A DNA stretch of 47,204 bases from NCBI GenBank assembly GCA_965178125.1, contig OZ237771.1, forward strand, positions 558,001 through 605,204, read 5' to 3'. The translations under genes and the position numbers were made by a program. This document shows positions 1 through 47,204 of this stretch, in pieces; the stretch's first letter is position 1, and the number at the start of each line of letters is the position of its first letter. The notes beneath the pieces are model-generated. The model had not been told where the DNA came from. It did no database searches and saw only the letters and a list, made by a program, of their open reading frames with translations. This DNA comes from Bilabrum cf. latius. Lineage: Eukaryota.

Positions 1-173
1 GCAGTGTGGGAAACTACCAGACGTGCTGCGTCCGAAGGCTATACGTTGTGTTACTATTGAACTAGAAAATTGAAAGCCTTTTGGGACAATTACACTGGGA
101 TCGACAACTCTCATAGCACACAGCAAGCAGGAAGAGACACGTCCCCAGCTGCCTGTTCCTGGCTTGAACTTGC

Positions 174-1277
174 ATGCGAAGCAGTGCTGCCAGTGCAGCA
201 TGCAGCAAATCTCTTGCTCGAGTTGCAGCAAAGAGAAGGGATGCGCGGCATAGAGGAGAACTCCTCGAAAAGCGGGTGGCGTTGCTCTTCACTCGCCTGG
301 GATACTGGAATGTTCGACGTAACGTTCGTGTGAAGGACAACTTTGGCAACTGGAGCGAAGTGGACGTAGTTGCTGGTGCGATTCCATGGCTGCGCGTGTA
401 CGTGGAATGCAAGGCTCATTCGCCGCATCGACCAATCCAGTTGTAGCAAGTTGCGAAGTTCAAAGAAGTGCTCCGGTTGCTGGGCATTCCGATTCGCAGG
501 GGACTTGTGGTCGGCACGGCCAGGTTTAGTCCTAGATGTTCATCTGTTGGATTGTAGCTATGGACAGAATCTGACCTGGAGAGCTGGGAGCACCGGGCAG
601 ACAGGCTGCAGAACATAGTTCGGGCGCCCAAATGGCTGCTCCTGCTGCTCGTCGTCCTCTGCACGATGGCCGAGTGGGCCGATGAAATTGGAGATGGATT
701 AGATCACGGAGTCGAGGTTCTTAGAGCAGCCGCCCCCGGACAGGACGTAGAGCGCTCCTGGTGGGAGACAGGGGCGCGGGCGGCTAGCGAGACGGTACGG
801 CGGGCGGGAGCGTGGAGCCGCTCTGCCGTGAGAAGGGGGCTGCGGGTGGGAGCTGAGGCCCTGCCTGGCGGGGAGAAGGCATTGGATCGGATCAGCAAGG
901 CGCTTGATGCGCTCAAAGAGGCCCTTGGGCTGCGTGTGGCGGGGGCTGGTGATGACGGGGGCAAGGGGGGCTCGCTGGGGGTTCTGGGTGAGGCTGTGGA
1001 GCGGGCGGATCTGGAGGCCCGACAGGGCCTGGCTGTGCTGCAGGCGGTGCTGGAGCAATTTACGCAATGGAGATAGGGTAATGGGGGCGACGGTGGTGGA
1101 TATGAGAGGGGCTATGATGGAGTTGATCGGGGGGATGTCCGGGAAGCTGCCGGTGGGCAGAAGACATCGCCAGGACCAGGACCAGGACCAGGGGAGGGGG
1201 CGGGAGGGCTTGACATGGACATGGGTAGAGCCGATGATTGCAACAGCGGGGCAGAGTGCGATAGGGGAAGATGTTAA
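174..1277 (+). CDS. Mrr-like PD-(D/E)xK endonuclease-fold protein with a hydrophobic helix (~367 aa, reading TAG as Gln)
   Basis: Track ORFs 174..446 and 666..1076 share a frame and join through TAG at 444, 556-region and 1074, ending TAA 1275-1277. Motifs GELLEKRVALLF..LGY, SEVDVVA, YVECK, VAKF, RGLVV..ARFS fit Mrr_cat; KWLLLLLVVL follows. Confidence 0.72.
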
Positions 1278-1512
1278 CATCAATCTGTCTGTTTTGTGCG
1301 ACCCATCTGAATTCAAGGCAGCTGCAACCCAAGCAAAGCATGCTTGCACGAAAGTTGGTCCATTCGTCACATGATGAGCACCCGTGATGACTTGGCCGAA
1401 AATCCAGAAACGCTGCTCCACGTCACACGTACACTTCAGCAGTATCGGACTCGTTTCTGTCGCATCTAGCATCGGCATTAAATTCGTATTGATTTTGTAT
1501 TGAATCCATCTA

Positions 1513-3159
1513 ATGGTGCTCCCAAACTGTGTCTCTCATGCGTGTGGGGCAGTATTTGCAGTGGCTGCCACCTGTGGACTGGTCTGGTTCGGACTCCACG
1601 CTTACTACTAGGACAGAATGAGTGAGCATAGCCACTCCATGCCAATATCTCTACCACTTTTATAATCTGGCTCCGGCCAATGGGGGGTTTTATGCCTTAT
1701 TGAAGCTTGCACTTACACCTGAATCCTAGTTTTTTTAACCGCAGCAACATGGCTCGGCTTTGCCGCAACATGTGCTCTTTTCGCAATGTGTACGACGTGG
1801 CTTATATTGGTTTGGTTTCAATAGGCTGAGTCTCGTGGTGTATCACCGTGCTGCTGCTCCACGGGCGAATCAAAGGCAAAAGTAGTCCCGCGTCAGCCAG
1901 TGTCAGCGCCCTCAGCAACTAGTGGCCGCGGTCGCATCGGGCTGGCAGGGCCCACGGATCAGATGCATAGCCCCCAGGAAGCTTCATCATCGTCGATTTC
2001 GACCATATCTAATCTCTCCACCGATTTGGCTGGCGAAATCGAGCTGTTGAATGGACGGCAGCAGCCAGTCCGAGTGCAATGGCAAGGTGCCAGCCCCGGG
2101 GCGGCGTTCGGCTGGGCTAATGCCAGCAACCTGCATGCGAGCAGATATAGAACTCGTACTGGTGAAAGTTACCCCGGCTAGTCCGTCCATGCACCTTCGA
2201 ACGGCAGTTTGAATGCTGTAGCAGCCTCCTCCGTTTCTGTGGCTGCCTCGGCTCCTCGACAGGCGCCTGCCAGTGGCGATGCAACCACGGTGAATGATAG
2301 ACGTACCGGGGGTGCGTATGCACCCGCTAGAGTGTCAGGCGGCGGTAGTCCCCAGCCCCAGCATCGCAAGGACCAGGACCAGGGCCGGCGCATTGCCCAA
2401 CCAGCGGACCCACGCTCACCCACTTCCTCCACCTAGACATCGCTATCATCAGCGGCTAGTGTCTGGGCGAACAGCATCGAAGAACAAGGTGACCCACGCA
2501 AGGATCGTGCGGCAGGCCGAAGCCCCTGCCCCCCTGTTCCGCTGCCAGCCCTCCCCTCGGTGGATGGCAGGTCCAAAAAGGAGCAGGACCAACGGGAGGG
2601 GGGAGCGACTGGCAGGAACTCCGTATCCGGCCGGGCCGGTGACGAGGTGCAGCGCACGAGCGTGCACCGCGTGCAAATCCAGGTGCGGCGCGCCGCTCGG
2701 GACCGGGACGGCCGGCGACTAGGGGTGCCCGCCCGGGTGCGAGCGGCCTTCGCGCGAAGGTTCGTCGACGAAGCGGCGGTGTGGGGGCAGGAGGTGCCCC
2801 GCGGAGGAGGGCAGATGGCGGGGTCCTCGCTGGAGGAGTGCGCCATATGTCTTGAAGGGTATGGCGCTGGTTGTTCGGCGTGCGAGCACAACCACGAGAG
2901 TCATGGGTGTAGCGCAGATGCAGCATCTGGCGGGGCGGCAGGTGAGAGCCGGAAGGGAGGATGCGAGGAGGGAAGGAGTCGGTTGGTGGTGCGACTTCCA
3001 CTCTGCGGACATGCCTTCCACCACGAGTGCCTGGACGGGTGGATGGCGAGGCACACAACATGCCCCCTTTGCAAGGCCGAGCACGGCGGGCTCAAGACCG
3101 CAGCTGACGTGCAAGCCCAGAGTGCTGTGGGCCACTGCGTGGTGGTTCGTAGGATGTAA
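1513..3159 (+). CDS. Membrane-anchored RING-H2 E3 ubiquitin ligase (2 N-terminal TM helices); intron 1622..1744
   Basis: CAIC...LPLCGHAFHHECLDGWMARHTTCPLC; ORFs at 1900, 2209 and 2560 share a frame and are linked by TAG (1609, 1822, 2179, 2434); GTGAG...CCGCAG intron restores the frame; ends TAA. Confidence 0.8.
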
Positions 3160-3531
3160 CTCGATCTGAATGTAGACCCTGGCGTCCTCTGTGCAGACTA
3201 CCCCTAATCACTAAAATCAATCGTCATCATCACCTCGAGCGTCTCGGACCCACTCACCGAGACTTGAGCTCACTCAAGATGGTTCAGAAACACCTGTGCC
3301 CCGCCGTAGTAGTTCCTAAAAACGCGGCGGCGCTAGCCACAGCACTTGCCTCTGCCTCCACTGCTTGATGCCAGTCTTCGAGTACCACAACAGTGCACTG
3401 CAACTTCGGCGATAAAAACACCGCCGGCGCCGCCGGCGAGGCATTTGCGACCAAATATGCGACCTCGTGCGAAAATCGGTTCGCGCTGCGTCTGACACTT
3501 GTTGCTACTGCACCACGACTTCACGAAAGCG

Positions 3532-6500
3532 ATGGGGTGTGGAAGTTCAAGCTTGGCAGACGATACTACTATTGAGCAGCCTCGCCCGGACTATGATGCT
3601 CTCTCTCGCATACCCGGCTCAGGAGAGCAACGAACGTCGGGAAGGGATTCAATGCTAGCAAAAATAGACATCGAACTCAACGAGTCATTTTCAGTTGGGC
3701 TTATCTCGTGCATGTCGGGCGCATTTCCTCATATCTGCATATCTGGCCCCTCCTCTGGCAATGGACAAGCTGAAATCCCGTCTGCGGTCGTGGTCACCAT
3801 CCGAGTGTTGGAGCGCCTCGGGCGAGAAGCATGGCCGACCGCCAGCCCTTCGAAGTTCTCGCTGAACTCCTTGGGGTTTACGTAGCGATCATTTTACTTA
3901 ATTCGCCGCCGCCTTTTGCTCGTAACCGCCGGGTGAGGCTTCCCTCCAATGGCTCAGTGCAATCAGGGAATCAATGCTCGGTCCCTTCGAATCCGTCCCT
4001 GCTGGCTCGTTTGTAACCAAATTTCGCAGGCTTCTTTTGGCCCAAGCAGCAGCAAGTGGTTGTAGGGTCACATCTGATGGCTTTATGCCTGTGCTGGACC
4101 CAGGTACTGGCATCGCCAATGAGATCCGAGACGATGACGGCGGTGCACAAGCGAGCGCTGTTAGTCACGGCAGCGGCGGAAAGCAATCGCAAAATGCAGA
4201 CAATGGAGCTTCTAGAAAGTATACACACAGTCAGAGCGGTCAATCATTGACTTCAGAAGGTGGAGCGCTCTTCGAGTGGAGAATCCGCAGCCTACTGTAG
4301 ACCTCCAGGAGGATTCGCAACTACGTGTGGCAGCGGCGCGCCTACGAGAAGCACGTGATCCGCAGGCGCAAACAACAGTAGAACGGATCACTGCAGGCCT
4401 CGGTGGACGAGTCCCTGGCGGGCGCCATGGGCATGATGTCTCCTGGCTCGCTGGAGGGATGCGAGTGGCTGCACACGGTGAGTGAGCAGGCCGTGGAGGT
4501 GGTGGCAGCCATCCGGGGGGCTCTGCTGGAGCACTCGGGGCATATGGCCGGCGGAGTGCAGCTTCACTCTGAGGCCGCTGGGGCTGGGGGAGATTATGCC
4601 TCTGAGGGCCGGCAGTCACTCGCTGGTGCACTGTCTCACCTGCAGCTGTACCCTCCATTTGCGAGGGGTGGCATCGGCAAGATGGTCTTGGGGCAGGACA
4701 AGGGCACGGGGCAGGTGCTCGCGCTCAAGGTCATGTCCCGGAAGGCCATGGACAAGCAGAAGATGAGGGGCAGGGTGCTGCAGGAGCAACGGCTCGCCAG
4801 TTTGCTTGCTTCGGACGGGATGCCCTGCTTCGTGCAGATGCACAAGTTCGTGCGGTCCCGCAATGCCGCGGTGATGGCCATGAGTTTCATGCCCGGGGGG
4901 GACCTGTATTCCCTGCTGGCAGGAGTGGGCAGGCTCTCAGAGGACAAGGCGGCCCCTCTGGTGGCGATGATGCTGTTGTGTGTGAGGGCCATGCACCGGC
5001 TGGGGGTGGCGCACAGAGACCTCAAGCCGGACAACTTCGTGATCGACAGGAGGGGGCACCTGCGGGTGATCGACTTTGGGCTGGCGGCCGATGAGCTGGA
5101 GATGCTGGGTCAGAGAACAAAGCACCAGCCGAGGTCGGTAAGGGAGAGGGAGAGCAAACTGGAGGAACAGCGCAAGAAGGATGAGAAGAAGCAGAGATAT
5201 AAGCAGGCTAAGCAAACGCTGAAGCATCTGCAGCAAGGACAGGGTCAAGGTCAAGCAGCCGCAGGAGATGCAGCAGAAGCAGCTGGTGCCTTTCTCCAAG
5301 ATGCGCTGCCTCCCCCCCCGTCCTCCACTTCCTCCAGGGGGGGCGATGCTTCGGACACAACCCCCACGGGCCTCCTGGGCACGCAGCCTCCCAGCGAGGT
5401 GCATCCAGAGGGCAGCAAGAGGAGGATCAAGAGCGGCACCTTGGCCTCTGGTGGGCCCTCCTCGGGGGCAGGAGCAGGGAAGCAGGATGCCCCTGTAACC
5501 GGCGGGCTGCAGTTGCTGGAGGGGGGGGACCCGGAGTCGAAACGGAGATCAGACAGGCGGGGCAGGGGTCGCGGCGATGAAGGTGTGGGGGCATCTGCCC
5601 TGGGTCTGGACCAGGAGCAGGGAATCCGGCGCGGGGGAGATGAGCGGCGCAGCGACACGGGGCTCGGTGTGGGGGCCAGGGGATATGGGCTCCTTGGATC
5701 AGGGCTAGCAAGTGACTCGAGCAAGGGTCGGGCTGCTGCTCGCCGGGCTATCAGGGTGGTGCAGCCCATGCCCAAGCTGGACGGGCAGGGCACGACCATG
5801 ATGCTGCAGGCCGAGTCCAGGCGGCTAGTGCGACTCAAGGGGCAGACTGCTCCCGGCACTGGGAGCAGCTCTTCTTCGCCCGACAGCGGGGGGACATCCG
5901 CGGGAGTGATGGTATCTGCCGGGACCCGAAATGACGCTGAGTCGAGGCCCGCTGTGGTGGGGGTGCTGCCCGGGCAGGTTGACCCCACCATGGGGGGTGC
6001 ACCTCGCAACCCGGGGGGTCGCCCCCCTGCCTCCCGGGGCTCTGTGAGCGACCGGCAGCGCGAGCACTTCCAGCGGCCCGCGCTGGTGGTGACCTCCACA
6101 TCGGTGGGACCTGACTCGAGCGGTTTGTAGGTCCCAGCTGGGGACAGCGGGGGCAACGCTGACCGCGTGCACAGCCGCGTGCACAGCGTCAGGGATGGTG
6201 ACGGAGACGAGCGGGACGAGGACGGTCGCACCACAGCCGTGGGCCAGCCGGGCATGCTACAGACGGGGCAGTTCTCCACCGTCCGAGAAGAGGACGTGGA
6301 CCTCTTGATGAGAGGGAGGCGATCTGGGGCACACTCGGGGTCTGCCTCTGGGTCCGGGACCAAGTCGAGCACCAGCTCTGAGGGTAGGAGGGGGAGGAGG
6401 GGGCATGCCGCTGGGGGTGCAGGCAGCAGCGGAGAGGCGCCCTCGAGCCCCGTTGCTGCCGGTGCCGTTCCATCCCCGAGCGGGCTGCAGTCGCTGCGGC

Positions 6501-8305
6501 CTGCTGGGCTGCAGGTAGACACGGCGGGTGCCATGCGGCACGCAGGGGTGGAGCCCCAGCCCGTGCTGCAGATGCAGCACGAGGTCGAGCAGCCAATGGG
6601 GGCGGGTCAGGGACGCGCCCTGGGCCAAGCCTCTGCACCTGGAGGCGTGCAGACTGCCGGTGGGAAGGCCACCACTTCGCCCGCAGCGGTTGCACGCAGA
6701 GAAGGTTTCTCCAATGAGAGGGCCGCTGCCGAGGGGTAGGGTGCTGCTGGAGGGGGGATTCGCATGAGGCAGCGCTTGGTGGACCGGGGCCAGCGTGCGA
6801 GAGTAAAGATGAGAAGGAGGTCTTCGCCCGGGCCTAACACCCCCTCTATCGGATAGGGCAAGTTCCAGGGTGTGCGGGGTGCAGCGCATGGTGGTGTGGC
6901 AGATGCCGAGGCGACAGCAGGTGCAGCTGATGCTGATCACGGCAAGGAGATGTCCACATCTGCTTGGGCCCGGCAGGGAGGCATGCTAGGAGATACGAAC
7001 TACAAGAATGACCCCGAGAACGGCGCCGGGTAGACGGGCGAGTCCAGCGGGCGGATGGCGTCGCTGCCCACCCCCAAGCGGCCCCCGGTGCCCCCTCCAT
7101 TCCTGAGGTACTCGCAGGTGGGCACCCGGTCCTATCTGGCACCCGAGACGATCGAGGGGGAGGGACATGGGTATGCCTGCGACTACTGGAGCGTGGGTGT
7201 GATCCTATTCGAGTCGCTCCTGGGCTACCTGCCATTCACAGACCGACGGTCTACCCAGGTGACTTTCAGGAACATCCTGGCGGGCCGCATCCGGTGGCCC
7301 AGGCGGCAATCATCCTGGCCCAGCGAGGACGCGGTGGATCTGATCGAGGGCCTGCTGCACGTGGACCCAGACGAGAGGTACGGGGCCGGGGGGGGCGGGG
7401 GCACCGGGGACGAGGCGGGAGAGGTGTCGGACCAGCGATGGAAGGACCTGCAGCAGCATCCGTACTTTGTGAACAACGGTGTGGACTGGTCCCGGCTGTA
7501 CGTGGAAGATGGTCCGTTTGTTCCCCAGCCCAGTGGGGAACTAGACACTGGCTACTTCGAGGCTCCCAGCCGGCCCATCTCCAGCATTGACTACCAGGAG
7601 AGGCAGAAATCGGACAACGGACTGACGGTGGACTTCAGCAAGGGCAGAGGAGGTAAGAGCAGGGGTGCAGACGACCCCATGCCGGCTCTGCATGGCGCTG
7701 TGGACGCCGCTTCCTCGGACCATTCGGCGGCCCCGCGTCCCGCCGTGCTGCACACCCTAGCGGGTGGCCCCGAGGCCAGCGCAGATGTGACGCTGCACTC
7801 GGGCAAGGGAGGGGGCAGCACCGGCACGACAGCCAACAAGAGCAAGCAAACCAGCGCAGGCGTACACATGCACGTGCAGGTGGGAGATGAGGGCCGCAGC
7901 GACTCGGGCGGCTCTGTGGGCGTGGACGGAGCCGAGTCTGGGGACGATGAGGATCTGGGGGGGCGAGGGCGCCTGGGGGGGGCGACGACTGCGCTGGGGC
8001 GAGTGGCACAGCAGCGGGGGCGCAAGGGCAAGGGCAAGGGCAAGGACAAGGACAATGGCAGATACAAGGACAGGCTCTATGCTGGAAAGGCGGATGGGGG
8101 GCTGAGGCAAGCGGCAGCAGCAAGCCGCAAAGGCCAAGGGAAAGGAAAGGGGAAGGGAAAAGGAAGGGGAGACCTCGAGGATTCTTCTTGGGGTGGCGAT
8201 GACAGCGGCTTGTCGGGGTCTGGACTCAGCGAGGGGCCGTGGCGCATCGCACAGGCAATGCAGCGCAACCAAGACCGGAAGAGCGGCAAGCGGACCAGGT
8301 CGTGA
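3532..8305 (+). CDS. AGC-family Ser/Thr kinase with a very long insert between DFG and the activation segment (Greatwall/Rim15/IRE- or NDR-like); intron 3933..4029
   Basis: MGCGSS N-terminus; ALKVM, HRDLKPDN and DFG in 4403..6130; VGTRSYLAPE, DYWSVGVILFE, HPYF and DTGYF in 7055..8305. Same frame, joined by TAG at 3883, 4298, 4379, 6128, 6737, 6854 and 7031; ends TGA. Confidence 0.88.
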
Positions 8306-8399
8306 TCCGGATCTAGATAGGCCTAGGATGTATCCATTGAGTCTGTGCGGGGCAAACCATGATGGGCCCGTACGCATCGAGGTTGAAACTGGATATGTG

Positions 8400-11300
8400 T
8401 CACAGTGCATCAAAATCGAGATCGTCAGCCATGGCAGGCTGGTCGGCTGGTGCTGCTGCTGCAGCTGCCGGTGCCGCTGATCCTCCATCATCACCCTGCA
8501 TCGCCCCTGCAGACTAATCCGGATCTCCATTCGGTCCATGAAGTGCCGGCGCATGTTCTTCGCTTTGCTTTCCTTCCTTTTCCTCTGTGTCCATCTGCAT
8601 CTGCATCTACATGCGAGCTCGCACCGACACCTTGCCCGCGTCCTTGTCCCGAAACACCCTGGGTCCTCTCCCCTCCCCCCTTGCATCACCAGCACCGCGC
8701 CCCCTGGCCCCCCATGATCCATCCTCCTGACCCCGCCCCGCCCACCGGATCGCATCCATCCCCTCCCGCACCACTCGGGGCACAGACATCCCGCACCCGC
8801 TCTGGATCCAACGCAACACGGACCGAAGCGCGCCTATCGAGGGAGAGCGCCCCGCCTCCACGGCCCCCAGAGCCACTGCGCCATGCTGACCACCCGAGGG
8901 CAGCACGCCGACCCTCTCCAGCACCGTCTGACAGGCCTCCTGTAGGGGCACCACGGGACCAGCCAGCGGCCGCGCCCGGAGTATCACGGTCTGGGCCGCC
9001 TGCACCCCTGCCCCTGCTCCTGCTTCTGCTCCTGCTGCTGCTCCTGTCTCTTCTCCGGCCGGAGCCACAGCCCCCTTCGGCCCCGTGGCACCCCTGCCTG
9101 GCCGCAGCACGAACTGCCCTGGCAGTCCCCGGGGGAGCAGCTGGTTGGCCGCCAGCTGCAGCAGCCCCCACGCCAGCCACGCCCGCCTCCCTGCCGCCCT
9201 GCCCGCCGCCCCCCTCCCTTCCTGCACCACCGCCTCCAGCTCGCCCTCGTGCTTGTGCGCGAGGTGACGGGCCACGAAGTGAGCGGCACGGAACCGCTTC
9301 CCGCATAGGGAACAGCGCACCGCAGACACGTCCCCGCCACCAGTCCCGCCCCCAGTACCTTTGCTCACGGTCTCCACCTGGTCCAGCATCCAGCGGCCCG
9401 CAAGAAACACTGGGGCTAGGTTGTGGGTGCACTGCACTGCAATGTCTGCCTCCTCTGCGGCCGCTGCCCCCAGCACCGCGGGGTCATGCCCGCCCAGCAC
9501 CAGGGCGGCCAGCGAGCCCCGGAGATGACGAGCCCCTGCTGGCACTCTGCCCAGCGGGATCTGCTTCGATACATGTGCAGCAGGCGCACTGCGAGGGTTC
9601 TCCAGGCCCCCATCCGAGCCGCCAGCAGCGAGCACAGCTGCAAGTGCCCTCGTCAACGGCCCGAGCCCCTCCTGGTCTGCATTTCCATCTATGACCCTCC
9701 TCTCACGCACCTCTCCCTCGGGTGCTTTGTCTTCATCGCGCGGACTGCCTGGTGCATCGGAGTCAGCTGGTGCGCTCTACTCCTACTTTGGCTCCTCGGA
9801 CAAGCCACTCGACTTTGCCTGTGCGGAAGGCTATTCCTATAGTGCACCACCCAATGCCCCTGCCGCCGCCCGACCCCCCATGCCGCACAGCGCACCAATA
9901 GGACCCATGCCCTCTATGCAGTGTCCTTCACTGTCCGCACCTTGCCGCCATGCACGCAGTCGCAATGCAGCCAGAAGCACGCCAGCCGCGCCTGCCGCAG
10001 TCTGAGAGAACAGCCGTCCAACCAGTGGGGCGCCCCCATCACCACCATCAGCGCCTGCAAGACCAGCCGCGCTAGCCCGTACCAGACCCGCCCCAGCCAC
10101 AGCACCTCTCACAGCCAGCACACCAGCTCCCCCCAGCGCGGCTTGCTGCAGTTGAATCGGCCTGCCTACTCCCCCATGACCAGGTGCCCTTCCCCTGCCC
10201 CTCCCCCTGCCCCGATGCATCGACCGCTTGAGCCGTGCAGCCAGTCGCCCCGCAGTGGTCCTCAGCGCCTCCTGCGCCTCGTCCTGCACCGCCCACAGGC
10301 CCAGTGGGGCACACAGGTGCGATAGAGATTCTGCCTCTGCCCCCCTCGCGCGGGACTCGGCAGAGTCGGGCACAGCCCCCGCCATGTCCCTGGGTCCCCC
10401 CGCCCACGCCCCTCCGAAGAGAGAGAGGCCGTGTGCCCGCTGGAGGTACTGCACGCATGCATCGGCCAGCATGCAGCCCCTGGGCTCGGCCTGCTGCTCC
10501 AGTCTACCATCACTTGACTCTCCCAGTCCCGCCCGCAAGCACTCGTCCACACCTTGCTCGAGGCCGGTCTCACGCAGCAGTGCATCCAGCGGACTAGGGG
10601 CAAGGGATGCAGCCAGCCACGGCGGAAGGGCCAGCCCAGCCGCGAAGGAAACAGCCCGAGGGGCAGCACCGCGATCCTCTCGCTCCGTGTCATCATGGTG
10701 ATTGCCTTCTGCCTTGCTCGACTCGACTTCCACCACCGCCGCGCTTGAGTCGGCATCGCCCGCTGCCTCGTCTTCGTCCTGATCCTCGTCATCCTCTACG
10801 GCCTTGCCGATGCCAGCACCGTCCTCGTAGTCCTCGTCCTCTTCCTCTGCTTCTTTCTCCTCGGCATAATCCGCCTCACCTGCCTCCACATTCGCCCCGC
10901 TGCTTCCTCCCACCATTCGATCCTTCCCATCCTACCCTGCATCATCCACTGCCCGCACACGAGCCCCCATTGCCCTCAAACAGTCATCCGAGGCCAGCTT
11001 CACCCGCATGGCCCCTGCAGACTCCCCGTCCCCGTCCCCAAGATCGTCGTTCAAAACAAGAAAGCCGTCGTATTGCATCGGACCCGCCACAGAGCTCCCG
11101 CTGCCACTCCCGGACTCAACGTACACACTCGTCACAGCGTGCAACAGCCGAGCCAGCACCAGCGCTGCCCTAAGCTACTGCGCCACTGCCTTGCTGGTGC
11201 TGCACCTGGGGCCCAGCACCAGCCCGCCATGGCCTGAATCTGCTTTCGCCGACTTCTTTGTCCCCTCTCTGTCGCCAGGACCCTGCGTCCATACAATAGC

Positions 11301-13622
11301 AGACACCCTGCATCCAGATGGGTGGTGCGTGTGCCCGATGGACCCCGCTCCAGAGGATGAGGGACTACCAAGCAGCACTGGGGCAGATGCACCGCTAGCA
11401 TCGTCACTCGCATACAAGTCCAGGGAAGGCCCGTCCATTGCGCGTCCTACTGCAGTCACCGCTGCAACGTCGATACCTGTACCTGCGCCTGCATCCCCAG
11501 TGCCCTGAGGAGCCGTCCTCAGTCGGGCCAGTCGAGCCGCCTACTTGGCAGAGGCACCCCCAGAGGCCTTGGAGGCAGCCCCCTCCCCCTGTGACTCCGG
11601 ATCCATGGTTGGATCCCCCGCGGCACCTCCAGTCTGCTGAGCGTCAGTCGCGCCATCGAGGCGCCGTGCATCTGCTGCCGCGGCTGACAGTGCATATGCT
11701 GCCCCCGCGCACTCGCCCCACCCCAGCACGGCACCATCGAGAGCCCCAACCAGCCTGCGTGCAACCGCTGGACCCGTGCACAGCACCCATCCACACCTGC
11801 TCCCGCCTTCGGTAGACGAAGCGCACAGCCGGGGCCAGAACCCGCCCTGGGAGCCCCCTCGCCCGTGGGGCCCCCGCCGAGGCCCGCTCACGTGCGCTGC
11901 TGCCAGTGCCCCGGCCCCAGGGGCGGGTTGGCCCGCCAGCACGTCATCCATCGCTGCTGTCACCACTTCGTCGCCGGTGGGGGCTCCTGCACTTCCGCCG
12001 GCCCCGGCTCCAGCTCCAGCCCCTGCTCCTGCACCTGTTGATGCATCAACAGACCCAGCGACTACACTCGCGCCTGCACCTGCGCCAGCTGTTGCTGCAG
12101 AGCCCAGCACCACGGTAGATACAAGTCGCTTGCGGGCCAGGGCCAGCAGTCCACTCGCGCTGCATGCGAGGGGCAGACCACGCACGCGCACCCACGCGCC
12201 CCAGGCCCTGTCCTCGCCCTCGCCATCGCCCTCGCCCTCGCCCTCGCCAGCACTGGGGCTTGCCAACACCTCCAGCACCATTGGGCCTTCCTGTGCCCGC
12301 CCCTAGGCCGCATCATCAGCCCACCCAGCGGCTCGCAACAGCGGCAGCAGGGGGGCCTTTGCTCTCCATCCCATAGAGGATGACGACTTGGAGGCAACGA
12401 CTGCTTGTTCTGACTCTTGGTCCGTGCCAGCAGAGCCAGGGCCATCGCCATTCACCCCATCAGCATGTTGCATCACCTTTCCCTGCCCTCCACGATCCTA
12501 CTTGCAGCCCTCCAATTGTTCCCTAGCCCAGCCCTCCACCGCATTGGCTCGCTCAGCCCATCCGCGCCACGCGCCAAGCATACCCGTCGGCGATACTGTG
12601 CTGCGGAACCAAGACTCGTGCTAGTGTGCGGCACCAAAAGCCACGATTTGCCCTGCCAGCCTCTCTAGGAACCTCTAGTCCACCTGCAGGTGCTCCACCC
12701 CGGCGCCCTGCTGATGGCTGTGGCCCCCAGTGGGTCCATTCTGCCCCTTCCCCGTTGCTCGAGCAGGGGGCTGCGGGGCGGCGCTGCCTGCATAGGCATA
12801 CAGAGGGGGCCACGCCTCTGGGAGAGAGACTGCTCTTCTCCTGTCCGACCCGCGGTCTTCTGGCGGCTGGGGTCCATGCCCATGCCCATGCCCATGCCCA
12901 CGTCCATGCCCATGTCCATGCCAAGCCCCTGGGGGCGCCTCCACCACCAGCCCGCCGGTGCGGTGAATCATCATCTGGGGAGGGGGGGGCAGTGGCATGT
13001 CCCTCCGGTCCCCAAGCAGCCGCAATGACCCGCCCCTTGCCAGGTGCACTCCATGGCTGCTACTGCTACTGCCACTGCCACTGAGCAATGCACCAGGCGG
13101 GGGTGGGCGGGGAGGAGCCATTTGCCCAGGAGGCAGGGCGCGCCCGAATTCATCCACGCTACTAGTGCTCACCGGACCCATCAAACCACCCCCTGCCGGT
13201 GGCTGAGGCTGTCCCAGTCGCTGCGGTACAGTACCGTGCGGGCCTGATGCTGGCCCGCCCCACGAGGCTCGTCCAGGCCCGTGGTCAGCAACCCTTCTAC
13301 CCATCGCCATTCCATCACGCAGAATGGCGCGATGATCGTTGGCAACAGCGGCGCCGTAATTGTGCGTGTTGAACTGCTGCTCGCCGAATCTACTTCTGCC
13401 TCCATTCCGTCCCTGCTCGTGCATTGATGCATGACCCCCACGTCTTCTTGGGGCATCGTCAATGTCATGAGATACACCAGGGCTACGACTCCTTGATCTA
13501 CTCCTTGATCTGCTCCTTGAGCGGCCCCTCTGACGATCATTTCGGCCACGATGCCGATCGCCGAACAGGTCCTCCCCTCCTTCGACATCCTGCACATGAT
13601 CAATTGCGTCGTTTTCCTGCAT
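8400..13622 (-). CDS. SRRT: SERRATE/Ars2-like RNA-processing factor (~1740 aa with low-complexity expansions)
   Basis: Six track ORFs (12675, 11541, 11175, 10932, 9837, 8607) share a frame and join via about 13 TAGs into one ORF ending TGA. RS-rich N-terminus, H*HESWFR (cf. Ars2 HxxEEWF), YLQRAHG, and C2H2 finger RCSLCGKRFRAAHFVARHLAHKH. Confidence 0.72.
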
Positions 13623-13955
13623 TCTCGATGTAAACCCGCCCTTAAACTACAATAAATTAAAGGACGGTTGCAAGAACACGATTAGTCCACGATTTAAACC
13701 GCTAGGTGTTCGCGTTCATCGGCTTTGGGGCCCAATGTAATGTGCACGGTATAACATCCTCCAATATCGTATTTTTGGTCAACGGCAACTTGGGGATAAA
13801 GTAGCCAGCATGAAGGGGAATGGCTGTTTCTCAAGAAGAAATTTTGAATTTCAGTGCCAATAAGGATTTATCCTACAGTACTGGGAACCTCTCTCTGAAT
13901 TGAAGACAACTGCTTGAGAGCATAGGAACTGTCTGCGTAGCTGTAGTTGGAGTGA

Positions 13956-16097
13956 ATGCTAACTGGGCATCCAGAAGATCTTGGAAGCGTCCCAGAGCCC
14001 GAGACACCAAGACCAAGGGCTCCCATATCTAAATACCAAGGGCTCGACGCTTGCAAGCGATGCGCGAGGTTGGAAAGGCGCCTGAATCGTGCAAAGTAGA
14101 TGTTAGCGGCCCGTGATACTATCATTGAAGACACCCACGCGGAGATACGCCGAATTAAAGAGTCCAACAGTTAGACATAGGGTGTGATTGCAGCGGCTCA
14201 GGCTTACACGAGCAAGATTCAGAGGGACGCTGCCTCCTCCGGTAGAGCCCCTTCGGCCGCGCAGATGCGAGGTCTGCTGGCCCATGTTCGCGCCCTCGCC
14301 GAGGAGGCGGGCAAGCAGCACACCCTGCGCATAGTTGCAGAGCGACGGGCCCACCGTGAGGGCATGCGGGCGGCTCGTGCAGAGCGAGTGGTGCAGGAGG
14401 AGCGCGGGGGGCTGCGAGAGGCGAGGCAGGCGCTGGCCAGGCAGGAGGGGAGGACAGCCGAGGCCAAGAGTCGCATGGAGCGGGCGGTGAGGAGAGCCCA
14501 CGGGCTCGCGTGCGTGGTGGCATCGCAGGAGACCGTGATCGCTGGCCTGCAGCGCCTCTCGCGGCGAGACAGGGCCCAGCCTGCCGGGCATAGGCCTAGA
14601 ACCGCCCAGGATTCGGAGCATAGAGACCGTATGCCGCCTGCTAGCCGCCGCTCCACCCAGCCTTAGTTGGCTCTTACCTCCGTATTGTCTAAAATCACGC
14701 CGCTGCAGTACAGCCAACAGGGACCTTTGGCCTCGTGGGTGCACTCGGTGGAGCCCGCAGCGCAAGGTGCATCAATGTAGCAGTACAGCCAACAGGGACC
14801 TTTGGCCTCGTGGGTGCACTCGGTGGAGCCCGCAGCGCAAGGTGCATCAATGTAGCAGTACAGCCAACAGGGACCTTTGGCCTCGTGGGTGCACTCGGTG
14901 GAGCCCGCAGCGCAAGGTGCATCAATGTAGCAGTACAGCCAACAGGGACCTTTGGCCTCGTGGGTGCACTCGGTGGAGCCCGCAGCGCAAGGTGCACTGG
15001 ATGGTGCAGCTGTCCACAATCAGTCTAACGGGAAACAGGCAGCCCGCCCCCAATGGTCAGCACAGTTAAGACTGTGTGTCTCGACCAGGGAAGCTCGCCG
15101 CCGGCTGTGCAGCGAATGGCGAGGCAATCTTGGAGCATAGAGCCGGATAGCTCAAGCCGGTAGATCCTACACAGCTGCATCTTCGAAGGAGGCAACCTCA
15201 CCCCAATCATAGGAAGCATAGGCTGCTATGGATGATACCAAGTCTGATGGATCCATGGTACCGTTTCCTCGCCTAGATTGGTAGTGTCAGCTAGAGGTGT
15301 CCGCAGCGACTTTGGGCCAGTCAAGCCATCGAGCACCGAAGCCTCAACCGCTAGTTCATGCCGGCGTGCTGGCACTGCATTGCGTTGACCCAGTTTCTCG
15401 CGATGGTGCTGTGGGAGATGACTCACGGGTTGCTGCTGGCTCTGAGCTCGAGCAAAGCGCGGAGCAGCAGAAGGAGGACCAGAAGCATGCCGATGCTTTG
15501 GAAGCATAGCAAGCTGACTTGGACGCAGAGGCCCAGCAGCAGCAAGAGCAAGAGCAAGAGCAAGAGTACCTGAAGAGCGCGCTATTCTCCAGCTAGGCCC
15601 GTGTCGATTCCCTCGAGGCCCAGATGCAGAAGGACGCACAAGAATTCGCTGCCCGGCTGTCTGCTCTGGAGCTGGAGCTGTTGGAGTTGAGGCACGGTAA
15701 GGAGGAAGAAAAGGACGAGGACGATGACGAGGAAGATGATGAGTCAGATGAAGAGAATAGACGGGATGATGACGGCGAGGACAACCAATAGTCAGGCAGA
15801 AATGATGGTTATGGGGGCGGTAGGGTGACTAGTGGGACCGACGGGGAGGGGCAGGGGGAAGGCCGTGGCAAGGACCAGGATGGCGATGCCGATGGCACCG
15901 ACGGGGAGGGGCAGGGGGAAGGCCGTGGCAAGGACCAGGATGGCGATGCCGATGGGACCGACGCGGAGGGGCAGGGGGAAGGCCGTGGCAAGGACCAGGA
16001 TGGCGATGCCGATGGGACCGACGGGGAGGGGCAGGGGGAAGGCCGTGGCAAGAACCCGGATGGCGGTAGCGCGAAAATTACGCATGGAAGTGCTTGA
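13956..16097 (+). CDS. Hypothetical coiled-coil/acidic protein (~713 aa) with internal 25-aa and 20-aa repeats
   Basis: One frame, open from ATG 13956 to TGA 16095 if 14 TAGs are read through (14097, 14172, 14178, 14664, 14778, 14853, 14928, 15138, 15210, 15219, 15282, 15507, 15594, 15789). The true start is uncertain. Confidence 0.68.
14705..14996 (+). repeat. 75-bp tandem repeat, ~4 identical copies (coding QYSQQGPLASWVHSVEPAAQGASM*)
   Basis: Unit gcagtacagccaacagggacctttggcctcgtgggtgcactcggtggagcccgcagcgcaaggtgcatcaatgta repeated directly. Confidence 0.95.
15834..16066 (+). repeat. 60-bp tandem repeat, ~3.8 copies (coding GTDGEGQGEGRGKDQDGDAD)
   Basis: 60-nt periodicity visible line to line from 15841 to 16060. 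Confidence 0.95.
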
Positions 16098-16343
16098 ATA
16101 GCACCCCAAGATGTGTTATTCAGACACCGTGCTCATGATACTATACTACTGATAATGTACTTTTGACCGTTGTTTCAAGCTTAAGCTTCGACAAGAAATG
16201 GGCTACCCAAGGCCACCGCAATGACTTGAGCTTGGGGTTGTTGCAAGCTTACCAAGTCCAGGAAGCTTATATATGTCGGCTCATCCATGATTCCCTAGAT
16301 GTCTGATTTTGTATTTTGTAACAGGTGCTGGCAAGGCTGGCAG

Positions 16344-19300
16344 TTACCAGGACGGCCCCGCGGACCGCCAGCTGCCTGAACCAAGACCAGCAGCACTCGG
16401 CGGCACGCCGCCAACGCTGCTACCCTTGCCATCCCCGCCTCCGCGCCTGTTCTCCTCTCCCATGATATCTACCAGCCCACCACTTCGCTGGCTATTGCCA
16501 TCACTGCCCGTGCCGCTTTCTCCTGCCCCAAATAGCCTCATGCCGCCCGATCCAGAACCGACAAACCCACCTCCTGCCCCGAACAGCCTGCTCCTCGGAG
16601 GCGGCCCCAGGTCTCCCCCGTCCCTCTCCCCCGTCAGTAGCGCGCTCAGAGCCACACCCCAATCAGTATTGCCTCCGCCACAGCACAGAGCAGCACGCCC
16701 CACCCCATGCGCCGCCTCCACCACGGGCCCCGCCTGCTAACCAGCGGCCCGCCCCATGGCCACTGGGAGCACAGCAGCCCCCGCCGCTCGCTGGGCCAAA
16801 TGCCACACGGGGCACGGAGCCCCAGCGGCGCTCTCTTCCCCCCCGCCACTTACATTCACACGCCCCGTGCACCTTCCGCCTTGCCCTGCGCTGTTCCCGT
16901 CCCCCACAGCCGCGAAAGCACCCAATAGCGAGCCACGAGACCGGGGTGGCATTGGCAGGCCCCCCTCCCCTGCCCCCGCCCCTGTCCTTGCCGATGCCCT
17001 TGTCTCCTCCCCACTGCCCTCCCTGGGCGGCAGGCAGCACCATATCCACGTCGCCTGGCAAAGCATCGCGGCGGAGGGCCGTTCCAGCCGCATGCTGCCT
17101 AGCCCCGGCCTAGTCCCCTCCCCCTCCCCCTCCCCGCCTCTTCCATGCGCCCTGGAAGCGAGCCGGGCCGATGCCACCCCGGCAATGCCACCCACCACGG
17201 CAGCAGAGATCATGCCAGCCGCGCCTGCCACCCGCTCCACCCCAGCCACGGGCCCGCCGCCCGTCCCCTCGGAAGCACGCACGCGACCCTGCGCCTCACC
17301 CATGTGACGCAGCGCGCCTGCCGCCTTGTGTAGGGCCTGCGCGCCGACCTGCTCCCCTCCCAGCACAAGCACAGACACCAGGCCGCACACCGCTGGGAGC
17401 AGCAGACACACTCGCCCGCCTCCCTCCGCCAGCCCAGCACGGGCACAGGCCCAGGGACTTTCCCGCTCCCCCGCCCCTACTGACCGCCGCATAGCTGCCC
17501 CGAGGGACGCCGACCCACCCGCCACTGGACTGGCCTCGCCAAGCGCGGCCGCCGCCCGCACCATTTCGATACACTGAGCCCAGGCGGCCCCCTCTCGTGG
17601 TAGCACTGCTGCATCCAGGGGCAACACGAGCGCGGCTGGACACGCGATGCACACGGCGTTCAACAGCCGACACGTGGCAGTGACAAGCTCGTGCCGGCAC
17701 AGCGCAGCTTCCCCACGCAGGCCCCTCTCGCCCGCCTGCATCGCGCCAGGCACGTCGGATGTCTCGCCGCGAGCCGCGCGTGCCACCGCCCGCAGCACCC
17801 CAGTCCCGTGCTCTGCCCACCGCAGCAGGAGCGGCACCAGCACCCGGTCCAGCGCCCCCGCGACCTGCCTCACGGGCATGGCCCCCTCCTGCCCCTTGTT
17901 CCCTGCAGCCCCCTCCACCACGCCCTCGAGCGCCCCGATGGCCTCCCGCAAGAGAGTGGAGGAGTGGCGAGAGGCGAACGAGGTGGCAGGGGGGGGACCT
18001 CCGGCACCAGACCCGCGGGCCCTCCCCCCCACAGGGACTCCCAGCGAGTCCTCCGCCGCTGAGACCAGCGCCCTGAGCACTGGCTCCAGCATGGGCCCGA
18101 TGGACCCGCGGGCCGACATGACGCCAAGTCGAGCCAGCTGTAGGGCCGCGGCTCGCACGCTGCCCACGGGATCAGGAGCTGCAGCACCCTCGGCCCCTGC
18201 GTCCCTGCCCCAGCTGCCGGCTGCCCCCGCGCACGTGGGCCAGACCGCCTGCAGTAGCACACCCGCGAGCGGATCCATGCCGAACGCAGACGGCAGGCTC
18301 TCCTTGGCGCCCGTCTCCAGCCCGCCCAGCACTGCCAGCCTGCGCCAGGCCCCGTCCTCTGCTCTGTGGCACGGTGCCTTGACCCCTGCAAGGCACGCCG
18401 CTAGCACGATCAAGCCAGCCTCCACCCGGGCTCGGGCCCAGGGGCACGGCTGCAGAGTCCGCGCCCCTCCGCCCGCGGATCCGGGGCTAGAGGCCTCCCT
18501 TGTGGCGCGTGCGATGAGTCGCAGCACGGGTTTGACCACCGCCTGCAGTCTACCAGTCAGCTTGACCCTCGCAGCTGGCCTGCCCCCGTCCTCGAGGCAA
18601 TGTGCAAGAGAGGCTGCGGCGCATGCAGCAGATGCCACGCGCGCCACCGAGTCGGCCTACAGACAGAGCAGCATCTCTCCTGCGCACAGATGAGCCTGCC
18701 CCAGGCCCTCCAGCCTCACTGTGGCACGCACTGACTCCAGAGAGACACCCGTGGAGGCTGGTTTGCCCGCCTCCTCGCCCCGGTCGCACAGCAGGAGCGC
18801 CAACAGGCCCGCCAGCCGCTCGGCAAGTCGTCCGCACGCAGCCCCGACCGCCCTCACCCCGGTGGCAGAGGGACCTGCCCCTCGCCCTCGCAGTCGCCCC
18901 ATCGCGCCTCTCGCCAGGCTCACGGCAATGCCCTCCATGCATGTCTGCAGCGCCCCCGCAGCCTGCTCCAGGTGCCGCACGGGGGCCCGCTGCACCCCTC
19001 CCCACGCCGACGAGGTGCACGCCCTGTTCACCAGTGCCCATGGGTTCAGCTGGCGGTAGCCCTTGCACCACTGCGAGCCCGTCACGTCCCTCCCCAGCAT
19101 CCCGGGGACCGTCCTGGTCCTCGCCGAGCCACCGCGCCCTCCCGCCAGCATGCCCACGTCCACAAAGCCCGAGGCCTCCTCCCGCGCCGCGGCTCCCCTG
19201 CGTCCCAGCAGCCCGCACATGCCGCTCATGGCCAGCACGGAGAGGGCAGAGGCGGCCGAGGGGCTCCCGCTGCACCCAGGGAGCTGGCCAAGCACCTGTC

Positions 19301-22300
19301 GCAAGAGCCCTGGCTTGATGCCGCTGCCCTAGTCGGCAACTGCCATCCCCAGCCCAGAGATGGATTGCTGCGCGCCTTGGACCAGGTACAGCCCGGCGGT
19401 GCACGCAGCAGCACATACCCCATCCGCGAGCAAGCCGAGCCCCCTGCCCGCCAGCACAGATGCAGGTGCTCCCGCCTAGGGTGCCGGTGCCACCCCCGGA
19501 GAGGGTGCATCGACGGCCGCCATCGCGGCCCCTCTCCTGGCCAGCAGGGGGGCGGCCTCAGCCACTAGGGAGCACGTCTCTTTGGCCAGGAAGGAGCCAA
19601 GACGAGCGGCCTGGTCCTGGGAGCCCGCGCATCGCAGGGCAGAGGGCAGCACGGCCCCGCCCGCGTTGGCGGGGCCCAGGCCGAGGAGGGCCTGGCTCGC
19701 CCGGTGGCACCTGCTGGCCATTTCGAGGCAAGCCACCCAGGCCCGAGTGCCCTCGCGCTCATCGAAGGGGCCCTTGGAACCGCCGGCAGCTGATTTGCCA
19801 TCGCCGCTGCTCGCCGTGGGTGCCTCTCGCTGCAGGCCGGGCCGATCCATCAGAGCAGATGCACTCACGAAACCGCCGCCCCCGAAGCCGCCAGGAGTCG
19901 GTCGAGCCACGATGCCGCCAGGGCACCGCCCTGCCCCACCCGCCTGGGCCCCCGCCCCCGCCCCCGCCCCCGCCGCCCACCACCTGGCAGCACTGCCCCC
20001 CTCCAGCGCCCGATCCGCGCCCACTCCCGGCCCTATCCCCGCGCCCGCCTCACCGTCCGAGTCGCTGTCAAAGCCCCCTCCCACCCCGTCCTCGTCCTCC
20101 CCGTCCTCCGCACACTCGTATTCCTGAAAGACCCACTGGGAGGCAGCACGCTGCGCCATCGCGACCAGCCAGGCGCACCGACTCACTGCCACAGCCCCCG
20201 CAGATCGCACCGCGGCCAGTTGACCGGGCGCCACCGCCCCGTGCGCCCCGCTCGCCCGCCTCCTGGCCGCCTCCGCCGCGACTCCCAGCACCCGGTCCGC
20301 CTCCCTGGCCGCTGCCTGCAGCTCCTCCGCCAGACCCAGCGAGGCTCGCAACGGACCCGGCCAGGAGCTCACGAGCGGCTGCAGCACATCCAGCGCCAAC
20401 CGTACGCTGTTCGAGTCAAGTGCAGCCGACTGCACCCCTGCGTCCACCGACAGCCCGCCCCCCGCCCCCATGCCGGCCCCCGCGCCAGACCCAGACCCAG
20501 ACCCGCCGCTGGTCCCACTGTCCTCGCTCCTTCCGTCGGCGTCCTCGCCCACGGCCCACTCAAGCGCGTCACCGCCCACCAGTCCAGCACCCGCGTCCAG
20601 TCCCAGGGCCCCCGCCACCGCCGCCTGTCCCTTGGAGGCAGGGGTGGCGGCTGCAGCAGCAGCAGGACCCCGGAGCTGCTGCTGCTGCTGCTGCGGGTGC
20701 TGCTGCTGCCACCCGGCGCCCTGTGCAGTGGCCCAGGGACCAGAGCCGCCCTGTCTGCCCGCGTCACTTTTGACGCCCCCGGTCTCCTCGTCCCCCACCT
20801 CCCCGTCATCATCGTCCTCGGAATCCAGCCCCGATGCATCCGACTGCCACCCGCCCGCCTCTAGCGACCGCAAGGCGGCCGCAGGGGATGCAGAGGGATC
20901 TCGCTCGCCGTCCACCGGCCCGGTCTCTTGTGCGGCGCGCAGGAGCTGCCTCACCCCGTCCGCGCGAGCCCACCCGTGCTGCCGCCCCAGCCAGGCCCCC
21001 CCCGGCCCCCTCCTCGAGTTGGGGTGCAGCCGGGAGGCCTCGTGTCTGGCTAGCAAGCGGGCGATGGACCGCAGCAGCTGGCGGTCAACCCCAACTCGCA
21101 GCATGCGCTGCTTGAGCGCATCGGGTGCGCGGTGCAGGCACTGCAGCGACTCGTGCCATGCCTGCAGGCAGCGCATGCTGACGCCCGACCTGGGGTGCGA
21201 GATGGCCCGTCCCAGCCATTGCAGCAGCACGGCCCCGGTCTCGTTCGCAGCCGCCTCCTGAGCGCGCTGCCCCTTGCGCTGTGCCTCAGCGGGGGAGCAC
21301 CCCTCTGCCACCAGCAGCGCTGTCTCCGCCTTGCGCACTCCCACTGCGCTCAGCAGAGTGTCTTGGTGGTAGACTGCCAGGGCGGACACAACCTGCACCA
21401 CGCACCGGCACCGCACCGCTCCCTGCTCAGCTGCATCAATAGACCCGATGGTAGCCTCGCCTGCCGAGCACCATGCCTTCCAAGGCGCCTCCAGCTGCCG
21501 CAGCCCCATGGCCAGCGCCCGACTCGCCTGGCAGGATCGCCTCGCTGCCCGGGCCTGGCTCACCGCCGCTCGCTTGGCCTGCTCCCCGCGCCCCGGGGCT
21601 GCCAGCACCGTCTCCAGCGAGGGTCCCATCACTGGCTGCTGCTGGACGAGACACAGGGTGGCCTCTGTGGCGGCCTGGGCCACCGAGTCGCAGCGGGCGG
21701 CGAGGCAATTCAGCACCGCCTACAGCCGGGGCACGAGGGGCCCGGGCCCGCCACTGCCGCCGGTCTGGGCCAGAGCGCGAGCAGCCTCTTCCTCCTCTCT
21801 GTCCGCCGCCAGCAGATCCTCGGGCCGCAGTCGCAAGGCCCTGCCCTCGTGGTGCGCCGTCCACTCGGCCCAGGCGGACAGGCAGCCCAAGGCCTCCTCA
21901 CTGGCAGCGGCCGCGGGGCTGCCTCGCGCGCCACCGGACCCCCGCGCCGCCAACCGAGGCGCGTGCGAGGCCACAGCTGCGAGGCAGCCCCGCCTGAGCC
22001 ACGCCCCCGCCTGCTCCAGAGCCACCGCCCTCCTCGATCGGGCCGCCCCCGAGGCAGCCGCCTGCGCGCCCGCCTGGCTGCTCCTGTCGGCCTGCAGAGC
22101 CGCGCGCTGGGCGCTCTTGGCAAATGCCCGCGCCTGCAGCGTAACGTCCTGCGCCTCCTCGGGACAGTATCGCAGCACTCGCGCCGCTACTCTGGCAGTG
22201 CTTGGCCCGTGCTGCCCCGCCAGGCCGGTGCACATGGTCCTCAGGAAGCTCTGCGCGGCGTGCACCTCGGCGGGGAGCGAGCCCGCCCCGGGGGCCTCGG

Positions 22301-22960
22301 TAGGGGGGTTCCAAGCCAGAAGCTGCACCACCACGGAGGCTGCCAGCAAGCATGCGCGCTCCTCGGACTGATGGGACACGGGCACGGGGGCTGTCTGCGG
22401 CTGGCTGGCCTGCTGAGCTTGAGGGCCGGACGCGCCACGGAGCGCGTCTGCCGCTGCTGTTTGCCCGCAGTACTGAAGTGCCCTCGCGGCGGCCTGTGCT
22501 GCGGCTTGTCTAGCCGGCATGGGTGCATCCAGCCAAGTCGTGCGGACTAAACTTCGCAGGACCTGCGGCGACCAAGGGAAGGAATCAAGCCATGGGCACT
22601 TGCTTTGCAGCGGAGCATGCTGACTAGTATGCATTAAAACGAGCCTTATTTTGTCGTGACGCCCAGTCAATAATACCACTACATATTAAAATTATGCTGG
22701 GCCACACTGCGTTCCTTGGCTTGGCCAGGGCGAGCACTTACAGTGGCTGCGACAAAGAACGGCAAGCCATTGTCGACTTGTGGGCCGGCCTGCAGTGCCT
22801 GGCAGGATACCCTCCACGCTACTGGGCTATTTCCGAATGAATGTAAATAATCATGTGCGTTCTGCCATGCCTTGGATGACGGATCCCCAGAGACATGAAC
22901 ACACTAGATCGCGCTCCTGAACCTCCGAATGTGTTCGTCGACTCCTCCTCCCCCCTGCAT
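16344..22960 (-). CDS. Importin-beta/karyopherin-like HEAT-repeat protein (transportin-3/importin-13-like), ~2140 aa; intron 22563..22741
   Basis: Exon 1 (22960..22742) encodes AHDYLHSFGNSPVAW...FFVAAT, IBN_N-like; GTAAGT...CCGCAG intron. Five same-frame track ORFs join via TAG at 21720, 19476, 19329, 18657 and 16737; ends TAA. Confidence 0.65.
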
Positions 22961-23139
22961 CACGAGGATAGCTGATACTACTCAACTAAATAAAGCCTGT
23001 ATTGAGTGGGGCAAGTCAATAAGTGGAGCACAGGGCACGAGAAATGGGGTCATTTTTGAACTAAGTGGTTGCAACCACTGCAATCGCAGAGTGAAGAAGA
23101 AGACACAAATAAGCCGTTGCCCAAACAGCAAATATTGCG

Positions 23140-23655
23140 ATGTCCTCGAGCGGTGATCGAAATGTTATCGTCACTACTGATGGAACCGAATACGTGGAAC
23201 GGGAAGATGGGCAGAGGATACTCGGCTTGGGAGTAGGGACATTTATTTCAGTCGTGGTTATCATCGTTGCTTTTGCGTTGTCGGCAGTTGGGCGAGGAAC
23301 GAACATGAGGCTATTGATGAATACAGTTGGGATCACACTTGTAGGAATGACAATATTATTCCTATGGCTGGTACCCAGGGAGTCAGCCTTTGAGCCAGTC
23401 ATTGATACGGGCGCAGATGTGAGGCTCGCGTATAGCTGTTCGGGTGCTATGATAGTCTTTACCCAGCGTATCAACCCTACTTGTTCGACCTTTCGATTTC
23501 TTCTGTACCTGCAGAAACCTACGTAGACGTTCTATATTGGGCTCGTGTTCATAGTCTTGCTCATGTTCCTGTCGCTATTAGGTTCGCTTGCGGTATTGGC
23601 AGGCATGGCTTGCCTCACACCAAAGACAGCGGTGCCACTAGCATACGAGCTGTAA
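23140..23655 (+). CDS. TMEM218: TMEM218-like ciliary transition-zone membrane protein (3 TM); intron 23419..23514
   Basis: RILGLGVGTF...LWLVPRES...FYIG pattern matches TMEM218 (VLGVGAGVF...LLFPR...FFIG). The third TM helix lies after an in-frame TAG at 23524; ends TAA. Confidence 0.75.
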
Positions 23656-23772
23656 TCGTTGGATTGTATCAACCACATCAGTATCGTGGCGCTGAAAAGG
23701 TCGGGTCCACTGTATTGGTGGAGACCACAGCAACGAGTCCCACAGCGGTGGCGGGGCATGCCAGTGGCACGC

Positions 23773-24649
23773 TCAGAACTTTTCTTTCGATGGCCGCACA
23801 TCCAGTTCGTGGGTCCAGCAAGAAGGAGGCTGGTCATGCAGAGCCATGTAGGTGCTCGCGATGGCATCCGGCGCGATGAGCGTGGCCTTGTCTCGCCCCT
23901 CGTACCTGCCGGGCAGATCCACCTGCCCATCCACGATCAGGTGAGCCACGTGGATGCCCTCAGGCTGCAGACGCCTCGCCATGGACTAGGCAGTGGCTCG
24001 CAGTGCGAACTTGGGCGCTGCCAGCCCCAGGAACTTGGCCCCTCCGCGGAGAGAGGCCGTGGCCCCTGTGAAGAAGATGGAACCCTTGTGGGACGACGAA
24101 TCCAGCCCTGCAGCCTCTCCCCGAGCCAGCATCTCCTTGGCGGCGCGCTGGCCCACTGTGAATCCAGCGAGAGCCCCGACGTCGAAGGCGGTCCGCATGT
24201 CCGCTGGTGTGATGTCAAGGAGATCTTTCGGGATGTACGAGCTGCGAAGAACGGGGACATCCGACAGCGCGTATCAGAGTTGGACAAATTTTGTTGATTT
24301 GGCCGCTTAAGAGTTGCCCAAAGCTGTGGTACTGCGTGGCACCTTGCACTTACCCCGCATTATACAACACGAAGTCCAGCCTGGCTCCATCTTCCAGGAA
24401 GCGGTCAAAGATGCCATTCACAGCCGCGGGATCAGTAACATCGCACGACATTGCAACCAGATTTGCCTGCACGCCCGCGTCGGACTCGGTCACGAGCTTG
24501 TCGAGCTTTGCTTGCGTTCGCGCAATAATACCGACGCGAACCCCACGGCCCGCCAGCGCCCTCGCAGTTGCAATACCAATCCCCGGCCCAGCTCCGAATA
24601 CAAGAGCTAACTTTTTTGATACCTTTGCGCCTGCTGCAACCGCTGCCAT
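23773..24649 (-). CDS. Short-chain dehydrogenase/reductase; intron 24242..24353
   Basis: GAGPGIG, YNAG, FTGATASLRG, KFALRATA*SMARRLQPEGIHVAHLIVDG, WTHELDVRP; TAG at 23986; ends TGA. Confidence 0.92.
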
Positions 24650-24821
24650 GGTTTAAATATGAAGCAGTGCGCCGGAAACATGTCAAAATTGCGGCGTGAC
24701 GTCCCAACACTCGGAGCCACCGCCGGCGGCTTCCACCGCTGCCAGTGGCAGAAGCCTCGTGACTCAGAGCCTACAACCTGGCCTGGCCCGCGGCAGACCA
24801 GCGTTTAAATTGGACTATCAT

Positions 24822-26132
24822 TCAATCGCTTCGCAGTTCTCCCTCTGCGTCCCCAAGCTCACTCCATCGAATGCCCCCTTGCACACGCTCCACGACCCCG
24901 ACGCACTGCTCGCTGACTGTAAGCTCACCATCCCCGGGCAGCAGGCATGTGCAGCGCGGGTCTTTGCTTCGACTCAGCCGCAATAACACGGCTGCCCGCA
25001 CTCCTTCCCTGCGCCCAGCAGGCACACTCGCCCCGCCCCTATCCCATGCCGCCTGCAGCAGCCCGGCCACGGCCCTGTCCGCCCTCGACCCACGCGTGGC
25101 CTGCAGAGCTTCTGGACAGGCTCTGTCCCCGGGTGGCGCTTTCCCCATCGGTAGGAAGGTCACCAGCACCCTGCCACCCGCCCCTGCCCCCCTGCGCGCC
25201 CCCTCGTCCGCCCTGGCCAGCTAGTACAGCTCCTGCGCTGACGGCACACCTGCACGGCCCTGCGCCTGTCGAGGCACCAGTGCAACTAGCACAAAAGGGG
25301 CTCCCCCGCCTCCTCCGCCTCGACCGCCCCCCGATGGGGGCTGCAACAGCGCCGGCACCAACGGGGCCACGCTCGGGGCATGCCTGCGCACGAGGTCGGA
25401 CAGATCGCGAGGCACCCACGTCGCCTGCGAGAAGGGAGTCGGAGCTGAGCCTGCTTCTACCGAAGACTTCTACCTCGCGTCACCGCTGCTATTGCGCCCA
25501 CTGCCGCCGCTATTTTCGCGCGAGGATTTAGTAGCTTTCGCGGTGCCAGACCTCGTCGGATCCGCCTCTGCAGATCGCCTGTTGGCTTGTGGGGGCGGAC
25601 CGTCTGCGTCCTTCTGCTACAATGCTAACAATACTGCAAGCAATCCACCGAGTAATATGGCTAGCATTGTTGGGCTCTGCATCACTTGCTGCAGGAAAAG
25701 CTCAAAATACCCCATTTGGGGGCCTCGCTCCGAACGATAATAGCCACTCCCGCTACCCCACGAACCCCGTTGGTGGTGAACGTGCCGCAGCTAGTCATAC
25801 TCTCTTCGCTTTACTGGGTCGCTGAGCACCTCGTGCGCCTCCCTGAGCTTTATGAATGTCTCTTCATCGCCGCCTTTGTCTGGATGCAAATCCCTAGCTA
25901 ACTTCCTGAAAGCTCTCTTGATTTCTGGTTCGGAAGCTTCCTTATTTATACCTAGTACTGCATAGTGGTCCTGAGATACGTCGGGCGGGGGACTGGTAGC
26001 CTGCCGGTAGCTGCGTTGCCTGTGCTGGCGCTGGTGTCCAGTGTAGAAGAAGCGCTGGCGCTGTGCCTCGCAGGTTGATAAAACAACGCACCAAATAAGG
26101 AGAGCAGATGCAGCAAAGGGTACTAGTTTCAT
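24822..26132 (-). CDS. DnaJ-domain protein with signal peptide and TM helix (~436 aa)
   Basis: DHYAVLG...HPDKGG...[15 protein letters not shown]; continues in frame through TAGs at 25791, 25617, 25470 and 25221 into track ORFs 25221..25415 and 24822..25169; ends TGA. Confidence 0.85.
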
Positions 26133-26256
26133 TGCAAGTACTGCTTTGTTTGCAGTCGGGCATTGTGAGGCTCCGAATCCTTTTCAAAAATAGGCCTAGA
26201 TGTTTTCCGCCAGTGGTAGTGCTATGCAGGTAACCAGCTCAAAAGAAGCACTTGCA

Positions 26257-27641
26257 TCAACGCTTGACCCACTGGAACTTCTTCCTGGCCTTCTTGCGGC
26301 CTGGCTTCTTCCTCTCCACCATGCGCGGGTCCCTCCGCAGCATCCCCAGCCGCTTGAGCTGCGGCTGCAACCCGGGATCGAACCTCGCTAGCGCCCTCGC
26401 CAGCCCGTGCTTCACAGCTCCTGCCTATCCGCTGGGTCCGCCCCCCTTCACGTCCACACGCACGTCAAAGGCCCCCGCGATGCCCAGGGTCAGCAGGGGA
26501 GAGAGCGCCTCCCGCCGGTCCTCCATCAGAGGGAACACCTCGTCCAGCCGCTTCCGGTTCACTGACACGGAACCGTCGCCCAGCCGAACCAGTACGTTCG
26601 CCTGGGCCGTCTTGCGCGCCCCCCTAGCCCCCGCCCACCCTCTGCTGGAGCGGCGCGGAGCCCGGATGAGCGTCTGCTCCATGCGCACCTGCTTGCGGGA
26701 GGCCCCCCCTCCCGCGGCGCCCCCGTCCGTCTCCTCGCCCTCGGAGCGAGCCATCTCGAATAGCATCCAGAAAGGCATCGCGCGTGGGGTGCGCACCGAT
26801 GGGTCCCAGTCCAGGCTGCTCACGTACCCCGTGCCAGTGAGCATGCGCTGCAGGTAGGGGTCGTTAAGCACCTTCTCGCGCTCCTCGGGCCGAAGGGTGT
26901 CGAGGCCAGCCGACAGGCGACGGCCCACTTCCTCCGGGCGAGTGCCTTCCACTGCAGAGCCGGGGCCTGCACCGCCCCCGTACGCTGCTGTTCGCACCGC
27001 CGCGTCTTCCTCCAGCTGGCCCCCCGCCACTGCTGATCCGTCAGCGCCCGCCGCGACAAAGTCGACCTCGTCCTTGCTCAGCTGAAAGGCCGCCGATTTG
27101 CCGCGAGAACCAGACTGGGCCTCAGCCCTGAGACGCTCTTGCTCAGCGCGAGCATGCGATCGTGCAAGCCTATCCGAAGCCAATTCGTAGTCCGTAGGAG
27201 AGGCAACATGCCGAATGTTGCCCAACTCGTCTTCTACCTGCGGTGGTACAGTGGAGTCCAAGAGCGTAAGTCATCATTCAACATGCTACGATACGATCAA
27301 TCGGCTCATGAAGTGGTACACCGTGCCACACTCGGGCTCACCTCAACTTCCTCGAGCAGCTGCCAAGAATCCTTCCCATTTTCGCCAGGAATTCGCTTCA
27401 TGACTCCATGCACGTGCCTTGGTGGCTTGCTTAGCTCTTCAGCCCGAGTTTGCTGGCTAGATTCCTTCCCAGCGTCTCGCTGAGGGTCCCACTCCCAATC
27501 ATCACGAAGGCCGCTCTGCCATCTCCGAGCTGCAACACACCTTCCGCTCAACTAGCCAGCAGATGGAACCAATCCGTGAGAAACATTACTAACAACTTTT
27601 GAAAGCGCCCTAAGTCGACCGACAGCCTACGCCACCCGCAT
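26257..27641 (-). CDS. MRPS9: Mitochondrial ribosomal protein S9 (uS9m); intron 27238..27341
   Basis: [56 protein letters not shown]. Arg-rich, acid-free presequence [16 protein letters not shown]...; TAG at 27627, 27552 and 26425. Confidence 0.93.
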
Positions 27642-27807
27642 GGGGCACCGAAAACTACTGCTGGCCGCGAGACTGTAATTCACTGTTAGTAAGGTGCGAA
27701 ATGCAGCCCGAATGCGGCTCGGCTGTCGACAACCAGGCGACAACCACAGTCGGAGAGCTAGCCACTGCAATCAAATGATTTTGATTCGTAGGAAGTAGTG
27801 CGTCTCA

Positions 27808-29793
27808 TCACTCATCGTCATCCGAACCGCTGTCCCCTCCGGCTCCCCCGTCCTCGTCTTCGTCCTCGTCATCATCACTGGAGCTCTCGTTGCCCCCGCC
27901 CTCCTCGAAATCAGAATCCTCTTCGTCCTCGTCCTGCATGGCCGCCGCCCCACCCGTCGCCGGTCCATCGTCATCATCGGCTCCCACTGCCACCTGGTAC
28001 CTCTGGCCCTTGGTGCCCTGCTGCTCGTCCGTGGTTACCGACAGCTTCTTGCCGCGCAGGAAGCGGACCAGACCCGCGTGCTCCCGGCGCTCGATGGACG
28101 TGAATGTGTACTCGCGCCCCTGCTCCCCGCCGGCCCCCCTGCACCGAATGACCATGTCGAACGTTCTCGAGGCCACCCCTGCGGCCCCCATGCCCATGCG
28201 CTGCATCTCGATGCCCAGGATCTCCGAGTGACGAATGGACGTGGCCGGCTTGTGGATGAAGAAGAAGGACCGGTCCAGGGGGAACAACAGTCCGTCGTTG
28301 CCCTTGAGCGCGCTCCGGAATGCCTTGTGCCCCGTGCGACTCACGAACTCGCCCGTCTTGAAGATGCGCTTGCCCGTGATGTTCCTCAGCAGCGAGGCCA
28401 CCACCTTGGGCAGCTCGCCCTCCACCTTGGCCGGGATGTTGCCGTACTTGCTCTTGCGCGCATCGGCGCTCGCCAGCACGTCAATGGCGGCGTGCACCAC
28501 GTCCAGCTGCATGACCAGGTGGGGGTACCTCTGCTGGCCCTGCCGGATGGGGTCGTCGAGAGAGATGACCACGTTCACACGGGTGCTGTCTGCCGTGGTC
28601 TGAGAGGGGCGCGGCAAGTAGTACATGCGGCTGATGCTCTTGTAGGCCAGTCGGTACTCGTAGGTCTTCCCGACCATGCGCATGGCCGTGGGATACATCT
28701 CGATCTTGTACCTTCCCCTCGGGGTCAGGAAGAGCGCCTGCGACTCGGGGATCTCCGCCACCAGGTCACCGGAGGACTCCGCCCCGCCCAGGTCTGCCAC
28801 TTTGGCCATGGCTGCCTGCAGCGCCTCCCCCGCGGTCTTGCCCTCGCCCAATTCCTTGGCTTGTTCCTTGAGCTCGGGATGCTCGGGGGGCACCCACAGC
28901 TTCATTTCCATGAGCACCTCGTCCTCGGGGCCTGCGGTATCATCGGCCTCATACTGAAGAGACACCTCCCCGCGACCGGGATAAGCCAGGTGGGCCAGTC
29001 CGTCCAGCGGCAAAAAACACATGGGCCGGCCCTTGGGGTCGTGCAGCTCCAGGCGCTTGCCAACCACTGTGGGCTCACCCCAGTTGCCCCCGCCGACCGC
29101 CATAGTCCCGTCTGTCAGAGCAACCCTCCCTTCCAGAGCTGTGTCGAGCGCCTCGGACAGGCGCTGCCTGGACCTAGGGTCGAATCCATCCAGCACCAGA
29201 AGCTTGTCGCTGGCCCCGCGGATTCGAAGCTGGGCGCGAGCCGGACCCTGCGGGATCCACTCGAGGGACTTGATATCACCTGACTTGACCTGTGAGTGCA
29301 AGATGATTTAGACTATTCGTGGAATGTGCGTGATTGAATTTGGAGGCGCGGATAGCGAGCGGGACACTAGGAGGAACGCCGCGTGCTCGATCGGCGACCG
29401 GCGAATTGCTGCCGCAATTCCACTCACTTTCTCGATTCTGCCATCATCATTTCGCCACGTAATTCCCTTGTCGGCTATATCGACGGTTCCAAGGTTCTGC
29501 GTGCACCGCAGGTGAGAAAGGGTTCGCTATCAGCACGTGGCAGACGAAAGGATACGCAGGAACACGCACGGCATATACCTGGACAAACACTTCAAACGAA
29601 GAGTAGACAAAAAGTGTTTATAGGTGTTGACAAGACGAATGTCCCCTTGTCTCACTGTGGTGGCTCCGCACAAGAGGATATTTCGGAAAGCAACAATCAC
29701 GTTCGACTTCGCAGACGATGCAGCTGAAGACGAGGATGAACTAGATTCCATGGGAGCCTGTTCGCTCTTTGATTCTACTGCCGAAGCCGCCAT
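27808..29793 (-). CDS. SSRP1: FACT complex subunit SSRP1/POB3 (no HMG box); introns 29290..29427 and 29497..29655
   Basis: GGNWG, FLTPRGRY, LDDPIRQGQQRYPHLV, GLLFPLDRSFFFIHKP, SRTFD and an acidic tail; 69-nt middle exon NLGTVDIADKGITWRNDDGRIEK; ends TGA. Confidence 0.95.
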
Positions 29794-29957
29794 CCAATTT
29801 ATTGCAAGCTGAAGGTGCTCTTGACTTTGCTCTTTTTGTTTCAAAAGTTGCCTGCTGCGAGTGTGTGATGAGTGAGTCTCAGAGGCACATAAACTGCCAG
29901 ATACCACAATAATAAGTCAGCTAAAACAATATTTTCTCAAGAGTTTGTTGAATTGCA

Positions 29958-32819
29958 ATGGCGGCTGCTCCCCGAGTTGCTGAGAAAGGGAGTAAACGTT
30001 TCAACTAGTTGCGCGAGCGAGGAAATGATTCGCAGGCCATCCTTCAAGCAAATGGCGTTAGAGTGTGGGTCAACAAGCAAGTTATTGGATTGAATAGTGA
30101 GCATGCAGCTATAGAGCTGGCCGTGTTGACACAGTCCGCCATTCTGCTGTAGTCATCACCCGGCTAGTCGAAGGTGGATCCATTGCTGCGACTGAGTACC
30201 TTTGATATCGTGGGTGCTCGAGTTGCATCGGCAGGACCCATCCGCCCTACAGACCCAGATCCACCTGTGCCTGGGGCAGACGATAGGCTTGTGAACGTGG
30301 TGGCTTGGCCCCGACCGGCGGAACCGGAGGGTTTCGCGTCTGGCTCGCACGACGCCCAGGGCGGGTGCTGCTCCTCCTGCGGGGCATCCTCCACTGCCAT
30401 TGACCTAAGGCCGCATGGATCGCTGCAAGCGGCTGCCGCTGAAGCCCGCGCAGCCGGCCTGTCCGTATCCGAGTCGGCGCTGCGGAAGGCCGCGGGAGCA
30501 ACCGGGCGCGGGGCTGCGCTCCGAGGGGATGGGGGGGCGGGCCCAGGCACGGCTGGGGCGGCTCCCTCTACGCATGCATCGGATATGCACGCAGCACACG
30601 CTGCCCCGGTCGCGCCTGTCCCTGGCAGTGCACTGCACTTCGAGCACGTCAGCCATGTTCGTGATGCTGGTGCGAAGCTTCCTTGGTGTGATGAGTGTGG
30701 TGGCACCTCAGGCGAGGTGCGGCAGCTCGAGCCCGATATTTCGGACGCACCGGAAGAGGGGGGCAGTCCGGTCACGGGCAGTGATGGTGATGGTGATGGT
30801 GATGGTGATGGTGATGGTGGTGGCGAGGCAGGGGCAGGGGCAGGAGCAGGGGCAGGGGCCAAAGGAGGTTCGATCCTTCGGCAGGCCTCGAGACACCAGG
30901 CCCGATGGAGGAACGAGCCGAGGGCAGCGCCCTTCCGGCCTGCGCAGGTGAGGGGGAGGGACCCCCCTGGGCGGCAGAGGGTGCTCCTGACGATGCTGCT
31001 GCCTTCCGCGCGGGAGGCCACCGACTGGGCGAGGGCGCTGCAGCGACTGGGCCGCGGGCTGCCCGTGGTGCGGCACTCAGGAGGCGAAGAGGGTGGAGAA
31101 GGGAGCGATGTCCCGCCGGGGGCCGTGCTGCCCGCCCCCCGGCGCCGCCTTCTGGTGATTGCATCGGACGCAAGTGGAATGGGTACGGCCAAGGATCTTC
31201 TCGGCGACCACTGGCGGCCCTTGCTGGAGCAGGACGGGGGCTGCGAGGTGGAGGAGATGTGGACTAGCGCGCCGGGGGATGCGCAGGGCATGATGCAGCG
31301 GCTGGACGTGAGCCGGGTGGATGCTGCGGTGGCCTGCGGGGGCGATGGTATCCTGCACGAGATGGTGCAGGGGCTGCTAGGCAGGGAGGACTGGGCCAGG
31401 GCACGGCTGCTGCCGCTGGGGCACCTCCCTGCGGGCAGCGGCAACGGGATGAGCAGGAGTGCCGCCTCTGCAGCCAGGGAGCCCTGGGACCGCGTGAGTC
31501 CTGCCTTCTTGCTGTGCAAGGGGGGTGTCTCGCCGCTGGATGTGGCCGCCACAGATGTGTGGCCCGAGGGGGAGAAGGCCCCCAGGCGGGTGTACTCCAT
31601 CCACCAGATCGAGTGGGCGGTGGCGGCGGACATCGACAGGGAGAGTGAGGCTTACCGGTGCCTGGGCCCCGACCGGTTTGCTGTGGCTGGCCTCGTGCGG
31701 GCGTTCTGCGTGCGGTGGTACGGGGGCAGGCTGTTCCTGCTGCGGGCAGGGCACAAGGGGGTGGGGCCTGTGGGCGCTGGGGGTGCCTCGTATGAGCCAG
31801 GCCATGGCTTAGACCGCCCCGGTGAGCACAAGGAGGGGGAGAGCGCGGCAGCTGCACCGAGTAACAGTGGCGGGATCACGGTATCTATGGGGGCGGGAGA
31901 CCCCCAGGAGGCCTTGCTGGGCACGGGCACTTCATCTGCCTCTGCAGCAGGAAACAAGCAGGCCACGGTTTCCTCTTCCAATTCCAGTGGACTGGTAGAC
32001 CCCTCTGTCTTCCGGAAGGCCTCTAGCCCAGCCTTTGACTGGAGGGACGACTCCACCCGGTCCCACGAGCAAGCCTCTTCGGCGGCTCACACGGTGGTAC
32101 TGGCCTCTCCTGATCTTCCCGCTGATGCCATCCACGGGGAGAGCGAGCCGGCCGCAGCAACGAGCGGGGCAGCGGCTCCGCGGGACGAGTAGGAGGCTCA
32201 GCCACAAGACGGCAAGCAGGAGCAGGCCACTCGTCACACCCTCAGGAACGTGCACCTGCCTCCCTTGACCTCTACGATCGGTGGAGTGGGGGGCCCAGGA
32301 GCACCCCTTACTCAAGCCACTGGATCCACTCCAGACGTACCCAGGGGGGCGGGGCCAGGAGCCCCGAGCGAGGACTTGGGGGGCCGGCGGCGCACCGGTG
32401 GGTTGGGTGCCGGGGGCCGGTGGGAGGTGGTGGAGGGCACCTTCTCGTACTTTTGGGCCTGCAGCTCCACGCACCAGAGCTACGACGTGAGCGCTGCCCC
32501 GCACTCTCGGTTCGACGATGGGGCGGCGTGGGTGACGCACGCGGGCCCGGCTCGGTGCTGCGGGATGGTGCAGCTGCTGCTGGGGCTGGACGAGGACGGG
32601 GGGCTGACGAGGCTGCCCTGGGTGGATGAAGACCCCGTGGTGGCGTGGAGGCTCGAGCCGGGGCCCAAAGCGGTGGCAGGCACGCAGGTGATGGTGGATG
32701 GGGAGGCGGTCGGGCATGGCCCGGTGCAGAGCGAGATCCACAGGGGCCTCCTGAGGCTCATCACCGGGGTCCCGATGGGAGATGCGCTGCCTGCAGAGGA
32801 TAGAGCCGGTCTTGTCTAA
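29958..32819 (+). CDS. Sphingosine kinase / DAGK-catalytic family lipid kinase (~953 aa)
   Basis: CGGDGILHEMVQGL, LPAGSGNGM, ADIDRESEAYRCLG..RF and C-terminal VMVDGE. Halves join via TAG 32190, with three more TAGs upstream of 30174; ends TAA. Confidence 0.9.
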
Positions 32820-32920
32820 CCATTGGTAATAAGCAACCAATGTCAACATGAGCTGGGGGCAAAGCTGCACTAAACTGCACTGTTGCCCAACTGAGCTGCC
32901 TCGCTTGCTTGACACATAAC

Positions 32921-35239
32921 ATGGATCTCGAGAGAGTGTCATCGGAAGCCATTTTCGCTAGCTAGTGGCTCCGTAAGCGCCTTCGGCGGGAGCATGGGAA
33001 TCGAATCCAAGGACCACTGAATGCTTTCGTTCGAGACCATGAGAAGAAGTCTAGTGCGGAAGCAGAAGCTCTAGAAGCCTGGGAGGCCTCCCCAAGTGAT
33101 AATAGTGCGCAAGATTATGTTCTCATGCAAAAGTCGTTAATGCCCCCGCCATTTCAGAAGCAATTATTGCCTGAAAGGCTTGGACCTGGCCCCACTGTTC
33201 GAATGCTGCAGCTGAACCCAGACAGGGGGGCAGCCAACCTAGCCACTTCGTTCGCAACCCAGATGGAAAGACAATATAGTGGTGATAGTATTGGCATGCT
33301 CAGCCGATTGCCACGGGAAGCAGTAGCAGCTGGAATGAGATGGGGGTGGGTCCACTGGCTAGCCGACGGACTGCCACAGCTGAGCCCGCCATCCTCCAGA
33401 AAACAGAGCAAAGAGCACACAAACTTGCAGCGCGTCGTTGGAGCCATTGCGCCTAGGCTCGCCCCAATGATGCTCACGCCGGTCGTAGCAGTTGCTGGAA
33501 GCCCTCCTCAGGCTGCTGGAGGCGAGCAGCTGTATATCACATCGGGGCCTGGCAGAAGGCTGCTGGGACAGACACGGTCCTCCCAGAGCGCAGGCAGTGC
33601 GTCCTCGCGTCAATTGGCGTGTGCAGCCGCGAACAGTCGGCTGCAGCTGGCCGTATCTGCCGGTGCAGTGGCGGTTCAGTCACCTGCCGGCGCCATGCCA
33701 GCCGGCTCCCTGGCCCGGCGCAAGGGGGGCGAGCTGGGCTGCTGGAAGCGAGACATGGCGCGGTGGGCGGCAGCCTTCGCACAGCGATGGGCAAGGCAGG
33801 GAAAATCAATGGCGGGCCAGGGGCAGAGACAGGGACAGGGGCCGGTGCATCAGGACCCCACGGCGGAGGTGCCAGTGGGCAGCGGGCGAGCCGTCGGGCC
33901 CTGGCCCAGGCCCATGCCAGCAGTGCTAAGCAAGAAACACAGGCCCCAAGGGGCCGCCCCGAGCCGGCTGCAACCCTACCTGTCCCTTGTGTGGGCGCAT
34001 GCCCAGGCGCTGGCTGCAGGGGAGGTGCCTGTCAGGGTGGCGGTGCCGGTGCTGGGGCTGCGGGAGGCTGCGCGGCTGTCGGCGTGCGCGGGTCGATTAG
34101 ATGCTGCCATGCAACGACCTGGCGCGCTGGGACTGGGGCTAGGGCTGGCCATGCTTCGAATAGGCGTCGGCAGCTGGGTGTCTGGCAGCTGGACCGTGGC
34201 AGAGGCACAGCTGAGCTTCAGGAGAGTAGAGCTCGGGAGAGAGCATGGGCTTGGCAGTTTCGATGGCGCAGACGGACCATCCGAATCTAGCAAGGTAAGC
34301 GCCAGCCCGAGTACAGACCCACGAGGAGAGGTGCCAGGTGATGTCACCAGTACTGTGCAGGACTGTGTATACAGACAGGCGCTTGGCCTCATGCTCCGTG
34401 TGTCCGTGGATGCCTGCGAGCGAGGGCTAGCCGAAGCGCAGTGGAGTGGAACCTTGGGAGCAGACCGACGAGCTGCACGGGAAGCATCCATCTCTTCTTC
34501 TGGCGATCACCATGCCCCCCTGAATGTGAGGGTCGCCAGGGTGGCGCTGGATGGGAGCCGTGGCTAGCTGCGTGGCCCTCGGCAAGAGCTTCAGAGGTGC
34601 CTGTAGATGCAGCCAGCTGCATAGGGCAGCCGTATTCACATCCCCTCTCGGCTGTGGGCGGCACTTCTCGGCTCCCCTCTCACTGCAGAGGAAATCTTTG
34701 CAGCTGCACAAGCGTCGACTTCTGGACCCAGCATTCAGAGCGGTGGTCGACCCAAGCCATGCCCAGCGGCTCGGGCTGCAGCAAGCGTAGCATGCGAGGC
34801 GCTGGCAGTTGCGGGTCCTGAGCGGCGCGAGTATCTGAAGGTATTCTTGAAGATGACGGGCGCGTATCCGTCGATGGCTTACGCGTAGGATCTACCGAAG
34901 TACGCCTGCCTGCGAACGCAACCAACCGATGGCACACTTATCATTGCTGCACCGAGGAGGGGGCTCTGTGATGGGGCACGTGCGGGAGGCGTGGTTGGCG
35001 CGTGGCTCATTACAGCAGAGCAGTCTGCCTCAGGTGATGGAGCTGCAGCATTGGTTGGCCGACATGTGTTGGAGATCGTACGTCCGGACCGTGGTAGCAC
35101 TGGAGTTGAGTGGCTCAGAGAGGTTGGCGAAATAGTGGCGGTGCCTGCAATCGCGGTGCGAGCTCAGGCGAACCTCACATTGCTGAACGCAGCCGCTCCT
35201 AAGACGAAGGTGGAGCGACTACCTCTAGACTTTCAGTAA
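32921..35239 (+). CDS. Hypothetical protein (~772 aa)
   Basis: Track ORFs 33125..34567 and 34991..35239 share a frame; open from ATG 32921 to TAA with 5 TAGs read through. No recognisable motif. Confidence 0.6.
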
Positions 35240-35581
35240 ATGATTTTGGGTGCGTGCAGCAACGCTACGGCTACGAACCAACTCAAACACGTTTGATGCA
35301 GGTCGACAATGGATGCCACTGAATGGTCTACCATCCGGATCGGAACTCTTGGAGCACACGGTGGGCGGCGATTGTCACGAATTGTGGCCCACGGTTCAGC
35401 TTGCAGCTGCCATTAGTCACCCGCGTTGGCCTTTCAAGCACATGTGTCGTGCAGCAAGATATATTTGCTGCACCAAAGGTGTCAACCGCGCTCGCGAGGC
35501 TCCTGCGGAAGCTCTCGGTGTATCGGGATGTTAGCCATGGATCATCTAAGCGTGTTCCCCACCACTAACCTTCTGTTTGTA

Positions 35582-36110
35582 GCCCCATCCACCGCATGCA
35601 CACTCAACCTGCTTGCACCGGCACACGAAACATGACCCAATCCACCGCACGCACACCCAACCTGCTTGCACCAGCACACGAAACATGGCCCCATCCACCG
35701 CACGCACACCCAACCTGCTTGCACCAGCACACGAAACATGGCCCCATCCACCGCACGCACACCCAACCTGCTTGCACCAGCACACGAAACATGGCCCCAT
35801 CCACCGCACGCACACCCAACCTGCTTGCACCAGCACACGAAACATGGCCCCATCCACCGCACGCACACCCAACCTGCTTGCACCAGCACACGAAACATGG
35901 CCCCATCCACCGCACGCACACCCAACCTGCTTGCACCAGCACACGAAACATGGCCCCATCCACCGCACGCACACCCAACCTGCTTGCACCAGCACACGAA
36001 ACATGGCCCCATCCACCGCACGCACACCCAACCTGCTTGCACCAGCACACGAAACATGGCCCCATCCACCGCACGTACACCCAACCTGCTTGCACCAGCA
36101 CACAAAACAT
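35582..36110. repeat. 53-bp subtelomeric tandem repeat, ~10 copies
   Basis: Unit ccatccaccgcacgcacacccaacctgcttgcaccagcacacgaaacatggcc; terminal copies diverged. Confidence 0.97.
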
Positions 36111-36246
36111 TAGGGTTAGAGGCCCCGCACGGAACCTGAACGGAGAACCTTCTTCCTTGGTTCTCCCTAATTCTTCTCGAGGAAACTTCCAGGAAAGCAT
36201 CCGAATATGCAACTTTGAGCGCGGGCTGGAGCTTCAATTAATGCAA

Positions 36247-37388
36247 TAGGTTTAGGGTTAGGGTTAGGTTAGGGTTAGGGTTAGGGCTAGGGTATCAGGG
36301 GGTCTTTAGGTTTTTTAGGGTTTTTTTTAGGGTTAGGGTTAGGGTTAGGGTTAGGGTTAGGGTTAGGGTTAGGGTTAGGGTTAGGGTTAGGGTTAGGGTT
36401 AGGGTTAGGGTTAGGGTTAGGGTTAGGGTTAGGGTTAGGGTTAGGGTTAGGGTTAGGGTTAGGGTTAGGGTTAGGGTTAGGGTTAGGGTTAGGGTTAGGG
36501 TTAGGGTTAGGGTTAGGGTTAGGGTTAGGGTTAGGGTTAGGGTTAGGGTTAGGGTTAGGGTTAGGGTTAGGGTTAGGGTTAGGGTTAGGGTTAGGGTTAG
36601 GGTTAGGGTTAGGGTTAGGGTTAGGGTTAGGGTTAGGGTTAGGGTTAGGGTTAGGGTTAGGGTTAGGGTTAGGGTTAGGGTTAGGGTTAGGGTTAGGGTT
36701 AGGGTTAGGGTTAGGGTTAGGGTTAGGGTTAGGGTTAGGGTTAGGGTTAGGGTTAGGGTTAGGGTTAGGGTTAGGGTTAGGGTTAGGGTTAGGGTTAGGG
36801 TTAGGGTTAGGGTTAGGGTTAGGGTTAGGGTTAGGGTTAGGGTTAGGGTTAGGGTTAGGGTTAGGGTTAGGGTTAGGGTTAGGGTTAGGGTTAGGGTTAG
36901 GGTTAGGGTTAGGGTTAGGGTTAGGGTTAGGGTTAGGGTTAGGGTTAGGGTTAGGGTTAGGGTTAGGGTTAGGGTTAGGGTTAGGGTTAGGGTTAGGGTT
37001 AGGGTTAGGGTTAGGGTTAGGGTTAGGGTTAGGGTTAGGGTTAGGGTTAGGGTTAGGGTTAGGGTTAGGGTTAGGGTTAGGGTTAGGGTTAGGGTTAGGG
37101 TTAGGGTTAGGGTTAGGGTTAGGGTTAGGGTTAGGGTTAGGGTTAGGGTTAGGGTTAGGGTTAGGGTTAGGGTTAGGGTTAGGGTTAGGGTTAGGGTTAG
37201 GGTTAGGGTTAGGGTTAGGGTTAGGGTTAGGGTTAGGGTTAGGGTTAGGGTTAGGGTTAGGGTTAGGGTTAGGGTTAGGGTTAGGGTTAGGGTTAGGGTT
37301 AGGGTTAGGGTTAGGGTTAGGGTTAGGGTTAGGGTTAGGGTTAGGGTTAGGGTTAGGGTTAGGGTTAGGGTTAGGGTTAGGGTTAGGG
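36247..37388 (+). repeat. Telomeric (TTAGGG)n tract 1: degenerate 36247..36326, then 177 perfect copies
   Basis: Read directly from the sequence. Confidence 0.99.
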
Positions 37389-37448
37389 TATCTATTATAA
37401 AGTCAGGGACAGGGTCGGGGAAAAATATTTTCATCTTCACTTTTTGAC

Positions 37449-39410
37449 AAAATCCTGCGGGATACGATCTCGGCAACCACAGGAGATATGAAGACCGTTC
37501 AAATTGCGTTGGGACGGCCTAGGGCCACATCATTGGCCAAATGTTCCTCAGGTTCCGCTTTTGACGCGCGGCGCCAATATTGGGCCTTGAAGATTTTCAT
37601 GCTGAAATCCTGCGGGATACGATCTCGGCAACCACAGGAGATATGAAGACCGTTCAAATTGCGTTGGGACGGCCTAGGGCCACAACATTGGCCAAATGTT
37701 CCTCAGGTTCCGCTTTTGACGCGCGGCGCCAATATTGGGCCTTGAAGATTTTCATGCTGAAATCCTGCGGGATACGATCTCGGCAACCACAGGAGATATG
37801 AAGACCGTTCAAATTGCGTTGGGACGGCCTAGGGCCACAACATTGGCCAAATGTTCCTCAGGTTCCGCTTTTGACGCGCGGCGCCAATATTGGGCCTTGA
37901 AGATTTTCATGCTGAAATCCTGCGGGATACGATCTCGGCAACCACAGGAGATATGAAGACCGTTAAAATTGCATTGGGACGGCCTAGAGCCACATCATTG
38001 GCCAAATGTTCCTCAGGTTCCGCTTTTGACGCGCGGCGCCAATATTGGGCCTTGAAGATTTTCATGCTGAAATCCTGCGGGATACGATCTCGGCAACCAC
38101 AGGAGATATGAAGACCGTTCAAATTGCGTTGGGACGGCCTAGGGCCACATCATTGGCCAAATGTTCCTCAGGTTCCGCTTTTGACGCGCGGCGCCAATAT
38201 TGGGCCTTGAAGATTTTCATGCTGAAATCCTGCGGGATACGATCTCGGCAACCACAGGAGATATGAAGACCGTTCAAATTGCGTTGGGACGGCCTAGAGC
38301 CACATCATTGGCCAAATGTTCCTCAGGTTCCGCTTTTGACGCGCGGCGCCAATATTGGGCCTTGAAGATTTTCATGCTGAAATCCTGCGGGATACGATCT
38401 CGGCAACCACAGGAGATATGAAGACCGTTCAAATTGCGTTGGGACGGCCTAGAGCCACATCATTGGCCAAATGTTCCTCAGGTTCCGCTTTTGACGCGCG
38501 GCGCCAATATTGGGCCTTGAAGATTTTCATGCTGAAATCCTGCGGGATACGATCTCGGCAACCACAGGAGATATGAAGACCGTTCAAATTGCGTTGGGAC
38601 GGCCTAGGGCCACATCATTGGCCAAATGTTCCTCAGGTTCCGCTTTTGACGCGCGGCGCCAATATTGGGCCTTGAAGATTTTCATGCTGAAATCCTGCGG
38701 GATACGATCTCGGCAACCACAGGAGATATGAAGACCGTTCAAATTGCGTTGGGACGGCCTAGAGCCACATCATTGGCCAAATGTTCCTCAGGTTCCGCTT
38801 TTGACGCGCGGCGCCAATATTGGGCCTTGAAGATTTTCATGCTGAAATCCTGCGGGATACGATCTCGGCAACCACAGGAGATATGAAGACCGTTCAAATT
38901 GCGTTGGGACGGCCTAGGGCCACAACATTGGCCAAATGTTCCTCAGGTTCCGCTTTTGACGCGCAGCGCCAATATTGGGCCTTGAAGATTTTCATGCTGA
39001 AATCCTGCGGGATACGATCTCGGCAACCACAGGAGATATGAAGACCGTTCAAATTGCGTTGGGACGGCCTAGGGCCACATCATTGGCCAAATGTTCCTCA
39101 GGTTCCGCTTTTGACGCGCGGCGCCAATATTGGGCCTTGAAGATTTTCATGCTGAAATCCTGCGGGATACGATCTCGGCAACCACAGGAGATATGAAGAC
39201 CGTTAAAATTGCATTGGGACGGCCTAGGGCCACATCATTGGCCAAATGTTCCTCAGGTTCCGCTTTTGACGCACGGCGCCAATATTGGGCCTTGAAGATT
39301 TTCATGCTGAAATCCTGCGGGATACGATCTCGGCAACCACAGGAGATATGAAGACCGTTCAAATTGCGTTGGGACGGCCTAGGGCCACAACATTGGCCAA
39401 ATGTTCCTCA
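37449..39410. repeat. 155-bp satellite, ~12.6 copies (variant A)
   Basis: Exact 155-nt period (track ORFs at 37580, 37735, 37890...). Confidence 0.98.
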
Positions 39411-39446
39411 GATTCATTGTACTTCATTCAGTGCAAGTATGGCGTA

Positions 39447-41927
39447 TTGAAACCTACTCGGGGGAGGTTTCAAAACCTACCCAGGGCGGTTTCAAAACCT
39501 ACCCAGGGCGGTTTCAAAACCTACCCAGGGCGGTTTCAAAACCTACCCAGGGCGGTTTCAAAACCTACCCAGGGCGGTTTCAAAACCTACCCAGGGCGGT
39601 TTCAAAACCTACCCAGGGCGGTTTCAAAACCTACCCAGGGCGGTTTCAAAACCTACCCAGGGCGGTTTCAAAACCTACCCAGGGCGGTTTCAAAACCTAC
39701 CCAGGGCGGTTTCAAAACCTACCCAGGGCGGTTTCAAAACCTACCCAGGGCGGTTTCAAAACCTACCCAGGGCGGTTTCAAAACCTACCCAGGGCGGTTT
39801 CAAAACCTACCCAGGGCGGTTTCAAAACCTACCCAGGGCGGTTTCAAAACCTACCCAGGGCGGTTTCAAAACCTACCCAGGGCGGTTTCAAAACCTACCC
39901 AGGGCGGTTTCAAAACCTACCCAGGGCGGTTTCAAAACCTACCCAGGGCGGTTTCAAAACCTACCCAGGGCGGTTTCAAAACCTACCCAGGGCGGTTTCA
40001 AAACCTACCCAGGGCGGTTTCAAAACCTACCCAGGGCGGTTTCAAAACCTACCCAGGGCGGTTTCAAAACCTACCCAGGGCGGTTTCAAAACCTACCCAG
40101 GGCGGTTTCAAAACCTACCCAGGGCGGTTTCAAAACCTACCCAGGGCGGTTTCAAAACCTACCCAGGGCGGTTTCAAAACCTACCCAGGGCGGTTTCAAA
40201 ACCTACCCAGGGCGGTTTCAAAACCTACCCAGGGCGGTTTCAAAACCTACCCAGGGCGGTTTCAAAACCTACCCAGGGCGGTTTCAAAACCTACCCAGGG
40301 CGGTTTCAAAACCTACCCAGGGCGGTTTCAAAACCTACCCAGGGCGGTTTCAAAACCTACCCAGGGCGGTTTCAAAACCTACCCAGGGCGGTTTCAAAAC
40401 CTACCCAGGGCGGTTTCAAAACCTACCCAGGGCGGTTTCAAAACCTACCCAGGGCGGTTTCAAAACCTACCCAGGGCGGTTTCAAAACCTACCCAGGGCG
40501 GTTTCAAAACCTACCCAGGGCGGTTTCAAAACCTACCCAGGGCGGTTTCAAAACCTACCCAGGGCGGTTTCAAAACCTACCCAGGGCGGTTTCAAAACCT
40601 ACCCAGGGCGGTTTCGAAACCTACCCAGGGCGGTTTCGAAACCTACCCAGGGCGGTTTCAAAACCTACCCAGGGCGGTTTCAAAACCTACCCAGGGCGGT
40701 TTCAAAACCTACCCAGGGCGGTTTCAAAACCTACCCAGGGCGGTTTCAAAACCTACCCAGGGCGGTTTCAAAACCTACCCAGGGCGGTTTCAAAACCTAC
40801 CCAGGGCGGTTTCAAAACCTACCCAGGGCGGTTTCAAAACCTACCCAGGGCGGTTTCAAAACCTACCCAGGGCGGTTTCAAAACCTACCCAGGGCGGTTT
40901 CAAAACCTACCCAGGGCGGTTTCAAAACCTACCCAGGGCGGTTTCAAAACCTACCCAGGGCGGTTTCAAAACCTACCCAGGGCGGTTTCAAAACCTACCC
41001 AGGGCGGTTTCAAAACCTACCCAGGGCGGTTTCAAAACCTACCCAGGGCGGTTTCAAAACCTACCCAGGGCGGTTTCAAAACCTACCCAGGGCGGTTTCA
41101 AAACCTACCCAGGGAGGTTTCAAAACCTACCCAGGGAGGTTTCAAAACCTACCCAGGGCGGTTTCAAAACCTACCCAGGGCGGTTTCAAAACCTACCCAG
41201 GGCGGTTTCAAAACCTACCCAGGGCGGTTTCAAAACCTACCCAGGGCGGTTTCAAAACCTACCCAGGGCGGTTTCAAAACCTACCCAGGGCGGTTTCAAA
41301 ACCTACCCAGGGCGGTTTCAAAACCTACCCAGGGCGGTTTCAAAACCTACCCAGGGCGGTTTCAAAACCTACCCAGGGCGGTTTCAAAACCTACCCAGGG
41401 CGGTTTCAAAACCTACCCAGGGCGGTTTCAAAACCTACCCAGGGCGGTTTCAAAACCTACCCAGGGCGGTTTCAAAACCTACCCAGGGAGGTTTCAAAAC
41501 CTACCCAGGGAGGTTTCAAAACCTACCCAGGGAGGTTTCAAAACCTACCCAGGGAGGTTTCAAAACCTACCCAGGGCGGTTTCAAAACCTACCCAGGGCG
41601 GTTTCAAAACCTACCCAGGGCGGTTTCAAAACCTACCCAGGGCGGTTTCAAAACCTACCCAGGGCGGTTTCAAAACCTACCCAGGGCGGTTTCAAAACCT
41701 ACCCAGGGCGGTTTCAAAACCTACCCAGGGAGGTTTCAAAACCTACCCAGGGCGGTTTCAAAACCTACCCAGGGAGGTTTCAAAACCTACCCAGGGAGGT
41801 TTCAAAACCTACCCAGGGAGGTTTCAAAACCTACCCAGGGAGGTTTCAAAACCTACCCAGGGAGGTTTCAAAACCTACCCAGGGAGGTTTCAAAACCTAC
41901 CCAGGGAGGTTTGAAACCTACCCTAGG
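39447..41927. repeat. 22-bp minisatellite GGTTTCAAAACCTACCCAGGGC, ~112 copies
   Basis: Read directly; no spacers; C>A variant enriched distally. Confidence 0.98.
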
Positions 41928-42039
41928 TGTGGGTTTGGGAATCCAGTGGTTATTGACCGATATTCAATGTTGTGGCTCGTTCTACGTAGCCATATGTATG
42001 CGTTAACCTCCTTGGTCGATACATCGCTTTGACATCAGG

Positions 42040-42354
42040 TATTCGTTGGCTTATAGTCAAGACTAAATAGATTGCGTCCTGGCTCCTACTATCCCGTCCT
42101 AACGGGTCACTGGCTGGCACTCTGGCAAGCTCCTCTCACAAGCTGGCCCAGCTGCCACTGACCTCAATTGGTATCCGCCTGGCTGCTTTTCACTCGTTAT
42201 CGGAGGAGGGTTCCGCATCGACAGCTGCCAGGAGCGCCTCAACAGCGTCCACGTCTGCTGCATTGAGATCTCCTTCCGCCGTCTTCTCGAGGGCCGTCAT
42301 CAGGCCTACGAGCGTGCCCAACCCGTCGTCCCTCTCTTGAATTGTTTCCTGCAC
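42040..42354 (-). pseudogene. 3'-terminal fragment (last ~54 codons + 3' flank) of the element ORF
   Basis: About 21 mismatches in 315 bp versus 44252..44566 by manual alignment; ends abruptly at telomeric repeats. Confidence 0.9.
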
Positions 42355-43169
42355 AGGGTTAGGTTAGGGGTTAGGGGTTAGGGTTAGGGTTAGGGTTAGG
42401 GTTAGGGTTAGGGTTAGGGTTAGGGTTAGGGTTAGGGTTAGGGTTAGGGTTAGGGTTAGGGTTAGGGTTAGGGTTAGGGTTAGGGTTAGGGTTAGGGTTA
42501 GGGTTAGGGTTAGGGTTAGGGTTAGGGTTAGGGTTAGGGTTAGGGTTAGGGTTAGGGTTAGGGTTAGGGTTAGGGTTAGGGTTAGGGTTAGGGTTAGGGT
42601 TAGGGTTAGGGTTAGGGTTAGGGTTAGGGTTAGGGTTAGGGTTAGGGTTAGGGTTAGGGTTAGGGTTAGGGTTAGGGTTAGGGTTAGGGTTAGGGTTAGG
42701 GTTAGGGTTAGGGTTAGGGTTAGGGTTAGGGTTAGGGTTAGGGTTAGGGTTAGGGTTAGGGTTAGGGTTAGGGTTAGGGTTAGGGTTAGGGTTAGGGTTA
42801 GGGTTAGGGTTAGGGTTAGGGTTAGGGTTAGGGTTAGGGTTAGGGTTAGGGTTAGGGTTAGGGTTAGGGTTAGGGTTAGGGTTAGGGTTAGGGTTAGGGT
42901 TAGGGTTAGGGTTAGGGTTAGGGTTAGGGTTAGGGTTAGGGTTAGGGTTAGGGTTAGGGTTAGGGTTAGGGTTAGGGTTAGGGTTAGGGTTAGGGTTAGG
43001 GTTAGGGTTAGGGTTAGGGTTAGGGTTAGGGTTAGGGTTAGGGTTAGGGTTAGGGTTAGGGTTAGGGTTAGGGTTAGGGTTAGGGTTAGGGTTAGGGTTA
43101 GGGTTAGGGTTAGGGTTAGGGTTAGGGTTAGGGTTAGGGTTAGGGTTAGGGTTAGGGTTAGGGTTAGGG
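42355..43169 (+). repeat. Telomeric (TTAGGG)n tract 2, ~135 copies, with irregular first units (TTAGG, TTAGGGG)
   Basis: Read directly from the sequence. Confidence 0.99.
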
Positions 43170-43230
43170 TATCTAATATAAAGTCAGGGACAGGGTCGGG
43201 GAAAAAATATTTTCATCTTCGAATTTTGAC

Positions 43231-44092
43231 AAAATCCTGCGGGATACGATCTCGGCAACCACAGGAGATATGAAGACCGTTCAAATTGTATTGGGACGGC
43301 CTAGGGCCACAACATGGGGCAAATGTTCCCCAGGTTCCGTTTTTGACGCGCGGCGCCAATATTGGGCCTTGAAGATTTTCATGCTGAAATCCTGCGGGAT
43401 ACGATCTCGGCAACTACAGGAGATATGAAGACCGTTCAAATTGCATTGGGACGGCCTAGGGCCACAACATGGGGCAAATGTTCCCCAGGTTCCGTTTTTG
43501 ACGCGCGGCGCCAATATTGGGCCTTGAAGATTTTCATGCTGAAATCCTGCGGGATACGATCTCGGCAACTACAGGAGATATGAAGACCGTTCAAATTGCA
43601 TTGGGACGGCCTAGGGCCACAACATGGGGCAAATGTTCCCCAGGTTCCGTTTTTGACGCGCGGCGCCAATATTGGGCCTTGAAGATTTTCATGCTGAAAT
43701 CCTGCGGGATACGATCTCGGCAACCACAGGAGATATGAAGACCGTTCAAATTGCATTGGGACGGCCTAGGGCCACAACATGGGGAAAATGTTCCCCAGGT
43801 TCCGTTTTTGACGCGCGGCGCCAATATTGGGCCTTGAAGATTTTCATGCTGAAATCCTGCGGGATACGATCTCGGCAACTACAGGAGATATGAAGACCGT
43901 TCAAATTGCATTGGGACGGCCTAGGGCCACAACATGGGGCAAATGTTCCCCAGGTTCCGTTTTTGACGCGCGGCGCCAATATTGGGCCTTGAAGATTTTC
44001 ATGCTGAAATCCTGTGGGATACGATCTCGGCAACCACAGGAGATATGAAGACCGTTCAAATTGCATTGGGACGGCCTAGGGCCACAACATGG
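43231..44092. repeat. 155-bp satellite, ~5.5 copies (variant B)
   Basis: Same unit as 37449..39410 with fixed differences (catggggcaaatgttcccc vs cattggccaaatgttcctc). Confidence 0.97.
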
Positions 44093-44401
44093 TGCAAAAA
44101 TTTCTTTGATGTCAGTGGGGTCACTTGATAATGTCACGTTCAAAATATGGGAATCACGTCTTTGTGATGATAGTCGTTTGATAGTCAGTAGTTCTGTTGA
44201 GATGATGTTTATGGCAGTGGTTTATTTTTGGAGGATTGTATTAATACCAGATATTCGTTGGCTTATAGTCAAGACTAAACAGAATGCCTCTTGGCTCCTA
44301 CTATTCCGTCCTAACGGGTCACTGGCTGGCACATTGGCAAACTCCTCTCACAAGCTGGCCCAGCTGCCACTGACCTCAATTGCCATCCGATTGGCTGCTT
44401 T

Positions 44402-45943
44402 TCACTCGTCATCGGAGGAGGGTTCCGCACCGACAGCTGCCAGGAGCGCCTCCACAGCGTCCACGTCTGCCGCATTGAGATCTCCTTCCGCCGTCTTCTC
44501 GAGGGCCGTCATCAGGTCTGCGAGCATGCCCAATCCGTGGTCCCTCTCTTGAATTGTTTCCTGCACGTCCTCGACCATGTCGTCGATAGTCCGGCTGACG
44601 CCCAGCGCGGTGTCATCGCAGGCAGTGAGGATGCGGTCCACCAGGTGCCGCTGCTAGTCGGTGAAGCCGTTGTCCTCCACTCCACCGTCGTTCTCAGAGT
44701 CGTCTTGCTGGTTCTGGGCCTCGTTCTCTTCTTCCTCATCCAGCTCGTTCCCATCCTCCTCGTCCTGCTGCACGAGCCCTATCGGAGCCTCATCCTCGTC
44801 CTCCTCTCCGGCTGCGTCTGCGTGGTACCGACCACGGATCTCCTCTTCATCTTCCTCAGAGTCCTGTCGAGGCAGTGATGCTGCTGCTCCACTCCTTGCG
44901 CCACTTGCTCCCCTCTTCTCCTGGTCATCGGCGCGGCGAGCTCCTCCGCCATAGCCCGGCTGGAGGACGGGCAATCGCTTGGGCTGCATCTTAGCCGGAG
45001 GCGCGGCTTCAGCGTGCCTGCCCTTCGGCTCTGCCGATCGGGCACCCTTGCCCTTCGACTTGCCCTTAGACTTGCCCTTAGACTTGCCCTTAGACTTGCC
45101 CGCGGCCTTGGTCCTGGCGCTGAGCTTGGCCTTTGCCTTAGCCTTTCTCTCGGCCTCCGCCGCTCGCTTGGGGCCGAGTAGCTCGTTGTTCAGTCGCTCG
45201 GTCGCTGAGTCGCTGGACTCTGAGTCGTCCCGACCCATCCCGCCCTGCTCCCTCCGGGCCGTATAGGCTCTGTGCTCCACGTCATCTTCGTCGTCGTCGT
45301 CGTCGTCGTCGTCCATGGCACTCCGCTTGCCCTTCCGCGTACGGGGTGCACTACTCGGCACGGCAGCAGCGGCTCCCGAAGAATCACCTTGATCTCGTGC
45401 TGAAGCCTCGGCAGAGTCGTCAACCGGCAACTCGAGCATGTCCTTGAAGACAGCCTGCATGCCTCCACGACCACGCACAGAGGCTTTCCCAGCTCCGTGG
45501 TCGCAGACGAACTTGAGCACGGTCTTGTAGTTCCTCCGCAGGCCGTCCATGCCTGCCTTGAACCAAGGATTGTGGTTGGTTGAATAGCCGCTGTCGCGCA
45601 GGCCCATGAGCAGCTGCTTCATCTTCCGAAAGCCTGGCGAGCTGGAGCCGCTGGTTGATGCAGCCGGGTACAGGCGACGGTTCAGCGACTCGAGCACGCC
45701 AGACGGCAGCTTGGACTCATCCAGCGCCAGGATGGCATCCACACAGGCCTTGATGCCCGCCTTCTTGGTCCCTTCGTAGTGCTCCGTAGACCCGCAGAGC
45801 AGCCCACAGTCTTGGTGGAGGCCCACGAGGGAGATCAGCAGGACCTGCTTGGCCGCGGACGTGGCGACGCCTGAAGCCAGGGCGGCCACGACAGGGCGAG
45901 ACTTGCTGGTGTGCTTGACGCTGTAGCTCTTTGCGGCGGCCAT
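44402..45943 (-). CDS. Element-encoded hypothetical protein (513 aa; folded-looking N-terminus, basic KGKS repeats, acidic tracts, helical C-terminus)
   Basis: ATG 45943 (MAAAKSY), preceded by ccgcag; track ORFs ending 44654 and 44402 share a frame and join via TAG 44654; ends TGA. Confidence 0.75.
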
Positions 45944-46175
45944 GGTACTCTGCGGTGCCAGGGGAACACGGGTGAGGCCACGAACAGGCGCTTGGATGCG
46001 GCAGGGAACACGGACATGAGACCCAGGGATACTCCAGGGCAAGCTCGAGGGGCAAAAAAAAAAAAAAAGGACACAACCCCGCCCACTCGGTCTCAGACCC
46101 GGGACCCATGATGTTGGGTCGGTTCTCCGGTCGTGGGGGCCCGGGCCCCAGCCAGCAAAAAAATAAAATAAAAAG

Positions 46176-46255
46176 TGCCCCAACGGGAATCGAACCTCGG
46201 GGGTAGTCCGGGGTGCGATTACCAACCGTACGCAATACCACTACACCACCACAGC
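46176..46255 (-). pseudogene. Degenerate tRNA-like sequence / Pol III internal promoter
   Basis: A box TGGTGTAGTGG, B box GGTTCGATTCC, 7-nt loop TTGGTAA on an imperfect stem, followed by TTTTT. Acceptor and T stems pair poorly. Confidence 0.6.
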
Positions 46256-46828
46256 AACCCACGCGAAACCGAAAAAAATTACAGATTCGCATCAAAAGTG
46301 CACGCAACTTGCACTTGTCACGCCGAAACCTACCCGTTCACCCAACGAGCAGCGCGAAATCAGAAACACTCATATTGCGCTCCTTGTATTCAATTGCAGA
46401 GGCGCATACTTGGCATATAGCTACTATAGCATATTGTGCATACAACCCTAAAGCAAACGTGAGTCAAATCGATGGGGTATGCGTGGGGATTGCCTTGCGC
46501 AATGCGCTTGCTGCAACGTGGTTCAGACGTTTGGCTCAATTGCGCGACGGCAAGCACTCGTTGGAACTAATCTCGCGCATATTATCAAATAATATAACAT
46601 ACTGCAAACAATTGCGCGGCGATATATAGGCTGCGCGCCCAATGCTCACTTTGCTTGCGGCAGGTGTGCTGCGACAACATTTGTGGTGGCCCGGATCAGG
46701 TTGCGGAACCTGATGCGCGGCACCGCCGTGACGAGTGCGCCACCAGGGAACAACGCATCGTACCATCATACTAATCACATCCCAAGTATATTATATATCC
46801 TTGTGGCATCTCTGTCCGCAGTCTGGTC

Positions 46829-47204
46829 ATGGCGCAGTCCACGTACGACGCCACCAAGCATGTGAAGGCTCTCGATTACCTCCGGGCCTTCCTGGACCGC
46901 CGCGCGAAGGGCTACGCTCAGAACCCGCATCGCGTGCGCATCGGAGTCCCAGGGCCACTTCAACCAGGAGGTGCCGCCCTGCCTGGCCCGCCGGCCGGCG
47001 AGGCGCAGGCCCAGATCCCGGCCCAGGTGGGGCCAGCGCCAGGCGGCCATGCCGCCGGGGGGGGCGATGCGGCAGGCCTGCCGGCCCCCGTCCCAGCCAT
47101 CGGCGAGCATGCTCCGGAGCACCAGCACCAGCAGCAAGAGGGCGCCCACCAACCACCACCTGGTGCAGCTCTTGCTGCTGGCCAGCAGGCGATGCCCGCC
47201 GCCC
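46829..47204 (+). CDS. 5' part of a hypothetical protein, truncated by the window end (MAQSTYDATKHVKALDYLRAFLDRRAKGY...)
   Basis: Open from ATG 46829 to the window end, GC3-rich codons, ccgcag acceptor-like motif 7 nt upstream. Absent from the track because it has no stop in the window. Confidence 0.6.
   Translation, partial: MAQSTYDATKHVKALDYLRAFLDRRAKGYAQNPHRVRIGVPGPLQPGGAALPGPPAGEAQAQIPAQVGPAPGGHAAGGGDAAGLPAPVPAIGEHAPEHQHQQQEGAHQPPPGAALAAGQQAMPAA

Follow-up and report, generated by a model that had tools for sequence, protein, structure and literature searches.

Gene content of the window and of a syntenic relative

The window, that is, the whole 47,204-nt stretch of DNA analysed here, carries 14 gene models with a total of 10,920 codons. 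The models comprise six RNA-supported introns and are otherwise continuous frames. They are given below with their in-frame TAG codons (by first base, or by first and last base) and terminal stops; joints are those seen in contigs of the runs X5, X6 and X7 (two studies).

168..1277, forward strand: Mrr_cat (restriction-endonuclease-like) domain gene (Pfam PF04471, E 9e-6); 367 codons from the first ATG; 3 TAG (444, 555, 1074); stop TAA
1723..3159, forward strand: RING-finger protein gene (Pfam zf-RING_2, E 2.8e-9); 3 TAG (1822, 2179, 2434); stop TAA
3926..8305, forward strand: protein kinase gene (Pfam Pkinase, E 1.5e-43, two stretches), the kinase domain being split into two halves by a long same-frame low-complexity insert; 6 TAG (4298, 4379, 6128, 6737, 6854, 7031), 4 of them between the halves; stop TGA
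8400..13715, reverse strand: large low-complexity protein gene with a weak ARS2-type zinc-finger match (Pfam ARS2, 22.4 bits, under the curated cut-off of 30); 13 TAG past the first ATG and 14 over the whole open frame; stop TGA
13956..16097, forward strand: coiled-coil/repeat protein gene, no Pfam family; 713 codons; 14 TAG, of which 14778, 14853 and 14928 are spaced by 75 nt in a perfect 75-nt tandem coding repeat (14705-14996); stop TGA
16344..22960, reverse strand: large Ala/Leu-rich protein gene, no Pfam family; 2145 codons, 2 exons; intron 22561-22739 (joint 22560/22740 in X5, X6); 6 TAG (16737-16739, 18657-18659, 19329-19331, 19476-19478, 21720-21722, 22904-22906); stop TAA
23140..23655, forward strand: small membrane-protein gene, no Pfam match; 139 codons; intron 23419-23514 (GT..AG; joint 23418/23515 in X5, X6, X7); 1 TAG (23524-23526, exon 2); stop TAA
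23773..24652, reverse strand: short-chain dehydrogenase (SDR) gene (Pfam adh_short); 254 codons; intron 24242-24353 (joint 24241/24354 in X5, X6); 1 TAG (23986-23988); stop TGA
24822..26183, reverse strand: DnaJ-domain membrane protein gene (Pfam DnaJ, E 5e-21); 436 codons; 4 TAG (25221-25223, 25470-25472, 25617-25619, 25791-25793); stop TGA
26257..27641, reverse strand: mitochondrial ribosomal protein uS9m gene (Pfam Ribosomal_S9, E 2.7e-41); 426 codons; intron 27236-27339 (joint 27235/27340 in X5, X6, X7); 3 TAG (26425-26427, 27552-27554, 27627-27629); stop TGA
27808..29800 (upper coordinate approximate), reverse strand: SSRP1/Pob3 (FACT subunit) gene (Pfam PH1_SSRP1-like, Rttp106-like_middle, SSrecog); 562 codons, 3 exons; introns 29288-29425 and 29497-29655, from joints; stop TGA
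29952..32819, forward strand: DAGK_cat/sphingosine-kinase-type lipid kinase gene (SphK; Pfam DAGK_cat, E 3e-18); 953 codons; 4 TAG (30006, 30150, 30165, 32190); stop TAA
32852..35239, forward strand: orphan protein gene, no Pfam family; 772 codons; 5 TAG (32963, 34565, 34604, 34622, 34886); stop TAA
44402..46291, reverse strand: acidic/lysine-rich protein gene, no Pfam family; 513 codons from the first ATG; 1 TAG (44654-44656) and another upstream of the ATG; stop TGA

The Pfam matches bore out the names uS9, SDR, SSRP1, RING and DAGK/sphingosine-kinase type given in the initial annotation, but not "TMEM218", which had no Pfam match. The orphan gene had only three weak matches among 1.84 billion representatives, and one X5 contig ran unbroken across it (32425-35300). 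The window also holds satellites and telomere-type arrays; the TTAGGG arrays noted earlier were found, and they lie within the window, at 36247-37389 and 42355-43170.

A metagenomic relative (contigs L001/L002) preserves the gene order SphK-SSRP1-uS9m-DnaJ, and its SSRP1 is 79% identical to that of the window. Its frames, of 981, 521, 340 and 299 codons, are open solely with TAG as sense and contain 11, 2, 3 and 9 TAG, respectively, at sites other than those of the window in the same genes.

In-frame TAG codons and gene ends

According to the initial annotation, 13 of 14 genes were interrupted by TAG alone, in roughly 65 cases, and no exon needed read-through of TAA or TGA. Our recount gave 64 in-frame TAG in 13 of the 14 gene models, SSRP1 being the gene without TAG, and no internal TAA or TGA, a zero that is partly built in because the frames were defined as TAA/TGA-free. 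The observation of in-frame TAG was thus confirmed. The models ended in TGA (eight) or TAA (six) and never in TAG, and they agreed with the stops previously assigned to uS9, SDR and SSRP1 (TGA) and to the sphingosine kinase, RING and small membrane-protein genes (TAA).

Stop triplets were counted in 13 stop-to-stop frames, including one (23016-23936, reverse strand) later dropped from the gene set as lying antisense to the small membrane-protein gene. TAG occurred equally often in frame and out of frame (63 versus 71 and 80), the corresponding values being 0 versus 152 and 191 for TGA, and 0 versus 27 and 31 for TAA. With TAG as sense, the three longest frames grew from 747, 674 and 639 to 2113, 1771 and 1459 codons. 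Many frames grew with TGA as sense too (top frame, 1319 codons), and therefore frame length alone is not decisive in this GC-rich DNA. The codon log-odds (leave-one-gene-out) was 0.177 before and 0.185 after TAG (59 TAGs), with the same frame scoring best after TAG in 47 of the 59 cases, and it was 0.012 beyond 12 terminal TGA/TAA.

An ambiguous code, with UAG acting as sense or stop according to context like UAR/UGA in Condylostoma and Blastocrithidia, seems unlikely to us. Minority UAG termination would be compatible with a sample of just 14 gene ends; however, TAG ended none of these, nor any of the three complete genes of the relative's L002. In addition, dedicated stops (TAA and TGA) exist, and the base 3' of the in-frame TAG (G 23, C 15, A 12, T 11) revealed no strong context.

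Very unlikely is also a high level of read-through without reassignment, in which eRF1 would still recognise UAG and a near-cognate ordinary tRNA-Gln would suppress it. Such read-through by near-cognate tRNA-Gln is reported in standard-code organisms (PMC13192750), but with up to 14 TAG per gene a partial read-through would yield almost no full-length product. The frequency of TAG (5.8 per 1000 codons), its presence in essential genes (uS9m and the relative's SSRP1) and the sharing of the trait by two species with saturated synonymous sites (dS >2 or undefined) equally argue against it.

We regard as highly improbable that TAA is sense as well (UAR = Gln, NCBI table 6 type), being rare through GC-richness, with TGA as the lone stop. 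UAA and UAG are reported to change jointly as a rule (PMC5304391), and TAA is the rarest stop triplet of the window; nevertheless, a Gln meaning of TAA would predict ~18 sense TAA, given CAA:CAG at 109:378 and 61 TAG, and none was observed. Taking TAA as sense lengthened no top frame, either in the window or in L002. After the TAA of the six genes that end in it the coding score was about zero, and in every TAA-ended frame another TAA or TGA followed within 10-20 codons. The TAA of the window's SphK and the TGA of the relative's are no more than five residues apart, the C-terminal tail of the relative being five residues shorter, and the TGA of uS9m falls exactly at the family C-terminus (...WVKR), at the last residue, in both species. 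This supported that UAA and UGA stay stops.

Retention of TAG and its correspondence to glutamine

Six stretches of 96-179 nt, with GT..AG or CT..AC at their ends, were missing from the contigs of X5, X6 and X7, in keeping with the introns of ~100-180 bp proposed earlier; none of the six joints was present in run X1. The RNA nature of X5-X7 is a tool's guess, X5 being marked "probably DNA", and the argument rests on the spliced joints. None of the six canonical-ended joints removed a TAG codon. The contigs listed for X5-X7 covered 16 of the 24 TAG codons of 16200-35300, an interval in which no run had letters differing from the window, and four runs from three studies showed the same letter as the window at each covered TAG site, within what contigs blind to transcript ends and rare variants can reveal. 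The initial annotation had proposed looking for TAG in mRNA, and the spliced contigs of these RNA-like runs do carry it unchanged (23524-23526, 23986-23988, 26425-26427, 27552-27554 and 27627-27629).

Comparison of the window with the relative gave dN/dS values downstream of the TAGs of 0.02-0.09 in three of four genes and of 0.36 in DnaJ. Past the last TAG, the values were 0.024 for SphK (81 codons), 0.060 for SSRP1 (229 codons) and 0.053 for uS9m (55 codons). The protein sequence downstream of the TAGs is under purifying selection with respect to the relative. The coding signal, the TAG kept in spliced RNA-like contigs and the low downstream dN/dS support that UAG is translated. That the TAGs are instead spliced or edited out, or belong to pseudogenes or assembly errors of a subtelomere-like region, might be suggested by the telomere-type arrays and satellites or by the guessed RNA status of the runs, but is largely refuted by these data and by a second species having TAGs elsewhere in the same genes.

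The uS9m TAG 26425-26427 occupies the Q of the GGGxxGQ motif (Q in 119/120 homologues and in all three printed PDB alignments), and translation under table 15 reproduced the protein with Q282. The DnaJ TAG 25791-25793 comes directly after the J-domain "YD", opposite the Q of E. coli DnaJ "YDQ"; four of five printed alignments had Q there (all four E. coli DnaJ) and the fifth had T. The SDR TAG stands opposite the Q of LRAVAQSMAREL in PDB 3h7a, the single PDB match. Both SSRP1 TAGs of the relative fall in columns with Q in 72/88 and 77/88 homologues, the window having CAG at both. A protein of another strain (P0098), 99% identical, has Q where the window has TAG, though this Q may stem from a gene call that took TAG as Q instead of from a CAG or CAA codon. 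TAG makes up ~11% of the presumed Gln codons.

In the substitution-profile test of TAG, Q scored +14.9 bits and all other residues were negative, with S next at -4.1, E at -10.8, the eighth best at -29.4 and Leu below the eight best printed. At the 27 TAG sites aligned between window and relative, the partner was Q in 8 and another residue in 19 (A 4, G 4, S 3, E 2, R 2, and P, T, H and D 1 each). Q was found in 3/3 sites with flank identity of at least 0.9 and in 5/10 with at least 0.5; two of the relative's well-flanked TAG sites are paired with Ala. Low-complexity regions of poor conservation harbour most of the TAGs. The 19 non-Q partners could be taken to favour another amino acid (other variant codes use, for example, Leu, Ser, Glu or Tyr), but we find this scarcely credible given the sole positive log-odds for Q, the conserved Q columns and the fact that genuine Q codons are themselves kept as Q in only 45% of the pairs aligned between window and relative. 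Together, these comparisons supported the assignment of glutamine to TAG.

Related codes, mechanism and lineage

All three parts of the interpretation (UAG translated, UAG as Gln, and UAA and UGA as stops) passed the tests and are supported on the basis of the 14 genes of the window and one 9-kb contig of the relative. TAG lies inside conserved, expressed and selected coding sequence, is kept in mRNA and corresponds to Gln. With a probability of about 0.88, we read the window as part of the nuclear genome of a GC-rich protist in which UAG is translated as Gln in the cytoplasm and only UAA and UGA terminate; formally, this is NCBI table 15.

By analogy with other UAG-only codes (PMC5304391, PMC11687900), the reading of UAG would fall to a dedicated tRNA-Gln(CUA), whose anticodon differs by one base from that of tRNA-Gln(CUG). 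UAA could remain a stop because a CUA anticodon pairs with UAG and not with UAA. Recognition of UAG by eRF1 may have been lost or weakened, and TAG may then have spread chiefly through C-to-T change in CAG codons. No tRNA genes were found in the window or in contigs L001-L005 and L013.

The same code table is reported for Iotanema spirale (Metamonada, Fornicata; PMC5304391), where the deduction likewise came from in-frame UAG at sites of Gln while UAA still served as terminator, and where a predicted tRNA-Gln(CUA) unable to read UAA and a changed eRF1 (T32G in the GTS motif) offer a possible parallel. Iotanema belongs to an unrelated supergroup, its evidence as described there comes from the transcriptome only, and its main stop is UAA, whereas the GC-rich window has TGA 8 and TAA 6. 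The UAG-only Gln lineages named in the initial annotation, Iotanema and ciliates, stood, but the list is somewhat longer, comprising also Protocruzia tuzeti and, among phyllopharyngeans, the two lineages H. sinica and T. petrani (PMC11687900). These ciliates also keep UAA as a stop and are reported to have internal UAG in 78-84% of their genes (13/14 here); their macronuclear genomes differ in architecture and lineage, and the window's SSRP1 groups with stramenopiles and not with alveolates, in a tree containing no named alveolate.

UAR = Gln codes, reported for many ciliates, Hexamita, Streblomastix, Ulvophyceae and the aphelid Amoeboaphelidium protococcarum (PMC11687900, PMC5304391, PMC6299283), share the stop-to-Gln change of UAG, probably with the same one-step origin from tRNA-Gln, but in them UAA is Gln too. 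The aphelid itself was ruled out as the source of the window, since in the SSRP1 tree the window and the fungi stand on opposite sides of a branch with 99% SH-aLRT support. Table 15 formally applies to TAG-recoded phages such as crAss-like phages as well (PMC9523058); bacteria translate the genes of these phages, using RF1/RF2 together with a suppressor tRNA that the phage supplies, whereas the window comes from a eukaryotic nuclear genome that has introns and repeats of telomere type. UAG is similarly uncoupled from UAA in the rhizarian exLh and three ciliate MAGs (UAG = Leu) and in Scotinosphaera (UAG = Ser) (PMC5304391, PMC11687900), but for amino acids that were both negative in the window's test.

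A few protists that are not related to one another were already known to have this rare code type, which has seemingly arisen once more in the lineage of the window. As the type itself is not new (NCBI table 15; Iotanema, some ciliates), the window would represent a probable new lineage using a known code type. The literature search found no stramenopile or similar case of UAG-only Gln, and an independent, previously undescribed origin is not contradicted; the DNA and the RNA-like runs date from 2025, and therefore work on this case may be under way or published elsewhere. In single-gene trees the lineage fell within or close to the stramenopiles, and no named taxon was closely related to it. 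The trait is common to the window and the second, syntenic species and is absent from more distant relatives, in which the frames are TAG-free and one frame of 1418 codons terminates in TAG.

TAG codons in the window genes, in RNA-like contigs and in a metagenomic relative

We have built 14 gene models, with six RNA-supported introns and a total of 10,920 codons, in the 47,204 bases of the window, where the G+C content lies between 50 and 73%. The evidence base comprised this window, public sequencing runs and fetched relatives, rather than a whole genome. Several window proteins matched no Pfam family; the genes that could be named are listed below.

Genes named in the window, with their basis
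168-1277: gene with an Mrr_cat restriction-endonuclease-like domain (Pfam, E 9e-6)
23140 (start), plus strand: small membrane-protein gene (RNA-supported)
23773-24652, minus strand: SDR gene (Pfam)
Window: RING finger gene (Pfam)
Window: protein kinase gene with a split kinase domain (Pfam)
Window: ARS2-like zinc-finger protein gene (weak Pfam match)
Window: DnaJ protein gene (Pfam)
Window: mitochondrial ribosomal protein uS9 (uS9m) gene (Pfam)
Window: SSRP1/Pob3 gene (Pfam)
Window: DAGK_cat lipid kinase (SphK) gene (Pfam)

A 306-codon frame on the minus strand (23016-23936) was dropped from the models, because it ran antisense to the RNA-supported membrane-protein gene.

In-frame TAG occurred 64 times, in 13 of the 14 genes (SSRP1 had none), and no model contained an internal TAA or TGA. 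The initial annotation had counted 13 of 14 genes and roughly 65 TAG codons, which agreed with these figures. With TAG taken as sense, the three longest stop-to-stop frames went from 747, 674 and 639 codons to 2113, 1771 and 1459. The top frames were unchanged with TAA as sense; with TGA as sense many frames were longer too (top 1319). In GC-rich DNA, frames grow longer with TGA as sense, too, so that frame length alone is not decisive, and ORF length under alternative codes was dropped as a stand-alone test.

The frame-specific counts were obtained from 13 candidate frames, which still included the later dropped 23016-23936. TAG was found 63 times in frame versus 71 and 80 times off frame, TGA 0 times versus 152 and 191, and TAA 0 times versus 27 and 31. 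The codon log-odds score (leave-one-gene-out, 40 codons) was 0.177 before and 0.185 after the 59 testable TAG codons, with the same frame being the best of three across 47 of them; past 12 terminal TGA or TAA codons the score was 0.012. The two halves of the kinase domain lay in one frame with four TAG codons in between, and the standard-code frame of uS9m ended early at a TAG.

Contigs of four public runs (X1, X5, X6 and X7) were compared with positions 16200-35300. X5-X7 carried an RNA label given by guess (X5 also "probably DNA"), no run being recorded as RNA, and they were judged by their spliced joints. The contigs of X5, X6 and X7, which come from two studies, had joints skipping 179, 96, 112, 104, 138 and 159 nt with GT..AG or CT..AC ends, and none of the six was present in X1. 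The depth of X1 was fairly even, and that of X5-X7 differed by gene. No letter differed from the window in the contigs of any of the four runs; these were contigs and not raw reads, so that rare variants are lost. Among the X5-X7 contigs listed, 16 of the 24 TAG codons in this region were covered, and those on spliced contigs included 23524-23526, 23986-23988, 26425-26427, 27552-27554 and 27627-27629. Thus, neither splicing nor editing had removed TAG from these assemblies. The retention of TAG in mRNA, which the initial annotation had proposed as a check, was borne out as far as the guessed RNA label of these spliced contigs holds.

The two metagenomic loci L001 and L002 were 99.8% identical to each other and represent one species, with an SSRP1 79% identical to that of the window and the same gene order (SphK-SSRP1-uS9m-DnaJ). 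Frames of 981, 521, 340 and 299 codons, with 11, 2, 3 and 9 TAG, respectively, were open in this relative only with TAG as sense; its standard-code frames reached at most 299 codons, versus 981, and TAA as sense had no effect. TAG use was more frequent than in the window, with 25 TAG in the 2,141 codons of four frames in L002 1384-9126 (9 of them in the 299 codons of its DnaJ gene), and the G+C content of L002 was lower (0.54 vs. ~0.6-0.7 in the window). The TAG sites of the relative differed from those of the window. Synonymous sites were saturated between the two species, and the dN/dS values 3' of the last TAG were 0.024 for SphK, 0.060 for SSRP1 and 0.053 for uS9m, with 0.36 in the poorly conserved DnaJ tail. 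Such low values past TAG codons indicate that the sequence there is kept as protein.

Meaning of TAG and identity of the terminators

In each of three printed PDB alignments, the uS9m TAG (26425-26427) matched the Q of the motif GGGxxGQ, and its column contained Q in 119 of 120 homologues and K in one. The TAG of the SDR gene faced the Q of LRAVAQSMAREL in the single PDB match, 3h7a. The DnaJ TAG that follows "YD" faced Q in four entries, all of them E. coli DnaJ, and T in DNAJB9. The SSRP1 of the relative has two TAG codons; 72 of 88 homologues had Q at one site and 77 at the other, and both codons are CAG in the window. A uS9m protein of another strain, 99% identical (P0098), also had Q at the TAG of the window; this Q may be a CAG or CAA codon, or a call made under a model with TAG as Gln.

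For the 27 TAG sites compared between species in four orthologous pairs, the facing residue was Q in 8, A in 4, G in 4, S in 3, E in 2, R in 2, and P, T, H and D in 1 each. That only 8 of the 27 faced Q is due to most sites being variable: with a flank identity of at least 0.9 the residue was Q in 3 of 3, with at least 0.5 in 5 of 10, and genuine Q codons were kept as Q in only 45% of the aligned window/relative pairs. The substitution-profile likelihood gave Q +14.9 bits, all other residues being negative (best S, -4.1).

The 14 genes of the window terminated with TGA (8 genes) or TAA (6 genes). In uS9m, TGA coincided with the final residue typical of the family both in the window and in L002. 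SphK ended with TAA in the window and with TGA in the relative, whose tail was five residues shorter. In every TAA-ended frame, the next TAA or TGA followed within 10-20 codons. UGA is thus a terminator, and so is UAA, which in this small sample was not a sense codon.

An ambiguous code of the Condylostoma or Blastocrithidia type, where UAG would also terminate genes, may apply in the form of rare use, as few gene ends were sampled. TAG ended none of the 14 genes in the window and none of three in L002, which, within this small sample, argues for a full rather than an ambiguous reassignment. A code with UAR as Gln (NCBI table 6 type), in which UAA would be sense as well, did not agree with the data. 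Based on the codon counts of 12 frames (CAG 378, CAA 109, TAG 61) and the CAA:CAG ratio, ~18 sense TAA would be expected if TAA meant the same as TAG, and 0 were observed in the 10,920 codons, where TAA closes six genes. Taken with the in-frame TAG codons and the alignments with Q, the exclusive use of TAA and TGA at gene ends sustained both the observation and the interpretation of the initial annotation, that is, UAG as Gln with UAA and UGA as stops.

Host placement and relation to known codes

Sense TAG was absent from the more distant SSRP1 relatives. Locus L003 (SSRP1 41% identical) had frames of 960, 823, 669 and 496 codons without any TAG, and L004 (39% identical) had a 1418-codon frame ending in TAG, where read-through added only 7 codons. 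In the SSRP1 tree, whose rows held no named alveolate, rhizarian or haptophyte, the window grouped with a protein of a third species (P0002, 77% identity) inside a six-row clade of proteins without species names. This clade was nested in one of 19 rows (SH-aLRT 99) with oomycetes, diatoms, Pinguiococcus and P0009, which one source names as the labyrinthulomycete Mucochytrium quahogii. The top named matches of uS9m were oomycetes and labyrinthulomycetes, and in the uS9m tree the window fell in a 16-row clade made up only of proteins without species names, the base of which had no resolution. Based on the SSRP1 clade with named stramenopiles and the weak base of the uS9m clade, the host is stramenopile-like but unplaced. 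An SSRP1 protein-cluster search did not help with the placement, as only large FACT clusters of fungi and plants came up. An aphelid origin was discarded, as TAA is a Gln codon in Amoeboaphelidium just like TAG, and as the window and the fungi lie apart in the SSRP1 tree.

The code of the window corresponds to NCBI table 15. In the portions of the sources consulted, UAG alone is given as Gln for Iotanema spirale (PMC5304391) and for Protocruzia tuzeti and two phyllopharyngean ciliate lineages (PMC11687900), in keeping with the few lineages mentioned in the initial annotation. The same portions, with that of PMC6299283, assign both UAA and UAG to Gln in Amoeboaphelidium, many ciliates, Hexamita, Streblomastix and Ulvophyceae, in which UAA thus differs from the stop seen here; variants with UAG as Leu or Ser are also described (PMC5304391, PMC11687900). 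Our full-text search of a literature library returned no report of such a code for a stramenopile or a similar GC-rich lineage. The type of code is therefore already known, and the lineage appears to be new for UAG-only Gln.

Following the argument in the consulted portions of PMC5304391 and PMC11687900, a tRNA reading UAG but not UAA would need the anticodon CUA, which for Gln would be one change away from CUG, and eRF1 would be expected to have lost affinity for UAG. The eRF1 N-domain motifs tied to UAG recognition are, in the portion of PMC5304391 consulted, GTS, NIKS and YxCxxxF. ARAGORN detected no tRNA genes, either in the window or among the six related loci L001-L005 and L013. No Rfam family, hence no rRNA, was found in the window, which does not include an eRF1 gene either.

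We give a probability of about 0.5 to a further independent origin of UAG-only stop-to-Gln reassignment, in a GC-rich lineage with at least two species, of an age that saturates synonymous sites and bracketed by relatives with TAG as stop. Changes of the nuclear code are rare, and different meanings for UAG and UAA are rarer still. Each independent origin tests the suppressor tRNA with a CUA anticodon as a route for UAG to escape alone, and also which eRF1 changes accompany that escape. Codon-capture arguments usually invoke an AT pressure that makes a stop codon rare; a GC-rich case is informative, with TGA and TAA both retained as stops. If true, this would add a tractable lineage beyond ciliates and anaerobic metamonads in which to study the separation of UAG from UAA by eRF1 and tRNA-Gln(CUA); judging from the existing DNA and RNA-like runs, the organism is evidently cultured or easy to sample. 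It is a good lead of publishable grade and not a new kind of system. Gene callers that assume the standard code cut short or break up nearly all genes of the lineage (13 of 14 here), so that annotation, metagenomic binning and phylogenomics of the group need table 15.

Satellite block and other features of the window

The strain of P0098 and P0001, both Logan-derived proteins, is present in public data with ~99% protein identity. Its uS9m carries A186K, and 4-5 residues are different in its SSRP1. The proteins were called from GTG or TTG starts translated as M, suggesting a gene caller of prokaryote type.

The Mrr_cat and SDR genes look bacterial in type. The sole PDB match of the SDR is titled "short chain dehydrogenase", and we take it to be a bacterial entry. 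The SDR gene has a spliceosomal intron, and TAG codons occur in both genes; if acquired by transfer, they would now be fully adapted to the host code. The membrane-protein (plus) and SDR (minus) genes are convergent within 23140-24652, with 117 nt separating their stop codons. Single X5 and X6 contigs cover both genes with one intron per orientation, and the two genes thus probably meet or overlap at their 3' ends.

For the ARS2-like protein, a search with the 522 C-terminal residues gave no homologue, low-complexity words crowding the candidate list, and an exhaustive representative search with the 795-residue orphan (32852-35239, plus strand) gave three weak, short matches only, uninformative on the TAG sites. 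In the orphan gene, X1 (DNA-type) and X5 had 18 extra bases after 34221, six codons in frame, that are not in the window assembly; they reflect either allelic variation or the collapse of a short repeat. At 20659-21295, contig depth rose ~100-fold or more in all four runs (X1: 18,488 vs. ~130), and loose ends and false joints were numerous at 20674-20711. A short GCT/CAG-rich low-complexity stretch there is common to many other loci.

A subtelomere-like block lies between genes inside the contig, at 35582-44098.

Components of the block at 35582-44098
35582-36110: 53-nt repeat, 10 copies
36247-37389: (TTAGGG)n, ~190 units
37450-39415: 155-nt satellite, 12.7 copies
39450-41923: 22-nt repeat, 112 copies
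42355-43170: (TTAGGG)n, ~136 units
43232-44098: 155-nt satellite (same as at 37450-39415), 5.6 copies

The two internal TTAGGG arrays have identical orientation. Interstitial telomeric sequence, the healing or fusion of a chromosome end and an assembly join are all possible explanations for the block.

The coiled-coil gene (13956-16097, plus strand) contains a perfect 75-nt tandem coding repeat at 14705-14996 (3.9 copies, 100% matches), with TAG codons at 14778, 14853 and 14928. Their 75-nt spacing within a perfect repeat indicates that a TAG-containing unit was amplified recently.

Follow-up and report, generated by a model that had tools for sequence, protein, structure and literature searches.

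Does the TAG that interrupts the reading frame of a ribosomal protein uS9 gene mark a broken copy, or is it a codon that the organism reads as an amino acid? The question is raised by a window of 47,204 nucleotides (the whole stretch of DNA analyzed here), in which the forward-strand letters 'cta' at 26425-26427 give TAG on the reverse strand. Two stop-to-stop open reading frames (ORFs) flank this triplet in one frame of that strand: the upstream one (27270..26425, 281 codons) ends in ...DVKGGGPSG, and the downstream one (26424..26257, 55 codons) closes with the tail ...KKFQWVKR followed by a TGA at 26259..26257. The motif across the interruption reads GGGPSG-TAG-AGA and becomes a complete GGGxxGQxGA only if TAG stands for Gln, while the basic C-terminal tail of the protein, ending in Lys-Arg, is intact 3' of the TAG and is followed by TGA. 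A sequence-only reading of the window had placed the TAG at a conserved Gln of uS9, had described the essential C-terminal tail downstream as intact, and had proposed an alignment to the Pfam Ribosomal_S9 family as a check.

That alignment bears the description out. Translated with TAG as Gln, the uS9 ORF matches PF00380 (Ribosomal_S9) at E 2.7e-41, its 141.3 bits exceeding the cut-off of 22.5, and the match is full-length, running over profile positions 1-121 of 121 and ORF residues 217-337 without a gap across the TAG. Because the profile is matched end to end, the TAG falls within the Ribosomal_S9 domain rather than in an intron or the tail. A homolog search returned 279 sequences at E <= 0.001 among 8000 scored candidates, and in the alignment of the 120 that were listed the TAG column holds Q in 119 and K in one. 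The solved uS9 and uS9m chains shown by phmmer, which include 6xyw_Bh and bacterial S9, also have Q at this column. The position (26425..26427, reverse strand) can thus be assigned to the Gln of GGGxSGQxGA from sequence, profile, alignment and contigs together; the aligned column is Gln, the opposite of what the sequence-only reading had named as evidence against itself, and the frame continues to a family-typical ...KR with TGA next. A tryptic peptide spanning the position, with TAG as Gln, would be GGGPSGQAGAVK.

Q occupies just two of the 35 near-invariant columns of uS9. Since such columns are a small minority, and since the same coincidence recurs in an unrelated dehydrogenase, the match of TAG to Gln goes, as judged from the alignments, beyond chance. 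The second case is a short-chain dehydrogenase gene on the reverse strand (23773..24649, TGA stop included), which consists of exon 1 (24649..24354), an intron of 112 nt with the borders GTAAGT..TCGCAG (24353..24242) and exon 2 (24241..23773, including TGA); contig record 16 of sequencing run X6 joins 24241 to 24354 and so supports both exon 1 and the intron. Its diagnostic TAG (23986..23988), in the context ...KFALRATA-TAG-SMARRLQPEGIHVAHL, was located from structures and alignment at the Q of the motif ...LRxxAQSMARE..., and it aligns with the Q of 3h7a_A (E 3.6e-29) and the Q of 3ak4_A. An exhaustive HMMER search yielded 2,616 homologs at E <= 0.001; in the alignment of the best 150, the 148 rows that cover the column hold Q in 142 cases, E in four, and A and G in one each. 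The corresponding tryptic peptide, with TAG as Gln, would be ATAQSMAR. The uS9 TAG had been called the best single site for assigning Gln; it is indeed strong evidence, but the dehydrogenase TAG (23988..23986) is equally informative.

These two columns also bear on the identity of the residue. It is conceivable that UAG is a sense codon for something other than Gln (Glu, Leu, Tyr, Lys or Trp), as UAG has been described as Leu in a rhizarian and some ciliates and UAR as Glu or Tyr in other ciliates (PMC5304391; PMC11687900), and for most TAGs of the window, which are found in unconserved sequence, any polar residue would be acceptable. The counts at the two columns nevertheless make another residue very unlikely; Gln is assigned because no other residue occurs at both. 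Further TAGs stand in contexts consistent with transitions between CAG and TAG: one reads M-TAG-M-Q-M-Q-M in a run of (ATG CAG)n, another K-Q-Q-TAG, and TAG is often paired with CAG. The placing of TAG within that run and beside CAG runs likewise fits Gln rather than another residue. In the 12 TGA-delimited ORFs first listed, TAG was counted 63 times, CAG 380 times and CAA 115 times. TAG sites that can be aligned to distant homologs number three, the last being a TAG in a DnaJ gene, immediately behind the J domain (25791..25793, reverse strand; REYD-TAG-LRH), where the column is variable, with Q in E. coli DnaJ (YDQ) and T in DNAJB9, so that support for Gln is weak. Strongly conserved columns carry just two TAGs, the remainder falling in poorly conserved or low-complexity sequence.

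Whether the uS9 gene is alive can be judged from its structure and from assembled contigs. Exon 2 (26257..27237, reverse strand, including TGA 26259..26257; coding part 27237..26260) encodes the complete Ribosomal_S9 domain together with the ...KKFQWVKR tail. An intron of 104 nt with the borders GTGAGC...CCGCAG (27238..27341), sitting 0.8 kb upstream of the TAG, separates it from exon 1 (27342..27641), which begins with a putative ATG at 27641, encodes a presequence-like N-terminus and contains two further in-frame TAGs (27629..27627 and 27554..27552). From this ATG the spliced frame comprises 426 codons, of which the TAG at 26427..26425 would be codon 371. The RNA-like contigs end at 27636-27641, so that the start may also lie at Met 81, in which case both exon 1 TAGs would fall in the leader.

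Contigs of four runs (X1 record 8, X5 record 14, X6 record 18 and X7 record 27) cover 26425-26427 with no other letters, and the dehydrogenase TAG at 23986-23988 is covered in the same way by X6 record 16. The X1 contig runs through the uS9m intron unspliced; those of X5, X6 and X7 skip the 104 nt, with the joint recorded as 27235>27340 ('cut +2'). X5, X6 and X7 come from two studies and the types given for them are guesses (X5 'probably DNA'), so that their contigs are taken as RNA on the strength of two precise GT..AG joints, that of the uS9m intron and that at 24353..24242 in X6 record 16. The TAG of uS9m is present in mature mRNA, neither edited nor spliced out. An intron across the uS9 TAG was considered and rejected in view of the gapless alignment and the retention of TAG in the spliced contigs, and RNA editing of UAG to CAG was rejected because these contigs show no other letters at the site. 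The sequence-only reading had allowed that this copy might be untranscribed; its transcript was found to be spliced, with the TAG retained.

These observations weigh directly on the proposal that the TAG is a nonsense mutation or a sequencing error, and that the window holds a dead uS9m copy while an intact one works elsewhere. One C>T change is enough to turn CAG into TAG, and a database protein 99% identical to that of the window (P0002) has Q at the site. An error or a decayed gene, however, would have to be reconciled with the same TAG in contigs of four runs, with the splicing of the transcript that bears it, with an ORF that is otherwise intact to its family-typical ...KR end, with 61 more in-frame TAGs in 11 other genes and uS9m exon 1, and with a TAG at the conserved Gln column of the dehydrogenase. 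We regard a dead copy or an error as extremely improbable, and take the uS9m gene to be functional.

The sequences of apparent relatives deserve separate comment. P0002 differs from the window's protein by one A>K difference, and P0001 (78% identical) also has Q at the uS9 site; the latter comes from a 1,438-nt contig that must be spliced, because its sequence crosses the exon junction. The starts of both proteins resemble prokaryote-type gene calls, GTG being read as M in P0002. Their Q may go back to alleles or relatives that have CAG, to a second copy, or to a gene caller that translated TAG as Q, and they were counted neither as evidence for Gln nor as a second intact copy. At the dehydrogenase site, the two rows of the best 150 that do not cover the TAG column are P0230 (94 aa, 75% identical), whose last residue stands directly before that column, and P0249 (58 aa, 84% identical), which begins 12 residues past it. 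Both are JGI entries, and for each a single JGI contig of 979 nt is recorded. In a third entry, P0360 (69 aa, from ENA), the first Met beyond the column forms the start. Standard-code gene calls in two collections (JGI and ENA) are thus broken exactly at the TAG column of a relative's dehydrogenase gene, and the simplest reading of these protein records is that a relative about 75-84% identical also has TAG there.

The uS9 of the window had further been described as mitochondrial in type. Its best solved match is the plant mitochondrial uS9m chain 6xyw_Bh (E 4.1e-31), further uS9m chains are among the top matches, and the domain is preceded by an N-terminal extension of 216 residues in exon 2 alone. 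The spliced N-terminus is basic, its first acidic residue coming no earlier than position 47 if the start codon has been chosen correctly. The best match and the presequence-like extension support the description, but bacterial S9 scores nearly level with uS9m (1.3e-29); chloroplast chains reach about 1e-18. The protein is probably of the mitochondrial type (uS9m, MRPS9). No close relative was found among metagenome contigs scanned with the uS9 alignment, the best identity among the 80 loci kept being 56%. Most of these loci span the conserved domain only.

The uS9m TAG is one of many. Codons were counted over 14 segments that represent 13 genes and total 10,570 codons; TAG stands in frame 62 times, interior TAA and interior TGA never, compared with 143 TAG, 43 TAA and 333 TGA in the two off-frames of the same DNA. 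TAG is accordingly about as frequent in frame as out of frame (62 vs 71.5 per frame). Apart from the SSRP1 segment, which lacks it, all genes examined carry it in frame (12 of 13), where it makes up about 0.6% of codons, with at most 14 per gene. The absence of interior TGA is partly built in, the ORFs having been delimited by TGA and trimmed at TAA; independent of this delimiting are the similar frequency of TAG in and out of frame, the confinement of in-frame TAA to the neighborhood of ORF ends, and the existence of frames of 1,400-2,100 codons free of TGA, which need coding constraint. The long ORFs cc713, o814 and big2189, and the DnaJ ORF beyond its J domain, stand without full-length homology support. 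GC content by codon position at 58 TAGs (GC3 above GC2 in 33 of 58 downstream and 37 of 58 upstream) follows one pattern on both sides of the TAG, but the signal is too weak to discriminate coding from non-coding sequence. As judged by ORF, eight of the 13 genes end in TGA and five in TAA, and in uS9 and the dehydrogenase TGA follows family-typical C-termini.

A standard code with a leaky UAG, read by near-cognate tRNA-Gln, or an ambiguous code in which the context decides between stop and sense, has some basis, as near-cognate tRNA-Gln is described as reading UAG in organisms with the standard code (PMC13192750), and 13 genes are too few to decide whether any ends in UAG. The frequency of TAG speaks against this. 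With TAG as dense as it is in the 12 genes that contain it, a stop read through at low efficiency would let hardly any complete protein be made, and a ribosomal protein that is essential would be deprived of the C-terminal tail on which its function depends; nor is TAG avoided in frame. We consider this alternative highly improbable, although an occasional use of UAG as a terminator is compatible with the 13 genes.

The behavior of TAA differs from that of TAG. In-frame TAAs of the TGA-delimited ORFs are confined to at most 35 codons from the 3' end and at most 74 from the 5' end, where terminators, untranslated leaders or introns are to be expected. If UAA and UAG both encoded Gln, as in NCBI table 6, the scarcity of TAA within genes would merely reflect a GC-rich genome. 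Table 6 is described as the commonest variant nuclear code (PMC11687900), and TAA is indeed rare overall, as its off-frame count shows beside that of TAG. Tolerated like TAG, however, TAA would be expected about 19 times in the interior of the 10,570 codons, and it is absent; the in-frame TAAs keep close to ORF ends, one of them lying 16 codons beyond the point where the window's sphingosine-kinase-like gene ceases to align with human sphingosine kinase 1. A table 6 code here is extremely improbable, and UAA is retained as a stop in this small sample of genes.

Other genes add TAGs whose frame can be fixed from both sides. Six TAGs are bracketed by homologous sequence in one frame: the one in uS9, four in a kinase and one in the sphingosine-kinase-like gene. 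The kinase is Greatwall-like and has an insert of 681 codons between its DFG and APE motifs (5087..7129, forward strand, one frame), in which four in-frame TAGs (6128, 6737, 6854 and 7031) occur with no TAA and no TGA. These TAGs fall between the N- and C-lobes in one frame, and the probability of finding no TAA or TGA in the insert by base composition is 3.6e-5, a test that does not depend on how the ORF was delimited. Two TAGs toward the N-terminus of the kinase, at codons 145 and 172, lie outside the part that can be aligned to solved kinases. The sphingosine-kinase-like gene has its TAG (32190..32192, forward strand) between two conserved parts in one frame; the 220 codons between the parts aligned to human SphK1 contain this TAG and no other stop, again independently of ORF delimiting. 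The window further encodes a RING protein, an Mrr-like protein, an SSRP1/POB3 protein without HMG box, and an ARS2-like zinc-finger protein that was recognized from a weak match. The ARS2-like ORF of 1771 residues, searched over its whole length, gave no homolog at E <= 0.001 among 8000 scored candidates, most likely because the candidates were taken up by low-complexity matches. No match to solved structures was found for the Mrr-like ORF, whose domain also carries a TAG, and tRNA and Rfam scans of the window found nothing.

The DNA of the window is nuclear and comes from a GC-rich protist with few introns; it has a GC content of 50-73% in 2-kb steps, TTAGGG arrays and a few GT..AG introns of about 100 nt. 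A viral or phage origin was rejected on account of the spliceosomal introns, SSRP1, the mitoribosomal protein and the telomere-type repeats. SSRP1 is also the gene from which the lineage was judged. Among named organisms it comes closest to Phytophthora (38%) and Peronospora (36%), followed by diatoms (about 33%), and matches without an organism name reach up to 99% and 76% identity; a protein atlas gave the family only, POB3/SSRP1. In a quick single-gene tree of 38 rows picked from 89 hits, the window falls in a starred clade with seven rows lacking species names, and this clade nests in a starred clade of 20 rows, among them oomycetes and ochrophytes including diatoms. The 89 hits contained no row from alveolates, rhizarians or haptophytes. 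The tree thus tentatively suggests a stramenopile-like lineage without a close named relative. The TTAGGG arrays, GC content and intron traits are compatible with such a placement and do not decide it.

Taken together, transcripts and alignments make it very probable that the nuclear code of this organism reads UAG as Gln and retains UAA and UGA as stops, and that, jointly with this code, its uS9m gene, which is nuclear, expressed and functional, uses the TAG at 26427..26425 simply as one of its Gln codons. By analogy with described systems, UAG would be decoded by a tRNA-Gln(CUA), whose anticodon is one base away from the standard CUG (PMC5304391; PMC11687900). Such a tRNA could not pair with UAA, which would account for the retention of UAA as a stop. 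The change of code would be complete with an eRF1 whose recognition of UAG is weakened or lost (PMC5304391; PMC11687900); for Iotanema, T32G is given as such a change, at a residue in contact with the G of the third position (PMC5304391).

NCBI table 6, in which UAA and UAG both encode Gln, is used by ciliates, dasycladacean and ulvophyte algae, hexamitids, oxymonads and Amoeboaphelidium. The organism of the window shares with them a UAG read as Gln, one base from the CAG codon and the CUG anticodon, but table 6 organisms reassign UAA too, whereas here the interior of the 13 genes is free of TAA, which serves as the terminator of five. Codes that split UAG from UAA, as far as they are treated in two accounts, are those of Iotanema, a rhizarian and a few phyllopharyngean ciliates (PMC5304391; PMC11687900). 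The nuclear code of the fornicate Iotanema spirale, with UAG as Gln and UAA and UGA as stops, is a close counterpart: UAG alone is reassigned, to Gln, UAA is kept, and a tRNA-Gln(CUA) and an altered eRF1 are predicted (PMC5304391). Iotanema belongs to an unrelated lineage, however, being an anaerobic metamonad known from a transcriptome (PMC5304391), whereas genomic DNA is at hand for the window; its primary terminator is described as UAA (PMC5304391), in contrast to the predominance of TGA over TAA here.

UAG also encodes Gln in the phyllopharyngean ciliates Hartmannula sinica and Trochilia petrani (PMC11687900). As in the window, the change is described as limited to UAG and directed to Gln, with UAG widely used as a sense codon (PMC11687900). 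In these ciliates UAA is the preferred stop (PMC11687900), and the window differs from them in its GC content, its TTAGGG arrays, its introns of about 100 nt and the grouping of its SSRP1 with stramenopiles. A code with UAG as Leu and UAA as stop is described from the rhizarian exLh and an uncultivated clade of phyllopharyngean ciliates (PMC5304391; PMC11687900), and the UAG=Leu ciliates related to Hartmannula and Trochilia are reported to carry suppressor tRNAs with CUA anticodons (PMC11687900). There, too, UAG is decoupled from UAA; in contrast, the window has Gln at its two conserved columns, and Leu occurs in no aligned homolog at either.

The type of code is therefore already known, from Iotanema and two phyllopharyngean ciliates, and the window adds a further member in a stramenopile-like protist. 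In the full texts searched, no change of the nuclear code is described for any stramenopile. We are evenly divided on whether the window represents an independent and unpublished origin of a code with UAG as Gln and UAA and UGA as stops in a stramenopile-like lineage, which would be the first nuclear code change in that supergroup and would be common to at least one environmental relative (about 75-84% protein identity).

Nuclear code changes are rare, and splits between UAG and UAA rarer still. Another origin of this kind, in a GC-rich organism with existing genomic DNA and transcripts, would allow tRNA-Gln(CUA), glutaminyl-tRNA synthetase and eRF1 to be studied directly. There is also a practical consequence, as gene calls made with the standard code are broken at every TAG in this organism and its relatives. 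Since calls are split in this way, the annotation and protein databases of the lineage will remain fragmented until the code is set right.

The gene for SSRP1/POB3 (27811-29748, minus strand), which is without the HMG box, comprises three exons that by chance all lie in one frame, and its main exon contains no TAG in 499 codons. When the genes of the window are ranked by GC3, SSRP1/POB3 stands first (0.83) and is followed by exon 2 of the mitochondrial ribosomal protein gene uS9m (0.78), which carries a single TAG. Highly expressed genes may avoid TAG.

An ORF at 168-1274 on the plus strand, with three in-frame TAGs, has a weak match to the restriction-endonuclease-like domain Mrr_cat (PF04471; 26.1 bits against a cut-off of 21, E 9.7e-6), a domain type that sits here in a eukaryotic nuclear context; comparison of this ORF with solved structures returned no matches. 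Also on the plus strand is a Greatwall-like AGC kinase (3866-8302), for which the closest solved structure is 5loh_A and in which a low-complexity insert of 681 codons between DFG and APE splits the kinase domain. A coiled-coil-like plus-strand ORF contains coding tandem repeats at 14705-14996 and 15833-16065. The first is built from 3.9 copies of a 75-bp unit, which are 100% identical, with a TAG codon in every full copy; the second consists of 3.9 copies of a 60-bp unit. A further plus-strand ORF (23137-23740), resembling a four-helix membrane protein, includes one TAG, terminates in TAA and overlaps the 3' part of the short-chain dehydrogenase gene in convergent orientation.

Repeats occupy a block at 35582-44098. 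It opens with a 53-bp tandem array (35582-36110), followed by a TTAGGG-type array of 1.1 kb (36247-37389), the first block of a 155-bp satellite (37450-39415), 112 copies of a 22-bp unit (39450-41923), another array of the TTAGGG type (42355-43170) and the satellite's second block (43232-44098). At 39270-42029, the 22-bp array gives rise to an artefactual stop-free ORF of 920 codons. The TTAGGG-type arrays are either interstitial telomere-type repeats or the mark of a region that is subtelomere-like or mis-joined.

This stretch of DNA occurs at near-identity in sequencing runs X1-X7, which come from three studies and carry three different organism labels (A, B and C); the organism may live with other cultures or be filed under them. 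Alignment of contigs from the runs gives depth spikes and many false joints at 11738-12404 and 20409-21075. The loose ends at these positions are GC-rich low-complexity sequence and CTG/GCT-type repeats within coding sequence rather than structural variants.

Different sources disagree in how they call the genes of this organism and its relative, as seen in five protein-collection sequences (P0002, P0121, P0230, P0249 and P0360). Logan-derived calls read TAG through as Q and place starts at GTG/TTG-type codons, whereas JGI and ENA calls break the gene at TAG. These inconsistencies carry over into any database-wide statistics on these proteins.

What the first reader, a model, noticed from the sequence alone, without database searches (positions are those of the whole stretch)
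36247..47204. Stacked telomere-attached elements: (TTAGGG)n-[unit]-(TTAGGG)n-[unit]
Seen: both tracts have the same polarity, with no CCCTAA, so this is not an end-to-end fusion. Both exit at the same phase into a conserved ~60-bp junction (TTAGGG|tatctawtataaagtcagggacagggtcggggaaaaatattttcatcttc), then a 155-bp array, then the 3' end of a minus-strand ORF. The element's sense strand points inward and ends in (CCCTAA)n with no poly(A). Known: endonuclease-deficient Penelope-like elements (Athena/Terminons) have this polarity and are primed by the G-rich overhang; yeast Y' and Magnaporthe MoTeR also sit between telomeric tracts. Inference: an undescribed telomere-extending or telomere-targeting element family. 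No RT is visible in the window.
Basis: partly seen in the sequence, partly recalled or inferred. Interest (0 to 1): 0.85.

Follow-up and report, generated by a model that had tools for sequence, protein, structure and literature searches.

The report
Stacked telomere-attached subtelomeric units
Two diverged copies of an undescribed gene-carrying repeat unit sit one behind the other, each attached to the outer side of a long TTAGGG tract, much like yeast Y' elements; whether they spread by recombination or by reverse transcription is still open.

Summary
There are two same-polarity TTAGGG tracts, with 177 and 132 perfect repeats and no CCCTAA runs. Each tract ends at the same phase into the same ~60-bp junction, followed by a 155-bp satellite and the 3' end of a minus-strand ORF.

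Unit 1 (37389-42354) is cut inside that ORF and capped by tract 2, whose first repeats are irregular, as in telomerase healing. Unit 2 (43170-47204+) carries the whole 513-codon ORF (P0001), plus a divergent plus-strand gene with a GTGAGT..AG intron.

The units are 93-95% alike. Their 155-bp arrays are homogenised separately and their spacers differ, so this is not a local tandem duplication.

Neither gene has a family or homologues outside its own lineage. No RT, hammerhead ribozyme or poly(A) was found in the window. GC content and in-frame TAG use look host-like.

Best reading (about 0.45): a Y'-like subtelomeric family copied onto telomere ends through the internal TTAGGG tracts, with breakage and healing between two captures. 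A telomere-primed retroelement (about 0.2) and an assembly mis-join (about 0.12) are not excluded. Only k-mer contigs of public runs were available, so spanning reads and other chromosome ends could not be checked.

The parts
35582..36110 (.). 53-bp satellite, 10 copies: the native subtelomere of this chromosome end, unrelated to the units
   Evidence: TRF. BLAST finds it only here.
36247..37388 (+). TTAGGG tract 1. The proximal ~80 bp hold degenerate variants (TTAGG, CTAGGG, TATCAGGGGG, T-rich forms); 177 perfect repeats follow at 36327-37388. It looks like the original telomere of this end.
37389..37449 (.). Junction of unit 1: TATCTATTATAAAG, then three telomere-like hexamers (TCAGGG ACAGGG TCGGGG), an A-run, and the lead-in to the 155-bp array
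   Evidence: Alignment with the unit 2 junction
37450..39415 (.). 155-bp satellite of unit 1, 12.7 copies
   Evidence: TRF. Within-array mean is 1.8 differences per 155 nt, against 7.25 between arrays; 4 positions are fixed between the two arrays.
39450..41923 (.). 22-bp satellite, 112.5 copies, present in unit 1 only
42040..42354 (-). Truncated gene module of unit 1: about 150 nt of 3' UTR plus the stop and last 54 codons (CDS fragment 42190-42354) of a P0001-type ORF, cut after ...CCTGCAC
42355..43169 (+). TTAGGG tract 2. It starts irregularly (AGGG TTAGG TTAGGGG TTAGGGG), then has 132 perfect repeats at 42378-43169. Read as telomerase healing of the broken unit 1.
43170..43231 (.). Junction of unit 2, in the same phase as unit 1. 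It differs by one A/T change, one extra A and GAA for ACT.
   Evidence: The unit-1-type variant is also seen as a contig in run X2 (tables 3 and 4).
43232..44098 (.). 155-bp satellite of unit 2, 5.6 copies
44402..45943 (-). P0001: ORF of 513 codons plus stop, with one in-frame TAG at 44654-44656. It has a helical N-terminal ~175 aa, a long acidic/basic low-complexity middle and a ~85-aa C-terminal part. No family and no homologues.
   Evidence: TAG is probably a sense codon in this genome.
46175..46256 (-). Degenerate tRNA-like stretch followed by a T-run, in the intergenic region between the two genes
   Evidence: ARAGORN calls it only at lowered thresholds. Default ARAGORN and Rfam do not.
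46459..46821 (+). Intron (GTGAGT...AG) in the 5' leader of the plus-strand gene
   Evidence: A contig of run X6 joins 46458 to 46822, skipping 363 nt with ends GT..AG and 69 nt on the shorter side (table 5). Splice-site letters were read.
46829..47204 (+). Start of a second, divergently oriented gene that runs off the window. The full-length relative P0103 (413 aa, 97% identical) is low-complexity with no Pfam family.

Best explanation
This is a chromosome end carrying two members of an undescribed, gene-bearing subtelomeric repeat family. They were added one after the other, each on the outer side of what was then the terminal telomere.

A unit consists of a ~60-bp junction, a 155-bp satellite, a variable spacer, the P0001 gene reading inward, and a second gene reading outward.

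Proposed course of events:
1. The native telomere (tract 1) annealed to the internal TTAGGG tract that precedes a unit on another chromosome end. It primed outward copying (break-induced replication), as yeast telomeres acquire Y' elements. This reproduces the donor's tract-to-unit junction exactly.
2. The new end later broke inside P0001 and was healed by telomerase (tract 2).
3. The healed telomere captured a second unit from a different subfamily.

Shown by the sequence: the anatomy, the single polarity, the identical junction phase, the truncation followed by irregular first repeats, the 5-7% divergence with separately homogenised arrays, and the host-like genes on both strands.

Inferred: the recombination mechanism, the existence of donor ends, and the order of events.
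For: - Same polarity and same exit phase of both tracts. The junction plus first repeat is 95% identical.
- Tract 1 has a degenerate proximal part and lies next to a private 53-bp satellite, as a native telomere would.
- Unit 1 stops at ...CCTGCAC where unit 2 continues ...GTCCTCG. It is followed by irregular and then perfect repeats.
- The units are not a local duplication. Identity is 95.3% and 93.1%. The spacers are different and unalignable. The 155-bp arrays differ at 6-8 positions between arrays but 1.4-1.8 within, with 4 fixed differences.
- Both tracts are perfect (177 and 132 repeats), so they are younger than the divergence of the units.
- At least one further version of the ORF exists beyond unit 1's break point. 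Two contigs per run cover 44721-44882, with 2 and 12 differences in X2 and 12 and 6 in X5 (table 8).
- The genes look resident. GC is 0.63 (P0001) and 0.73 (plus-strand gene) against 0.64 for the rest of the window. P0001 has an in-frame TAG like the host genes. The plus-strand gene has a GTGAGT..AG intron.
- No RT, endonuclease or viral domain was found in any ORF of unit 2 or in P0103. No hammerhead was found.
- The Y' parallel comes from passages read. Internal telomere tracts lie proximal to and between tandem Y' elements, which have an internal tandem 36-mer array, ORFs and length classes. ITS run from 20 bp up to 957 bp (10.1101/2025.11.13.688250). Y' is acquired through terminal-to-internal TG1-3 recombination and Pol32-dependent BIR (PMC4222662).
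Against: - No second chromosome end was seen, so it is unknown whether units sit at many ends behind internal tracts.
- The internal tracts here (0.8-1.1 kb, perfect) are longer than most Y' ITS. They look like whole telomeres, which suits addition at the very tip.
- Fixed inward orientation of the ORF, distal truncation capped by telomere repeats, and the absence of poly(A) are exactly what telomere-primed retroelements show.
- The minus strand carries three C-rich telomere-like hexamers 14 nt from the joint, which could pair with the G-overhang.
- The unit runs off the window, so an RT further out is not excluded.
- Two independent captures plus a break at one end is a rather eventful history.
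Confidence: 0.45

Rival explanations
1. The unit is a telomere-primed retroelement: Athena/Terminon-like, or a non-autonomous passenger of one. Its minus-strand RNA ends next to C-rich telomere-like repeats, pairs with the G-overhang and is reverse transcribed from the chromosome's 3' end. Incomplete copies are capped by telomerase and the next copy is added on top.
For: - The ORF's sense strand points inward and abuts (CCCTAA)n without poly(A).
- The inner copy is truncated at its distal (5') side and capped by telomere repeats, and the copies are head to tail.
- Full-length-looking tracts (0.8-1.1 kb) fit addition at the tip of the telomere.
- CCCCGA, CCCTGT and CCCTGA hexamers lie near the putative 3' end.
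- The copies belong to diverged subfamilies, as from different source copies.
- Passages read say Terminons are mostly 5'-truncated by telomeric repeats, form head-to-tail arrays and can enclose host genes (PMC6431247). MoTeRs always have their 5' ends nearest the chromosome end and are separated by (TTAGGG)n (PMC7367193).
Against: - No RT or endonuclease in 4 kb of unit 2 or in the 413-aa neighbour gene.
- No hammerhead ribozyme at E <= 1.
- No significant fold at the putative 3' end (z -0.89 and -0.84).
- Genes on both strands, host-like composition, and an intron kept in the plus-strand gene.
- Kilobases of satellite lie between the ORF and the joint, and the spacers between modules are not conserved.
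Confidence: 0.2
2. The stack is an assembly mis-join. Reads of true chromosome ends (the native end at tract 1, and a healed broken unit at tract 2) were chained through TTAGGG repeats to reads of internal tract-to-unit junctions that lie elsewhere in the genome.
For: - Tract 1 looks like an ordinary terminal telomere.
- The window differs from all four public runs at some sites, for example 44836 G where every contig has C, and a 1-nt homopolymer difference at 46271. The assembly may therefore carry long-read errors, or come from another strain.
- No read-level data could be examined.
Against: - A mis-join still needs real reads in which TTAGGG repeats are followed by the unit. Two distinct junction variants exist, so at least two genuine tract-to-unit joints must exist somewhere.
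- The tracts are only 0.8-1.1 kb with unique anchors on both sides, easily spanned by long reads.
- The same error would have had to happen twice in a row.
Confidence: 0.12
3. The units are the ends of a larger DNA element, either a telomere-integrating virus or a linear episome. It carries telomere-like repeats at its terminus and enters host telomeres by repeat homology, as chromosomally integrated HHV-6 does. This comparison is recalled; only a search listing of PMC7444522 was seen.
For: - The arrangement is host telomere, then element, then telomere, with direct polarity.
- Imperfect telomere-like hexamers lie at the element's edge.
- Both genes are orphans.
Against: - No viral hallmark domain was found.
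- P0001 has no relative in 2.9 million viral contigs, and the junction and 155-bp unit are absent there.
- Composition and TAG use match the host.
- A spliceosomal-type intron is present.
Confidence: 0.06

Closest known systems
Saccharomyces cerevisiae Y' subtelomeric elements
   Same: - Repeat units sit distal to an internal telomere-repeat tract, sometimes in tandem with a tract between copies.
- They have an internal tandem-repeat array, one or two ORFs, and length classes that differ by internal indels.
- They are acquired by telomeres through recombination between terminal and internal repeats followed by BIR.

Source: passages of 10.1101/2025.11.13.688250 and PMC4222662.
   Different: - There is no sequence relation and no helicase ORF.
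- The internal tracts here are 0.8-1.1 kb and perfect, against mostly 20-500 bp in yeast.
- The inner copy is broken and healed.
- The host is a GC-rich protist whose SSRP1 is only 38% identical to its best named (oomycete) hits.
- Spread over many ends was not shown.
Endonuclease-deficient Penelope-like elements (Athena, Coprina, Terminons)
   Same: - The 3' end is attached to the G-rich telomere strand.
- Copies are 5'-truncated and capped by telomeric repeats, in head-to-tail arrays.
- Large units may carry extra or host ORFs.

Source: passages of PMC6431247 and PMC8557442.
   Different: - The defining PLE reverse transcriptase was not seen.
- The hammerhead ribozyme next to reverse-complement telomere repeats was not found.
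- The tracts between copies are long here, not short stretches.
- Satellites make up most of the telomere-proximal part.
MoTeR and FoTeR telomeric non-LTR retrotransposons of fungi
   Same: - Orientation is fixed, with the 5' end toward the chromosome end.
- Arrays are separated by (TTAGGG)n, and truncated copies are capped by telomeres.
- Internal tracts promote breaks, healing and BIR.

Source: passages of PMC7367193; abstract and section 19 of PMC12857005.
   Different: - Those elements encode an RT and are 1.7-5 kb (sizes recalled).
- Their inter-element tracts run from half a repeat to about 20 repeats.
- They carry variant repeats at the 5' end.
- None of this is seen here. The 5' end of a full unit lies outside the window.
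Drosophila HeT-A / TART / TAHRE
   Same: Head-to-tail, 5'-truncated arrays with 3' ends toward the centromere, built by reverse transcription onto chromosome ends. This is recalled; only the listing and start of the abstract of PMC5537684 were seen.
   Different: Those elements join by poly(A) and replace telomerase repeats. Here there is no A-run at the joint, and telomerase-type repeats are abundant.

Membership tests
Y'-like subtelomeric repeat (functional class, not sequence family) | Internal telomere-repeat tract on the centromere-proximal side of each unit and between tandem units, all in one polarity | tested here: met
   2 of 2 units in the window
Y'-like subtelomeric repeat (functional class, not sequence family) | Present at several chromosome ends as a diverged family | tested here: inconclusive
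   Two diverged copies lie in the window. At least one further ORF variant per run is seen in X2 and X5. Their locations are unknown, and they could be haplotypes or strains. No genome is held.
Y'-like subtelomeric repeat (functional class, not sequence family) | Spread by recombination or BIR between terminal and internal telomere repeats | not testable with these tools
   This needs other chromosome ends, strain comparisons or genetics.
S. cerevisiae Y' sequence family | Y'-Help1 helicase ORF and homology to Y' | tested here: not met
   P0001 and P0103 have no Pfam family. P0001 gave no homologues, P0103's sole hit was its own 97% relative, neither gave a helicase.
EN-deficient Penelope-like elements (Athena/Coprina/Terminon) | PLE-type reverse transcriptase ORF | tested here: inconclusive
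   None was found in any ORF of 43170-47204 or in the 413-aa P0103. The unit continues beyond the window.
EN-deficient Penelope-like elements (Athena/Coprina/Terminon) | Hammerhead ribozyme motif next to reverse-complement telomeric repeats at the 3' end | tested here: not met
   Rfam gave 0 matches at gathering scores over 35000-47204 and 0 matches at E <= 1 over 43100-47204. Only three imperfect C-rich hexamers are present.
EN-deficient Penelope-like elements (Athena/Coprina/Terminon) | Head-to-tail copies, 5'-truncated and capped by telomeric repeats | tested here: met
   Unit 1 is truncated at 42354 and followed by tract 2 and then unit 2. This holds if the minus strand is taken as sense.
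MoTeR/FoTeR-type telomeric non-LTR retrotransposons | RT (with restriction-like endonuclease) ORF, and variant telomere-like repeats at the 5' end | tested here: inconclusive
   No RT is in the window. The 5' end of a complete unit is not in the window.
HeT-A/TART-type telomeric LINEs | Poly(A) at the joint with the chromosome end | tested here: not met
   The joint reads ...TTAGGG|TATCTA in both units, with no T-run on plus or A-run on minus at the joint.
Telomere-integrating virus (HHV-6-like mode) | Viral hallmark genes in the inserted DNA | tested here: inconclusive
   None in the 4 kb seen. No relatives in viral contigs. The element's full extent is unknown.

The most novel reading that the evidence does not exclude
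The units are a new kind of telomere-primed mobile element in a poorly sampled protist lineage. One possibility is a giant Terminon-like retroelement whose RT lies beyond the window. Another is a non-autonomous RNA copied onto G-overhangs by a trans-acting RT, conceivably telomerase itself after a template switch. The C-rich telomere-like hexamers near the 3' end would serve as the annealing site, and P0001 as its RNA-binding or Gag-like protein.
Probability: 0.2. Interest if true: 0.8.

Novelty: new member of a known kind. Interest (0 to 1): 0.45.

Why it matters
Arrays of telomere tract, unit, telomere tract, unit preserve a record of how a chromosome end was rebuilt: capture, breakage, healing and capture again. 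They are known in detail from only a few organisms (yeast Y', blast-fungus MoTeRs, rotifer Athena/Terminons, Drosophila).

A clean example in a GC-rich protist that also seems to read TAG as a sense codon would extend that picture to a new lineage. Its kilobase-long perfect internal tracts are expected to be fragile, which makes this end a natural place to study internal-telomere breakage and repair.

If an RT turned out to be involved, this would be a new telomere-adding retroelement family outside animals and fungi.

Tried and rejected
- **Whole genome.** None is held for this window, so other chromosome ends could not be searched.
- **Earlier scan notes.** Nothing by place or by sequence. 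One word hit concerned a primate locus and is irrelevant.
- **Public runs, listing.** 12 holders in 7 studies, all kept as Logan contigs. No RNA holder was listed.
- **Public runs, laid.**
  - 4 of 4 runs were laid, but contigs cannot show spanning reads, copy number or transcript ends.
  - No listed record bridges 43169/43170, so the telomere-to-unit joint itself was not independently confirmed.
  - X5, X6 and X8 had no cover on 43135-43270, and X6 and X8 none on 43135-44222. These holes prove nothing.
  - X6 and X8 are of unrecorded kind, and the tool guesses X6 is probably DNA. If X6 is DNA, the GT..AG skip marks an intron-less DNA copy rather than a spliced RNA.
  - Whether other copies share the in-frame TAG could not be read from the output.
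  - Depths were not used as copy numbers.
- **Junction 25-mer.** 0 matches in metagenome contigs, viral contigs and prokaryote genome contigs. The 155-bp unit 43-mer had 0 matches in viral contigs.
- **P0001 homology.**
  - 0 hits among 8000 scored candidates.
  - HMMER over 1.84 billion representatives gave 4 hits at E <= 0.001. One is an 87-aa fragment of the same family (95% over residues 1-78). The other three are repeat proteins (bZIP_Maf repeats, ankyrin, an internal repeat protein), judged spurious.
  - No relatives in metagenome loci (589 pattern matches, 0 confirmed) or viral loci (592 matches, 0 confirmed).
  - PDB sequences gave 0 hits.
  - Pfam gave only a 9-bit EBNA2 match far below its cut-off.
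  - The Atlas recognition score of 1955 is below the useful level, and its hits were unnamed viral clusters at 0.90-0.91.
- **Structure.** AlphaFold2 on the N-terminal 175 aa without an alignment gave pLDDT 47.6. This is too poor for a fold search, so none was run.
- **RNA fold.** The minus-strand end next to the telomere is not more stable than shuffles.
- **tRNA.** My visual impression of a tRNA gene at about 46175-46256 was not borne out by default ARAGORN or Rfam. It appears only at lowered thresholds.
- **Broad repeat search.** The repeat finder on the whole window returned only the tandem arrays and added nothing.
- **Thraustochytrid comparison.** The thraustochytrid LORE-TEARS and telomeric mirusvirus case (passages of 10.1101/2023.06.15.545109) was considered. 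That organism has TTAGG repeats and about 45% GC, and its architecture (rDNA plus 366-529-bp repeats) is different.
- **Chromosome-breakage motif.** Rejected for the tract-to-unit joint, because telomerase adds G-strand repeats 3' of a break, not 5' of it.
- **Literature.** Searches for an already described equivalent in protists listed none. This is not proof of absence. Supplementary files were not consulted.

Full report
**The observation**

The two telomere-repeat tracts are real and far beyond chance. (TTAGGG)3 matches 306 times, against 0 expected in 100 shuffles. No CCCTAACCCTAA occurs in the window, and no TTAGGGTTAGGG lies outside the tracts.

- Tract 1 spans 36247-37388. Its first ~80 bp are degenerate variants, followed by 177 perfect repeats.
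- Tract 2 spans 42355-43169. It opens with AGGG TTAGG TTAGGGG TTAGGGG and continues with 132 perfect repeats.

Both tracts end ...TTAGGG|TATCTA. The following junction and first 155-bp repeat are 229/241 identical. Tandem Repeats Finder confirms the 155-bp arrays (12.7 and 5.6 copies). It adds a 22-bp array of 112.5 copies in unit 1 and a 53-bp array of 10 copies just inside tract 1.

**Anatomy of the units**

BLAST of unit 2 on the window finds only two shared modules:
- junction plus 155-bp array: 43171-44090 = 37390-38308, 95.3% identical;
- a gene-end module: 44248-44566 = 42036-42354, 93.1% identical.

The spacers between the modules do not align. Unit 1's spacer is 2.6 kb and includes the 22-bp array; unit 2's is 160 bp.

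Unit 1 ends at ...CCTGCAC, where unit 2 continues ...GTCCTCGACC. So unit 1 is a copy cut inside the ORF and capped by tract 2.

Unit 2 holds the whole ORF, P0001 (44402-45943, minus strand, 513 codons), with one in-frame TAG. It also holds about 0.9 kb of intergenic DNA and the start of a plus-strand gene.

**The two units are not a local duplication**

The 155-bp repeats differ by 1.4-1.8 positions within an array but by 6-8 between arrays. Four positions are fixed between the arrays. The two units therefore come from separately evolving sources.

The perfect tracts are younger than the 5-7% divergence of the units.

**What the genes are**

*P0001* has no known relatives.
- Pfam finds no family.
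- There were no homologues among 8000 scored candidates.
- An exhaustive HMMER search gave only an 87-aa fragment of its own family, plus three spurious repeat proteins.
- There was no PDB relative, and a single-sequence model was poor (pLDDT 47.6).

*The plus-strand gene* has a 97% identical full-length relative of 413 aa. It is low-complexity and has no Pfam family.

No other ORF of unit 2 matches a family above its cut-off. So no RT, endonuclease, helicase, integrase or viral gene is visible in the window, nor in about 0.9 kb of coding sequence beyond it.

**The host and the TAG codon**

The rest of the window carries ordinary eukaryotic genes: SSRP1/POB3, a kinase and a diacylglycerol-kinase domain protein. 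SSRP1 is at best 38% identical to named (oomycete) proteins, so the host is a poorly sampled lineage.

Reading TAG as a residue joins the two halves of the kinase domain (DFG ... APE, about 650 residues apart) into one 1459-codon frame. That frame has 6 in-frame TAG and no TGA or TAA, while its other two frames carry 31-32 TGA/TAA. Three further frames of 956-2114 codons behave the same way.

TAG is therefore probably not a stop in this organism, and P0001 is probably intact.

P0001 (GC 0.63) and the plus-strand gene (GC 0.73) match the host's composition of 0.64.

**Public reads**

No genome is held. Twelve public runs from seven studies hold part of unit 2, all kept as k-mer contigs. Four runs were laid at 90% likeness or better. 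What the contigs show:
- Unit 2 is covered by many short variant contigs. In X2, 97 were laid, with 46/28/23 in the >=99, 95-99 and 90-95% classes.
- At 44721-44882, which lies beyond unit 1's break point, each of X2 and X5 has two versions (2 and 12, and 12 and 6 differences). At least one more version of the gene therefore exists: at another locus, on another haplotype or in another strain.
- The unit-1-type junction variant (one A fewer, GAA to ACT) is present in X2.
- An X6 contig joins 46458 to 46822 and skips a GTGAGT...AG segment. I read this as a spliced leader intron of the plus-strand gene.

What the contigs cannot show: spanning molecules, copy number, transcript ends, or the tract-to-unit joint itself, since no bridging record was listed.

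**Tests of the retroelement reading**

- Rfam finds nothing at curated thresholds over 35000-47204. It also finds nothing at E <= 1 over 43100-47204. There is therefore no hammerhead ribozyme, which passages of PMC8557442 and PMC6431247 describe as standing next to the reverse-complement telomere repeats at the 3' end of Athena, Coprina and Terminons.
- The minus-strand end next to the telomere folds no better than shuffles.
- There is no poly(A) at the joint.

In favour of the retroelement reading:
- the fixed inward orientation;
- the distal truncation capped by telomere repeats;
- the three C-rich telomere-like hexamers 14 nt from the joint;
- tract lengths that look like whole telomeres.

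**Interpretation**

DNA lying distal to a G-strand tract can only get there in a few ways: addition to a telomere end, or insertion of telomere repeats internally. The identical joint in two diverged copies points to a templated process acting on a family.

The simplest process that needs no missing gene is the one documented for yeast Y'. A terminal tract pairs with an internal tract in front of a unit on another end, and BIR copies the unit outward (PMC4222662, passages). Y' elements also have proximal internal tracts, an internal tandem array, ORFs and length classes (10.1101/2025.11.13.688250, passages).

MoTeR arrays show that long internal tracts break, get healed and start BIR (PMC7367193, passages). 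That fits the broken and healed unit 1.

My odds:
- Y'-like reading: 0.45;
- telomere-primed retroelement: 0.2;
- mis-join: 0.12, noting that even a mis-join requires genuine tract-to-unit joints of two variants somewhere in the genome;
- telomere-integrating DNA element: 0.06;
- the remainder is unassigned.

**Novelty and score**

The family is new in sequence. Its host lineage is new for this architecture, and the internal tracts are unusually long and perfect. But the kind of structure (stacked, telomere-attached units separated by telomere tracts) is known.

I rate it a new member of a known kind, interest 0.45. The interest would rise considerably if an RT or a junction-reaching transcript were found.

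Noticed in passing
window 3926-8305 (+), 8400-13715 (-), 16344-22685 (-), 29952-32819 (+), 44402-45943 (-): TAG is probably a sense codon. Frames of 956-2114 codons contain 4-14 in-frame TAG but no TGA or TAA, while their other frames hold 18-38 TGA/TAA. The two lobes of a kinase domain lie in one frame across in-frame TAGs. Which residue TAG encodes was not determined.
   Followed up: partly
window 3926-8305 (+): A protein kinase with about 650 low-complexity residues inserted between the DFG and APE motifs. From recall this resembles Greatwall/MASTL/Rim15-type kinases. Pfam Pkinase E = 1.5e-43 when read as one frame.
   Followed up: partly
window 35582-36110: A 53-bp satellite (10 copies, 98% matches) lies directly inside the native-looking telomere. 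It is unrelated to the 155-bp and 22-bp satellites of the units.
   Followed up: partly
window 39450-41923: A 22-bp satellite of 112.5 nearly identical copies is present in unit 1 but absent from unit 2. It accounts for most of the length difference between the units.
   Followed up: partly
window 46175-46256 (-): A degenerate tRNA-like stretch with a GGTTCGATTCC-type T-loop is followed by a T-run, in the intergenic region of unit 2. ARAGORN calls it only at lowered thresholds and Rfam not at all.
   Followed up: yes
window 14705-14996 and 15833-16065: Two coding-frame tandem repeats (75 bp x 3.9 at 100% matches; 60 bp x 3.9 at 96%) lie inside a long TAG-containing frame (13956-16097, plus strand).
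   Followed up: no
window 44836, 46207, 46271, 46279: The window differs here from every laid contig that covers the site: at 44836 all four runs read C where the window has G, and at the other three sites X2 and X5 do (X6 and X8 have no contig there). This points to either assembly errors or a strain difference.
   Followed up: no
protein P0099 (public collection), matching window 45710-45943 (-): An 87-aa predicted protein is 95% identical to P0001 residues 1-78 and then diverges. It may be a frameshifted or rearranged further copy of the gene. Its DNA could not be fetched.
   Followed up: no
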